Shown: piece after piece, positions 1 to 48,661 of the stretch
Layout: every line of letters starts with the position of its first letter
Numbering within the stretch: position 1 is the stretch's first letter
Origin: Deferribacterales bacterium
GTDB taxonomy: Bacteria; Chrysiogenota; Deferribacteres; Deferribacterales; Geovibrionaceae
Direction of reading: 5' to 3'
Assembly (NCBI GenBank): GCA_050253335.1
Contig: JBFWJG010000012.1
Span: 1-48,661, forward strand
DNA length: 48,661 nucleotides
Position numbers and translations under genes: made by a program
Notes under the pieces: model-generated
What the model saw: only the letters and a program-made list of their open reading frames with translations
What the model was told of the DNA's origin: nothing
The model's database searches: none

Positions 1-19
1 CACGACGCTCTTCCGATCT
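1..19 (+). other. Untrimmed Illumina TruSeq adapter / Read 1 primer tail (artifact)
   Basis: CACGACGCTCTTCCGATCT is the last 19 nt of ACACTCTTTCCCTACACGACGCTCTTCCGATCT and sits at the very start of the window. Confidence 0.95.
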
Positions 20-865
20 ATGACCCTTATCCTCTCTGCGGTATTCATGGCGGCATCTTTTTCCGCTCATGCGGCAAATGTAATCACTGTCGAGAACGAG
101 TGCGTAACCGTCGAGGATATTTTCCCGAACATCGGCATAAAGGATCAGGTTTTCTGCGGTCTTGACTACGGCGAGACAAGAAAGCTCAGCACTCAGCTTG
201 CCGCGCATATCATAAACAAGCACAACATAAAAGCCGCCCCGGGCGAGGCCTATTTCAACCGTAAAGGTAAAAAGATAGACCAGACGGAGATAGAGGCGAA
301 GATATATGAAAAGCTCTCCCTGATATATCCCCACGCGGAGCTTCAGATTGATAAAATCCGCATCCAGAGCGATATATACACCGGAGCGGACGGCAGATTC
401 AGCATCGATATACCAAATCCCAGAATCGGTGGGATGTACGGCAGGCTGAACAACGGCTTCAAGGAGATCGGCTTCACCGTTTATGTGAAAGGCTACATGG
501 AAGTTTTTGTCACCACAGACAGAATCAGGAAAGGCGACAGCATAGCAAACTATGTGAAAACGGAGAAAGTTGAACTCTCAAGACTGAGGGGCGAGCCGGT
601 GGCCGATGTCGAAGGGCTGATAGCGGTGCGTGGAATCGGCGCGGGCGTTCCCATCACAGGGGAATATGTTTCCGAGCAGCCCGATCTGCCTGAAGGAGCG
701 GCCGTCAGGCTTGTTTACAGCGGCGGCGGACTGCGCCTTGAAGCAAGGGGAATACTTCAGGAAAACGCCTTCTCCGGCAATATAATAAAAGTAAAGAACG
801 CTGATTCGGGCAAAATAGTTACAGCGAAATATCAGGGCGGAAGAACGGCTGTGGTGAATTTCTGA
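20..865 (+). CDS. flgA: Flagellar basal-body P-ring formation chaperone FlgA (5' end possibly truncated)
   Basis: Signal peptide ending AHA; C-terminal SAF/FlgA-like segment (GLRLEARGILQENAFSGNIIKVKNADSGKIV); upstream of flgH-flgI. The ATG abuts the adapter. Confidence 0.85.
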   Translation: MTLILSAVFMAASFSAHAANVITVENECVTVEDIFPNIGIKDQVFCGLDYGETRKLSTQLAAHIINKHNIKAAPGEAYFNRKGKKIDQTEIEAKIYEKLSLIYPHAELQIDKIRIQSDIYTGADGRFSIDIPNPRIGGMYGRLNNGFKEIGFTVYVKGYMEVFVTTDRIRKGDSIANYVKTEKVELSRLRGEPVADVEGLIAVRGIGAGVPITGEYVSEQPDLPEGAAVRLVYSGGGLRLEARGILQENAFSGNIIKVKNADSGKIVTAKYQGGRTAVVNF

Positions 866-872
866 TTTAATA

Positions 873-968
873 ACATTAAACCGTACATCCTGTCGGTTTA
901 ATGTACACGCTCACGGCGGGATAAACCCGCCTTCGCTCCGCACGGCGAACTCCCATCCTTGGGAGTTC
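873..968. repeat. Three-hairpin repeat family A, copy 1
   Basis: ACATTAAACCG-T-ACA-TCC-TGT-CGGTTTAATGT; linker ACACGCTCAC; GGCGGG-ATAAA-CCCGCC; linker TTCGCTCCGCACGGC; GAACTCCCA-TCCT-TGGGAGTTC. Confidence 0.9.
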
Positions 969-979
969 AAGGCTTAATA

Positions 980-1063
980 ACATTAAACCGTACATCCTGT
1001 CGGTTTAATGTACACGCTCGCGGCGGGATAAGCCCGCCTTCGCTACGCACGGCGAACTCCCAT
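980..1063. repeat. Three-hairpin repeat family A, copy 2 (tandem, period 107, third hairpin truncated)
   Basis: Near-identical to 873-956; stops after GAACTCCCAT. Confidence 0.9.
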
Positions 1064-1065
1064 AC

Positions 1066-1124
1066 GGAGGCTTTAGTTTTAACAACAGCTTCCCCCTTTA
1101 TCAAAGGGGGACAGAGGGGGATTT
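1066..1124. repeat. Repeat family B (TCCCCCTTT-N3-AAAGGGGGA..AGGGGGATTT), left-truncated copy
   Basis: TTTTAACAACAGCTTCCCCCTTTATCAAAGGGGGACAGAGGGGGATTT closely matches 44279-44330. Confidence 0.8.
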
Positions 1125-1278
1125 ATTGATATACCCGCCCCCGCATGCTCTGAAAAGCATCACTTCGAACCCTCAGAGGTGAAGCGGTCTCTCAGCGTCT
1201 CATCAAAACAGGGAAATATATTCCCCCTTCCAACCGCCGTATACCATAAATATCTGATAATTTGCAATTTACCATCTT

Positions 1279-1294
1279 TGGCACGTTTCTTTCT
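1279..1294 (+). promoter_or_regulatory. Putative sigma54 promoter for flgH
   Basis: TGGCACG-TTTC-TTTCT versus consensus TGGCACG-N4-TTGCW; one mismatch, in the conserved GC; 35 nt before the flgH start. Confidence 0.5.
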
Positions 1295-1328
1295 ATTACA
1301 TCTCCGAATCCCTTCACAGAGGTGTACA

Positions 1329-2063
1329 ATGAGCACAGGAACAAGAAAATTTTTCACGGCAGGTCTGGTTCTTTCTGCCCTTCTCATATTCTCCGGCTGC
1401 GCCAAGCAGTACGACTTTGAGCCTGAAGCATACAAACCCAGCTACAAGGAAGACATTGAGCGCTACGCCATGCAGCAGAGGGAAAAAGTTCCGACAGCCT
1501 CCCTCTGGGCGGATTCAGGAGTGAGAGGAACACTTTTCCTTGACTACAAAGCCCGTCAGGTCGGCGATCTCATTGTGGTGAACATTGTGGAATCATCCTC
1601 CGCCAGCAACTCCAACTCAACACAGACAAGCAAATCAGGCAGCAACAACTCCTCAGTAACAGCCGCTCTTGGGCTTCCCCTTAACCTCGGCATGAGCAAC
1701 TTTCTCGGCACAGGCGGCGAGTTCAGCCCGACCATCGGCACAAACACGTCAGAATCCTTTGCAGGAAACGGAAGCAAAAGCAAATCCGATTCAGTGAGCG
1801 CCACCATAGCCGCAAGGGTGATTGAGATTCTCCCCAGCGGCAACCTTGTGATCGAAGGCAACCGCGAGATAATAGTCGATCAGGAAAAACAGATAATAAA
1901 ACTCACCGGAGTAATCAGGCAGAAGGATATAAGCGCCGAGAACACTGTTCTCTCCACTTCCATTGCCGATGCCCGCATATCCTACAGCGGCAAGGGCATA
2001 ATCTCCGATTCCAATAAAAAAGGCTGGCTGGGAACTGTTCTCGGCTGGGTATGGCCCTTCTAG
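1329..2063 (+). CDS. flgH: Flagellar L-ring lipoprotein FlgH
   Basis: Lipobox FSGC; motifs KARQVGDLIVVNIVE, GNLVIEG, IADARISYSGKG and C-terminal WPF. Start set at ATG 1329 with GAGGT RBS. Confidence 0.95.
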   Translation: MSTGTRKFFTAGLVLSALLIFSGCAKQYDFEPEAYKPSYKEDIERYAMQQREKVPTASLWADSGVRGTLFLDYKARQVGDLIVVNIVESSSASNSNSTQTSKSGSNNSSVTAALGLPLNLGMSNFLGTGGEFSPTIGTNTSESFAGNGSKSKSDSVSATIAARVIEILPSGNLVIEGNREIIVDQEKQIIKLTGVIRQKDISAENTVLSTSIADARISYSGKGIISDSNKKGWLGTVLGWVWPF

Positions 2064-2074
2064 GAGCTGATGAA

Positions 2075-3160
2075 ATGAAGAAATTTGCCGTAATACTCCT
2101 TATTTTTTTCATAGGCCTTGAGGCTTCCGCAAACGTAAAAATACGCGACCTTGTGAACATAAAAGGGATCAGAGACAACCAACTTATAGGCTACGGCCTC
2201 GTTGTGGGGCTTAACGGCACAGGGGACAAAACCGGAACAGAGTTCACCATACAGTCCCTTGTGAACATGCTGGAAAGAATGGGAATAACCGTCAACAAGG
2301 ATGATGTTAAGGTAAAAAACGTTGCCGCTGTGATGGTTACGGCAAAGCTTCCCGCCTTTGCGAAGAACGGCAGCAAGACAGACGTGGTTGTCTCCTCCAT
2401 TGGCGACGCCAAGAGCCTTGAGGGCGGAACGCTTCTCATGACGCCCCTTTCCGCCGCGAACGGACAGACCTACGCAGTGGCGCAGGGTCCCATATCGGTC
2501 GGGGGGATGAATGTTTCCTCCGGCGGAGCGGGAGCGGTAAAAAACCACCCCACAGTGGGAATGATCCCCAACGGCGCGCTTGTTGAAAGGGAAATAGACT
2601 TCCAGATGAACACCAATTTCTTTGAAATAGCATTCAACACATACAACATGACAAACGTTGTAAGGGCAAAAGACGCCATCAACGCATACATCGGCTCTGA
2701 TGTGGCTTCCATAACCTCGCCCACAAGCATCAAAGTGGATATACCGGACGTTTTCCGCACTAACTTTTATGATTTCATGGACTCAGTGCTCAGCATACCC
2801 GTTGAGCCCGCAGGCAAGGCGAAAGTGGTTGTGGACGAGCGCACGGGGACAATTGTTATGGGCGCCGATGTGCGGATAAGCACCGTTGCGGTCTCCCACG
2901 GAAACCTCACCATAACAATAAGCAGCACGGTGGACACCGAGCGCAACCTCTTCAACCCGTTTGAGGAGACCACAACGGAAACCACTAATATCCAGGTTGA
3001 GGAAGAGCCCAACAAGCTGATGGTTGTGCCCGAAGGGATAAGCATAAGCGACCTTGTGAAGGCGCTGAACTCCATAGGCGTAACCCCCAGAGACCTCATT
3101 TCGGTTCTTCAGGCCATCAACTCCGCAGGTGCTCTGCACGGCGAGCTGGAGGTGATGTAA
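2075..3160 (+). CDS. flgI: Flagellar P-ring protein FlgI
   Basis: GIRDNQLIGYGLVVGLNGTGD, KNVAAVMVTA, GDAKSLEGGTLL motifs; start ATG 2075 after GGAG. Confidence 0.97.
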   Translation: MKKFAVILLIFFIGLEASANVKIRDLVNIKGIRDNQLIGYGLVVGLNGTGDKTGTEFTIQSLVNMLERMGITVNKDDVKVKNVAAVMVTAKLPAFAKNGSKTDVVVSSIGDAKSLEGGTLLMTPLSAANGQTYAVAQGPISVGGMNVSSGGAGAVKNHPTVGMIPNGALVEREIDFQMNTNFFEIAFNTYNMTNVVRAKDAINAYIGSDVASITSPTSIKVDIPDVFRTNFYDFMDSVLSIPVEPAGKAKVVVDERTGTIVMGADVRISTVAVSHGNLTITISSTVDTERNLFNPFEETTTETTNIQVEEEPNKLMVVPEGISISDLVKALNSIGVTPRDLISVLQAINSAGALHGELEVM

Positions 3161-3564
3161 TGTTCGCAGAAACGGTCAGGGAAGCCAAAAGCTTTGACGG
3201 CTACACCACGATTGACAAGGAAAAAAGGCTTAAAGAGGCCTGCCAGGACTTCGAGGCTATGTTCTACGACATGATATATAAAACCATGCGTAAAGCCACC
3301 ATGGAGTCTGACCTTGTAAAGAAAAGCGCAGGCGAAAAATACTTCACAGAGATGCTTGACACTGAAATGTCAAAAAAAGCCGCTGAAGAGTCCAAGGGCG
3401 GCATAGGCGACATGCTTTTTGAGCAGATGAAGAAATATCTTCCCGGATCGGATCAGGGAAACAATTACCACGGGGAAAAGAAAACTGATCTCAAAAACCC
3501 CTACAACAGCGCAAACACGCTGATCGGCAACAGAAAAGGCAATGGCATAAACGTTGCTATTTAA
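3160..3564 (+). CDS. flgJ: Flagellar rod-binding protein FlgJ (short form, no muramidase domain)
   Basis: LKEACQDFEAMF..MRKA..FTEMLD..GIGDMLFEQM rod-binding signature; TAATG coupling to flgI. Confidence 0.9.
   Translation: MFAETVREAKSFDGYTTIDKEKRLKEACQDFEAMFYDMIYKTMRKATMESDLVKKSAGEKYFTEMLDTEMSKKAAEESKGGIGDMLFEQMKKYLPGSDQGNNYHGEKKTDLKNPYNSANTLIGNRKGNGINVAI
3543..3558 (+). promoter_or_regulatory. Sigma54 promoter upstream of flgM, inside the last codons of flgJ
   Basis: TGGCAT-AAACG-TTGCT with exact GG-N10-GC spacing. Confidence 0.7.
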
Positions 3565-3624
3565 TAACTAAGAACGAGATTGCGTGAAAGGCAAGTTTCA
3601 CTGGAAACTGAAGGCAAATACTGC

Positions 3625-3651
3625 TAAAGTTGGAATGTAATCTGCCGATAT
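3625..3651 (+). promoter_or_regulatory. Sigma28 (FliA) promoter for flgM
   Basis: TAAA-N15-GCCGATAT, 25 nt before the flgM start, followed by GGAGG RBS. Confidence 0.85.
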
Positions 3652-3675
3652 ATAAGACATCGGAGGAGCATTGAC

Positions 3676-3972
3676 ATGAGGATCGAAGACAAAATCAGCC
3701 TCTCGCTGAAAAAAACTGAACAGTCTGAACAGGCAAAAGCGAAGAAGAGCGAATCTTCCTCTGCGAAGAAGTCTGCCGAAACTGACAGCGTGTCCTTATC
3801 CTCCGGCGCCAAAGAAGCAGTTGCCATTTCCAAGAAGCTTAAAGCGGCTTCCGACATACGCATTGAACTTGTAAACGAAATCCGCGGCAAAATCGAAAAC
3901 GGAACCTACGAGGTTTCCGGCAGACAGGTCGCGGAAAAAGTTGTCAATGCGGCCATAGACGATATTTTCTAA
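3676..3972 (+). CDS. flgM: Anti-sigma28 factor FlgM
   Basis: DSVSLS and IRIELVNEIRGKIENGTYEVSGRQVAEK motifs; gene context. Confidence 0.95.
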   Translation: MRIEDKISLSLKKTEQSEQAKAKKSESSSAKKSAETDSVSLSSGAKEAVAISKKLKAASDIRIELVNEIRGKIENGTYEVSGRQVAEKVVNAAIDDIF

Positions 3973-4020
3973 AAAAGCCCTTTCCCGCACATCTCGACCC
4001 CCCGCATATGGAGGCAAGGG

Positions 4021-4500
4021 ATGGACAGATTCAGAAACCTTCTTGATATACTGAAGTCGCAGTGCGAGCTTTATTCTGAGCTTGCGTCCGTTATGGCGCT
4101 TGAGAAAGAAGCCGTAGCCAGATGGAATGTCGATGACACGCTGGAACTCACCAAGCGCAAGGATACCCTTGTTTATAAGGAGAAGATCCTTGAGGAAGCC
4201 AGACGCACAATAATCAAAAAAATCAGCATGGATGAAGGCAGGGACGAAATATCTCTGTCTGAAATTATAGATCTCGCGGACGGGACGGAGCTCAGGAGTG
4301 AGTTCAATCAGGTGCGCACTAACCTGAAAAACGTAATGCACAGGCTTAATGATGAAAACCTCGCCCTCAAGATCCTCTACAGGACAAACATAAGCCTTGT
4401 GAACGACTTTTTCGACAGGCTGGGCATCACCGCAGGCAGCACCTACGGCACACAGGGCAAGCCCAGAGGCGTAAACTCCCTGCTTGACAAAAGAGGATAG
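4021..4500 (+). CDS. flgN: Flagellar export chaperone FlgN
   Basis: Helical 159-aa protein between flgM and flgK, ending with N..L..F and TYG motifs. Confidence 0.85.
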   Translation: MDRFRNLLDILKSQCELYSELASVMALEKEAVARWNVDDTLELTKRKDTLVYKEKILEEARRTIIKKISMDEGRDEISLSEIIDLADGTELRSEFNQVRTNLKNVMHRLNDENLALKILYRTNISLVNDFFDRLGITAGSTYGTQGKPRGVNSLLDKRG

Positions 4501-4509
4501 GAGGGCGCC

Positions 4510-6267
4510 GTGTCCAATATTTTCGGCATATTCAACAGCGGTATTTCAGGGCTGATGGCCTCTCAGGCCGGCATAGACGTGACAGGCCACAACATAGCCA
4601 ACGTCAATACCGCAGGCTACTCCAGACAGACAGTGAGCCTCACCACTCAGACCCCCAATATCAACGGCTCGCAGGTTTTCGGCAGAGGCGTTCAGATAAC
4701 GTCCATCACAAGGGTTTATGATGAAATCCTCGCTGAAAGCATACGCAACGAACAGTCTCAGCTCAGCTATTACACCTCCATACAGACCACGCTTTCCAAA
4801 GTCAGCGTGTATTTCAATGAGCTTGAGGACGGTTCCGGCCTTGGGGAATCGCTGAGAGACTACTTCGACGCATGGCAGGATCTCGCCAATAACCCTACAG
4901 ATCAGGCTGAGGAAGCTCTCGCGAAAAGAGTGACCCTTGTTGAAACCACAAATACGCTCACCCAGAAGATACAGAGCAGCTACAACCAGCTTGAAAGCTT
5001 CAGAGAGGAAGCGGACTATAATATCTCGTCATACGTTGATGAAATAAACCAGCTCACTGAGGCGCTCGCGGAGATAAACGGACAGATAGCCAAGGTGGAG
5101 TCACTGGGCAACACGGCAAACGACTACCGTGACAAAAGGGATCAGATCCTTACCAGACTCTCCGAACTTGCCAATGTGAGCGTAAATGAGAAATCAAACG
5201 GTCAGGTTACGGTGTACCTCGGCGGAAGCGCACTGGTGGACGACAAAGTCAATTACAAGCTTTTCGCGGAAGGCGATAACAACAATAACGGGCACTACAG
5301 AATAACATGGGGAACAGCCATAGACTCCAAAGGGCAGACCGACCTCACGTCATTCATTACGGGCGGCGCTATAGGCGCTGAACTCGCCGCAAGAGACGAA
5401 GTGGTGACAAACTACATGTCTCAGCTTGACGAGCTTGCCGTAACCCTCATAAACGAAACCAACAGAGTGCATTCTCTCGGTCAGGGCGTTAACAGGTTCA
5501 CACAGATGACCTCAAATAACGGCGTGCCCAACCCTTCCTTTGTGTTTTCGCAGGAGCCGGGTGCATTCCCCACGGAACAGATAACAAAAGGCACAATGAG
5601 GATAACAGTTTACGACTCTGACGGGGAACCCGCCGGAACCTACGATATAGACATTGATCCGGACAGGGACAACCTCAACAGCGTGATACAGAAAATATCC
5701 GCGGCGGACGGAGACCTGACAGGCGGAAAGCTTCAGGCATCAATCTCGCTGGACAACACTGTGAAAATCTCCACCGAGGCGGGTTATACCTTCGCCTTCA
5801 CGGAGGATACCTCAAACTTCCTTGTGGCGGCGGGGCTGAACTCCTACTTCTCGGGAACAGGGGCAAACGATATTAAGCTTTCAAACCTCATACAGGAAAA
5901 CAACCTGTACATCGCAACCGGAACAAGCGGAGCCGCAGGGGACAACACCGTCGCCGCGAAGCTCGCCAACCTCAAATTTGAGAAAGTTTTTGAAGAACAG
6001 GGGATAACCATAGACGGCTTTTACAGCTATTTTGTGGCCACCCTCGCCAGCGAGAAAAATCAGGCGGACACTTTTGTAACAACAATAACCTACTCCCTCA
6101 GCGAGCTTCAGCTCAAGATGGAGGAAATACAGGGCGTTTCCATGGACGAGGAACTCACCAACCTTATGAGATTCCAGCGTTCATACGAGGCAAGCGCCAG
6201 ATTCATAACCACGGTTGACAGCATGATAGACAAGCTGATCAACGGCACGGGACTTGTGGGCAGATAA
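4510..6267 (+). CDS. flgK: Flagellar hook-associated protein FlgK
   Basis: GHNIANVNTAGYSRQ at the N-terminus; GVSMDEELTNLMRFQRSYEASAR at the C-terminus; GTG start. Confidence 0.97.
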   Translation: MSNIFGIFNSGISGLMASQAGIDVTGHNIANVNTAGYSRQTVSLTTQTPNINGSQVFGRGVQITSITRVYDEILAESIRNEQSQLSYYTSIQTTLSKVSVYFNELEDGSGLGESLRDYFDAWQDLANNPTDQAEEALAKRVTLVETTNTLTQKIQSSYNQLESFREEADYNISSYVDEINQLTEALAEINGQIAKVESLGNTANDYRDKRDQILTRLSELANVSVNEKSNGQVTVYLGGSALVDDKVNYKLFAEGDNNNNGHYRITWGTAIDSKGQTDLTSFITGGAIGAELAARDEVVTNYMSQLDELAVTLINETNRVHSLGQGVNRFTQMTSNNGVPNPSFVFSQEPGAFPTEQITKGTMRITVYDSDGEPAGTYDIDIDPDRDNLNSVIQKISAADGDLTGGKLQASISLDNTVKISTEAGYTFAFTEDTSNFLVAAGLNSYFSGTGANDIKLSNLIQENNLYIATGTSGAAGDNTVAAKLANLKFEKVFEEQGITIDGFYSYFVATLASEKNQADTFVTTITYSLSELQLKMEEIQGVSMDEELTNLMRFQRSYEASARFITTVDSMIDKLINGTGLVGR

Positions 6268-6282
6268 TAGCAGGGTGCTGAT

Positions 6283-9200
6283 ATGAGAGTTACTTACAAT
6301 TACATGACAATGAGATACCTCACCGGAATCCAGAACAACCTCAACGGTGTTTCAAACGGTCTGGACGCGGTCACGAAGGGGCGGAACCTCCTCACTCCGG
6401 AGCAGGACCCGGTAAGCTACATCTCCGCCCTCACCATACAGACCATGCTTGATGAATCCGCTCAGTTCAAAAGGAATGCGGAAAACGCCCTTACATGGCT
6501 CAGCAACGGCGATAATGAGCTTCAGTCCGCATCCAGCCTGATCAGTAAAGCGCTGAACGAGTACGCCATTTACGGCATGAACGACAGCCAGAGCACAGAA
6601 AGCCGTCAGGCTCTCGCAGGGGATGTTCAGGGGATAATCGAAGGTCTGCTCAATGTGGGCAACGCCTATTACAACGGTCGCTACCTTTTCTCCGGACACG
6701 CCACACAGACCAAGCCTTTCCAGACTCAGGAAAGGCAGGTAAGCTCCGTGGTCTCCAACATAAACGGCGCTGACGCCATGGTGCAGAAGCAGTACAACGA
6801 CATGCCGGAACTCAAGGAAGGCTCCTACACCATGAAGGTGACCGTCACCAACGGCATCGCCTCTGTTCAGCTTTTTGACAAAAACAACAATAAAGTGCTC
6901 TTGGATACAAACGGAACCGATGAAACGGCAGGAAAAGGGAACAACACGTCCTATACACTCACCACGGCCTACTCAAAAGGCATGGTAATAAACACAGGCA
7001 CAGGGGCAGGGGTCAAGCTGCCTGACGCCGACATGGAAGGGCGCACCCTCACCACAACTTTTTACTACAAACCGGGCGACAACGTAAGCTATTACGGCGA
7101 TGAAGGAATAGTCACCACCAAAATAGGCTACAGTCAGGATGTGGACATAAACATGACCGGACAGGAAATCTTTATGGAAACATACAAGACCCTGCGCGGA
7201 ACAGTCACCAACACCGTCAACGGCCTCTATGCCACACCCACGACCTACTTCTCCTCCCTTGACGGAGCAAACGCCATGCTGGCGGATTCCATAAGCATAA
7301 ACGGAACCGACCACAACGGCTATAAAATAGGCATAGCGAAGCTTACCGCTCCCGCTGCCGTCACACTTGACATGGCGACAGCCACCAAGGCGGAAAGAAC
7401 AGTCACACTGAAATACGCGGATGAAGAGTTTGAGCTGACCCTCGATCAGAAAGGGTACAATGATATAGACGAAGTGATCTTCGAGCTTAACAGAAAACTG
7501 GAGAACGAAGGTCTCGCTGACGAGATTCAGGCTGTTAACGACGGCGACAGGGTTATGTTCATAACCACAAGAAGCGGCGACAGGGTGCAGCTTGATCTCA
7601 GGGGCACAGTGAACAACAAGCTTGGATTCACCGACCCTACCCCTTCCTCGACAACGGATTTCACATACTCCGCCAAAGGCAAGGATACTGTATTCGAAAT
7701 AGGCTACAGCAGCTTTGACCAGCCGGTGACCATAGAATATAAAAACGAAACCCTCACCGGAGGGAACGACAACAGAGCAAATTTCCCCGCGGGAGTAAAT
7801 GAAATCTTCGTGAACGGAGTCGCCATGAGCTTCACCGTCAACGCAGGGGACACAGCGGAAGATATTCAGAATACAATAAATCAGACTCTGAAAGACAAAG
7901 GGTTCGCCTTCACTGTCACGGCTCAGGTGGAATCAACCCCCACGGCAGATATGTATGACCTCACGCTGAAGCTCCACAACGTAAACTACGGAGACGACAC
8001 ATTCCTCTCAGCCAAAGTGGACACGGCGGACGGCGTAAACGATTATCTCACCGCAAATCCGAAAAACTCGGACTACCCCACAACAACCGAAAAAAGGCTC
8101 GGGGATTTTCTCACGTTTGTGGAAAACCTGTATGATAACGCCGTGGACGCGTCCCTTGTGGACGGCAAGCTGGTTGTTCAGGACATAAGAAGCGGCTCCA
8201 GCAGGCTCACTTTCAACATAAATGAAGAGAACACCGGAATAGGCTACCCCATGCTTGAGCAGTCGGTGAAAGTCAGTGGGAAATACACCGGCACAAGGGA
8301 CGACAAATGGTCCTTCAATGTTGTTATGCAGGCCGCCAACCCCATGGATCCCAGTGATTTTGACAAAATAGTCGTCAGCGTCACAGACTCCAAAGGGAAC
8401 AAGGTCTCCACACAGACACTCAGGCAGGACGCCTACCATGGCCAGGAGATTGAGATAACCAAGGGGGTAAAAATTTCCCTCGGACAGGTCACAAACTCCA
8501 CAAGCTTCACTCTTGACCTCAACGCAGGCGCAAACGTGAGCTTCGGCGATATAAACGTGATAGAGGAAGGGAAAAACGTGGATACGTTCCGCTCCCTCAA
8601 GAACCTCTACAACGCTCTGAACCTCGATATCCCCGAACAGGGGATAGGTGCGCCCAGCGCATGGAGGGACACAGCGCTGAACTCAACCGCAACCCCATAT
8701 TTTGACGGAACATTCAGGGGGAACTATAACGATCTTTTCAACTTCCAGATACTGACAACCAACAGCCTCAGCGAGATGTATGTCCAGTCCGAGCTGAAGA
8801 GTGTTACCTCCGAAGTAAACTATACAGCTAACAGCGACATTGATTTCGATCTTGTCGTAAAAGACGGAAACAATGTTTATACCAGAAACATCTTCATAGA
8901 CAGAGACAGCATCTTCGCTTCAGTTGAAAGCCCCGCAGCGGGCACAGAGCCCGCGCGCCTCAGCTTCACGGAGCCGGCAGGCCTCACTTTCTACTATCAG
9001 GACGGAGGAGTCTGGACAGAAAGCGCCGTTAGCGTTCCCGCAGGAAACTACGCCAGTTTGAACGATATAGTTACGGCAATAAATACAGCCCCCGGCCTTC
9101 CGGCGGGAGTAACGGCAAATGCCGACCCCGACGGCACAATAAGCTTCACGGCGGGCGGCACGGTTACGAACCTCAATGTTTCCGGCGATGCGGACAGCGC

Positions 9201-10485
9201 TCTCGGTTTTGACTCATTCGATCCGGGAGAACTGATCATCAACACAGTAAATGATATGATCTCCACGGATGCTGATCTGGCAGGTCTCGGAGTACGTGCT
9301 TACAACAACGGCGGAAAGCTTGAGATATTCTCCGGCTCGGGAACCCACGAGATCTCCATGAACGCCAACAACGAAGGCACAGGGATGACATTCTTCCAGA
9401 CTTACAGCCCCACGAAGGCCCAGAATGCCGCTCCGCTGGCTTTCAGCACAAACAAGGTGCTGGATCTCACTTACTACGACACAGCCTCTGATACATGGAC
9501 AACAACGCAGGTAACTTTTCCCCCTGATATTTCAGGGGAGTATGCAGATGCTGCCACCCTTGCGGCGGCTGCGGCCGGACTTCCCGCGGATATTACAGTC
9601 ACGGCGGACAATAACGGAAACCTCAGCTTCACGGCGGGCGGAACCCTGACAAATCTTTCTGTTTCCGCAAACACCGCCCTCAGCGGCGAGAACGTGTCCG
9701 TACTCGGCTTTTATAAAACCGCATCGGCAGACAGCATAACCGCCGCCGGCTCACCCAAGCTTTTCCTTAAAGATGCCTCCACAGGCCAGAGGACAATAAG
9801 CTTCACCTATAATGACGGAACATCAAAAACCGCTTCCATAACACTTGAGGCTAAAGATTATGATTCCGTGGACGAACTATTAAATGAAGTCACCGACAAG
9901 CTCACAAACGCAGGGCTCGGAGCCATAATCAGCGCTGAACTGGTTGACGGGGAAAATCTCTCCTTCGTTTATGACGACACTGTGATAAACAGCTTCCATG
10001 TTTCAGGCGATTATGAAAGCACGCTCGGTTTTTCCAAAGCCGGAACAGAAGCGCAGATAAAGGTCACAGGCAGTGACGGGGAGCTCATCTCCATGTACAC
10101 CATTGACACCGCAAACGAGACATACCACGTTGCGGACGGTGTCTACGGCGGGTTTGATGCCGGCTACCTTTACGCCACCGACTCTTTCACTACCGCTGTC
10201 GGCTCCGGAATAGAGTACGAGCTGCCGGTGCTTGAGCAGGCGGAAACACAGATAACAAACTCACTCACCGCAGTGGGTACAAGACAGAACAGGGTGGAAA
10301 CCTCCATCAACTACTACACGGTGATGAGCACCACCAACGAAGAGATTAAGGCAGGCTATCTGGGAGCCTCGGCCGAGGATCAGAGTGCGGCCATCACTTC
10401 ATACCAGCTTGCACTGCAGGCTTACCAGACCGCTCTGCAGGCAACAGCGAAGATAATGAATATCTCGCTTCTCAACTTTCTTTAA
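6283..10485 (+). CDS. flgL: Flagellar hook-associated protein FlgL, very large (1400 aa)
   Basis: Flagellin-like ends (MRVT.., GNAYYNGRYLFSGH..TKPF; VGTRQNRVE..AYQTALQATAKIMNISLLNFL); lies between flgK and fliW. Confidence 0.92.
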   Translation: MRVTYNYMTMRYLTGIQNNLNGVSNGLDAVTKGRNLLTPEQDPVSYISALTIQTMLDESAQFKRNAENALTWLSNGDNELQSASSLISKALNEYAIYGMNDSQSTESRQALAGDVQGIIEGLLNVGNAYYNGRYLFSGHATQTKPFQTQERQVSSVVSNINGADAMVQKQYNDMPELKEGSYTMKVTVTNGIASVQLFDKNNNKVLLDTNGTDETAGKGNNTSYTLTTAYSKGMVINTGTGAGVKLPDADMEGRTLTTTFYYKPGDNVSYYGDEGIVTTKIGYSQDVDINMTGQEIFMETYKTLRGTVTNTVNGLYATPTTYFSSLDGANAMLADSISINGTDHNGYKIGIAKLTAPAAVTLDMATATKAERTVTLKYADEEFELTLDQKGYNDIDEVIFELNRKLENEGLADEIQAVNDGDRVMFITTRSGDRVQLDLRGTVNNKLGFTDPTPSSTTDFTYSAKGKDTVFEIGYSSFDQPVTIEYKNETLTGGNDNRANFPAGVNEIFVNGVAMSFTVNAGDTAEDIQNTINQTLKDKGFAFTVTAQVESTPTADMYDLTLKLHNVNYGDDTFLSAKVDTADGVNDYLTANPKNSDYPTTTEKRLGDFLTFVENLYDNAVDASLVDGKLVVQDIRSGSSRLTFNINEENTGIGYPMLEQSVKVSGKYTGTRDDKWSFNVVMQAANPMDPSDFDKIVVSVTDSKGNKVSTQTLRQDAYHGQEIEITKGVKISLGQVTNSTSFTLDLNAGANVSFGDINVIEEGKNVDTFRSLKNLYNALNLDIPEQGIGAPSAWRDTALNSTATPYFDGTFRGNYNDLFNFQILTTNSLSEMYVQSELKSVTSEVNYTANSDIDFDLVVKDGNNVYTRNIFIDRDSIFASVESPAAGTEPARLSFTEPAGLTFYYQDGGVWTESAVSVPAGNYASLNDIVTAINTAPGLPAGVTANADPDGTISFTAGGTVTNLNVSGDADSALGFDSFDPGELIINTVNDMISTDADLAGLGVRAYNNGGKLEIFSGSGTHEISMNANNEGTGMTFFQTYSPTKAQNAAPLAFSTNKVLDLTYYDTASDTWTTTQVTFPPDISGEYADAATLAAAAAGLPADITVTADNNGNLSFTAGGTLTNLSVSANTALSGENVSVLGFYKTASADSITAAGSPKLFLKDASTGQRTISFTYNDGTSKTASITLEAKDYDSVDELLNEVTDKLTNAGLGAIISAELVDGENLSFVYDDTVINSFHVSGDYESTLGFSKAGTEAQIKVTGSDGELISMYTIDTANETYHVADGVYGGFDAGYLYATDSFTTAVGSGIEYELPVLEQAETQITNSLTAVGTRQNRVETSINYYTVMSTTNEEIKAGYLGASAEDQSAAITSYQLALQAYQTALQATAKIMNISLLNFL

Positions 10486-10499
10486 CAGGTAAGAGGTGA

Positions 10500-10985
10500 A
10501 TGAAGATGAAATCCAACCTTGCAGAAAACACAGAGGTTTCAATGGAAAAAATAAAAATGTCCTCAACCAAACTGGGTCCGATCGAATACACGGAGAATGA
10601 TATCATAACACTCTCGGCTCCGCTGCTGGGGTTTCCCGACCTCAGCGACTTTCTGCTGATTTCCAGTGACAAGTCGTTCCCTTTTCTCTGGTTTCAGGCA
10701 ACGCAGGATCCGGATGTATGCTTCATTCTCATAGAGCCGAAGATATTTCATCCGAACTATGACCCGAAAATCAACAAGCGCGAACTGAAAATACTCGGAA
10801 TCGAAAAAGATGAGCAGCTTAAAATAGCCGCTATAGTGGTGGTTCCGGAAGACCCGAAAAACGCCACAGTGAACCTGCGCGCCCCTGTTCTGTTAAATAC
10901 AGAGAAAAAACTGGCAAAACAGGTTATACTGGAAGATGACAGGTGGATGATAAAAGCTCCGCTTTTTGCCGCCAAGGATAAGTGA
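10500..10985 (+). CDS. fliW: Flagellar assembly factor / CsrA antagonist FliW (start may be 10506 or 10542)
   Basis: [28 protein letters not shown] motifs; adjacent to csrA. Confidence 0.95.
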
Positions 10986-11215
10986 TGCTTGTACTGTCCA
11001 GAAAAACGAACGAAAGTATAATAATAGGTGAAAACATAGAGATCCGCATAGTGGAAGTGGCGGGCAAAAGCGTTAAGCTTGGGATAGACGCTCCGAGGGA
11101 TGTCAGCGTGCACCGCAAGGAGATCTTCGAGGCGATAAAAGACGAAAATATACAGGCCGCCACAAAGGAAAACCTTGTTTCCCTTGTGGACTTCTTCAAA
11201 AACCAAAACACATAA
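10985..11215 (+). CDS. csrA: Translational regulator CsrA (FliW-type, with C-terminal extension)
   Basis: [33 protein letters not shown]44 and N55 present when counted from ATG 10985. Confidence 0.97.
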
Positions 11216-11229
11216 AGCTGAGCAGTAGG

Positions 11230-11259
11230 TCATAATTCCCGGTCTTCAGGGAATTATGA
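11230..11259. terminator. 11-bp hairpin between convergent csrA and ccmD-like genes, possible terminator
   Basis: TCATAATTCCC-N8-GGGAATTATGA; no clear U-tract. Confidence 0.4.
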
Positions 11260-11358
11260 TGTGCGCCCCGGGCGGGGCAAATCTTCCTTCACCGCGTTCA
11301 TAACCCGGCGGGAAAGCCGCCTCCCCGAGGGCTGCGGCATTGCCCAAGCCTTTTCAGA

Positions 11359-11496
11359 CTATCCTTCCTTATCAGCCTCAACAGCGTCGATGCGTTTGTT
11401 AAGATCGCTTATCTTTGTGCCGAGGCTCAGCATATACCCGCCGAGAAGAACCCATATTATTGAATAAGCGCCAACTATATACCAGAAATCCTGCAT
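11359..11496 (-). CDS. CcmD-family small membrane protein (45 aa, absent from the ORF track)
   Basis: Manual translation MQDFWYIVGAYSIIWVLLGGYMLSLGTKISDLNKRIDAVEADKEG; AAGGAG RBS; AY..IW....GY pattern followed by a coiled tail. Confidence 0.8.
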   Translation of the reverse strand: MQDFWYIVGAYSIIWVLLGGYMLSLGTKISDLNKRIDAVEADKEG

Positions 11497-11528
11497 GAAT
11501 AACTCCTTTATATCTTTTATATTCTTAA

Positions 11529-12056
11529 TCAGCCTCTTCCGGCGACATAGTCGCCTATGCTGATGCGTTTGCGTATGCGTTTCTTAACGGTCTCCCTTTT
11601 GCTCATGGAAAGCCTGTCTATGAAGAGAACTCCGTTCAGATGGTCTATCTCATGCTGAAGAGCCCTCGCGAGAAAGCCTTCAGCCTGAACAACCGTTTCC
11701 GTTCCGTCTTCTTTCATATACCTGACAACGGCTCTGGACGGTCTGGCAACAACTTCGTATTCGCCGGGGACGCTGAGGCATCCTTCTTCATTGACGTCCG
11801 GTTCGCCTGAAAGTTCCAGAATTTCAGGGTTTATAATCTTCAGGAGCGAGTCGGAATCTTCTCCGGCGCTGATATCAACCACAATAACACGCTTATTCAC
11901 TCCGACCTGCGGAGCGGCGAGACCCACGCCCTTTGCGCTCCGCATGGTGTCCACCATGTCCTCAAGCAGTTTTCTGACAGAATCGTCAACAACCGCCACA
12001 GGCTCGTTCTTCTTTCTCAATACTTCATCGGGAAAGGTTTTTATATCAAGAATCAC
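11529..12056 (-). CDS. def: Peptide deformylase
   Basis: GVGLAAPQVG, EGCLS and QHEIDH motifs. Confidence 0.97.
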   Translation of the reverse strand: MILDIKTFPDEVLRKKNEPVAVVDDSVRKLLEDMVDTMRSAKGVGLAAPQVGVNKRVIVVDISAGEDSDSLLKIINPEILELSGEPDVNEEGCLSVPGEYEVVARPSRAVVRYMKEDGTETVVQAEGFLARALQHEIDHLNGVLFIDRLSMSKRETVKKRIRKRISIGDYVAGRG

Positions 12057-12106
12057 GTCTTTATCTCCTTAGGTACAGGATAAAATAATAGATTTACTCC
12101 GAATTT

Positions 12107-12547
12107 TCAACGCCCTATGAAATCATCATACGAATATTTTCCGAAATAGGCTTTCATAGCCTTTTCGGCGCTTTCACGAAGCCGCTGATCCTTAATTACG
12201 GAGCACATATTTCTTACTGTTCTTTCCTCTTTGTCCGTGAGTGTACGGGGCGAAAAAACAGGCTTCTGCTTCTTTCTCGGCGCCTGTCTGAAAACAAAGC
12301 GGACATCCTCTGCAATGAGCCCTTTTTCCGCGAGGTTCTCCAGTATCTCATCCTTCATGTGGACAAGCTCGCTGAGCCACATATTGTCGCTCACTGCCAC
12401 AATGAGACATGTACCGTCAATCTTAACGGGCATAGCGATACCGGCAACCGTGTCCCCCACGGCGTGACGCCATGTATGCGCGAGTGAGGAATGCTCCCTC
12501 GCCTCGCCCGCAAGTTTACTCTCCAGCAGCTCCGAGATCTTCTTCAT
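12107..12547 (-). CDS. DUF721 / DciA-family protein
   Basis: W..AVG..VA..A.P..I.G..L.V.V....W..EL pattern. Confidence 0.8.
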   Translation of the reverse strand: MKKISELLESKLAGEAREHSSLAHTWRHAVGDTVAGIAMPVKIDGTCLIVAVSDNMWLSELVHMKDEILENLAEKGLIAEDVRFVFRQAPRKKQKPVFSPRTLTDKEERTVRNMCSVIKDQRLRESAEKAMKAYFGKYSYDDFIGR

Positions 12548-13550
12548 TCTGTTTTTCCGTCTCGGCGAGTATTTTTTCCGCCGCGTCCAGAAGCTCCTTC
12601 ACGCCATCTTTGGTCAGTGAGCATATCTTAAAAAGGGTTTTCCCTTCCTGTTTTATAAACTCCTCAAACTCAGCGAGGTTCTCAGGCACGGCCGCGTCTG
12701 TTTTTGTGGCCGCCACAAGCTCCGATTTATCGGAAACGCTCAGTCCGTATCTTTCAAGCTCGTTTCTGATCATTTTGTAGCGTTCCACCATACCCGAATC
12801 ATAGTCGGAGGAATCAACAAAGTGAACCAGAACCCTTGTACGTTCTATATGGCGCAGGAATCTCATTCCGAGTCCGGTTCCTTCGTGCGCTCCTTCCACA
12901 AGCCCCGGCATGTCCGCCAGAACAAAAGGCTCGCCCAGTGCTCCTCTTACCACACCGAGGTGAGGCACAAGGGTGGTGAAGGGATAGTCCGCCACCTTGG
13001 GCTTTGCCGCTGAAACAGCAGAGATAAAAGTGGATTTGCCAGCGTTCGGCATACCGATGATACCCACGTCCGCTATGAGCTTGAGCTCCAGACGGAGGCG
13101 TTTTTTCTCGCCGGGTACGCCGTTGGTGAACTCTCTCGGAGCGCGGTGGGTGGAGGAAACGAATGATGCGTTGCCCCTTCCCCCTCTGCCTCCGGCGGCC
13201 ACCACAATCTGCTCACCCTTCTTTGTTATATCAGCGATAAGCTCTTCAGTTTCTGTGTCATAAATCATTGTGCCCACAGGAACTTTAAGGAGAATATCCT
13301 CTCCGCGCCTTCCGTGGAGATCGCTCCCCTTGCCGTGCACGCCTCTTTTTGCTTTGTAAATAGCGTTGTAGGTCAGATCAAGAAGGGTTGTCTTGGAGTC
13401 GTCCCCTTCAAGAATAACATTTCCGCCGTTTCCGCCGTTCCCGCCGTTTGGGCCTCCTCTGGGAACATAAGCCTCGCGGCGGAAACTGCAGCATCCGTTG
13501 CCGCCCGCTCCGCCTTCAACGTCTATAATCAGTGAATCGACAAATTTCAT
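12516..13550 (-). CDS. obgE: GTPase ObgE
   Basis: Gly-rich Obg fold (SFRREAYVPRGGPNGGNGG), GMPNAGKST, YPFTTL, DMPG. Confidence 0.98.
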   Translation of the reverse strand: MKFVDSLIIDVEGGAGGNGCCSFRREAYVPRGGPNGGNGGNGGNVILEGDDSKTTLLDLTYNAIYKAKRGVHGKGSDLHGRRGEDILLKVPVGTMIYDTETEELIADITKKGEQIVVAAGGRGGRGNASFVSSTHRAPREFTNGVPGEKKRLRLELKLIADVGIIGMPNAGKSTFISAVSAAKPKVADYPFTTLVPHLGVVRGALGEPFVLADMPGLVEGAHEGTGLGMRFLRHIERTRVLVHFVDSSDYDSGMVERYKMIRNELERYGLSVSDKSELVAATKTDAAVPENLAEFEEFIKQEGKTLFKICSLTKDGVKELLDAAEKILAETEKQNEEDLGAAGE

Positions 13551-14948
13551 TTAAAATACCACTTCCAAATTTTTATCTGCAACCAGCTCAAAGGTCACAG
13601 TATAAACAGCGGACGCCCCGGGTTTAAGCTCTGCCGTTATTTCAAGCTTTCCGTCCTTTGACGCCGCAATACTGCTTCCGTTGAGCGTTATATTTTCTAT
13701 GCTTACTCTGTCATCCCCCGCAACAGGCACACGCTCGACAATATTGACTTTTTTTGCCTCGCCCGCAAGGTTTGCTATCTCCACGGAGAAGCCTCTCTTC
13801 ATCCTCTTCTTCGTGCCGAAGAAACCGTCGGACTCCCTTGTGAGCGGAAGGTTTTTCCTCTTTACGGATATATCCTTATCAATGCCCGCCGCAAGGCGTA
13901 CTTTGCCTTCCTCGACAGTTGCGTAAACGTTTTCAAAAGTTTCCCTGTCCTTAACCACCCGCCACTTGCTGCCGTAAATTTCGGATTTCGGAGCAAAAAC
14001 CGTCTCCCTGTAAACAACAGGACTGCTGAAGGGATAAACCGCCAGTCTGGTTTCCGCCTCAACATCAGCTTTGTCCAGAACGGTTCTTGCCTCTCTTCCG
14101 TCAGAAATGAGGGTGAAATCCTTCAGCCTGAACTGTGAGGGAGCTTCTCTTATGACTTCCGGTTCGGCAGCGGCGGAAAAATCCGCTGCGGCGGACTCAA
14201 GCATCATAGGAGCCGCGGTTACTCTCATGGACTTTGCCACGGGCGCGGGCTGATAGGGGTGCACATACCAAGGGGCAAACTGCGGAACAGAAATCCTCTC
14301 ATTTATATAAGACGGGAGCAGATAGGCGTTTTTCGCTTTTATATCAACTCCGCTTCTGTTCACAGCCTTGAGAACAAGCTCTGTTTTCGCGGCATTGCCG
14401 TCAAGGTAGAGGACATTCTCATAATCAGTGCTGATTTTTCCGAGCGCAAGCCTCATATCCCCGCAGGAAAAAGCCGCCTGCAGAGGTGTTTCACCGTCAG
14501 CGCCTCCGGCTATAAGAGCCTTCAGGGCTGCGATTTCTTTTTCCGCTCTTCTCATATCCGCCTCAGCCTTTGCTATCTCCGCAAAACGGGCGGCGGCATA
14601 AGCCTGAAGTCTGCCGTCTGTGAGCTTATCCGCAGAGGAGACTTCGCCAATAGCAGAAAGCATGAACTCAGCCGTTTTCTTTCTGCTTTCAGCTTTTATA
14701 TAATCATCTTCCTTGTTTTTCACTCCCTGAGACAGGGTTCCGAGCCATGTTCCCGCCGCATCCGCGGCGGAAGGGATAAGCATCATTTCGGATGAGCCGC
14801 AGAAAGCCCTGAATGCGCCGCCGTATCCTATTACACCGCTTTTATACTCACCTGTGCGGTATTCCGCCTTATCCCTGTAAAGATAAAAATCGGAAGCAAA
14901 AGCGTTCACGCACATTAAAAAAGCAACAGCCGCAATTACAGGTTTCAT
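13551..14948 (-). CDS. Secreted DUF4139-like protein
   Basis: Signal peptide MKPVIAAVAFLMCVNAFA, coiled-coil segment, and NRSGVD / ERVPVAGDDRV motifs resembling DUF4139; start 14948 with AAGGAG. Confidence 0.65.
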   Translation of the reverse strand: MKPVIAAVAFLMCVNAFASDFYLYRDKAEYRTGEYKSGVIGYGGAFRAFCGSSEMMLIPSAADAAGTWLGTLSQGVKNKEDDYIKAESRKKTAEFMLSAIGEVSSADKLTDGRLQAYAAARFAEIAKAEADMRRAEKEIAALKALIAGGADGETPLQAAFSCGDMRLALGKISTDYENVLYLDGNAAKTELVLKAVNRSGVDIKAKNAYLLPSYINERISVPQFAPWYVHPYQPAPVAKSMRVTAAPMMLESAAADFSAAAEPEVIREAPSQFRLKDFTLISDGREARTVLDKADVEAETRLAVYPFSSPVVYRETVFAPKSEIYGSKWRVVKDRETFENVYATVEEGKVRLAAGIDKDISVKRKNLPLTRESDGFFGTKKRMKRGFSVEIANLAGEAKKVNIVERVPVAGDDRVSIENITLNGSSIAASKDGKLEITAELKPGASAVYTVTFELVADKNLEVVF

Positions 14949-15023
14949 ATCAGCCTTCTCCTTAAATAGGTTTATAACAAATCTTAATATCGCTGACAGA
15001 GTTTCACAAGGAAAGTGCAAAAC

Positions 15024-15057
15024 AAAAAAGCCCGCAGCGCATAATGTGCGGCGGGCT
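15024..15057 (-). terminator. Intrinsic terminator after rpmA
   Basis: AGCCCGC...GCGGGCT stem with an A6 tract on the plus strand (U-tract on minus). Confidence 0.75.
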
Positions 15058-15091
15058 CTTGCTTGCTTTTAAGCCTGATTTGCTGAAATTA

Positions 15092-15361
15092 TTAAGCGGA
15101 AGCTTCAGCTGCGGCAATCACGGAAACATGTTTGCCCATGCTGCCTCTGTCTCTGAACTCAACATAGCCGTCAACAAGGGCGAAAAGAGTGTGATCTTTT
15201 CCCATGCCCATGTTTGCGCCGGGTTTGAACTGAGTTCCTCTCTGACGGATGATGATGCTTCCCGCGGTCACGAACTGACCAGCGTATCTTTTAACACCGA
15301 GACGCTTACTGTTGCTGTCTCTGCCGTTACGGGTAGAACCGCCTGCCTTCTTATGAGCCAT
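15092..15361 (-). CDS. rpmA: 50S ribosomal protein L27
   Basis: [21 protein letters not shown]. Confidence 0.99.
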
Positions 15362-15372
15362 TATGCGCCTCC

Positions 15373-15684
15373 TTAACCGACTTTGATGTCGTTAATTTTA
15401 AGAGTAGTGTACTGAGAACGGTGACCGATGCGTTTTTTGTAGTCTTTTCTGCGTTTACGTTTGAAAACGAGAAGCTTGTCGCCTTTCTCATGTCTTACGA
15501 CAGTGGCCTGAACCTTTGCGCCGTCAACAACGGGTGCGCCCACAAGGAGCTTATCGCCTGAAACGACGAGAACGTCAGTAAGCTCAACTGAGCTGTCGAC
15601 TTCGGCCTCGAACCTGTCAACCTTAATAACATCACCGGGCTTAACAGTGTACTGCCTTCCGCCCTGCTTGATTACCGCGAACAT
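15373..15684 (-). CDS. rplU: 50S ribosomal protein L21
   Basis: [20 protein letters not shown]...GHR. Confidence 0.99.
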
Positions 15685-15734
15685 ATCTATACCTCACGAA
15701 ATTATATTTTATAAACTGATCCAAAAGGAACGAA

Positions 15735-15763
15735 ATCATATACGCAATATAATGACCAGTCAA
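15735..15763 (-). promoter_or_regulatory. Sigma70 promoter for rplU-rpmA
   Basis: Minus strand TTGACT-N17-TATGAT. Confidence 0.7.
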
Positions 15764-15956
15764 CAGGAAAATTAAAAAAGCATGATAAAGAATCGGCCGG
15801 AGCTGAAAAGGCGCCTGATACTTTTCGCCGGTGAGCTCTTTTTCCTTGACTTAAAAAGGATAATAAAATACCTCTTAACCTGCAAGATGAACTTTCGATC
15901 ACATGTACCGTTCATATAGCGATGCAGTGAATGAAAATACGCCCGAAGAATAGTGG

Positions 15957-15985
15957 TTGACAAAGCTCACGCACCCCACTATAAT
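15957..15985 (+). promoter_or_regulatory. Consensus sigma70 promoter for the rpmH operon
   Basis: TTGACA-N17-TATAAT exact match. Confidence 0.9.
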
Positions 15986-16022
15986 TTCGGGCTCTACCGA
16001 TATAAGCATTGGAGGAACAGGC

Positions 16023-16166
16023 ATGGCACAGATGCTGACAATGAAAAAGCCCAGCAATCTGAAAAGAAAGCGCAAACACGGCTTCAGGGCACGTATGAAA
16101 ACAAAAGGCGGACGTCACGTTATCAACAGAAGACGCGCCAAAGGACGCAAACGTCTGGCAGTTTAA
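16023..16166 (+). CDS. rpmH: 50S ribosomal protein L34
   Basis: [40 protein letters not shown] 7 nt before ATG 16023. Confidence 0.97.
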
Positions 16167-16183
16167 TTTTCGGCCTTAGGTCT

Positions 16184-16549
16184 ATGAACCAACGGCTGAA
16201 AACTTCCGAACGGCTCAAGAAAAAGTCTGACTACCTTAGAGTCCTCAGAGGAAAGAAGCGCGCCGGAAGGCTCATTGCAGTCTACTGGAACGCATGTGAT
16301 TGTGAACAAAGCAGATTCGGCTTTATTACGGGAAAAAAGGTAAGCAAAAAAGCTGTTGACCGAAACAGGCTGAGGCGGTACTTCAAAGAGTTCTGCCGCA
16401 AAAACAAAGGCCTATTTCCCGCAAAGACAGATTTCGTTTTCAGAGCGCTTCCCGGAGCGGGTAAAGCCTCACATGATGAGATAAAGAATGAAGCATACGG
16501 GCTTGTGGAAAAAATTGCATCCGAAATACCTGCTGATAGGGCCGATTAG
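16184..16549 (+). CDS. rnpA: Ribonuclease P protein component
   Basis: [19 protein letters not shown] (RNR motif); follows rpmH. Confidence 0.95.
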
Positions 16550-16730
16550 GCTTTATCAGCTGTTTATTTCCCCCATGCTGGGGCCCAGATGCAGATTTTA
16601 CCCTTCCTGCTCCGAATACGCAATCGAAGCAATTCAGAAAAAAGGTATTATCAAAGGCTTTTTTCTTGCCGTCTGGAGAATTCTCAGATGCAACCCCCTA
16701 TCGGCCGGAGGTTACGATCCTGTAAAATAG
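16488..16730 (+). CDS. yidD: Membrane protein insertion efficiency factor YidD (start uncertain)
   Basis: [30 protein letters not shown]. Confidence 0.95.
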
Positions 16731-16755
16731 GACACACTCGGAGGACATTTCCACA

Positions 16756-18279
16756 ATGGATAAGAAAACCCTGCTTGCAGTTGCGCTCAGCGCACTTGTA
16801 CTCATAAGCTTTCAGGCATTTTTCGCCCCGAAGGCAACCGTGGCAGACAACGCCACAGCAGCCGCAGAGACTGAAAATGTCCCTGCCGCGGAAACCGCAG
16901 CCCAGACATCCGCTAATCCCGTTGTTTTAGGAGAGACGGCTCCCGTTTCACCGGACAAGCTCACCACACTTTCCACGGCGGATCTCACTCTCACCTTCAA
17001 CGAAATCAGCGGAAACATCCTGAAAGCGGAGATTCAGCAGTATAACGGAAAAGAGATGCACATCTCCTTCGGAAACGGCACGCAGGACTACATGATTGCC
17101 GGAACCGGAACTTCCGCGGCCTTCTCATCCAAGGAGACAAAAAGCGGAGATACCACAACCCTCGTTTTCACCTCCGAGCAGAATGATCTTATTGTAACCA
17201 AGAAGTACAGGATTACCGAAGGCTCATATCTTATTGACGCTTCCATAGAAGTGGCAAACACCGGCGACAGATCAGTGGAACTTCCCGTCTCCGTTCAGAT
17301 AGGCCCGGGTCTCGGCAACGGCGTGGCGGACAGCAGACTTGTCTTCCAGGGTCCGATCATGTTTGACGGCAAAAAGATAAGAAGAGAAAAAGAAGACAAG
17401 ATCAAAGCGCCTGAAGTATACGCCAACCCCGAATGGCTCGGCTACACTTCGACATATTTCCTCTTCGCCGCTGCCGGCGGTGAGTTCAATGAGGGGATAA
17501 TCCAGAAATCAGGCGACTCAGCAGTCATAAAAGGAACAGCCAAAGCGGTGGTTAACCCCGCTTCCAAATACACCAAAGAATTTAAGCTCTACATAGGTCC
17601 CAAGAAGTACACTCTCCTTAAAGAGACCGGATACAAGCTTACAAAAAGCATTGACTTCGGCTACTTCTCTTTCCTTGCTATCCCGCTTCTCAACCTTATG
17701 AACTTCTTTTTCAGCTATGTTCATAACTACGGCGCGGCCATCATCCTTCTTACTGTTGTGGTGAAGCTTGTAACCTTCCCCCTCACGCAGAAAAGCATGG
17801 TGTCCATGAAGAGGATGCAGCTTCTTCAGCCCAAAATGACCGAGCTCAGGGAAAAATACGCCAAGGATAAGCAGAAGCTTAATCAGGCGGTTATGGAACT
17901 GTACAAAAAAGAGGGCGTAAACCCCTTCGGCGGGTGTCTGCCCATAGTTATCCAGATTCCCGTTTTCTTTGCGCTGTATAAGGCTCTCCTTGTTTCCATA
18001 GAGCTTAAAGGCTCACCCTTTATGCTGCACATCGCGGATCTTTCGCTGAAAGACCCTTTCTACATAACACCCGTGCTGATGGGCGTCACAATGTTCATTC
18101 AGCAGAGACTCAGCCCCCAGTCGGGCGACCCCATGCAGCAGAAAATCTTCATGTTCATGCCGATCATTTTCACATTCCTGTTCCTGAACTTTTCATCGGG
18201 TCTGGTTCTGTATTGGCTCACGAACAACGTGCTTTCAATCGCACAGCAGTACTTTATAAACAAAAAAACAACAGCCTGA
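16756..18279 (+). CDS. yidC: Membrane protein insertase YidC
   Basis: IDFG, GVNPFGGCLP..IQIPVF, GLVLYW..NN.LSIAQQ motifs. Confidence 0.98.
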   Translation: MDKKTLLAVALSALVLISFQAFFAPKATVADNATAAAETENVPAAETAAQTSANPVVLGETAPVSPDKLTTLSTADLTLTFNEISGNILKAEIQQYNGKEMHISFGNGTQDYMIAGTGTSAAFSSKETKSGDTTTLVFTSEQNDLIVTKKYRITEGSYLIDASIEVANTGDRSVELPVSVQIGPGLGNGVADSRLVFQGPIMFDGKKIRREKEDKIKAPEVYANPEWLGYTSTYFLFAAAGGEFNEGIIQKSGDSAVIKGTAKAVVNPASKYTKEFKLYIGPKKYTLLKETGYKLTKSIDFGYFSFLAIPLLNLMNFFFSYVHNYGAAIILLTVVVKLVTFPLTQKSMVSMKRMQLLQPKMTELREKYAKDKQKLNQAVMELYKKEGVNPFGGCLPIVIQIPVFFALYKALLVSIELKGSPFMLHIADLSLKDPFYITPVLMGVTMFIQQRLSPQSGDPMQQKIFMFMPIIFTFLFLNFSSGLVLYWLTNNVLSIAQQYFINKKTTA

Positions 18280-18286
18280 GGTAAAA

Positions 18287-18949
18287 ATGAGACATTTTGA
18301 AATAGAAGGAAGAACAGCTGAGGAAGCTCTGAACAGGTTTCTCGCTGAAAAAGGGATCTCAAAGGACTTTGTGGAATATGAAGTCATTGAGCAGGGCTCC
18401 AAGGGATTTCTCGGCTTCGGCAGCAAACCCGCTCTTATCAAAGTAAAATTTGATGACGGTGAGTTCCTGAAAAGAAGATCAAAGCTTCTTCTCTCCGAAC
18501 TGCTCGAAAAAGCGGGCTTCAGCGATTTCAGCATTGAAGTCAAGGAGCAGGGCAGCGATATTATCCTCAACATAAAGTCTGAGGACTCAAGCCTTCTCAT
18601 AGGCAAAACAGCACAGACGCTTGACTCTTTCCAGTATATACTGGATAAGATGCTTAAAACCGATGACAGAACCGAAACCGGTGTCGTGATCGATGTGGAA
18701 GACTACCGCCTGAGAACTGTGAAGCAGTTCAAGGAGAAAGCGGTAAGGCTCGCCAAAAATGCAGTGAAGACGGGTAAGACCGTGAAGCTTCCGCCTATGG
18801 TGACCATGATAAGAAAAGAGATTCATCTGAGCCTGAAGGAAGTCGCCGGAATTACCACCAAAAGCAAGGGCGAGGGCAACGTTAAAGAGATTCTCATAAT
18901 TCCTGAGAACAGGGTACGCAGGAGACCCCCGAGACAGAATGATAATTAA
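18287..18949 (+). CDS. jag: Jag/KhpB RNA-binding protein
   Basis: Jag_N (KGFLGFG), KH (LLIGK) and R3H (RKEIH) domains; follows yidC. Confidence 0.92.
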   Translation: MRHFEIEGRTAEEALNRFLAEKGISKDFVEYEVIEQGSKGFLGFGSKPALIKVKFDDGEFLKRRSKLLLSELLEKAGFSDFSIEVKEQGSDIILNIKSEDSSLLIGKTAQTLDSFQYILDKMLKTDDRTETGVVIDVEDYRLRTVKQFKEKAVRLAKNAVKTGKTVKLPPMVTMIRKEIHLSLKEVAGITTKSKGEGNVKEILIIPENRVRRRPPRQNDN

Positions 18950-19187
18950 GTATTTGGTCTTAGGACTCATTTTATTCGTGACTTACAAGCTCTTCGCAGG
19001 AAGGGCCAAAAAGGAAGTAAAAGGCAAGACAGAGGAACAGGCGGTGGAACTTGTTCAGGATCCCGTTAGCGGGCTCTACATAGACAAGGACACTCAGTTC
19101 AAAGTAAAATATTACGATAAGATGTACTACTTCGCCACAAAAGCGAACATGGACAAATTCATCGCGGACAAGAAGGGTGAAGAATGA
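18939..19187 (+). CDS. Membrane-anchored YHS/TRASH-like protein
   Basis: N-terminal TM helix, then [17 protein letters not shown]. Confidence 0.75.
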
Positions 19188-19831
19188 AAATTTTCCTTGA
19201 TACGGCAAATATAAAAGAGATTAAAGACGCAGTTGACATAGGCATAATAGACGGTGTCACAACAAACCCCTCGCTCATTGCAAAAGAGCAGGGCTGCGAT
19301 TTTAAAGAAGTTATAAAAGAGATCTGCGGAATAGTAAACGGCCCCGTAAGCGCGGAAGTCATCGCCCTTGACTGTGAAAACATGGTGAAGGAAGGCAGAG
19401 AGCTCGCAAAACTGAGCAACTATGTGGTGGTTAAGATCCCATTCACAAGAGACGGCGTCAAGGCCACAAGCATACTCGCAGCAGACGGCATAAACGTTAA
19501 CGTTACCCTTGTTTTCTCCCCCAATCAGGCGCTCCTTGCCGCAAAAGCGGGCGCGGCATACATAAGCCCCTTCGCAGGCAGGCTTGACGACATAGGCCAC
19601 GACGGGCTTGAGGTTGTTCAGCAGTGTCAGGATATAGTTTCCGCTTACGACTACGACACGGAAATTATAGCAGCCAGCATCAGAACAACCACCCATGTGC
19701 TTGACTGCGCGCTCATGGGAATCGATATCGCCACAATCCCCTACGGCGTTCTCATGCAGATGTTCAAACACCCGCTCACCGACATCGGCATTGAAAAATT
19801 CCTCGCCGACTGGAAAAAAACACAGAGCTGA
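19184..19831 (+). CDS. tal: Transaldolase (small TalC/FSA family)
   Basis: [19 protein letters not shown]; Glu in SAEV and Phe in YISPF favour transaldolase over fructose-6-phosphate aldolase. Confidence 0.93.
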
Positions 19832-19839
19832 AAATATAC

Positions 19840-19870
19840 AGGCCGCTCCGAAAAGGGCGGCCTTTTTTTT
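19840..19870 (+). terminator. Intrinsic terminator after tal
   Basis: AGGCCGCTC-CGAAAA-GGGCGGCCT followed by a T run. Confidence 0.85.
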
Positions 19871-20324
19871 ACTGTCTTCTTGTTCCGTTCCACGGAGATG
19901 AAGGCTCATCCTCGCAGTAGCCCCATCTGCCTTTGAAGCTGTTCCCGCTGAAAACCATTTGTATCTTGCCCCAGTAGTATCTGCCGTTTATTGGATAAGC
20001 GCACTGCCTGTTGGATGAGTTTTCTATCCAGAAGCCGTTCAGAACATTTCCGCTCATTGTGCCTGTGATTTCTCCGTTATCCGGTGAATACCTGCCTGCT
20101 ACCCCGTTTCCGTTCTGAAGAAAGGTGATAGGTTCCGCCACATCGTTGTTCCATACCCCGCTTATATCCAGTTCCCCTCCAGCCTGAGTGTCCGAGAAGA
20201 CCACGGCTTTTATCCTTTCCGTGTCAAAAGACATCTGCCTCCCGTCCTTGAACAGGATGATCATCTCAGCCGCAAAAACCGGCATACAAATCAGCACCAA
20301 CACAGCAGCCAAAAATTTCTTCAT
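19869..20324 (-). CDS. Secreted hypothetical protein (beta-barrel-like GxW repeats)
   Basis: Signal peptide MKKFLAAVLVLICMPVFA; ISGVW, LNGFW, FKGRW, WNGTR; AGGAGG RBS. Confidence 0.8.
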   Translation of the reverse strand: MKKFLAAVLVLICMPVFAAEMIILFKDGRQMSFDTERIKAVVFSDTQAGGELDISGVWNNDVAEPITFLQNGNGVAGRYSPDNGEITGTMSGNVLNGFWIENSSNRQCAYPINGRYYWGKIQMVFSGNSFKGRWGYCEDEPSSPWNGTRRQ

Positions 20325-20400
20325 ACCCGACCTCCTGAAAGCCTTATATCTGATTATACAGCCGTTCAGAGATTTTAAGGCGGTCATATGCACAAAATTT

Positions 20401-20426
20401 TAAAGTTTTTTCCGCGCTGCCGATTA
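20401..20426 (+). promoter_or_regulatory. Possible sigma28 promoter
   Basis: TAAAGTTT-N10-GCCGATTA; spacer one base shorter than consensus. Confidence 0.45.
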
Positions 20427-20449
20427 GGAAAAGCACAAGGATGTGCTTT

Positions 20450-20677
20450 ATGAAAGTTACAGGAACAGGCTTCGAGTTTTACCTCACAGAAGCCCTCAAA
20501 ATGACAGCCAAAACGGATTTTGGCTCATTCGGCGAGTACATAGCGGAAAGAAACAGGATGTCCGATGAGCTTGCGGAGGAGATAGATAAATACCGCCCCG
20601 TGCAGACGGAAAAGAGCGATATGTTCCTCTCTGCGGGGGATTTCCTTGAAATGTCCGTAAGCATGAGAAAGAACTGA
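20450..20677 (+). CDS. Small hypothetical protein
   Basis: 75-aa ORF filling an intergenic gap, AAGGA upstream, behind a sigma28-like promoter; no family recognised. Confidence 0.6.
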   Translation: MKVTGTGFEFYLTEALKMTAKTDFGSFGEYIAERNRMSDELAEEIDKYRPVQTEKSDMFLSAGDFLEMSVSMRKN

Positions 20678-20839
20678 CATCCCTCTTCCGTGCCCTCAGA
20701 TTTCGAAAGCCTTCAGGCTTGCGTTCATATTTCTGTGTCCGCAGGGCGCTGAAATAATCATCTATATTCGCATAAATCCTCAGCCGCCCTTTGTATCTCT
20801 GCCTGCCTCTTCTGCATAATTCTGCGCCAGAAAACAAAC

Positions 20840-20868
20840 TTGCAAATCATTTGCAAAGAAGCTATGAT
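20840..20868 (+). promoter_or_regulatory. Sigma70 promoter overlapped by a palindromic operator (putative Zur box)
   Basis: TTGCAA-N17-TATGAT; perfect 8-1-8 palindrome TTGCAAAT-C-ATTTGCAA at 20840-20856. Confidence 0.75.
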
Positions 20869-20874
20869 TTTCTT

Positions 20875-21303
20875 ATGTCATCATGTGTTGCTTCTGATCT
20901 GTTAAGGTCAAAAAAACTTAAAATCACTGAAAGACGGGAACTTATACTCTCTCTTATCCTTGCTGCGGAACGCCCCATGAGTGCAAAGGATTTGCATGAA
21001 TCCGCAACAGAAAAAGGCAATATAGATCTGGTCACGGTTTACAGGGTAATTTCCCTTCTTCAGGAAAAAGGGCTTATCAGGGAGATTACCGGTGATTCGG
21101 GAACCTCATTCTATGAAAAAGCGTGTGAGCATAACCCTGTTCATCCCCACTTCCACTGCGGGGAGTGCGGACAGGTTTACTGCCTTGAACCGCTCACATT
21201 TGAGGAAGGACTTATCTTAGGGCGTGTGGGCAAAGGGTTCCGCATCGCCTCTGTTTCGCTGGACATTAAAGGAGTGTGTGAAAAATGCGCATCATTGCAA
21301 TGA
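20875..21303 (+). CDS. zur: Fur-family regulator, probably Zur
   Basis: TVYRVI..L, HPHFHCGECG and C-terminal CEKC; heads the znuACB operon. Confidence 0.85.
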   Translation: MSSCVASDLLRSKKLKITERRELILSLILAAERPMSAKDLHESATEKGNIDLVTVYRVISLLQEKGLIREITGDSGTSFYEKACEHNPVHPHFHCGECGQVYCLEPLTFEEGLILGRVGKGFRIASVSLDIKGVCEKCASLQ

Positions 21304-22229
21304 TTACCGGACTTTTTATGCTGTTTTCGGCATCGGCCTTCGCCTCAGATCTTAAAGCGGCTGTGAGCATAATCCCCCAGAAATACCTTGCGGATAAGAT
21401 AAGCGGCGGGCGTTTTGAAACCATGGCAGTTGTGGGCAGGGGCTCAAATCCACATAATTATGAACCCAAGCCTCAGCAGATGGTTTTTATGTCCAAGGCT
21501 CAGGTATATTTTTCCATTGATCTCTCCTTTGAGGATGTGTGGCTTGAGAAGCTTCTCTCAGCCAATAAAAATATAAAGCATGTGGACTGCGCGGATCCAA
21601 TTCCGAGATTCCCGATTTCAGGAGAAATAATTGAGGATGAGAACGGGCACGGACATGAAGAAGAGCATGAGCACAGCGAAGAACACGGGCATGAACACGA
21701 ACACGGTGAAGATGAACATCATCACCACGACCACGGCGAGCTTGACCCGCATATATGGCTTTCTCCCATGAACATGAAAATAATGGCAAAGCTTATTGCC
21801 GGAACTTTTTCCGAGATAGACCCTGCGGGCAAAAGCGTTTATGATAAAAATCTTGCCGCTCTTCTCAGGGAGATAGACAGTACGGACGCTAAGATACGCG
21901 AAAATCTGAAGAATGTGCCTGAAGGCACGCCCTTCATGGTTTTTCATCCGTCATGGGGATATTTCGCGAGCAAGTACAGCCTCCGTCAGGTGGCTGTTGA
22001 AGTGGAAGGAAAGGAACCCAAGCCCGCACAGCTCAAAAAGCTCATAGGCTATGCGAAAGAGCGCGGAATAAGGGTTGTTTTTGTTCAGCCCCAGTTCTCC
22101 AAAAAGAGCGCGCAGGCAATAGCGGTTTCCATAAAGGGGGAGGTAATCGAAATCGACCCTCTGGCATACGAGTGGAGCAGCAGCCTTATTCATGTTTCGG
22201 AAGTTCTGGCAAAGGCGCTGAAAAAATAA
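21285..22229 (+). CDS. znuA: Zinc ABC transporter substrate-binding protein with His/Glu-rich loop
   Basis: NPHNYEPKP, DPHIWLSP, FHPSWGYF and a long H/E tract. Confidence 0.9.
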   Translation: MRIIAMITGLFMLFSASAFASDLKAAVSIIPQKYLADKISGGRFETMAVVGRGSNPHNYEPKPQQMVFMSKAQVYFSIDLSFEDVWLEKLLSANKNIKHVDCADPIPRFPISGEIIEDENGHGHEEEHEHSEEHGHEHEHGEDEHHHHDHGELDPHIWLSPMNMKIMAKLIAGTFSEIDPAGKSVYDKNLAALLREIDSTDAKIRENLKNVPEGTPFMVFHPSWGYFASKYSLRQVAVEVEGKEPKPAQLKKLIGYAKERGIRVVFVQPQFSKKSAQAIAVSIKGEVIEIDPLAYEWSSSLIHVSEVLAKALKK

Positions 22230-22991
22230 ATGAACGCAATTGAAATAACTGATTTACAGTTCTCCTACGGAGAGAACCCCATTCTGACCGATGTCAGCCT
22301 CGCCCTCCCCGAGGGCGAGTTTCTTGCCGTCATAGGTCCCAACGGAGGGGGGAAATCCACCCTGCTTAAAATCATCCTCGGCATACTCCGGCAGGATGCG
22401 GGCAGTGTGCGCATATTCGGAAAAACAGTGAACGAGGCCGCAGGGCTCACAGGCTATGTTCCTCAGGATGTCTCCTCTAACAGAGGCTTCCCCATAACTG
22501 CCTTTCAGGTGGCGATGATGGGCAGAATGAGGCTTAAAGGGCGCTTTGCCCGCGCTGAAAAGGCGGATTACGCCAAGGTGCGCTCCGTTATGGAATATCT
22601 CGAAGTGGATCATCTGGCAGGTTCCCCTGTGGACAACCTCTCCGGAGGACAGAGGCAGAGGGTGTACATAGCCCGCGCCCTTGCCATGGAGCCCAGAATG
22701 CTCTTTCTGGATGAACCGACCTCCAGTGTTGACACCAAAGGGCAGAAGGATCTCTTCGACCGCCTGCGGGAGCTGAACAAAACCATGACAATAGTTGTCG
22801 TAAGCCACGATTTAAGCATTATACCCAGATACGCAACAAGCGTTGCCTGCATAAACAATAAACTCCATTTCCATTCATTGCCGGAGGTAACTCCCGAAAT
22901 GCTCCGCATGGCTTACGGCGGCACAGGGTGTGACGAGTGCGATTCCCTCGGCATACCGCAGGGTGTACACGGGGGGCATATACATGCTTGA
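22230..22991 (+). CDS. znuC: Zinc ABC transporter ATPase
   Basis: [26 protein letters not shown]. Confidence 0.9.
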
Positions 22992-23790
22992 AGCGCTCTC
23001 CTTCGGGTTCATGCAGAACGCTCTTCTCGCGGGTCTTTTCGCCTGCGTGGCATGCGGCGTCATCGGCACTCTGGTTGTGGTCAACCGCATTGTGTTTATC
23101 TCCGGCGGAATAGCCCACGCGGCTTACGGCGGCATAGGCCTTGCCTTTTTTCTGGGCATCTCTCCTCTGCTCGGCGCTCTGGGCTTCTCCGTTGCGGTGG
23201 GTGTTCTTGTAGCGTTTATTTCCATGAGCAACAAAAAACGGGCAGATACGGTGATAGGCGTTGTCTGGTCGCTGGGGATGGCGATAGGGATCATTCTGAC
23301 GGATCTCACCCCCGGGTATAACGTAGACCTCATGAGCTATCTCTTCGGGAGCATACTGGCCGTGCCTCAGTCGGACATATGGCTGATGGCTGTGCTCGAT
23401 ATGGCTGTGGTGATATTTATCGCCTTCTTTTTCAGGGATTTGCAGGCCATGAGCTTTGACGAGGACTTCGCGGTTTCCATCGGTGTTCCGGTCAGGCCGC
23501 TCTATTATCTGCTGATAATAATGGTGGCGCTCACCGTGGTGCTTGTAATAAGGGTTGTGGGGCTTATTCTGGTTATAGCGATGATAAGCATTCCGCCGTA
23601 CATAGCGGAGCGTTATGTGAAGGATCTGCGGCTTATGATGCTCTCCTCCGTGGGGCTGAACCTTGCGTTCACCGTCACGGGGCTGTGGCTGTCATACACT
23701 TTCAACCTCACCTCCGGTGCGGCGATAATAATGGTGGCGTCCGCCGTGTTTTTCCTCTCCGAGTTTTTCGCGAGGGCTGTTAAGCGGTAG
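22984..23790 (+). CDS. znuB: Zinc ABC transporter permease
   Basis: GIAHAAYGG, YLFGSILAV and SFDEDFA motifs of the ABC-3 permease family. Confidence 0.9.
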   Translation: MLEALSFGFMQNALLAGLFACVACGVIGTLVVVNRIVFISGGIAHAAYGGIGLAFFLGISPLLGALGFSVAVGVLVAFISMSNKKRADTVIGVVWSLGMAIGIILTDLTPGYNVDLMSYLFGSILAVPQSDIWLMAVLDMAVVIFIAFFFRDLQAMSFDEDFAVSIGVPVRPLYYLLIIMVALTVVLVIRVVGLILVIAMISIPPYIAERYVKDLRLMMLSSVGLNLAFTVTGLWLSYTFNLTSGAAIIMVASAVFFLSEFFARAVKR

Positions 23791-23791
23791 C

Positions 23792-24946
23792 CTATCTCAC
23801 CTTCTCAAGGACTGCGGCGAAGAACCCGTCGCAGTTCGATTTTGAAGGGTCGGACACGAAGTAGTCCCCCCTGATGAACTCATCCGGACAGGCAGGCTTC
23901 ACCGCCCTGAAATCAGGATATTCAGTAAGGAAAGCGTCCACTATTTCCGTTGTTTCCTCCGGCTCGGTGGTGCACACGCTGTAGATCAGCCTCCCCTTTT
24001 TCGCCAGAAGAGCTCCGGTTTTTATCAGCATTCTTCTCTGAACCGATGCCTTCTCCCTTATCTGTCTCTCGGTGCGTATCCAGCGTATCTCAGGGTGCTT
24101 GCGCATGGTTCCGATCGCCGTGCAGGGCGCATCAAGGAGAATAAGGTCAAACGCCTCGTCCCCTTCCAGCTTCATTATATCGTTGTTTACCGGCTGAACA
24201 TTCTCAAGACCGAAGCGCTCCACAGTTTCCTCAAGCACTTCAAAGCGTTTAGGATTTATCTCAACGGCGAAAACCACAGCCTCGGGATAAGTCTTGCCCA
24301 GAATCAGCGTCTTGCCGCCCGGAGCCGCACAGCAGTCCAGAACAGACGCAGGCTCAACCCTGCCCGCCAGTGTAGGAACCATAGCGGAAGCCTTATCCAT
24401 GTAATAGAGGTTTTCAGCCTCCTCGTCATATTCCTCAACCTCCGCCACGGAAAGGTCATCCGTGTTAAGGGCGTAAAGCGGAGGAACCTGATTATACGCA
24501 GCCATCATCTTTTCCGCCGCCGTATTGCCGTATCTTTTCCGCCACCTTTCAGAAAGCCATGAGGGGAAGTTGTCACGCTCTACAGAGCCCGTCAGTATCT
24601 CCTCGCGGTTAGCTATAACCTTGCGGAGGATAGCGTTTATGAAACCGCGCTTGTTCTTGCCCACAAGGTTCACTGACTCATTAACAGCGGCGTAATCCGG
24701 CACATCGTTCATGTAAAGAAGCTGAGCCGCACCCATGACAAGCGCAGCCATCTGCTCCGGCGCGGGACGGAACTCGGTGAAACGCCCTATCGCCTTCTCT
24801 ATCGTCCCCAGATTGCGGAATATCTCGAAATACAGCTTGCGGTAAAACCTGCGCATAACCGCATCCTGAAAGTAATCTTCCCTGTACTTCTTCGAATAAT
24901 AATCTGTCAGCAGACCGTACAGCCTGCCCCGCATCTTGTCGGACAT
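23792..24946 (-). CDS. rsmB: RsmB/NOP-family RNA m5C methyltransferase
   Basis: NusB-like N-terminus; DCCAAPGGKT, LDAPC, YSVCT. Confidence 0.9.
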   Translation of the reverse strand: MSDKMRGRLYGLLTDYYSKKYREDYFQDAVMRRFYRKLYFEIFRNLGTIEKAIGRFTEFRPAPEQMAALVMGAAQLLYMNDVPDYAAVNESVNLVGKNKRGFINAILRKVIANREEILTGSVERDNFPSWLSERWRKRYGNTAAEKMMAAYNQVPPLYALNTDDLSVAEVEEYDEEAENLYYMDKASAMVPTLAGRVEPASVLDCCAAPGGKTLILGKTYPEAVVFAVEINPKRFEVLEETVERFGLENVQPVNNDIMKLEGDEAFDLILLDAPCTAIGTMRKHPEIRWIRTERQIREKASVQRRMLIKTGALLAKKGRLIYSVCTTEPEETTEIVDAFLTEYPDFRAVKPACPDEFIRGDYFVSDPSKSNCDGFFAAVLEKVR

Positions 24947-25094
24947 ATGTTTTCCTTGCTGTTTGATTTATGGTTTTAAGACAGGGTAATAAATTATTTA
25001 AACTTGAGAAACCCTTTTTTAACGAAAAAAAAGGGTTTCTCATACTCTTCCCAAAAAACTGCTTTTGGTTTTCAGTTTTTTTTATTTTTTCAGA

Positions 25095-25235
25095 TTATCC
25101 CTGCATAGCTTCTGACTTGATGATGCCGAATTTCTCATCCTGAAAATTCGGCATACACGCTCGCGGTTTGCAAAGCAAACCTTCGCTGCGCACGGCGCAT
25201 CTCCATCCTTGGAGATGTTATCCCTGCATAGCTTC
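25095..25235. repeat. 18-bp direct repeat of the htpX 3' end flanking family A copy 3
   Basis: TTATCCCTGCATAGCTTC at 25095-25112 and 25218-25235. Confidence 0.9.
25123..25217. repeat. Three-hairpin repeat family A, copy 3
   Basis: ATGCCGAATTT-C-TCA-TCC-TGA-AAATTCGGCAT; ACACGCTCGC; GGTTTGC-AAA-GCAAACC; TTCGCTGCGCACGGCG; CATCTCCA-TCCT-TGGAGATG. Confidence 0.9.
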
Positions 25236-26066
25236 CAGTCTTGCTATGCGCTCCTCCACGGGGGGGTGGGTGGAGAAAAGGTTCATTGCCTGACGGGCGG
25301 AAAAGGGATTCATTATAAACATATGGGCAGTTGCCGGCTGAGCGTCATCCATAGGCGCAGCCGCCACTCCGCCGGATATTTTGCGAAGTGCGCTTGCGAG
25401 AGCTTTCGGTTTCCCGCAGAGCTTTGCCCCTCTGGCATCAGCTATGTATTCCCTTGATCTCGAAATAGCCATCTGTATCATCATCGCAGCTATGGGCGCA
25501 ATTATCATAGCCGCAATCGCCGCGAAGGGGTTGCTGTTTTCGCCCTCGCTGTTCCTTGAACCGCCGAATATCATCGCCCATTTCGCAGTGTTTGCTATCA
25601 TCATTATAGCGCCCGCAAAAGTGGCTGCGATAGTGCCGATAAGTATGTCGCGCCCGTAGATATGCGCCAGCTCATGGGCGAGAACACCCTCAAGCTCGTC
25701 ATCGTTAAGGAGGTCAACAATACCCGTAGTCACCGCAACTGCGGCGTTTTCGGGGTTTCTGCCTGTGGCGAATGCGTTCGGCGCGGGGTTGTGGATAACG
25801 TAAACCTTGGGCATGGGTATGCCGCCCTTAGTGGTGAGATTACGCACGATGCGGTGGATGCCGGGGGCTTCCGTCTCGTCCACTTCCACCGCTTTGTACA
25901 TTTTCAGGACAATTTTGTCGCTGAACCAATAGGAGAAGAAGTTCATCCCTATGGCAAAGATGAAGGCGAACATCATTCCGCCCCTCCCGCCGATGAGGCC
26001 TCCCACAAACATGAAAAGCACAGTGAGAAGCGCCATGAAGAATGCCGTTTTCATTGAGTTGCTCAT
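25218..26066 (-). CDS. htpX: Zinc metalloprotease HtpX
   Basis: [28 protein letters not shown]. Confidence 0.97.
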
Positions 26067-26099
26067 TTTCTATACCTCGATTTTTATTATATCCGTTTT

Positions 26100-26645
26100 T
26101 TAAATACCGCCGATCTGCCTCAGCACATTTTCAATATCATCCGCGCTCACACGGGTATTGCGGCAGGGACCGTCAGGGCGGCGGTTGCATATTCCTATTA
26201 CTGGCATGGGGTATATGTCTCTGATGCCGCTGATTAAGTCCCGCTCACAGGCAACGGCTGCAATAATTTGCGGTTTTGCTTCTTTCACCAGCCTCAGTGC
26301 GGACGAACCGCCTGTAGCTATGTTTATTGATAAATTATATCTTTCTCCGGCGGATGCAAGCTTTTCTATATCACAACCGCCGCACCTTTCACACTTATAG
26401 ATGTCCGAGGTAATTTTCAGTTCACATTTTTCGTTCTGAAGGCAGTGAGGAAGGAGAATTATAACACGTTCCGGCCTCTCTGCCTTTGCACTGCGCATCA
26501 CGATTCGGTTGTTAAGCTCAATCAGCTTTGCGGAAAGATTGTCTCTGTCCGTCTTCATCAGCCTGCCAACCGCCAGAGTCAGAGGAAAGAGCGCTTTTAT
26601 CAGAAAAAATCTTGCCGGTTCCCGAATCAGCGAGGAATCAGCCAA
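26100..26645 (-). CDS. DUF116-family protein
   Basis: LLPHCLQ..C, C..CG.C, IATGG, AVACERDL, GPCRNT; commonly found next to fmt. Confidence 0.85.
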   Translation of the reverse strand: MADSSLIREPARFFLIKALFPLTLAVGRLMKTDRDNLSAKLIELNNRIVMRSAKAERPERVIILLPHCLQNEKCELKITSDIYKCERCGGCDIEKLASAGERYNLSINIATGGSSALRLVKEAKPQIIAAVACERDLISGIRDIYPMPVIGICNRRPDGPCRNTRVSADDIENVLRQIGGI

Positions 26646-27567
26646 ATGTCTTCCCTTCTTCCAGCCTGAACCCGCTGAGGAAATTTGCCGCGGGCATCCG
26701 CTTTTTGCCCTCCGCCTGAAGCTCCTTCACAATGAGTGCGCCCTTCCCGCAGGCAACTGAGAAGCTCTTCTTGGTGACGTCAAATATGGTTCCTGCGGGC
26801 TTGCCGCAGTTTTCCGCAGTATCCGCGGCGAAGAATTTGAACATCTGCCCTTCCAGCATGGAGTAAGCCACCGGCCAAGGCTGAAAGCCCCGTATCATCC
26901 TTTCTATTTCCACTGCGCTTTTGTTCCAGTCGATCAGCCCGTCCTCCTTCTTCATCATCGGCGCGTATGTATGCTCCGCGTCGTTCTGCTTTTCGGGGGT
27001 GATGGTGTCAAACTTGTCTATGGTTTCTATAAGCAGTTCCGCCCCTGTCACGGCGAGCTCCGCGAGGAGATCCTCTGTGGTTTTCCGTTCTATGGGAGTG
27101 GAGGCCTTCATCAGCATATCCCCCGTATCAAGCCCCACATCCATCAGCATAGTGGTGACCCCCGTTTCGGCCTCTCCGTTTACGATAGACCAGTTCACGG
27201 GAGCTGCGCCCCTGTACTTGGGCAGGAGGGAGAAGTGGACGTTGATCGGCGCTTTTTTCGGGGATTTCAGCACACGTTCAGAGAGTATTTTTCCGTATGC
27301 TACAACCACGAGAAAGTCTGCCTCAAGGCTTTCCAGAAGGCTCATGAACTCCTCGTTGTTTTTGAGCTTTTCCGGCTGAACAACTTTCAGCCCCGCGCTC
27401 AGGGCATATTCCTTGACAGGTGTGGGCACAAGGGCGGAGCTTCTCCCTTTGGGTTTGTCGGGCTGGGTGACCACCAGCGGCACTTCGTGCCCTTTTTCCA
27501 CTATAGCTTTAAGGGTAGGCACGGCTGTTTCCGGCGTTCCCATGAATATTATTTTCATCTGCGTCAT
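26638..27567 (-). CDS. fmt: Methionyl-tRNA formyltransferase
   Basis: FMGTP, VTQPD, NVHFSLLPKYRGAAP. Confidence 0.98.
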   Translation of the reverse strand: MTQMKIIFMGTPETAVPTLKAIVEKGHEVPLVVTQPDKPKGRSSALVPTPVKEYALSAGLKVVQPEKLKNNEEFMSLLESLEADFLVVVAYGKILSERVLKSPKKAPINVHFSLLPKYRGAAPVNWSIVNGEAETGVTTMLMDVGLDTGDMLMKASTPIERKTTEDLLAELAVTGAELLIETIDKFDTITPEKQNDAEHTYAPMMKKEDGLIDWNKSAVEIERMIRGFQPWPVAYSMLEGQMFKFFAADTAENCGKPAGTIFDVTKKSFSVACGKGALIVKELQAEGKKRMPAANFLSGFRLEEGKTFG

Positions 27568-27748
27568 CCTCTTATATATTGTCTCAAAAGCTTAATTTAT
27601 CCGTTTTTGAGCCGTGTTGTAAAGGGTATTTGCCGAGTTTTTTACAAAAGGCCCGCTCAGGCCGTTCTATTATCAGCCTATGTCCTTTTTTAAGTTGCAT
27701 TATGTTTTTTTTCCATTAAAATTTTTCCTTCACCTCGGAGGATAAATT

Positions 27749-27973
27749 ATGGTCAAAGTTATTATTAACGGTGAAAAATGCAAGGGGTGCGGTCTGTGCA
27801 TTCAGGTCTGTCCCAAAAAGATTCTCCGTTTTTCAGAAAACATAAACTCCATGGGCTACAGCGTTATTATGTGTACGGATCAGGAAGCGTGCATCCTGTG
27901 CAAAAGCTGCGCGCTTGTCTGTCCCGATGTGGTTTTCACCCTTCAGAAACAGGATTCAGGCGGTAAAAAATGA
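27749..27973 (+). CDS. 2x[4Fe-4S] ferredoxin, delta subunit of 2-oxoacid:ferredoxin oxidoreductase
   Basis: CKGCGLCIQVCP and CILCKSCALVCP. Confidence 0.93.
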   Translation: MVKVIINGEKCKGCGLCIQVCPKKILRFSENINSMGYSVIMCTDQEACILCKSCALVCPDVVFTLQKQDSGGKK

Positions 27974-29019
27974 GCGGAAAAGTACTGATGAAGGGGAATG
28001 AAGCCATAGCCGAAGCCTCCGTAAGGGCGGGGCTCGCGGGCTATTTCGGCTATCCTATCACCCCCCAGAATGAATTTACGGCATATATGTCATACCACAT
28101 GCCCGCCAGAGGCAGAGCCTTTGTTCAGGCGGAAAGCGAAGTGGCGGCGATCAACATGGTCTACGGCGCCGCCGCAACCGGATGCAGGGTAATGACATCC
28201 TCCTCAAGCCCCGGCATCGCACTCATGCAGGAAGCCATTTCCTACATGTGCGGAGCGGAGGTTCCCGCGGTCATCGTGAACATAATGCGCGGCGGCCCCG
28301 GCCTCGGCAACATAGGCCCCAGTCAGGGCGACTACAACCAGGCTACAAGAGGCGGCGGCAACGGCGACTACAAAATGGTTGTCTACGCTCCTTCCACAGT
28401 TCAGGAAGCGGTTGATCTCACCTATAATGCTTTTGACATAGCAGACAAATATAAAATTCCCGTCTTCATCCTCGGCGACGGCGCACTCGGCCAGATGGCG
28501 GAGCCTGTTCTCCTTCCGGAGGAAAAACCCGTGATGAACGGCGATCAGGGCTGGGGCTTGGGCGGAGCAAAAGGCAGGGAGCCCAGAGCGGTTATGTCGC
28601 TCAGGCTTGCTGAGGGCCAGCTCAGGAAGCACAACTGGGATCTCGCCTCGAAGTTTGAAAGGATAGCCGAAGCGGAAACAAAATACGAACTCACCGACAC
28701 TGATTACGATGTTCTCGTGGCGGCCTTCGGCACAGCGGCTAGGGTTGCAAAAACCGCAATCCGCCAGCTTAGAGAGCAGGGCATAAAGGCAGCCCTTTTC
28801 CGCCCCGTAACCATATGCCCCTTCCCTTATGCTGCGCTTGCGGATGCGGCGAAAAAGGCGAAGAAGGTTCTGGTTGCAGAGATGAACACAGGGCAGATGC
28901 TCTTTGATGTTAAGGTGGCCGTTGAGGGCGCTGTTCCCGTTGAGTTTATGGGCTGTCCCGGCGGGGAATCCTTCTCACCGGAGGAGATAGCCTCAAAAAT
29001 AAAAGAGATGCAGGGGTAG
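27970..29019 (+). CDS. 2-oxoacid:ferredoxin oxidoreductase alpha subunit (VOR-like)
   Basis: [35 protein letters not shown]. Confidence 0.93.
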
Positions 29020-29023
29020 ACGG

Positions 29024-29773
29024 ATGAGCATAGTTTTTCAGAAACCCGAAAGCCTTACTGATAAAACCACAATCTTCTGCCCCGGATGCAGCCACGGAAT
29101 AATCCACAGGCTGGTGGGCGAGGTTCTGGACGAGCTTGAACTCCGCGAAACCACGGTGGGCGTTGCCCCTGTCGGGTGCGCGGTTCTTCTTTATGAATAT
29201 TTCAGGACAGATATAGTCGAAGCGCCCCACGGGAGAGCGCCCGCCCTTGCCACAGGCATAAAAAGGGTGAGACCCGACCTCACCGTTTTCAGCTATCAGG
29301 GTGACGGAGACCTCGCCTCCATAGGCATGGCGGAAATTATGCACGCCGCCAACAGGGGCGAGATGATAACAGTCATCTTCGTGAACAACGCCAACTACGG
29401 CATGACAGGCGGGCAGATGGCTCCCACCACCCTGCCGGGGCAGAGAACAACCACAACCCCCACAGGAAGGGACTGCGCCACCCACGGCTCACCTTTCAGA
29501 ATGGCGGAGATAATGGGCGCTCTTGACCCTGTTGTTTACAGCACAAGGGTAAGCGCCGCCACTCCCGCCAAGATAATGAAGGCGAAAAAGGCCATCAAAA
29601 AAGCCTTTCAGAACCAGAAGGAGAACAAAGGCTTCTCATTTGTTGAAGTTCTTTCCACCTGCCCCACAAACTGGGGCATGACTCCCGCTGACGCGGTTCA
29701 GTTTGTGGAAAAGGACATGGAAGCCTATTATCCCCTCGGAGTGTTCAAAGATGCGGACGGGGGTGAGAAATGA
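29024..29773 (+). CDS. 2-oxoacid:ferredoxin oxidoreductase beta (TPP-binding) subunit
   Basis: [25 protein letters not shown]. Confidence 0.93.
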
Positions 29774-30318
29774 TTTTTGAAAGCGTAATGGCCGGCTTCG
29801 GCGGTCAGGGTATTCTCAGTGCGGGAATGATGCTCGCACACATTGCCTCTCACAAGGGGCTGAACGTCACATGGTTCCCCTCATACGGAGCGGAGCAGAG
29901 GGGCGGAACAGCAAACTGCACAGTTGTTATCTCCGACCTTGAGATAGGCTCGCCCATAGTCACCGCACCCGCTTACGGGCTTATAATGAACATGCCCTCC
30001 TTCAATAAGTTCCAGCCGCGCTTCCGCAAAGGGGCAAAGGCTGTCCTTGACACCACCCTTGTTGATCCTTCTGCGGTGACAAGAACGGATGTTGAGTTTT
30101 ACGGACTGAACGCAGGGGACATAGCCCGCGATCTGGGTAATGTAAAGGTTGCCAACATGGTTATGATAGGCGGTCTTCTGGCAGTTTCGGGGCTCTTCAC
30201 TCTGGAAGAGGCCGTAGCCGAGCTTCCCAACGCCCTCTCTAAGAAGCATCATGATCTGATACCTCTGAATGAGCAGGCGCTGTCCAAAGGGTTCAGCGAA
30301 ATCAAAAAGATAAACTAA
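29770..30318 (+). CDS. 2-oxoacid:ferredoxin oxidoreductase gamma subunit
   Basis: [23 protein letters not shown]. Confidence 0.93.
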
Positions 30319-30326
30319 AAGTTAAA

Positions 30327-30358
30327 CAGGGCGTCCTTCGGGACGCCCTGCCTGTTTT
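30327..30358 (+). terminator. Terminator hairpin with UUCG tetraloop
   Basis: CAGGGCGTCC-TTCG-GGACGCCCTG followed by CCTGTTTT. Confidence 0.75.
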
Positions 30359-30508
30359 GGAAATAAAAATTAAACTTACCATAAAACTCTTTACAGTAAA
30401 GGGTTACACAATTGTTTCAGGGTTGCGTGAGATTCATAAAATTTTCTATTGAGTTTTTTAATGTAATCCTCTAAAACAAAATACTTTTCTATTTTCGGAG
30501 GTTCTGAT

Positions 30509-31498
30509 ATGTCGCTTATGAATAAGTTCTGGGACATCGCCAAGTCCAGAAACAAAACGATCGTTTTGCCGGAAGGAACTGATGAAAGGACAATAGACGC
30601 CGCCAACGCCATAGTCGAAAACGGACTCGCCAAAGTTATAGTTCTCGGTGATGAAAAGGAAGTAAGGGGGCTCTTCGCGCAGAAGGGCTACGCAGTGAAA
30701 TGCGAAATCATCGACCCGAAAACCAGCAAATATCTTGAAGAATTCACAAACTATTATTACGAGAAGAGAAAATCCAAAGGGATGACAATGGAGGAAGCCT
30801 CAGAAAGCATGAAGGATGTGCTTTATTTCGGCTCCATGCTTGTGGAAAAAGGAATCGCCGACGGCGCAGTAACCGGAGCCTGTCACACTACGGGCGACGT
30901 TCTGAGAGCCGCTATCCGTGTTATCGGAACCAAAAAAGGGATGAGGACGGTTTCAAGCTGCTTCATCATGGTTACTCCCAAGCCCGAATTCGGCAAGGAC
31001 GGCGCAGTTCTCTTTGCAGACTGTGCGGTTATCCCCAACCCTGACGCAAGAACACTCGCTGAAATCGCCCTCGCCACGGCGGGCAGCTGCAAGGCCTTCC
31101 TTGAGGTTGAGCCTAAGGTGGCTCTGCTCTCGTTCTCCACAAAGGGAAGCGCTCAGCACGCCGATGTGGACAAGGTGACGGAAGCCCTTAAAATAGCGAA
31201 AGAGCTTGCTCCGGAACTTGCCATTGACGGCGAGCTTCAGGCGGATGCGGCGCTTCTTGCCTCCGTCGGCGCGAAAAAGGCTCCGGGAAGCAATGTGGCC
31301 GGACAGGCGAACGTCCTTGTTTTCCCCACCCTTGATGCAGGAAACATAGGCTACAAACTCGTGGAAAGAATCGCAGGCGCGGAAGCCATAGGCCCGGTTA
31401 TTCAGGGACTGGCGAAGCCGGTGAACGATCTTTCCAGAGGATGCAAATACATGGATATAGTGAACGTTGCCGCCATTACGGCAGTTCAGGCTGATTAA
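30509..31498 (+). CDS. pta: Phosphate acetyltransferase
   Basis: [36 protein letters not shown]. Confidence 0.97.
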
Positions 31499-31511
31499 GG
31501 AGGAAGTGCCG

Positions 31512-32762
31512 ATGTTCATACTGGCTCTTAACTGCGGCAGCTCGTCCGCCAAATACCAGCTTTATGACTGGGACAATAAAAAAGTTATCGCAAAAGGTGT
31601 TGTTGAGCGCGTCGGTATAGGCGACTCGTTCATAGTGCACGAAGTGGACGGAAGACCCACCTACAGGGATGAATACGAGTGCCACGACCACGGAACGGCC
31701 GTTGAGCTCATAGTCAAAACCCTCACATCCTCCGAAACAGGCGTTATCACCAATATGAAGGAGATCTCCGCTGTCGGTCACAGGGTTGTCCACGGCGGCG
31801 ACAAGTTTAAGAGGAGCGTCAGACTTGACGCAGATGTAATAAAAACCATAGAGGATGTCCAGCACCTCGCCCCCCTTCACAACCCTCCCAACCTTGCGGG
31901 GATAAGGGCGGCATACACTGTTCTGCCCGATGTGCCTCAGGTGGCCATCTTCGACACTGCCTTCCACCAGACAATGCCCGACTACGCATATATGTACGCA
32001 GTGCCCTATGAGTGGTACGAGGATTACGGAGTAAGACGCTACGGATTCCACGGCACAAGCCATCTTTACGTATCCAAGCGCGCGGCGGCTCTCCTCGGGA
32101 AAAACTCGAAAGACTGCAACATCATAACCATGCACATAGGCAACGGTGTTTCCCATACCGCCATAAAAAACGGCGTGTCAGTGGACACATCCATGGGTCT
32201 CACACCCCTTGAAGGCGCGATAATGGGAACCAGATGCGGCGACCTCGATCCGGCTATCCCGCTTTTTATGCAGGGACAGCTCGATATCGACTACCGCAAG
32301 ATGGACACAATCCTCAACAAAAAATCCGGTATGCTCGGCATAAGCGGCAAATACACCGACAGAAGGGATATTCTCCAGTGCAGTTTTCCTGAAAGCAAGG
32401 ACAGATGCCGTCTGGCCATAGACATGGAAGCCTACAGGCTGAAAAAATACATAGGCACATACTATGCTGTTCTCGGCAGGGTGGATGCGATCGTCTTCAC
32501 CGCGGGAGTCGGCGAAAACGCCGGAATAATCCGTCAGAAGGCTCTGGAAGGGCTTGAGGATATGGGAATCATCGTTGATGAGCAGAAAAACCTCTCCACA
32601 TTCTCCAAGCACGGCGAAACCGAAATCTCCACTCCCGAGTCAAAGGTAAAAGTTTTCGTCATCCCCACCAACGAGGAGCTTGTCTTCGTGGAGGATGTTG
32701 TGGCTATTCTCAACGGAACCTACAAAGATCACACAGAGTACGAGTATTCGTTTCTCAAATAG
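31512..32762 (+). CDS. ackA: Acetate kinase
   Basis: LNCGSSS.K, GHRVVHGG, APLHNP, FDTAFH, YGFHGTSH, IPTNEE. Confidence 0.98.
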   Translation: MFILALNCGSSSAKYQLYDWDNKKVIAKGVVERVGIGDSFIVHEVDGRPTYRDEYECHDHGTAVELIVKTLTSSETGVITNMKEISAVGHRVVHGGDKFKRSVRLDADVIKTIEDVQHLAPLHNPPNLAGIRAAYTVLPDVPQVAIFDTAFHQTMPDYAYMYAVPYEWYEDYGVRRYGFHGTSHLYVSKRAAALLGKNSKDCNIITMHIGNGVSHTAIKNGVSVDTSMGLTPLEGAIMGTRCGDLDPAIPLFMQGQLDIDYRKMDTILNKKSGMLGISGKYTDRRDILQCSFPESKDRCRLAIDMEAYRLKKYIGTYYAVLGRVDAIVFTAGVGENAGIIRQKALEGLEDMGIIVDEQKNLSTFSKHGETEISTPESKVKVFVIPTNEELVFVEDVVAILNGTYKDHTEYEYSFLK

Positions 32763-32767
32763 ATAAT

Positions 32768-33157
32768 AGCCGCACCTGCGTCCTGCGGTGCGGCTGAAAC
32801 CGCTCGCGGCTTGCAAAGCAAGCCTTCGCTCCGCACGGCGCAGTTCCATCCATGGAACTGTCAGGAGAACGCTGAGTATTTAAAGCTGACATATCATAGA
32901 TAATAGCCGCACCTGCGTCCTGCGGTGCGGCTGAAACCGCTCGCGCCTTGCAAAGCAAGCCTTCGCTCCGCACGGCGCAGCATCTTGTCTTCACATCCAA
33001 AATTTGCCTTCCATGGAAATTTTGGACACACGCTCGCGGCTTGCAAAGCAAGCCTTCGCTCCGCACGGCGCAGTTCCATCCGTGGAACTGCTAGAAAAAT
33101 ACTGAATATTTAAAGCTGACATATATGTGGATAATAACTGCGTCCTGCGGTGCGGCT
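32768..33157. repeat. Cluster of family A repeats: copy 4 (32768-32860), copy 5 (32905-32980, lacks third hairpin), copy 6 (32996-33091), fragment (33138-33157)
   Basis: Core CGCTCGCG(G/C)CTTGCAAAGCAAGCCTTCGCTCCGCACGGCGCAG occurs three times; tail CTGARTATTTAAAGCTGACATAT at 32872 and 33102. Confidence 0.92.
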
Positions 33158-33432
33158 GGCTTTCTCCTTAGTTTGCTAATAATAAAATTTGTCTGATTTC
33201 ACTTGAATTTTATTTTTTACGGCACATCTTTTAAAAAGCACATATCAGAACCTGAAAACACAAAGATTGGGATTTTGAATTTTTGATGCATTTAACAAAA
33301 CATCAGAAAGCTTCATAAAACCTGATTTAAACGGAGTCTGAAAATACACGCCGGATTGACTGACAAATATTTCTCGTGTGTGTTGATGACTGAGCCGATA
33401 GGTATGGTATACTAAAACTGGAGGGTGCGATT

Positions 33433-33807
33433 ATGAAACGCTTGGAAATTGCCCTGCAGGAGCAGGAAAAATTAACGGTTGAAGCAGTAATCGGCAGACT
33501 TGCCGTGCATATAGAAGAGCGCAGCGAATCTATGCGCATTGTCGGAACCACAAAAGATCCCTATGTTGTGGAAAACGGCGGTGTTAAGCTTATTGCAGAA
33601 AAGCTGGACTTCCTTTTCGACGACACACTCTCCTTTGACTGGTTCATGGAGAACGTGCACGAAGGCTACGGCATAGGTCTGAGCCGTGAAAAAGACGAGT
33701 TTTTCAATCTGGACGACCTTTTTGACATAGAGTACATAGAAGACACCGAGGAAAACGAGGTGGACATCCCTGGCTACGTGGTGATGGCCGCCGCAGTATC
33801 AAGATAA
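33433..33807 (+). CDS. Acidic hypothetical protein
   Basis: 124-aa ORF with GGAGG RBS and a downstream terminator; no family recognised. Confidence 0.75.
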   Translation: MKRLEIALQEQEKLTVEAVIGRLAVHIEERSESMRIVGTTKDPYVVENGGVKLIAEKLDFLFDDTLSFDWFMENVHEGYGIGLSREKDEFFNLDDLFDIEYIEDTEENEVDIPGYVVMAAAVSR

Positions 33808-33812
33808 CCGTG

Positions 33813-33845
33813 AAGCCCCGCCTGCTTAGAAAAGGCGGGGTTTTT
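33813..33845. terminator. Terminator between convergent genes
   Basis: AAGCCCCGCCT-N9-AGGCGGGGTTTTT. Confidence 0.75.
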
Positions 33846-33848
33846 ACT

Positions 33849-34742
33849 TTACTCTTCCGAACCCTTTCTCTTCTTTTTCTCCGCATACATGACTTCATCA
33901 GCTATATTCAGAAGAGCGTCAACATCCGAGCATTTGTCATCACACAGCGCCCAGCCTATACTGGCCGAAAGGCTGTAGCTGCGTATGCCCGAATCATTCA
34001 GTTTCTTTATTCTTTCCTGAACCCTTTTTTTAACAATAGGAGCATCCGCGGGGGTTTCCAGAACCACCGCAGCCGCAAACTCATCCCCGCCCAGACGTGC
34101 GGTTACATCCGATTCCCTGAAGGATTTCCGCATTATATCCGCCATATCGATGAGCGCCTTATCCCCTTCTGAATGACCGAGATTGTCGTTTATGTACTTC
34201 ATGCCGTCCAGATCTATGAAGTATATAATGAAAACGCCTGTTCCCCGCTTGTTTATCTTCAGCAGTTCATCCACTTTCAGCATAAATCCCCGCCTGTTGT
34301 TGAGGCCGGTGAGTTCATCCTTGAAAGACATTTTGTGGAGATGGAGCACGGTTTTCTGGCGTTCTATGGCATAGTTGACAGCCCTTACAAGCTGTTTTTC
34401 ATCAAACTGCCCCTTGACGATATAGTCCTGCGCCCCCTCGCGCACTGCGGAGAGTGCTATGGTTTCATCATCATTTCCGGTGAGAACCACAATAGGGGTT
34501 CGGGGAGAGGCCTCGCGGGCTTTTATGAATGTCTCAAGCCCGAAGCTGTCCGGCAGGGCGAGATCAAGAAGCACGGCATCATAATGAGCCGCCTTGAGAG
34601 CATCAAGGGCGGCAGAGAGCCTGTCCGTCTTTTTACAGCGGAAGTCAAACTGTGCGTTATCATGGAGCATTATTTCGATAAGACGGGCATCACCCGGATT
34701 ATCCTCCACTATCAGAACATTCAAATGCGTCTCTTTATCCAT
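33849..34742 (-). CDS. Receiver-GGDEF diguanylate cyclase
   Basis: REC domain (VEDN, LLDL.LPD, DYIVK) plus RLGGDEF with RESD I-site. Confidence 0.93.
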   Translation of the reverse strand: MDKETHLNVLIVEDNPGDARLIEIMLHDNAQFDFRCKKTDRLSAALDALKAAHYDAVLLDLALPDSFGLETFIKAREASPRTPIVVLTGNDDETIALSAVREGAQDYIVKGQFDEKQLVRAVNYAIERQKTVLHLHKMSFKDELTGLNNRRGFMLKVDELLKINKRGTGVFIIYFIDLDGMKYINDNLGHSEGDKALIDMADIMRKSFRESDVTARLGGDEFAAAVVLETPADAPIVKKRVQERIKKLNDSGIRSYSLSASIGWALCDDKCSDVDALLNIADEVMYAEKKKRKGSEE

Positions 34743-34745
34743 AAA

Positions 34746-35188
34746 TCATCCTTCCGGCAGGAATGCGAGCTTCAGCCAGAACTGCTCTATTGTTTTGACG
34801 ACATGTTCAAACTCATCCAGATCGACCGGCTTTTTGACATATGCGTTGGCGTAAAGCCCGTAAGCTGTCTGTATATCCTTATCGGATGAGGAGGTTGTAA
34901 GCACAATAACAGGAATGCTTCTCATACTTTCGTTCTGCTTTATATCCGCAAGCACCTCTCTGCCGTCTTTTCGGGGCAGATTGAGATCAAGAAGAATGAG
35001 ATCCGGACGGGGCGAACTGAAAAACTCGTCCTGCCGGTATAGAAAACGCAGGGCGTCCACCCCGTCTTTAACCACGCTTATGTTGCAGGGGGTTTCGATA
35101 TCCCTGAAAGCCTCTTTCAGGAGCGTGCGTCTCCGGCGTTGTCTTCAACCAGAAGAATCCCGAACGGAACATTTTTTTCTCTGCCCAT
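34746..35188 (-). pseudogene. Single-domain response regulator with a 1-nt frameshift near 35122
   Basis: ATG 35188 reads MGREKNVPFGILLVEDNAGDARS-stop; adding one base gives DARLLKEAFRDIETPCNISVVKDGVDAL..., a 147-aa receiver; span is 443 nt. Confidence 0.85.
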
Positions 35189-36969
35189 TATTCACGCCCC
35201 TTACCCTGAAGGGTGAAGATAAAGTCGGAGCCTTTCCCCTCGGCGGATTCAACGCTTATTTCTCCGCCGTGGCGCTCCACTATCTTTTTGCATATGGCAA
35301 GGCCGATCCCTGTTCCGGGGAATTCTTCCTTGGTGTGGAGCCTCTGGAATATTACAAAGATTCTGTCCAGATATTTTTTATCTATGCCTATACCGTTATC
35401 TTTTACCATAAACCGGAAGAGATTGCCTTCCTTTTTGGAGGTTATTTCGATTTCAGGCTTAACCCCTTCCCTGCTGAACTTGACAGCGTTTCCGATCAGG
35501 TTCTGAAAAAGCTGTATCATCTGTGAGTTATCCGCCCATATCGTGGGCAGTTTGGAATATTTTATCACGGCTCCGGATTCTTCGATAACCCCTTTGAGGT
35601 TTGCCTTAACGGCGTCCAGAACCCCGTTCAGATCAACGTGAGTGAATTCGCCGCCCTTTGTTCCCACACGGGAATAGCTGAGCAGGTCGTTTATCAGTAC
35701 CTGCATCCTGTTCGCCCCGTCCACCGCATAGTTGATGAACTCCGCGGCATCGCCGTCCAGCTTGTCCTTGTACCTTTTCGCCAGAAGCTGGGTATAGCTT
35801 GAGATCATCCGCAGAGGTTCCTGAAGGTCATGGCTTGCGATATATGCGAACTGCTCAAGCTCCTCGTTAGAGCGTTCCAGTTCAGATGTTCTTTCCGCAA
35901 GTTCCCTGTCCCTTTCCTGAAGGGCTTCGGCCATGGAGTCAAAGGCCTTTGCAAGCTGGCCGAGCTCCCCTCTGCCGTATCTTATTCCTGTGCGGACGGT
36001 AAGGTCCCCCGCGCTGAGCTCCTTGGTCACGTTAGCCAGACGGTTAATTTTATTCAGGGCAAAAAGACTGCCCGCCACCCATGCCGTTATGAGCACTATT
36101 GTGCTGAAAACAATCCACACGCCTATGTAGAAGAATACCTTTTTCACAGGTTCCATGGCGAGCTTTTCGGGAATGCCCACCATAAGGCGGAGGTTTGTCC
36201 CCTGTCCTGTCATTGTTGTGAAGCCGAAGAGGCGTTTCTCTCCGTCCAGCCCCACAGCGCGGAACATGCCGTCATTGCTGCTCTGCATCATCTCCACTGC
36301 CTTTGAGCGGCCTATGCTGCGGCCTATCCAGTCTCCGGCGTCCGGATACATTGCCATTATTTTGCCTGAGCTGTCCAGAACGGTGAGCGTTGTCCCCTCC
36401 GGAAGCTGAGAGCCGGCGGCTATTGAGCGGAACCATGAAAGATTGAATGTGGCGGAAAGAACCCCTTTTACAACTCCGTCGGACTCAACAGGGTATGAAA
36501 GGCTGAACTCCGTTGCTCCGGTAACAAGCCCCAGTCTGTATGACCCGAAATAGAAGGAGCCTTCGGAAACAGCTTTTGTGAACCATTCAGTGTTCGTCGG
36601 GATGCGTGTTATGGTCAGGGGTCTTCCGGAACAGACGATAGAGCCGCTTCCGTTCACGAGGAGAAGATTCTCATAGGAAGGATAAATATCTATAAGATCT
36701 GTAAATATTTTGTCACAGGCGGAACCGTCCATGTCCCTGATCTGCGGAATGCGTGAAAGCCCCAGAAGAAGGTGCTTTGTTCCGTTCATGGCGCTGTTGT
36801 TGTGCTCCGCCGCGTATCTGGCGAAGCGGTGTGCGTCCTTCAGCGCTCTGTCCATTTCGTAGCGGATCTCTGAAAACGCCGTGAACAGCAGAACACAGAG
36901 AGCCGGAATCACCGCGAAGAGCACCAGAAGAAGAAGCCTGCCCCGCAGTCCTGAAATACCTATAGCCAT
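35188..36969 (-). CDS. Membrane sensor histidine kinase (Cache-like, HAMP, HisKA, HATPase)
   Basis: Two TM segments, HAMP (ELGQLAKAFDSM), H-box FAYIASHDLQEPLR, NLIGNAVKF, DNGIGI, GTGIGL. Confidence 0.95.
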   Translation of the reverse strand: MAIGISGLRGRLLLLVLFAVIPALCVLLFTAFSEIRYEMDRALKDAHRFARYAAEHNNSAMNGTKHLLLGLSRIPQIRDMDGSACDKIFTDLIDIYPSYENLLLVNGSGSIVCSGRPLTITRIPTNTEWFTKAVSEGSFYFGSYRLGLVTGATEFSLSYPVESDGVVKGVLSATFNLSWFRSIAAGSQLPEGTTLTVLDSSGKIMAMYPDAGDWIGRSIGRSKAVEMMQSSNDGMFRAVGLDGEKRLFGFTTMTGQGTNLRLMVGIPEKLAMEPVKKVFFYIGVWIVFSTIVLITAWVAGSLFALNKINRLANVTKELSAGDLTVRTGIRYGRGELGQLAKAFDSMAEALQERDRELAERTSELERSNEELEQFAYIASHDLQEPLRMISSYTQLLAKRYKDKLDGDAAEFINYAVDGANRMQVLINDLLSYSRVGTKGGEFTHVDLNGVLDAVKANLKGVIEESGAVIKYSKLPTIWADNSQMIQLFQNLIGNAVKFSREGVKPEIEITSKKEGNLFRFMVKDNGIGIDKKYLDRIFVIFQRLHTKEEFPGTGIGLAICKKIVERHGGEISVESAEGKGSDFIFTLQGKGRE

Positions 36970-37034
36970 ATGCGGTGATCCCCTCCTTGTATATGGCTGA
37001 ATTTAACACAGAAAAGCGTAATAATTCAACTCCC

Positions 37035-37063
37035 TTGACAGCTTATGCGCCGGAGACTAAACT
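37035..37063 (+). promoter_or_regulatory. Sigma70 promoter
   Basis: TTGACA-N17-TAAACT upstream of 37090. Confidence 0.65.
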
Positions 37064-37089
37064 CGTAAGCTATATAATACGGAGTACGG

Positions 37090-37563
37090 ATGTCCAGAAT
37101 AGAAGAGAGTGAATACTTTCACAAAGCAATGATGATAACCAAGGCGATGTTTCCCGGGGTTTTTATTTATCTGTTTTTCGCAGGCCTGTCGGAATATTTT
37201 AACTGGAATATTTTTCTGTATGTCTCACCCGACGCCGTCAGGCAGACAGGGTTCGCCTTCATAGCCGTTTCCGTTATCTCCTTTCCTCTGGCAAAGGAGA
37301 TTGAGAAGCACGCGGCAAAAAAAGCAGAGACAGGTGACGGCCTCCTGAAAAGGCTTTACTTCTCCACGCTGATTAACCTCGCGCTGGGAGAATTTTCGGC
37401 TTTTTTCGGCATAATAACATACGTAATGTCCGGCGATATAAGATACTTCTTCCTGTTTTTCAATATCTGCCTTCTGCATATAATCCTCAACAGGCCAACT
37501 TATAAAAAATGGAAAAACCATATGCGGGAACGCTTCACCTCACTGCCAGACGAGGATGAATGA
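37090..37563 (+). CDS. Hypothetical membrane protein (about 4 TM helices)
   Basis: Hydrophobic segments, GGAG RBS, ATGA overlap with the next gene. Confidence 0.8.
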   Translation: MSRIEESEYFHKAMMITKAMFPGVFIYLFFAGLSEYFNWNIFLYVSPDAVRQTGFAFIAVSVISFPLAKEIEKHAAKKAETGDGLLKRLYFSTLINLALGEFSAFFGIITYVMSGDIRYFFLFFNICLLHIILNRPTYKKWKNHMRERFTSLPDEDE

Positions 37564-37970
37564 TGAACGGGAAAAGCTTGTCCCACAAAGGAATTGTAGC
37601 CGAAGCGGACGCCGGAGACGGCGTTCTCATTGAGATAGCCAGAACCGGCGCATGCGGAGACTGCAAGGAGAAAGGAGCCTGCGGGATGACGGAAAGCGGT
37701 TCTCTCTTTGTACGGCTGAAAAGCCCTCGGCCTCTGAAAAAAGGGGATGAAGTGACAGTGGAGATCTCCCGCAGAGAGTTTTACCGCTCAGTGGGGCTGG
37801 TTTACATAACCCCTGTGGCGCTGATGCTCACTGCCGCGGTTGCGGTGAGTTCCGCGGGGTTTTCCGAACTGGCTACAGCTTTTTTCACCCTCGCCGTGCC
37901 CGCCGTTTATTTCCCTGTGCTGAGGCTGTTTCTGAAGAAGAACCCGCGCACAAGCTACCGCATCAAATAA
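37560..37970 (+). CDS. RseC/MucC-family protein
   Basis: R.GACGDC....AC motif, GDEV.V, Y..P followed by two TM helices. Confidence 0.85.
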   Translation: MMNGKSLSHKGIVAEADAGDGVLIEIARTGACGDCKEKGACGMTESGSLFVRLKSPRPLKKGDEVTVEISRREFYRSVGLVYITPVALMLTAAVAVSSAGFSELATAFFTLAVPAVYFPVLRLFLKKNPRTSYRIK

Positions 37971-37984
37971 TTTACCCCTGCCAT

Positions 37985-38008
37985 AAAACCTGCCGAAACG
38001 GCAGGCTT
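37985..38008. terminator. Hairpin between convergent rseC-like gene and hisD
   Basis: CCTGCCG-AAA-CGGCAGG preceded by an A run. Confidence 0.6.
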
Positions 38009-38026
38009 CATTCGTATAGCTTTTTG

Positions 38027-39298
38027 TTACTTCTTCTTTTTCCTCACAGCGGCTGAGTTGCGGTGCGCTATGAGCTCTTCGTGTTCCGCTAAAGTGATAA
38101 TGTCTTCCATGTCTTCGGCGAGCTGCTTTTTTGAGTAGTAAAGTATGCTTGAGCGTTTTATGAAATCATAAACCCCAAGCGGCGAGAAGAAGCGGGCTGT
38201 CCCCCCTGTAGGCAGGACGTGGTTGGACCCCGCTATATAGTCGCCCACGGGTTCGGGTGTGTTTTCCCCGAGGAAGATTGCTCCGGCGTGCTTTATTTTC
38301 AGCATCATCTCCATAGGGTTTTCAACGTAAAGCTCAAGGTGTTCGGGGGCGATTTCGTTCGCCACATCGCATGCCTCGTCCATATCCTTCACGAGGATTA
38401 CCGCGCCGTATGAGTCGATGGATTTTTTCGCTATCTCTTTTTTGGGGAGCTCCTCAAGCTGTTTTCTGAGCTCCTCTTCTATTTTTTCCGCCAGTTTTTT
38501 ATTATCGGTGACCGCAACGGAGCTTGCCAGTTCGTCATGCTCCGCCTGAGAGAGCATGTCTGCGGCGATGTATTTCGCCTTGGCGGACTTATCGGCTATG
38601 ATAAGTATCTCGCTGGGGCCTGCGATCATATCTATATCCACCTGACCGAAGACAAGCTTTTTCGCCAGAGCAACGTAAATATTGCCGGGGCCGACTATTT
38701 TATCCACCTTGGGCACTGTCGCTGTTCCATAAGCCAGAGCCGCAACAGCCTGCGCCCCGCCGATTTTGAAGCCTCTGTCAACCCCTGCGATGTAAGCCGC
38801 CGCCAGCACAACGGGGTTAACCTCGCCCCCTGTGGCGGGTGTGGTCATTATTATTTCACCGACTCCGGCAACTTTTGCGGGCAGTGTGTTCATAAGCACG
38901 CTGGAGGGGTAAACCGCCTTTCCGCCGGGAACATACACGCCGACTTTTTCAAGGGGGGTGATCTTCTGGCCGAGGAAGGTTCCCTCGCTTTTTTCGTATA
39001 TCCATGTTTTTTCAAGCTGTTTTTCGTGGAAGGAGACTATGTTGTCCCGCGCTTTTTCCAGAGCCTTTTTCAGCTTTGGGTCGAGGGCTTTGTACGCCTT
39101 CTCCATCTCTTTGCGGGTTATCTCTATGCTGCTGCCTTCGAAGCGGTCAAACTTTTTCGTAAGTTCGAAAAGCGCCGCATCCCCTTCCTTTCTGATCCTG
39201 TTTATGATGCCGAGGACAGTGTCAAGGTACTGCTCATCAAAGGATTCGCCCCTGCCCAGTATTTTTTTCAGTTTTTCGTCATTTCTTTTTATTATCAT
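38027..39298 (-). CDS. hisD: Histidinol dehydrogenase
   Basis: GVYVPGG, IDMIAGPSE, SQAEH, APEHL, NHVLPT. Confidence 0.98.
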   Translation of the reverse strand: MIIKRNDEKLKKILGRGESFDEQYLDTVLGIINRIRKEGDAALFELTKKFDRFEGSSIEITRKEMEKAYKALDPKLKKALEKARDNIVSFHEKQLEKTWIYEKSEGTFLGQKITPLEKVGVYVPGGKAVYPSSVLMNTLPAKVAGVGEIIMTTPATGGEVNPVVLAAAYIAGVDRGFKIGGAQAVAALAYGTATVPKVDKIVGPGNIYVALAKKLVFGQVDIDMIAGPSEILIIADKSAKAKYIAADMLSQAEHDELASSVAVTDNKKLAEKIEEELRKQLEELPKKEIAKKSIDSYGAVILVKDMDEACDVANEIAPEHLELYVENPMEMMLKIKHAGAIFLGENTPEPVGDYIAGSNHVLPTGGTARFFSPLGVYDFIKRSSILYYSKKQLAEDMEDIITLAEHEELIAHRNSAAVRKKKK

Positions 39299-40353
39299 GA
39301 TTCAATTCCCGTAAATCTGTTTTTGCCGTTCTTCTTGCTTTCATAAAGCCTTGAATCGGCAAGCTTTACTATTTTCACGCTTTCGGCGCCTTCGGGGAAA
39401 TCCTTCGGAACCGCCACGACTCCTCCGCTTATTCCCGCTATCCCCGCATAACCCGCCTTCTCAAAAACCTGTGATGAGACATCGGTAAGCTTAGCCGTAA
39501 CCTTTCTTATGTCAACCTTTTCATCTTCGGGGATTATTATGAAAAACTCATCCCCGCCGAAGCGTCCCAGAATATCGCTGGCGCGGAGCTTTTCCCTGAA
39601 TCCCCTGCACAGTTCCACAAGGAGACTGTCGCCCACCAGATGCCCTTCCTTGTCGTTCACGGCTTTGAAATTGTCAATGTCCGCCATGATGAAGTAAAAG
39701 CCTTTGCCGTATCTCTGGTGTCTGCTTATCTGTGCGTTTATAAGCTCGGCCATGGCCATTTTATTATATGCTCCGGTGAGGAAGTCTGTCCTTGCCTGCC
39801 TGTAGATGATTTCTGTGTTGTGGAGCTTTTTCAGGGCAACCATGACAACGAACGAAAGCTCCTTCACAAAGTCCATCGATCCGGCATCCTCAAACCTTTC
39901 CGGCTCCCTGCTGAAAAGGGCGAGGGCGGCGATTATCCGCCCGTTCTCCGTTATGGGGGCTATGAGGTATGAGCCTATCTCCTCCTCCACCCTGAACTCG
40001 CTTATGATATTCATAGTGTCTTTGCCGGAGTAGGGGCGCTTGTCCAGAAAGAAGTATTTGAAGACCTTCTCCGGATGAAAGAATATTTTATCCGCCAGGT
40101 TGTCCGTTTTGCGCTCGAAGTCCAGAGCGTCAGAGTTGAGAAACAGCACAGCGCGGTCAATGTCAAAAATTTCCGCAAGGTAGGAAAGCGGTTTTTCGGT
40201 GATCTCCGCCAGAGAGTTTGACAGGAGAAAGGCATATTCCACAATCCTGAATCCGCCGTGTTTGGCCTCATTCTCCCTCACAAGGGTGATGAGTTTTTCA
40301 AGTTCGTCTTTGAGATCCCTGTTCTCTTTGATAACCGTGTCGAGTCTTCCCAT
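39295..40353 (-). CDS. GAF-like plus GGDEF diguanylate cyclase
   Basis: N-terminal coiled coil and GAF-like region; DIDNFK.VND..GH..GD; RASD I-site; RFGGDEF. Confidence 0.9.
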   Translation of the reverse strand: MGRLDTVIKENRDLKDELEKLITLVRENEAKHGGFRIVEYAFLLSNSLAEITEKPLSYLAEIFDIDRAVLFLNSDALDFERKTDNLADKIFFHPEKVFKYFFLDKRPYSGKDTMNIISEFRVEEEIGSYLIAPITENGRIIAALALFSREPERFEDAGSMDFVKELSFVVMVALKKLHNTEIIYRQARTDFLTGAYNKMAMAELINAQISRHQRYGKGFYFIMADIDNFKAVNDKEGHLVGDSLLVELCRGFREKLRASDILGRFGGDEFFIIIPEDEKVDIRKVTAKLTDVSSQVFEKAGYAGIAGISGGVVAVPKDFPEGAESVKIVKLADSRLYESKKNGKNRFTGIES

Positions 40354-40354
40354 T

Positions 40355-42760
40355 CTATTTAAGCTCCCCGAGATTTTTGCCTATGGAACCGTTTACTGAA
40401 AGCGGAACACGCAGAGATGCGGCGCTCTCCATTATTCTCTTCACTTCCGGCGCGAAGCTTTCCGCTATGTTTTCCCGCACCTCGAACACAAGCTCATCAT
40501 GAAGCTGGAGTATAAGGTGGGCGTCCAGTCCGTTTTCCCTGATATATTTGTCGCAGTTGAGCATAGCCACCTTGATTATGTCCGCGGCGGAGCCCTGCAT
40601 CTGCGTGTTTACAGCCACACGCTCCCCCTTCATGGCTATGGTTCTGTTTCTGCTTTTTATGTCCGCTATAAATCTTTTTCGGCCGAAAATCGTTTTTGCA
40701 AAGCCGTTTCTTTTCGCTTCCTCAATGGTTTCGGCTATGAACTTCTTCACGCCGCTGTATGTGGCGAAGTATTTGTCTATGAAGATCTGCGCGTCCTTGG
40801 GGTTTACGCCTGTGTCCCTTGAGAGGCCGTAGGCGGAGAGCCCGTATATTATGCCGAAGTTAACGGCCTTTGCCATGCGGCGCATGTTGCCGTCCACCTT
40901 GTCCTCCGGCACGTCAAACACCTTTGAGGCTGTCTGGGTGTGGATGTCGAGCCCTCTGGAATATGCGTCCACAAGGGCTGCATCCCCCGTGAGGTGGGCG
41001 AGGATGCGGAGTTCTATCTGCGAGTAGTCAAAGGAGACGAAAACATAGCCGTCCTCCGGCACAAATGCGGAACGGATCGCTTTTGCGAACTCCCCCTTCT
41101 GGGGTATGTTCTGCATGTTCGGCGCAGTGGAGGAGAGCCTGCCTGTCGCGGTTCCCGTCTGTTTGAACTCGGTGTGTATGCGTTTTGTGCGCGGATCTAT
41201 GAAGTTTATCAGCGTGTATGTGTATGTGGAGAGCAGTTTGCTCAGCTCCCTGTGGCGCAGTATGTTCAGTATCACTTCCTGATGCTCAGGGTTGTAGACC
41301 ATGAGATCACGCAGGGCTTCTTCGGATGTGGAGAAGCCTGTCTTTGTCTTTTTCACCGCTTTTATTCCGAGCTCGTCATACAGAAATGAGGAAAGCTGTT
41401 TGGGTGAGTTGAGATTTATGTCATGCCCCACTGCGCTGATAAGCGAGTTCTGGAGCTGGATAAGCTCCGTTTCGAGGATCTTGGCAACTTCGCGTATGCG
41501 CTCCGGATCAAGCTTCACGCCCTTTTTCTCCATTTCGGCGAGGACATAGCAGGTTTCTATCTCCATCTCCTCATAGAGTTTTTTCAGGCCGTTCTTTTCC
41601 AGATTCTCTATTTCATCCGCCGCGGACTGTCTGATTCTGCTTATGAAATCTTCCGCCTGTTCATCCTTCATAAGGCGCAGACCGCCCTGATCAGGCTCAT
41701 TCATCCAGCTTATCAGCATTATATCCTGCGGATTTTCAGGTTTGAGCCCTGTTTCCTTGTAAATGTGCTTGAGATCATACAGCACAGCACCCTGCGGCAC
41801 TGCTTCGGGGTTTTTCTGCTCCGGCTCCTGTTCCGCATCCTGAACCCATATCTCGCCGTTTATGCTGGCGATCACCGTGAAGTCAGTGCTGGCAGGCTTT
41901 GTTTCGGAGGCGGAGGTCTGAGGCATGTTCGGCCTTGCGGAACCCTCACCGAAAAGTCTGCGGAGAACAGAGCTCATTTCAAGCTCACGGAGCTTTTCCT
42001 CAAGGGCGGGCTCATCCTTCTCCGGTGCGGAGTAATCCAGATCATCTATGAACTGCAAAGTGGCGAGTTCACGGCTGAAAAACGCTTTTTCCTTATCCGC
42101 CTCAAGCTTTTCTTTCAGCTTGCCCTTAACCTTGTCTATGTTTTCATAAACCCCTTCCAGAGTTCCGAACTCCGCCAGAAGCTTCTGGGCGGTTTTCTCC
42201 CCGACTCCGGCCACACCGGGTATATTGTCCGATGCGTCCCCGCTGAGAGCCAGCATATCGAGGATTTTTTCAGGGGGCAGGCCGAATTTTTCCGTCACTT
42301 CGGCTGCTCCCATGGGGGTGTTTGTGGAGAGATCAAGTATCTTCACCTTGCCGTTGACAAGCTGGTGGAGGTCTTTGTCTTTCGTGGCTATGTAAACTTC
42401 GCCTTCAAGGGTGAGGGCGAGGGTGTTTATGGTGTCGTCCGCCTCATAGCCGTCAATGCACAGGACAGGTATTCCCATCAGGGGTATCATCCCCTTGAGG
42501 GCTTCAAGCTGGGGGATCATATCCTCCGGCATAGACTCACGGGTGGCCTTGTATGCCTCGTGCATTTCGTGACGCTTGGTTTTCTCTTTGGAGTCAAACA
42601 CAACGTAGATCTCTTCGGGGTTCAGCTTCTCCCGCATTGATATAATAAACTGAAAAAAACCGTGGATTACCGCTGTGGGGAACCCCTTGCTGTTCGTCAG
42701 GGGGCGTGTGGCGTAAAAAGCCCTGTATGCTATATAGTTGCCGTCAATTACCAGTTTCAT
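40355..42760 (-). CDS. polA: DNA polymerase I (compact, 801 aa)
   Basis: 5'-3' exonuclease domain (IDG, EADD, DKDL, GDASDNIPG) and polymerase motifs TGRLSS, DYSQIELR, KAVNFGIIYG, HDELVF. Confidence 0.97.
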   Translation of the reverse strand: MKLVIDGNYIAYRAFYATRPLTNSKGFPTAVIHGFFQFIISMREKLNPEEIYVVFDSKEKTKRHEMHEAYKATRESMPEDMIPQLEALKGMIPLMGIPVLCIDGYEADDTINTLALTLEGEVYIATKDKDLHQLVNGKVKILDLSTNTPMGAAEVTEKFGLPPEKILDMLALSGDASDNIPGVAGVGEKTAQKLLAEFGTLEGVYENIDKVKGKLKEKLEADKEKAFFSRELATLQFIDDLDYSAPEKDEPALEEKLRELEMSSVLRRLFGEGSARPNMPQTSASETKPASTDFTVIASINGEIWVQDAEQEPEQKNPEAVPQGAVLYDLKHIYKETGLKPENPQDIMLISWMNEPDQGGLRLMKDEQAEDFISRIRQSAADEIENLEKNGLKKLYEEMEIETCYVLAEMEKKGVKLDPERIREVAKILETELIQLQNSLISAVGHDINLNSPKQLSSFLYDELGIKAVKKTKTGFSTSEEALRDLMVYNPEHQEVILNILRHRELSKLLSTYTYTLINFIDPRTKRIHTEFKQTGTATGRLSSTAPNMQNIPQKGEFAKAIRSAFVPEDGYVFVSFDYSQIELRILAHLTGDAALVDAYSRGLDIHTQTASKVFDVPEDKVDGNMRRMAKAVNFGIIYGLSAYGLSRDTGVNPKDAQIFIDKYFATYSGVKKFIAETIEEAKRNGFAKTIFGRKRFIADIKSRNRTIAMKGERVAVNTQMQGSAADIIKVAMLNCDKYIRENGLDAHLILQLHDELVFEVRENIAESFAPEVKRIMESAASLRVPLSVNGSIGKNLGELK

Positions 42761-42926
42761 TATATTACCTTATTATGTTTATGAATCTTTCGCTTCGCAC
42801 GCTAACAGAGCTTCCCCCTCTTCATCCTGAGGCGGGACCTAATAATCTCGTTCGGCATCTGCGATTTTAGATACGTATTCCGGCATTTTATGATAAATTG
42901 GGTAGCTTGTACACGTTTTTATCCCC

Positions 42927-42955
42927 TTGACAGAGCTGACTTGTTCCGTTATTCT
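42927..42955 (+). promoter_or_regulatory. Sigma70 promoter for ilvE, implying a leader of about 140 nt
   Basis: TTGACA-N17-TATTCT. Confidence 0.6.
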
Positions 42956-43104
42956 TAAATAAGTCTAGGTTGACTGAACTGTATCGCAGTTTTTCTATGT
43001 AAACTGTACCGGTCAGCGGGGAGCCTTTTTTCGAACAAGGGAAACAGGCATGTAACAGGCCGATTCTGCCGTTTATCAGGCGGCAATTTATAGAAGGTGT
43101 TAGG

Positions 43105-44190
43105 ATGAAGATCGAATTAAAACTGAAACCCCAATCGGAAAGACGTCAGGATATTTTTAAACCCGAAAAGCCTCTGCCTTTCGGCCAGCTCCGCACAGAT
43201 CATATGTTTCTGGTCGATTACGCTGACGGAGTCTGGAAAGATCCGAGAATTGTGCCTTACGCCAATTTCAGCATAGCCCCCGGCGCAACCTCCCTTCACT
43301 ATTCACAGGAAATTTTCGAAGGGGCAAAAGCCTTCATGCACCCGGACGGAGAGATTTACTCCTTCCGCATAGACAAAAACGCCGGAAGAATGAACATCTC
43401 CGCAGAGATTGTCTGCATGCCCAAAATAGACGAGGAACTCCAGATAGAAGGAATCCAGAGGCTCATAGACGTGGACAGGAAATGGTTCCCCCTTCAGGAA
43501 GGGGCTTCCCTTTACATCCGTCCGTTTATGTTCGGCACGGAAGACATGCTCGGCGTTAAGCCCAGCAAAACCTTCACATTCGCGGTAATCCTTTCCCCCA
43601 GCGGCCCTTACTACCCCAAGGGGATAACAGAGCCCGTGAAGCTGCTTATCAGTGACCGCTTCCACAGGGCAGCCCCCGGCGGAACAGGCGCCGCGAAAAC
43701 AGGCGGAAACTATGCCGCCTCTCTGAGAGCGGGTGAATATGCCTACTCAAAAGGAGCAAGCCAGGTGCTTTATCTGGACTGCACAAACACTTATATCGAA
43801 GAATGCGGGGCAATGAACCACTACCACGTCATGAAGGACGGCACGGTGGTTATACCCGAATTCACCGAAACCATACTGCGCTCCATCACCTCCGAGTCCG
43901 TCATTGAGCTTCAGAAGGAACTGGGACGCAAGGTTATTCAGCAGAAAATAAAAATAGAAGACTTCATAAAAGACGTTGAAAACGGAAACATCGTAGAGGC
44001 TGGCGGCTTCGGGACCGCGGCTGTTGTTTCCCCTGTGGGCACGTATATTTTTGAGGACGGACGCGAGCTTAAAGTCGGCGACGGCAAAATAGGCAGCGTA
44101 AGTAAATCAATCTACGAATATTACACCGGAATCCAGAACGGCAGGGAAAAAGCCCCCGCCGGATGGCTCAGAAAGGTTGAAAGATACTAA
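43105..44190 (+). CDS. ilvE: Branched-chain amino acid aminotransferase
   Basis: LHYSQEIFEGAKA, LYIRP, AKTGGNYA, GTAAVVSPV. Confidence 0.96.
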   Translation: MKIELKLKPQSERRQDIFKPEKPLPFGQLRTDHMFLVDYADGVWKDPRIVPYANFSIAPGATSLHYSQEIFEGAKAFMHPDGEIYSFRIDKNAGRMNISAEIVCMPKIDEELQIEGIQRLIDVDRKWFPLQEGASLYIRPFMFGTEDMLGVKPSKTFTFAVILSPSGPYYPKGITEPVKLLISDRFHRAAPGGTGAAKTGGNYAASLRAGEYAYSKGASQVLYLDCTNTYIEECGAMNHYHVMKDGTVVIPEFTETILRSITSESVIELQKELGRKVIQQKIKIEDFIKDVENGNIVEAGGFGTAAVVSPVGTYIFEDGRELKVGDGKIGSVSKSIYEYYTGIQNGREKAPAGWLRKVERY

Positions 44191-44199
44191 GAAAAACTG

Positions 44200-44223
44200 A
44201 GGCGGGGTTTGACCCCCGCCTTT
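44200..44223. terminator. Terminator hairpin after ilvE (copy 1 of a 24-bp direct repeat)
   Basis: AGGCGGGG-TTTGAC-CCCCGCCT followed by a T run. Confidence 0.8.
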
Positions 44224-44235
44224 TTGTTTGTTGAT

Positions 44236-44331
44236 AAAGTCCTCTCCTGCCCTCCTCTACAAAAGGAGGGTGTTTTGCTTTTAACGGCAACAGTTTCCCC
44301 CTTTAACAAAGAGGGACAAAAGGGGGATTTT
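44236..44331. repeat. Repeat family B, full-length MITE/REP-like element
   Basis: Imperfect terminal inverted repeats AAAGTCCTCT / AGGGGGATTT; internal hairpins CCCTCCT..AGGAGGG and TCCCCCTTT..AAAGAGGGA; matches 1066-1124. Confidence 0.75.
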
Positions 44332-44365
44332 ACAGATATGAGCAAGTCTGCCGCTATTCTATACA

Positions 44366-44389
44366 AGGCGGGGTTTGACCCCCGCCTTT
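44366..44389. terminator. Terminator hairpin after the MCP gene (copy 2 of the 24-bp direct repeat)
   Basis: Identical to 44200-44223: AGGCGGGGTTTGACCCCCGCCTTT. Confidence 0.75.
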
Positions 44390-44394
44390 CTGTT

Positions 44395-46077
44395 TTATAT
44401 TTTAAACTTATTCACCAGCATTTTCAGTTCATCTGCCTGAATCTGGAGGCTTGAGATTGTCGAGGCCACTTCCTGAAGGGCAGATGAGCTCTCCTCAACA
44501 CCTGAGGCTATCACCTGCGTGCTTTCGTTGATGTTGTGGATAGCGCCCACCTGCTCCTCCACTGCGGACTGGATTATTTCGTTAACCCTGCTCATTGTAT
44601 CAACAGCAGAGACAATCCGCTCGAAGGTGGTTTTTGTTTCATTGATAATTTCCACTCCTCCCTCGACCTTGCCTTTTGCGTTGCTCATCTCTGTTGAGGC
44701 GAGCTTGGCTTCTTTCTGGAGGCTCTGGATTATGGAGGAGATTTCACCGGTTGATGTCTGGGTGCGTTCGGCAAGCTTGCGCACCTCATCCGCCACAACA
44801 GCGAACCCGCGTCCGTGTTCTCCGGCTCTTGCAGCTTCTATTGCGGCGTTAAGCGCCAGAAGGTTTGTCTGGTCTGCGATGTCGGTGATAACATTGAGTA
44901 TGTCCCCGATTCTGGAGGATGATTCCAGAAGCCCCTCGATAGTTTTGCCGAGGGTTTCGACATTGCCTTTGATAACGATCATCTCGTTCACGGCTTCCTG
45001 AAGCTTTTTATTGCCCTGAATTGTGAGAGCGTTGGTTTCCTCGATGTTGTTTCTGCCTTCATTTATGGAGCCGGAAACCTCAGCGGCGGAAGCTGTCATC
45101 TGCTCTGTTGCGCTCGCGACCCCTGAAATCTGCGCCGCCTGATCGTTCATTGTGGTTGAGAGCTCCTCGGTGGAGGCGGCAAGCTCTGTGCTGCTTGAGG
45201 CGACTGTATCCGCGTTCATCATGACTGTCTGGATAATATCCCTGAGCTTGCTGATAAACTCGTTGAAATATCTGCCCAGCTCGCCCACTTCGTCATGCGT
45301 GCTCACGGAAATCACCTTGGTGAGGTCCCCCTCGCCTTCGGATATCTCCTTCAGGGAAGCGGATACATTGCGTATATTGTTGGAAATCCTTCTTGCTACA
45401 TAAAGCGCCGCCGCGGTTATCACCCCTATACAGACAAGGGTTATGAGAATGAATTTGAAAATAACCGCGCCTATCTCCTTGGAGACGCTTTCACGGATTT
45501 TTGCCACTTCCTTGTCAATGTCGTCTATGTAGAATCCTGTGCCCAGTGCCCAGCCCCAGTCGCCCATAGGCACTGAGTATGAAAGCTTTTTGGCCACTGT
45601 TTTTTCTGAGGGCTTATCCCACATATAAACCAGATACCCGCCGCCGTCTTTAGCCTGTTTCACAAGCTCGCGGACAAGATACAACCCTTCCTTGTCCTGA
45701 ACATCCCACATGCTTGTTCCTTCTCTCTGCGGACTGGGGGGCAGAAGCACATTTATCCCTTCATATGTGTATATGAAGTAGTAGCCGTCCGCACCGTAAA
45801 AAAGCTTCCTGATGGTTTCCTTCGCCTGATGACGGGCTTCTTCCTCCGAGAGGGAGGAATCTTCCATTATGTGCTTTACCGAGGTTTCCGCCAAATCGAG
45901 ATAGTTGCTCAGTTCGGCTTTTTTGAGGCTCATCATGGTATCTTCAATAAGCTTGATTTCTGCGTTTCCCATTTTCCTGATATTGCCGATGCTTATCACG
46001 GCAAGCACAACCGACAGGAGAATAACAGGAATAAGAGCCGTAAACAGTATCTTGGAACCGATTTTCAAATTCAACAT
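44395..46077 (-). CDS. Methyl-accepting chemotaxis protein (single Cache, HAMP)
   Basis: [40 protein letters not shown]; Cache-like Y.W.KP..KLSY and GTGFYIDD. Confidence 0.97.
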
Positions 46078-46285
46078 TTACACACCGCCTGACTGATGAA
46101 TGGTATTTGCTTGTTGTGTCTCTGGGTTTATGTAATCAATTTTAATATTAAATGATCGGATTATCCACAAAACTACAGGAAATATATTAAAAATACTGAG
46201 ATTAAAATGAATTCAGCCGCGGCAGGCTAATAAAAAAGGGTTAAGAATCTGCCCGCAGTATTAAGACCGCGGACAGATCAAAGGA

Positions 46286-47272
46286 TTATTCTTTTCTTAA
46301 AGGGCGCTCCATAAGAGCCATTACGGAGTCCTTCGGATTTTTGTTTTCGTAAATAACTTTGTATACCTGCTCGGTGATGGGCATTTCTATTCCTGCCTTT
46401 GCCGCGTAGGCGTAAGCGGCTTTAGCGGTGTAAACCCCTTCGGCAACCATGTTCATTTTTCCGGTTATTTCATCTATGCCGAATCCTTCCGCCAGCTTGA
46501 GGCCGACCTGCCTGTTTCGGCTGAGATCCCCTGTGCAGGTGAGAACAAGATCCCCCATGCCGGAAAGCCCCATGAAGGTTTCCGCTTTGGCGCCCATAGC
46601 CACGCCGAGGCGGGTTATCTCCGCCAGCCCGCGGGTTATTAGGCCTGCCCTTGCGTTATGCCCGAAGCCGAGTCCGTCGGAAATTCCCGCGGCAACGGCG
46701 ATTACGTTTTTGATCGCTCCGCCTATTTCCACTCCGGTGACGTCATCAGTGCAGTAACAGCGGAAGGCGGGCGCGGAGAGGGCGTTCTGCCACCACTCTG
46801 CACGTCTGACATCCTTAGAGGCGACGCTCACCGCCGTGGGTTTGCCCAGTGCCACTTCCTTGGCGAAGGAGGGGCCCGAAATTATGGAGTATTCCGCATC
46901 GGCGGATTCACTGAGCATCTCGATGACCAGTTTGCCCGTGGCTATCTCTATACCCTTAGTGGCTATTATTATGTCCCTGCCTTTCAGGGAGTCTCTGTTT
47001 GCCTCGGCGACACGCCTTGAGAACTGCGTGGGCACAGCCCAGACAATGTGCTTTTCCGGCATGGATGAAATATCCGAAAAGCTCTTTGCCCCCACATTGG
47101 CGGAAAGCTTTATCCCCTGAAGAAATAGAGGGTTCTCGCTGTTTTCGTTAACGCCTTTTATTACTTCGTCTTCGAATGCGTAGAGGGTGACTTTGTACCC
47201 TGATGAGCCGAGCAGGGAGGCCAGCGCAGTGCCCCAGCTTCCGGCTCCTATTACGGCTATTTTATCTTGCAT
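46286..47272 (-). CDS. gpsA: NAD(P)H-dependent glycerol-3-phosphate dehydrogenase
   Basis: GAGSWGTALA, SGPSFA.EV, GAIKN, GDLVLTC..SRNR; start set at 47272. Confidence 0.97.
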   Translation of the reverse strand: MQDKIAVIGAGSWGTALASLLGSSGYKVTLYAFEDEVIKGVNENSENPLFLQGIKLSANVGAKSFSDISSMPEKHIVWAVPTQFSRRVAEANRDSLKGRDIIIATKGIEIATGKLVIEMLSESADAEYSIISGPSFAKEVALGKPTAVSVASKDVRRAEWWQNALSAPAFRCYCTDDVTGVEIGGAIKNVIAVAAGISDGLGFGHNARAGLITRGLAEITRLGVAMGAKAETFMGLSGMGDLVLTCTGDLSRNRQVGLKLAEGFGIDEITGKMNMVAEGVYTAKAAYAYAAKAGIEMPITEQVYKVIYENKNPKDSVMALMERPLRKE

Positions 47273-47368
47273 GGGCAGACTCCGGATGTTATCTTTTCTG
47301 TATCGGTGCATTAGTATACAAAGTATAAAAACCGCCCCGAACAAGGGTAGGGAATAGTAAGGCGATTT

Positions 47369-47650
47369 ATGGCTAAAATCAACTATTATGACGTTGACGC
47401 CCTGCGCAACGTAAACGAGAAAAGGGTTTGGGACATGCTCCCGTTCTTTCTGGAAAGAAATCCCGCTCTGTGCGCCTGCGGAAGCTGCGCCCTTGATATT
47501 GTGGCTGTCACGCTGAACAATATCCAGCCGTGTTATCAGGTCTATGAAGAGGGGATAGAAAGAGCCCGTGAAAAAGTGAGCGAGGAAGAGATATACCGCC
47601 AGATGACAGCTGCCGGAAAGCTTGTTTCCTCCAACCCCCGTCACGACTGA
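47369..47650 (+). CDS. ComFB-family protein
   Basis: N.NE..V, C.C..C.LDI.A..LN.I.P.Y and C-terminal V..NPRH. Confidence 0.88.
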   Translation: MAKINYYDVDALRNVNEKRVWDMLPFFLERNPALCACGSCALDIVAVTLNNIQPCYQVYEEGIERAREKVSEEEIYRQMTAAGKLVSSNPRHD

Positions 47651-47652
47651 GC

Positions 47653-48105
47653 ATGGTCAGAGCCGCAGTTCTTATCTGCGTATTTTTCTATGCTTTAAGC
47701 GCTTCCGCGGACTACAGAGACCTTCTGCCTCTGCTGCCGGAGATACAGGGGTATTCCGCGTCTCCTGCCGAGGGCAGCACTCTGCGCCTCCCGCGGGGCA
47801 GTGTGGACACTGCGTCCAGAAGATATTCCTCCGCCTCTGCGCTTCTTATTCTTTCAATTTACTCCGGAAGCGGTGTCAAAGCCCTTGAGGAGCATGGGAT
47901 AAAGGCGGGGCGCATAACCCGCGCGGCAAAAGAGGGGACATATACTGCTTACTATACCGAAAACGGCAGAAACAAAGGGTACATCATGCTTACTTCAGAC
48001 GGTTCTCCGCTGACAGTTGTGCTTGAGTACAAGGGGATAAGCCACGCTCAGGCGGACGGAGCCGTCCGCAGTCTGAATCCGGACAGTTTTTTCAAAAAGA
48101 ATTAA
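47653..48105 (+). CDS. Secreted hypothetical protein
   Basis: Signal peptide ending ASA; 2 nt after the ComFB gene. Confidence 0.65.
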   Translation: MVRAAVLICVFFYALSASADYRDLLPLLPEIQGYSASPAEGSTLRLPRGSVDTASRRYSSASALLILSIYSGSGVKALEEHGIKAGRITRAAKEGTYTAYYTENGRNKGYIMLTSDGSPLTVVLEYKGISHAQADGAVRSLNPDSFFKKN

Positions 48106-48449
48106 ACGTTCTGGTATTTGGTGCAGATGGATTCAGGCAGTGTGGAAAGCTTGATTCTGTCTCCGCTCAGAACCACATCCTCAGCAAGCTTCTTTTCAAA
48201 AATATCAAGTATCTCAGCCGCAAACACATTGTCTTCATTAATGCTGTAAATAACCCAGCGTCCGTCCTTTTTGTCTTTGATAATCCCTGATGTTTTAAGG
48301 ATTTTCAGATGCGATGAAACAGTGGACAAGGCTATGTCCAGAACCGAGTCAATTTCGCAGACACACATAGGTCTTTCCCTGAGCATCATGGCAATGCGCA
48401 CTCTGTTTTCGTCTCCGAGCGCCTTGAAGACCTCAATCTCGCTTCTCAC
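48102..48449 (-). CDS. ArsR/SmtB-family transcriptional regulator
   Basis: FKALGDENR.RI, MCVCEI, VSSHLKILK, GRWVIYS. Confidence 0.93.
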   Translation of the reverse strand: MRSEIEVFKALGDENRVRIAMMLRERPMCVCEIDSVLDIALSTVSSHLKILKTSGIIKDKKDGRWVIYSINEDNVFAAEILDIFEKKLAEDVVLSGDRIKLSTLPESICTKYQNV

Positions 48450-48661
48450 GATAAGCCTCCGCAGAATATAAAAGCTATGTATATGAATAATAAAATATTG
48501 TTAAGATTCATGATCATTCCTTCGTCCGTAAATGTCAACGATTTTCGGAAACTATTAACAAAATTAACTATTCAAAATACAGATGGGGAAAATAACCGGT
48601 TATCTTCCGCAGTGATAACCGTAAGCTGGCTGATATTATACAGCCGTAACACTTTTGTAAA

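Follow-up and report, generated by a model that had tools for sequence, protein, structure and literature searches.

The REP/BIME elements of proteobacteria (REPIN-RAYT) are high-copy palindromic intergenic repeats that lie after genes, form arrays mixed with other repeats, are transcribed within mRNAs and are kept by selection; near stop codons, REP elements affect translation in E. coli. Units of the BOX, Correia and ERIC type are modular and ~100-150 nt long, contain several hairpins, occupy intergenic and 3' sites and are co-transcribed with genes. In bacteria of the FliW type we know of no established RNA antagonist of CsrA, and to our knowledge CsrA is thought to act there mainly on flagellin.

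Repeats that display GGA in hairpin loops include the TwoAYGGAY RNA motif (Rfam RF01731), which Weinberg 2010 (PMC2864571) tabulates. A preprint (bioRxiv 10.64898/2026.09.22.753630) presents it as a multi-copy intergenic element of tens to 202 copies per genome, with two hairpins carrying A-Y-GGA-Y loops and in association with other repeats, and proposes that it binds Csr/Rsm proteins, may be a multivalent sponge and has undergone a mobile-like expansion. The idea that GGA-loop repeats bind Csr/Rsm proteins and may be mobile sponges has thus been put forward for TwoAYGGAY and is not new in kind. For CsrA itself, a review gives the SELEX consensus RUACARGGAUGU, in which ACA and GGA are invariant, and places the GGA usually within a hexaloop closed by AC/GU; the SELEX ligands typically had four or fewer contiguous pairs, and CsrA is reported to bridge sites over a range of 10-63 nt.

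Repeat units and a csrA gene in the window

The window, the whole 48,661-nt stretch of Deferribacterales DNA analysed here, contains six repeat units and one truncated first hairpin, all with their GGA loops on the minus strand. Unit 1 (866..967, minus strand) is complete and lies between flgA and flgH, antisense to both; along the plus strand it reads as a leader (TTAATAAC), the first hairpin (875-902), a linker, the central hairpin, a further linker and the third hairpin (948-967). Unit 2 (973..1074, minus strand) repeats unit 1 in tandem at a distance of 107 nt, and its third hairpin is degenerate. The complete unit 3 (25113..25217, minus strand) abuts the stop codon of its host gene, encoding an M48 peptidase (htpX-like; 25218-26066, minus strand), with a gap of 0 and with the GGA strand in the sense orientation. 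Here, an 18-nt direct repeat brackets the unit: one copy is the end of the peptidase gene (25218..25235), and the downstream copy (25095..25112) equals the last 18 nt of that gene including the stop codon. The remaining units form an array on the minus strand, which consists of unit 4 (32760..32860), complete, beginning at the ackA stop codon and antisense to ackA; unit 5 (32896..32977), without a third hairpin; unit 6 (32989..33090), complete and with a first-hairpin loop of the CCATGGAAGG type; and, at its end, a truncated extra first hairpin (~33128..33158).

A sequence-only reading of the window had reported ten complete outer hairpins with CA(N)GGANG at the apex, and the minus strand indeed carries CAGGATG three times, CAGGACG twice, CATGGAAG, CAAGGATG twice, CATGGATG and CACGGATG. 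Its spacing of about 68 nt between paired loops is exact in unit 3, where the GGA triplets lie 68 nt apart (TCC at 25138-25140 and 25206-25208), and the three-hairpin fold that it described gave z = -3.8 to -4.4 relative to shuffles for the GGA strand of four window units. The opposite strand of one window unit folded with z = -5.0. At the three window loci we found neither promoter-like or terminator-like sites belonging to the units nor terminator-like T-runs 3' of them.

The same reading had assigned fliW and csrA to the window, in agreement with Pfam. The csrA gene (10982..11215, plus strand) encodes a protein of 77 aa with R44 and N55 (numbering from Met), a candidate reader of the loops, and fliW (10500..10985, plus strand) encodes the CsrA-antagonising protein. 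In the leaders of both flagellin genes, a hairpin with the loop AAGGAA lies ~30 nt 5' of the ribosome-binding site AAGGAGGAUG; this predicted arrangement is the classical layout of a CsrA operator, with the same kind of loop as the repeat. No match to a CsrB-type RNA (RF00018) was detected in the genome.

Architecture, conservation and spread of the family

Scanning the 2.58-Mb genome with a covariance model identified 148 units at E<=0.001 (150 candidates were scored). The family proposed from the window therefore holds genome-wide, with ~150 units at ~95 intergenic loci, the window's six included. Units are ~100-115 nt long and run, on the GGA strand, from the third hairpin through an invariant linker (CGCCGUGCGnAGCGAAG), the central hairpin, a linker (CGCGAGCGUGU) and the first hairpin to an AU-rich tail. 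The outer stems comprise 7-12 bp and are near-perfectly Watson-Crick, the first hairpin having a one-base bulge beneath an apical stem of 2-3 bp, and the outer loops are 66-68 nt apart in sequence and in the same (direct) orientation. The single-stranded linkers are invariant and constitute the most conserved part of the repeat, and many units belong to subfamilies that share identical hairpins. A fourth helix suggested by RNAalifold (CGCCGU with GCG-A-GCG) was dropped, being invariant across 48 units without covariation and broken in diverged copies. The genome also holds a second repeat family (94 hits) with a related GCGnAGCGAAG-like loop.

Loops were counted in hairpins with at least six pairs (130 first and 133 third hairpins genome-wide). 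GGA was located inside the apical 9 nt in 124/130 first and 112/133 third hairpins, a frequency far beyond chance because GGA is expected in ~1/10 random 9-mers. In 118/130 and 107/133 the flanks also fit CA(N)GGANG / ACA..GGA..UGU, as in a CsrA site, which gives ~225 loops fitting the consensus spread over ~95 loci. About half of all loops are CAGGAUG, the dominant sequence in the first hairpin, and AUGGAU and ACGGAU types are common in the third. The only bases common to the two loop types, CAGGAUG and CCAUGGANGG, are those reportedly needed by CsrA; with U, A or C at the position 5' of GGA, the loops are not simply Shine-Dalgarno mimics.

Across 48 units from several genomes, double compensatory changes were found at 21 of 28 predicted pairs. 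Orthologous units were compared between two species whose flanks are ~85% identical: in 15 ungapped pairs the loop GGA had changed at 1/90 sites, stems differed at 59/1008 and other unpaired sites at 62/537, and 15 base pairs were altered on both sides yet still paired. Mean identity was 0.87 for orthologous units versus 0.70 for random unit pairs, indicating little homogenisation among copies. Judged by these substitutions, the hairpins and the loop GGA are under purifying selection after insertion. Diverged copies in other genera and in one other family have kept GGA in both outer loops.

All four genomes of the genus, including one assembled completely into a single contig, carry the family in abundance, and it is rare in related genera; within this one Deferribacterales genus it has expanded to ~150 or more units per genome. 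csrA was present in 17/17 element-bearing genomes and in 19/24 without the element, and since 36/41 genomes of the order carry it, co-occurrence says nothing either way.

Units are mostly situated just 3' of stop codons, and at 24/81 loci only the third hairpin intervenes between a sense stop codon and the repeat core. Tandem arrays are present and their copy number differs between close relatives. A locus that carries the repeat in one species lacks it in the other, which bears out the suggestion of a portable module. Long, variable duplications (18-72 nt) of the 3' end of the host gene, with ragged junctions, flank new copies, and an exact flanking repeat of at least 10 nt was observed at 35/84 loci versus 9/415 shuffled pairs. 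Within the four genomes of the genus, neither the Y1 (RAYT) transposase (PF01797, 0/4) nor DDE_Tnp_1 (PF01609, 0/4; the only DDE family searched) was found, and a reverse transcriptase was found in one. Visual inspection of copies bounded by direct repeats revealed no inverted termini, and for the 16 nt preceding the third hairpin at locus L077 no donor was found in the ~16% of that genome searched. The notion that stems are copied from the target, raised by locus L088, was rejected, as the most frequent hairpins are shared by many loci and L077, a clean insertion, arrived with hairpins of its own. Taken together, the variable duplications, the ragged ends and the lack of a transposase in these searches suggest that the repeat may spread via template switching during replication.

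Candidate functions of the repeat

We tentatively read the repeat as a candidate CsrA-docking module and dispersed sink, which seems possible, if somewhat short of probable. In its favour are the consensus fit of the loops, the covarying and selectively kept hairpins, the GGA retained in diverged copies, the sense bias and the position behind stop codons, the RNA-library depth, the flagellin leaders, csrA in all 17 element-bearing genomes with R44 kept in this CsrA, and the lack of a match to a CsrB-type RNA. Most units would be transcribed within 3' UTRs or intercistronic RNA, where the sense strand would display two CA(N)GGANG loops; one CsrA dimer would take both, the folded central hairpin drawing them together. 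The ~225 loops would jointly constitute a distributed CsrA sink, while locally each host transcript would depend on CsrA for its stability or expression, and FliW would stay the protein antagonist of CsrA. Several observations count against CsrA. At 7-12 bp the outer stems exceed those typical of SELEX ligands and the loop spacing of 66-68 nt is just over the 10-63 nt range, and the central hairpin and the two invariant linkers have no role in the model. Moreover, loops are equally well kept in antisense units (intact in 13/14 antisense versus 45/58 sense first hairpins, and in 9/15 versus 43/63 third hairpins), and stem changes on one side only give no clear G:U asymmetry between strands (13 versus 10 in orthologues, 13 versus 4 genome-wide).

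The orientation of the units bears on whether the GGA strand is transcribed. Among the window loci, the M48 peptidase gene alone has it in the sense orientation, and at flgA and ackA it is antisense, a caveat correctly raised by the sequence-only reading. The window is unrepresentative, however: using crude gene calls from ORFs and codon scores, the GGA strand was found to be sense at 41/49 co-directional loci of the genome (p ~2e-6), two of the eight antisense exceptions falling in the window, and at 33/45 co-directional loci of the complete sister genome. The GGA strand is also the leading strand at 34/45 co-directional loci. Convergent loci agree with replication at 18-20/27, the upper figure (p 0.02) being obtained with replichore limits from GC skew, and among lagging-strand gene pairs five follow the gene and six follow replication. 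With the origin placed at dnaA, GGA lies on the leading strand in 26/32 leading-gene and 6/13 lagging-gene loci (gene effect p 0.03); with an origin at ~0.4 Mb, suggested by GC skew of the loci, and a terminus at 1.7 Mb taken partly from the hits' own strand switch, the values are 28/34 and 6/11 (p 0.10). The gene-direction bias is thus confounded with, and inseparable from, replication direction.

In two metatranscriptome runs of one study, contigs covered the element core to depths of 296 and 2358, versus ~2-7 for neighbouring genes. Over the element, RNA-library contigs exceeded the depth of adjoining genes 100-700-fold; these assembled contigs, read only in their covered parts, carry no strand, no ends and no gene-element bridging, and possibly include other organisms. 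The corresponding depths in two DNA runs were 27 and 7 versus ~3-6.

A somewhat unlikely alternative places the constraint on DNA: hairpins, loops and linkers would be recognised or used as ssDNA on the lagging-strand template, either in copying linked to replication or through a DNA-binding protein of the host, and the likeness to CsrA sites would be coincidental. This alternative would account for an orientation that tracks replication even at convergent loci, whose genes favour neither direction, as well as for stems that are near-perfectly Watson-Crick with no clear G:U asymmetry, antisense units that are equally intact, array copy numbers that differ between close relatives and a linker containing GCGnAGC, which we take to be a very stable DNA mini-hairpin motif. 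The directly oriented outer loops, which resemble those of single-strand transposons, and the long, variable and ragged duplications also favour it. Against it, such transposons make no target duplication, neither transposase family was found and a reverse transcriptase was found in only one of four genomes. Variable spacing and loop types that share only CsrA-relevant bases would be unusual for a site recognised on DNA by a protein, a purely selfish element would not be expected to show purifying selection on copies in place since the species split, and the very high RNA-library depth also speaks against this explanation.

Slightly less likely still, the repeat could function as RNA but without CsrA, as 3'-end structures that, like enterobacterial REP/BIME, shield mRNAs against exonucleolytic decay, stall ribosomes at the stop codon or recruit another protein via the invariant linkers. 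The position of units directly 3' of stop codons, the stable folds (z about -4) and an element RNA that appears to build up far above flanking genes are all consistent with such a role, as are linkers that are conserved above all else and the occurrence of a related GCGnAGCGAAG-like loop in the second repeat family. However, this leaves unexplained the GGA with its flanking CA and G, the most conserved loop feature across genera, and no terminator-like T-runs follow the units at the three window loci. That the repeat is neutral junk, recently expanded and with loops alike only through recent descent or gene conversion, is very improbable: identical-hairpin subfamilies and tandem arrays of recent duplications would fit, but there is little homogenisation among copies, GGA is nearly unchanged between species while stem pairs have changed on both sides and still pair, and the loops persist in other genera despite diverged cores.

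Returning to CsrA, a bolder version of the docking-module reading, which we regard as doubtful, is that of a self-spreading CsrA cassette. Hundreds of two-site modules just behind stop codons would amount to a genome-wide sponge built into mRNAs, coupling the level of free CsrA to overall transcription in an organism of the FliW type without a CsrB-like RNA, and the cassette would spread by transposase-free, replication-linked copying, in which the invaded gene has its 3' end duplicated and so stays intact. If CsrA binds, FliW-type CsrA would have its first candidate RNA sink in the ~225 consensus sites within 3' regions of mRNAs, and the repeat would exemplify how the binding site of a regulator can travel as a mobile module, a possibility speculated on for TwoAYGGAY in Pseudomonas. 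Apart from CsrA, insertion behind stop codons with duplications of gene ends, in genomes where neither Y1 nor DDE_Tnp_1 was found, merits mechanistic attention.

Comparison with known repeats and CsrA-binding RNAs

Our literature search found nothing tying CsrA to repetitive extragenic GGA elements, nor, among the papers listed, any description of such a repeat in Geovibrio or Deferribacteres, and the repeat matched no family in an Rfam scan. The TwoAYGGAY model (RF01731) had no match in the window at its gathering score, nor in the element regions plus 16 loci at E<=10; in the whole genome nothing exceeded 43 bits, the best hit (22.4 bits, E 0.67) being at a place without an element. Like TwoAYGGAY, the repeat is multi-copy, intergenic and structured, with GGA in two hairpin loops. 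It differs in having no basal stem around the two hairpins (RNAalifold), which are separated by the central hairpin and the two linkers, in occurring in a different phylum with FliW-type CsrA, and in that about half of its loops are CAGGAUG rather than AYGGAY.

As with REP/BIME elements, the repeat is high-copy, intergenic, 3' of genes, present in arrays and selectively kept. However, it lacks the GTAG-headed 35-nt palindrome, its hairpins are direct rather than inverted, its target duplications are long and, unlike REP/REPIN with RAYT, it is not accompanied by a RAYT or Y1 gene in the four genomes of the genus, one of them complete. Similarly, it shares modularity, the ~100-150 nt size class, several hairpins and an intergenic/3' location with BOX, Correia and ERIC, but differs from such MITEs in that no terminal inverted repeats were seen, the duplications are variable (18-72 nt) rather than short and fixed, and DDE_Tnp_1 was not found. 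Palindromes derived from IS200/IS605 have in common with it the direct orientation of the hairpins and the replication-linked strand bias, but not the long target duplications, and no Y1 gene was found alongside the repeat. Finally, like CsrB/CsrC/RsmX-Y-Z, the repeat offers many CAGGAUG-type GGA hairpin loops that could potentially titrate CsrA; unlike these RNAs, it forms no single dedicated gene, the three window loci showing no promoter-like or terminator-like sites of the units, and its loops are dispersed over the family's loci, predicted to lie inside other transcripts.

Units in the window and across the genome

Three loci in the window hold six units of the ~100-nt repeat plus one fragment, all with the GGA strand on minus: two units between flgA and flgH (866-1074), one behind a gene for an M48 peptidase (htpX-like; 25113-25217), and three with the fragment behind ackA (32760-33158). 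Read on the plus strand, a unit opens with a TTAATAAC-like leader and a first hairpin, proceeds through linker ACACGCTCGCG into a central hairpin, and closes with linker CTTCGCTnCGCACGGCG and a third hairpin. The three-hairpin fold outperformed shuffled sequences in four window units (z = -3.8 to -4.4), and the opposite strand, folded for one window unit, gave z = -5.0. The sequence-only reading had listed CA(N)GGANG apexes on the minus strand of ten complete outer hairpins (the first and third of each unit), and these are exactly as listed; the stems, said to differ between loci, are locus-specific at all three hairpins, and the loop spacing, put at about 68 nt, is 68 nt between the two GGA triplets of a unit. 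Its account of the repeat is thus confirmed, as is the presence of both fliW and csrA in the window, with R44 and N55 in CsrA. Directly upstream of this pair, after flgK, lies a reading frame for a 1400-aa protein (6283-10485) that combines a flagellin N-terminal domain with a flagellin hook IN motif; the predicted product, FlgL- or flagellin-like, is unusually long.

The genome under study (G000) is an assembly of 2.58 Mb in 142 contigs with 48.9% GC. Allowing up to two mismatches, the 16-nt linker occurs 164 times in it, with the other linker upstream in 138 cases. A covariance model built from 48 units recovered 148 units at E<=0.001 (150 candidates scored), which group into 107 clusters: 63 single, 34 double, 7 triple and 3 four-unit arrays. 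Twelve of the 107 lie inside predicted genes, some being probably chance core matches, and were left out of the context counts. Units stand at the ends of many contigs, and the true number therefore exceeds this count. The loop GGA, whose conservation the earlier reading had proposed to test, is conserved genome-wide: among hairpins of at least six pairs, the apical nine bases contain GGA in 124 of 130 first and 112 of 133 third hairpins, and CA(N)GGANG matches in 118 and 107, respectively. The loops are of two types, (A/G)CAGGA(U/C)G(U/C) and CCAUGGANGG, which have in common only CA, an optional base, GGA, any base and G. First hairpins also carry a conserved one-base bulge beneath an apical stem of 2-3 bp.

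Two further repeat families were observed. One, at window positions 1090-1125 and 44295-44330, consists of a hairpin CCCCCTTT..AAAGGGGG followed by GGGGGATTT and has 33 matches in G000, of which 19 lie no more than 400 nt from a three-hairpin unit. The other, GTCATTCTGARCG...GAAGAATCTC, has 94 matches (for example at C1:17016 and C1:18906 of G000), 37 within the same distance. Its loop resembles the invariant GCGnAGCGAAG linker of the three-hairpin unit, which hints that the two might have a shared reader.

Distribution, selection and spread

Scanning one genome per species for the exact pattern returned 51 loci: a single Deferribacterales MAG accounts for 40, a second for three and a Denitrovibrio MAG for two; the remaining six are single matches in unrelated GC-rich genomes, and the two inspected (loci L016 and L034) lack the hairpins. 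Covariance-model matches number at least 90 in each of four genomes of the genus, and at least 151 in the complete, one-contig genome among them (G003). Counts are 0-13 in the family's other genera and 14 and 1 in one genus belonging to a different family; the remaining 24 genomes of the order gave no match. In diverged copies both outer loops retain GGA, and the linkers have drifted to forms such as CGC-UUGCG. Co-occurrence with csrA, suggested earlier as a check, does not discriminate: the gene is present in 36 of 41 genomes of the order, comprising 17/17 with the element and 19/24 without it.

In an alignment of 48 units (five from the window, 43 from other genomes), 28 pairs are predicted, of which 21 show double compensatory changes. 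RNAalifold also proposed a fourth helix, which was rejected, as it never varies in the alignment and is broken in diverged copies. Selection after insertion was assessed between G000 and G003, whose flanking sequences are ~85% identical and which have units at 25 shared syntenic loci. The best orthologous unit pairs average 87% identity and random pairs 70%, indicating that copies are inherited in place and not homogenised. Across 15 ungapped orthologous pairs, differences affected 1 of 90 GGA sites, 59 of 1008 stem sites and 62 of 537 remaining unpaired sites. Where both sides of a base pair had changed, 15 pairs were still paired and 1 was broken; where one side had changed, 13 were paired and 14 broken. 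Together these counts show purifying selection on the hairpins and on GGA. Single stem changes gave G:U on the GGA strand 13 times versus 10 on the other strand among orthologues, and 13 versus 4 genome-wide; the pattern of selection does not reveal which strand acts. Overall, the repeat is genuine and structured, is under selection, is specific to this lineage and has loops of CsrA type.

At one locus (L077) a unit is present in the sister species and the site is empty in G000. A 26-nt duplication of the upstream gene end, stop codon included, brackets this insertion, and a similar one of 18 nt brackets window unit 25113-25217. Exact direct repeats of at least 10 nt span the unit or array at 35 of 84 loci, versus 9 of 415 shuffled flank pairs, the longest in G000 being 46 nt; judged by reading, ~13 of the 35 consist of additional partial units, and unique flanking sequence accounts for ~22. 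All six direct repeats inspected by eye match the final 24-72 nt of the gene upstream, stop codon included. The flanking repeat has a variable right edge, located before, inside or after the third hairpin, and its second copy sometimes precedes a deletion derivative in which the 5' arm of the third hairpin is fused to the first hairpin's 3' arm. Many shared loci differ between species in array copy number, which also varies among close relatives represented by metagenome contigs. Profile searches of the four genomes of the genus found Y1 transposase in none, DDE_Tnp_1 in none and RVT_1 in one; several other genomes of the order have up to 58 Y1_Tnp/DDE_Tnp_1 copies, and the repeat-rich genus is poor in insertion sequences. 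The long, variable duplications, the ragged ends and the lack of a detected enzyme point to template switching and unequal recombination, and we propose that units would spread by replication-linked template switching together with unequal recombination.

Position and orientation

Context was determined from crude in-house gene calls. Between co-directional genes of G000, 41 loci have GGA on the sense strand and 8 on the antisense strand; the other loci comprise 21 with convergent neighbours, 2 with divergent neighbours and 23 at contig ends. The sequence-only reading had cautioned that GGA is antisense at two of the three window loci. That holds for the window, which contains two of only eight such loci genome-wide and is thus an unrepresentative sample. 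At 24 of 81 loci nothing but the third hairpin lies between the core and the stop codon of a sense gene, and at 25217/25218 the hairpin begins on the first base past the stop codon.

In G003 most matches between 0.4 and 1.6 Mb are on the plus strand and most of those between 1.8 and 3.0 Mb on the minus strand, so the GGA strand tends to be the leading strand; GGA is sense at 33 of 45 co-directional loci. With the origin placed at dnaA and the terminus at 1.7 Mb, sense and antisense loci number 26 and 6 for leading-strand gene pairs and 7 and 6 for lagging-strand pairs. Although dnaA lies at C1:325-807, nine sampled loci in the first 0.4 Mb average negative GC skew, which suggests that the other replichore includes 0-0.4 Mb and that the origin may lie near 0.4 Mb, not at dnaA. 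Adjusted accordingly, the counts are 28 sense and 6 antisense for leading-strand pairs and 5 and 6 for lagging-strand pairs, and GGA is on the leading strand at 20 of 27 convergent loci. The orientation bias is real, and transcription and replication are not separable as its cause. Loops are retained equally well in antisense and sense units, which counts against any function needing sense transcription from the neighbouring gene. A constraint acting on the DNA itself is one of the two main rivals to CsrA binding and is rather unlikely.

CsrA as a candidate reader and the closest precedent

Evidence for expression comes from contigs assembled from two compost metatranscriptome runs of one study. 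Over the core of window unit 25113-25217, RNA contig depth was 296 and 2358 (neighbouring genes ~2-7) and depth in two DNA runs was 27 and 7 (neighbouring genes ~3-6), values that sum over copies and organisms, are strandless and derive in part from RNA libraries that can contain DNA. They hint that element RNA accumulates. Separately, window 33193-33500, upstream of an open reading frame with no Pfam match (33433-33807), has RNA contig depth of 28 and 102 (neighbouring genes 2-7) and is possibly a leader or small RNA with strong expression.

Both flagellin genes of G000 have a leader hairpin with loop AAGGAA ~30 nt before the ribosome-binding site AAGGAGGAUG (C10:8296-8400 and C10:19668-19770, minus strand), the classical two-site operator layout of CsrA-controlled flagellin. 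The same loop type occurs in the three-hairpin repeat. A search of G000 for a CsrB-type RNA found none.

According to a review (PMC7652899), the SELEX consensus of CsrA is RUACARGGAUGU with ACA and GGA invariant, GGA lies mostly in a hexaloop closed by AC/GU with few contiguous stem pairs, and one dimer bridges two sites 10-63 nt apart. Against that description, the first-hairpin apex ACAGGAUGU above its bulge fits the sequence and the short-stem preference, and the third hairpin, CC-AUGGAU-GG, fits the hexaloop; the spacing of 66-68 nt is slightly longer than the bridging range, with the central hairpin folding away ~40 nt. CsrA may, tentatively, bind transcribed units. The other main rival, a role for the RNA that does not involve CsrA, would share the hint of accumulation and leave aside the loop match, and is slightly less likely than the DNA-level constraint. 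CsrA docking is a reasonable but unproven idea, and not one that would be new in kind.

Rfam scans, also proposed earlier as a check for an existing family, gave no match to the three-hairpin repeat, and a literature search returned nothing on it or on repeats in its genus. New here are the genome-wide sense and leading-strand bias of the GGA strand, the placement of units immediately past stop codons, the long gene-end duplications, the absence of Y1 and DDE_Tnp_1 transposases from the four genomes of the genus, the flagellin leaders with matching loops, and the hint of RNA accumulation. The nearest precedent is TwoAYGGAY (RF01731), a GGA-loop motif that appears in a table of Weinberg 2010 (PMC2864571). 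As described in a preprint (bioRxiv 10.64898/2026.09.22.753630), its copy number in Pseudomonas is highly variable, reaching up to 202 per genome, other repeats flank it, and it is proposed to bind Csr/Rsm, with a sponge function and mobile-like expansion raised as questions. The Deferribacterales repeat is not a member of TwoAYGGAY, the closest described system, but is of the same kind, in another phylum.
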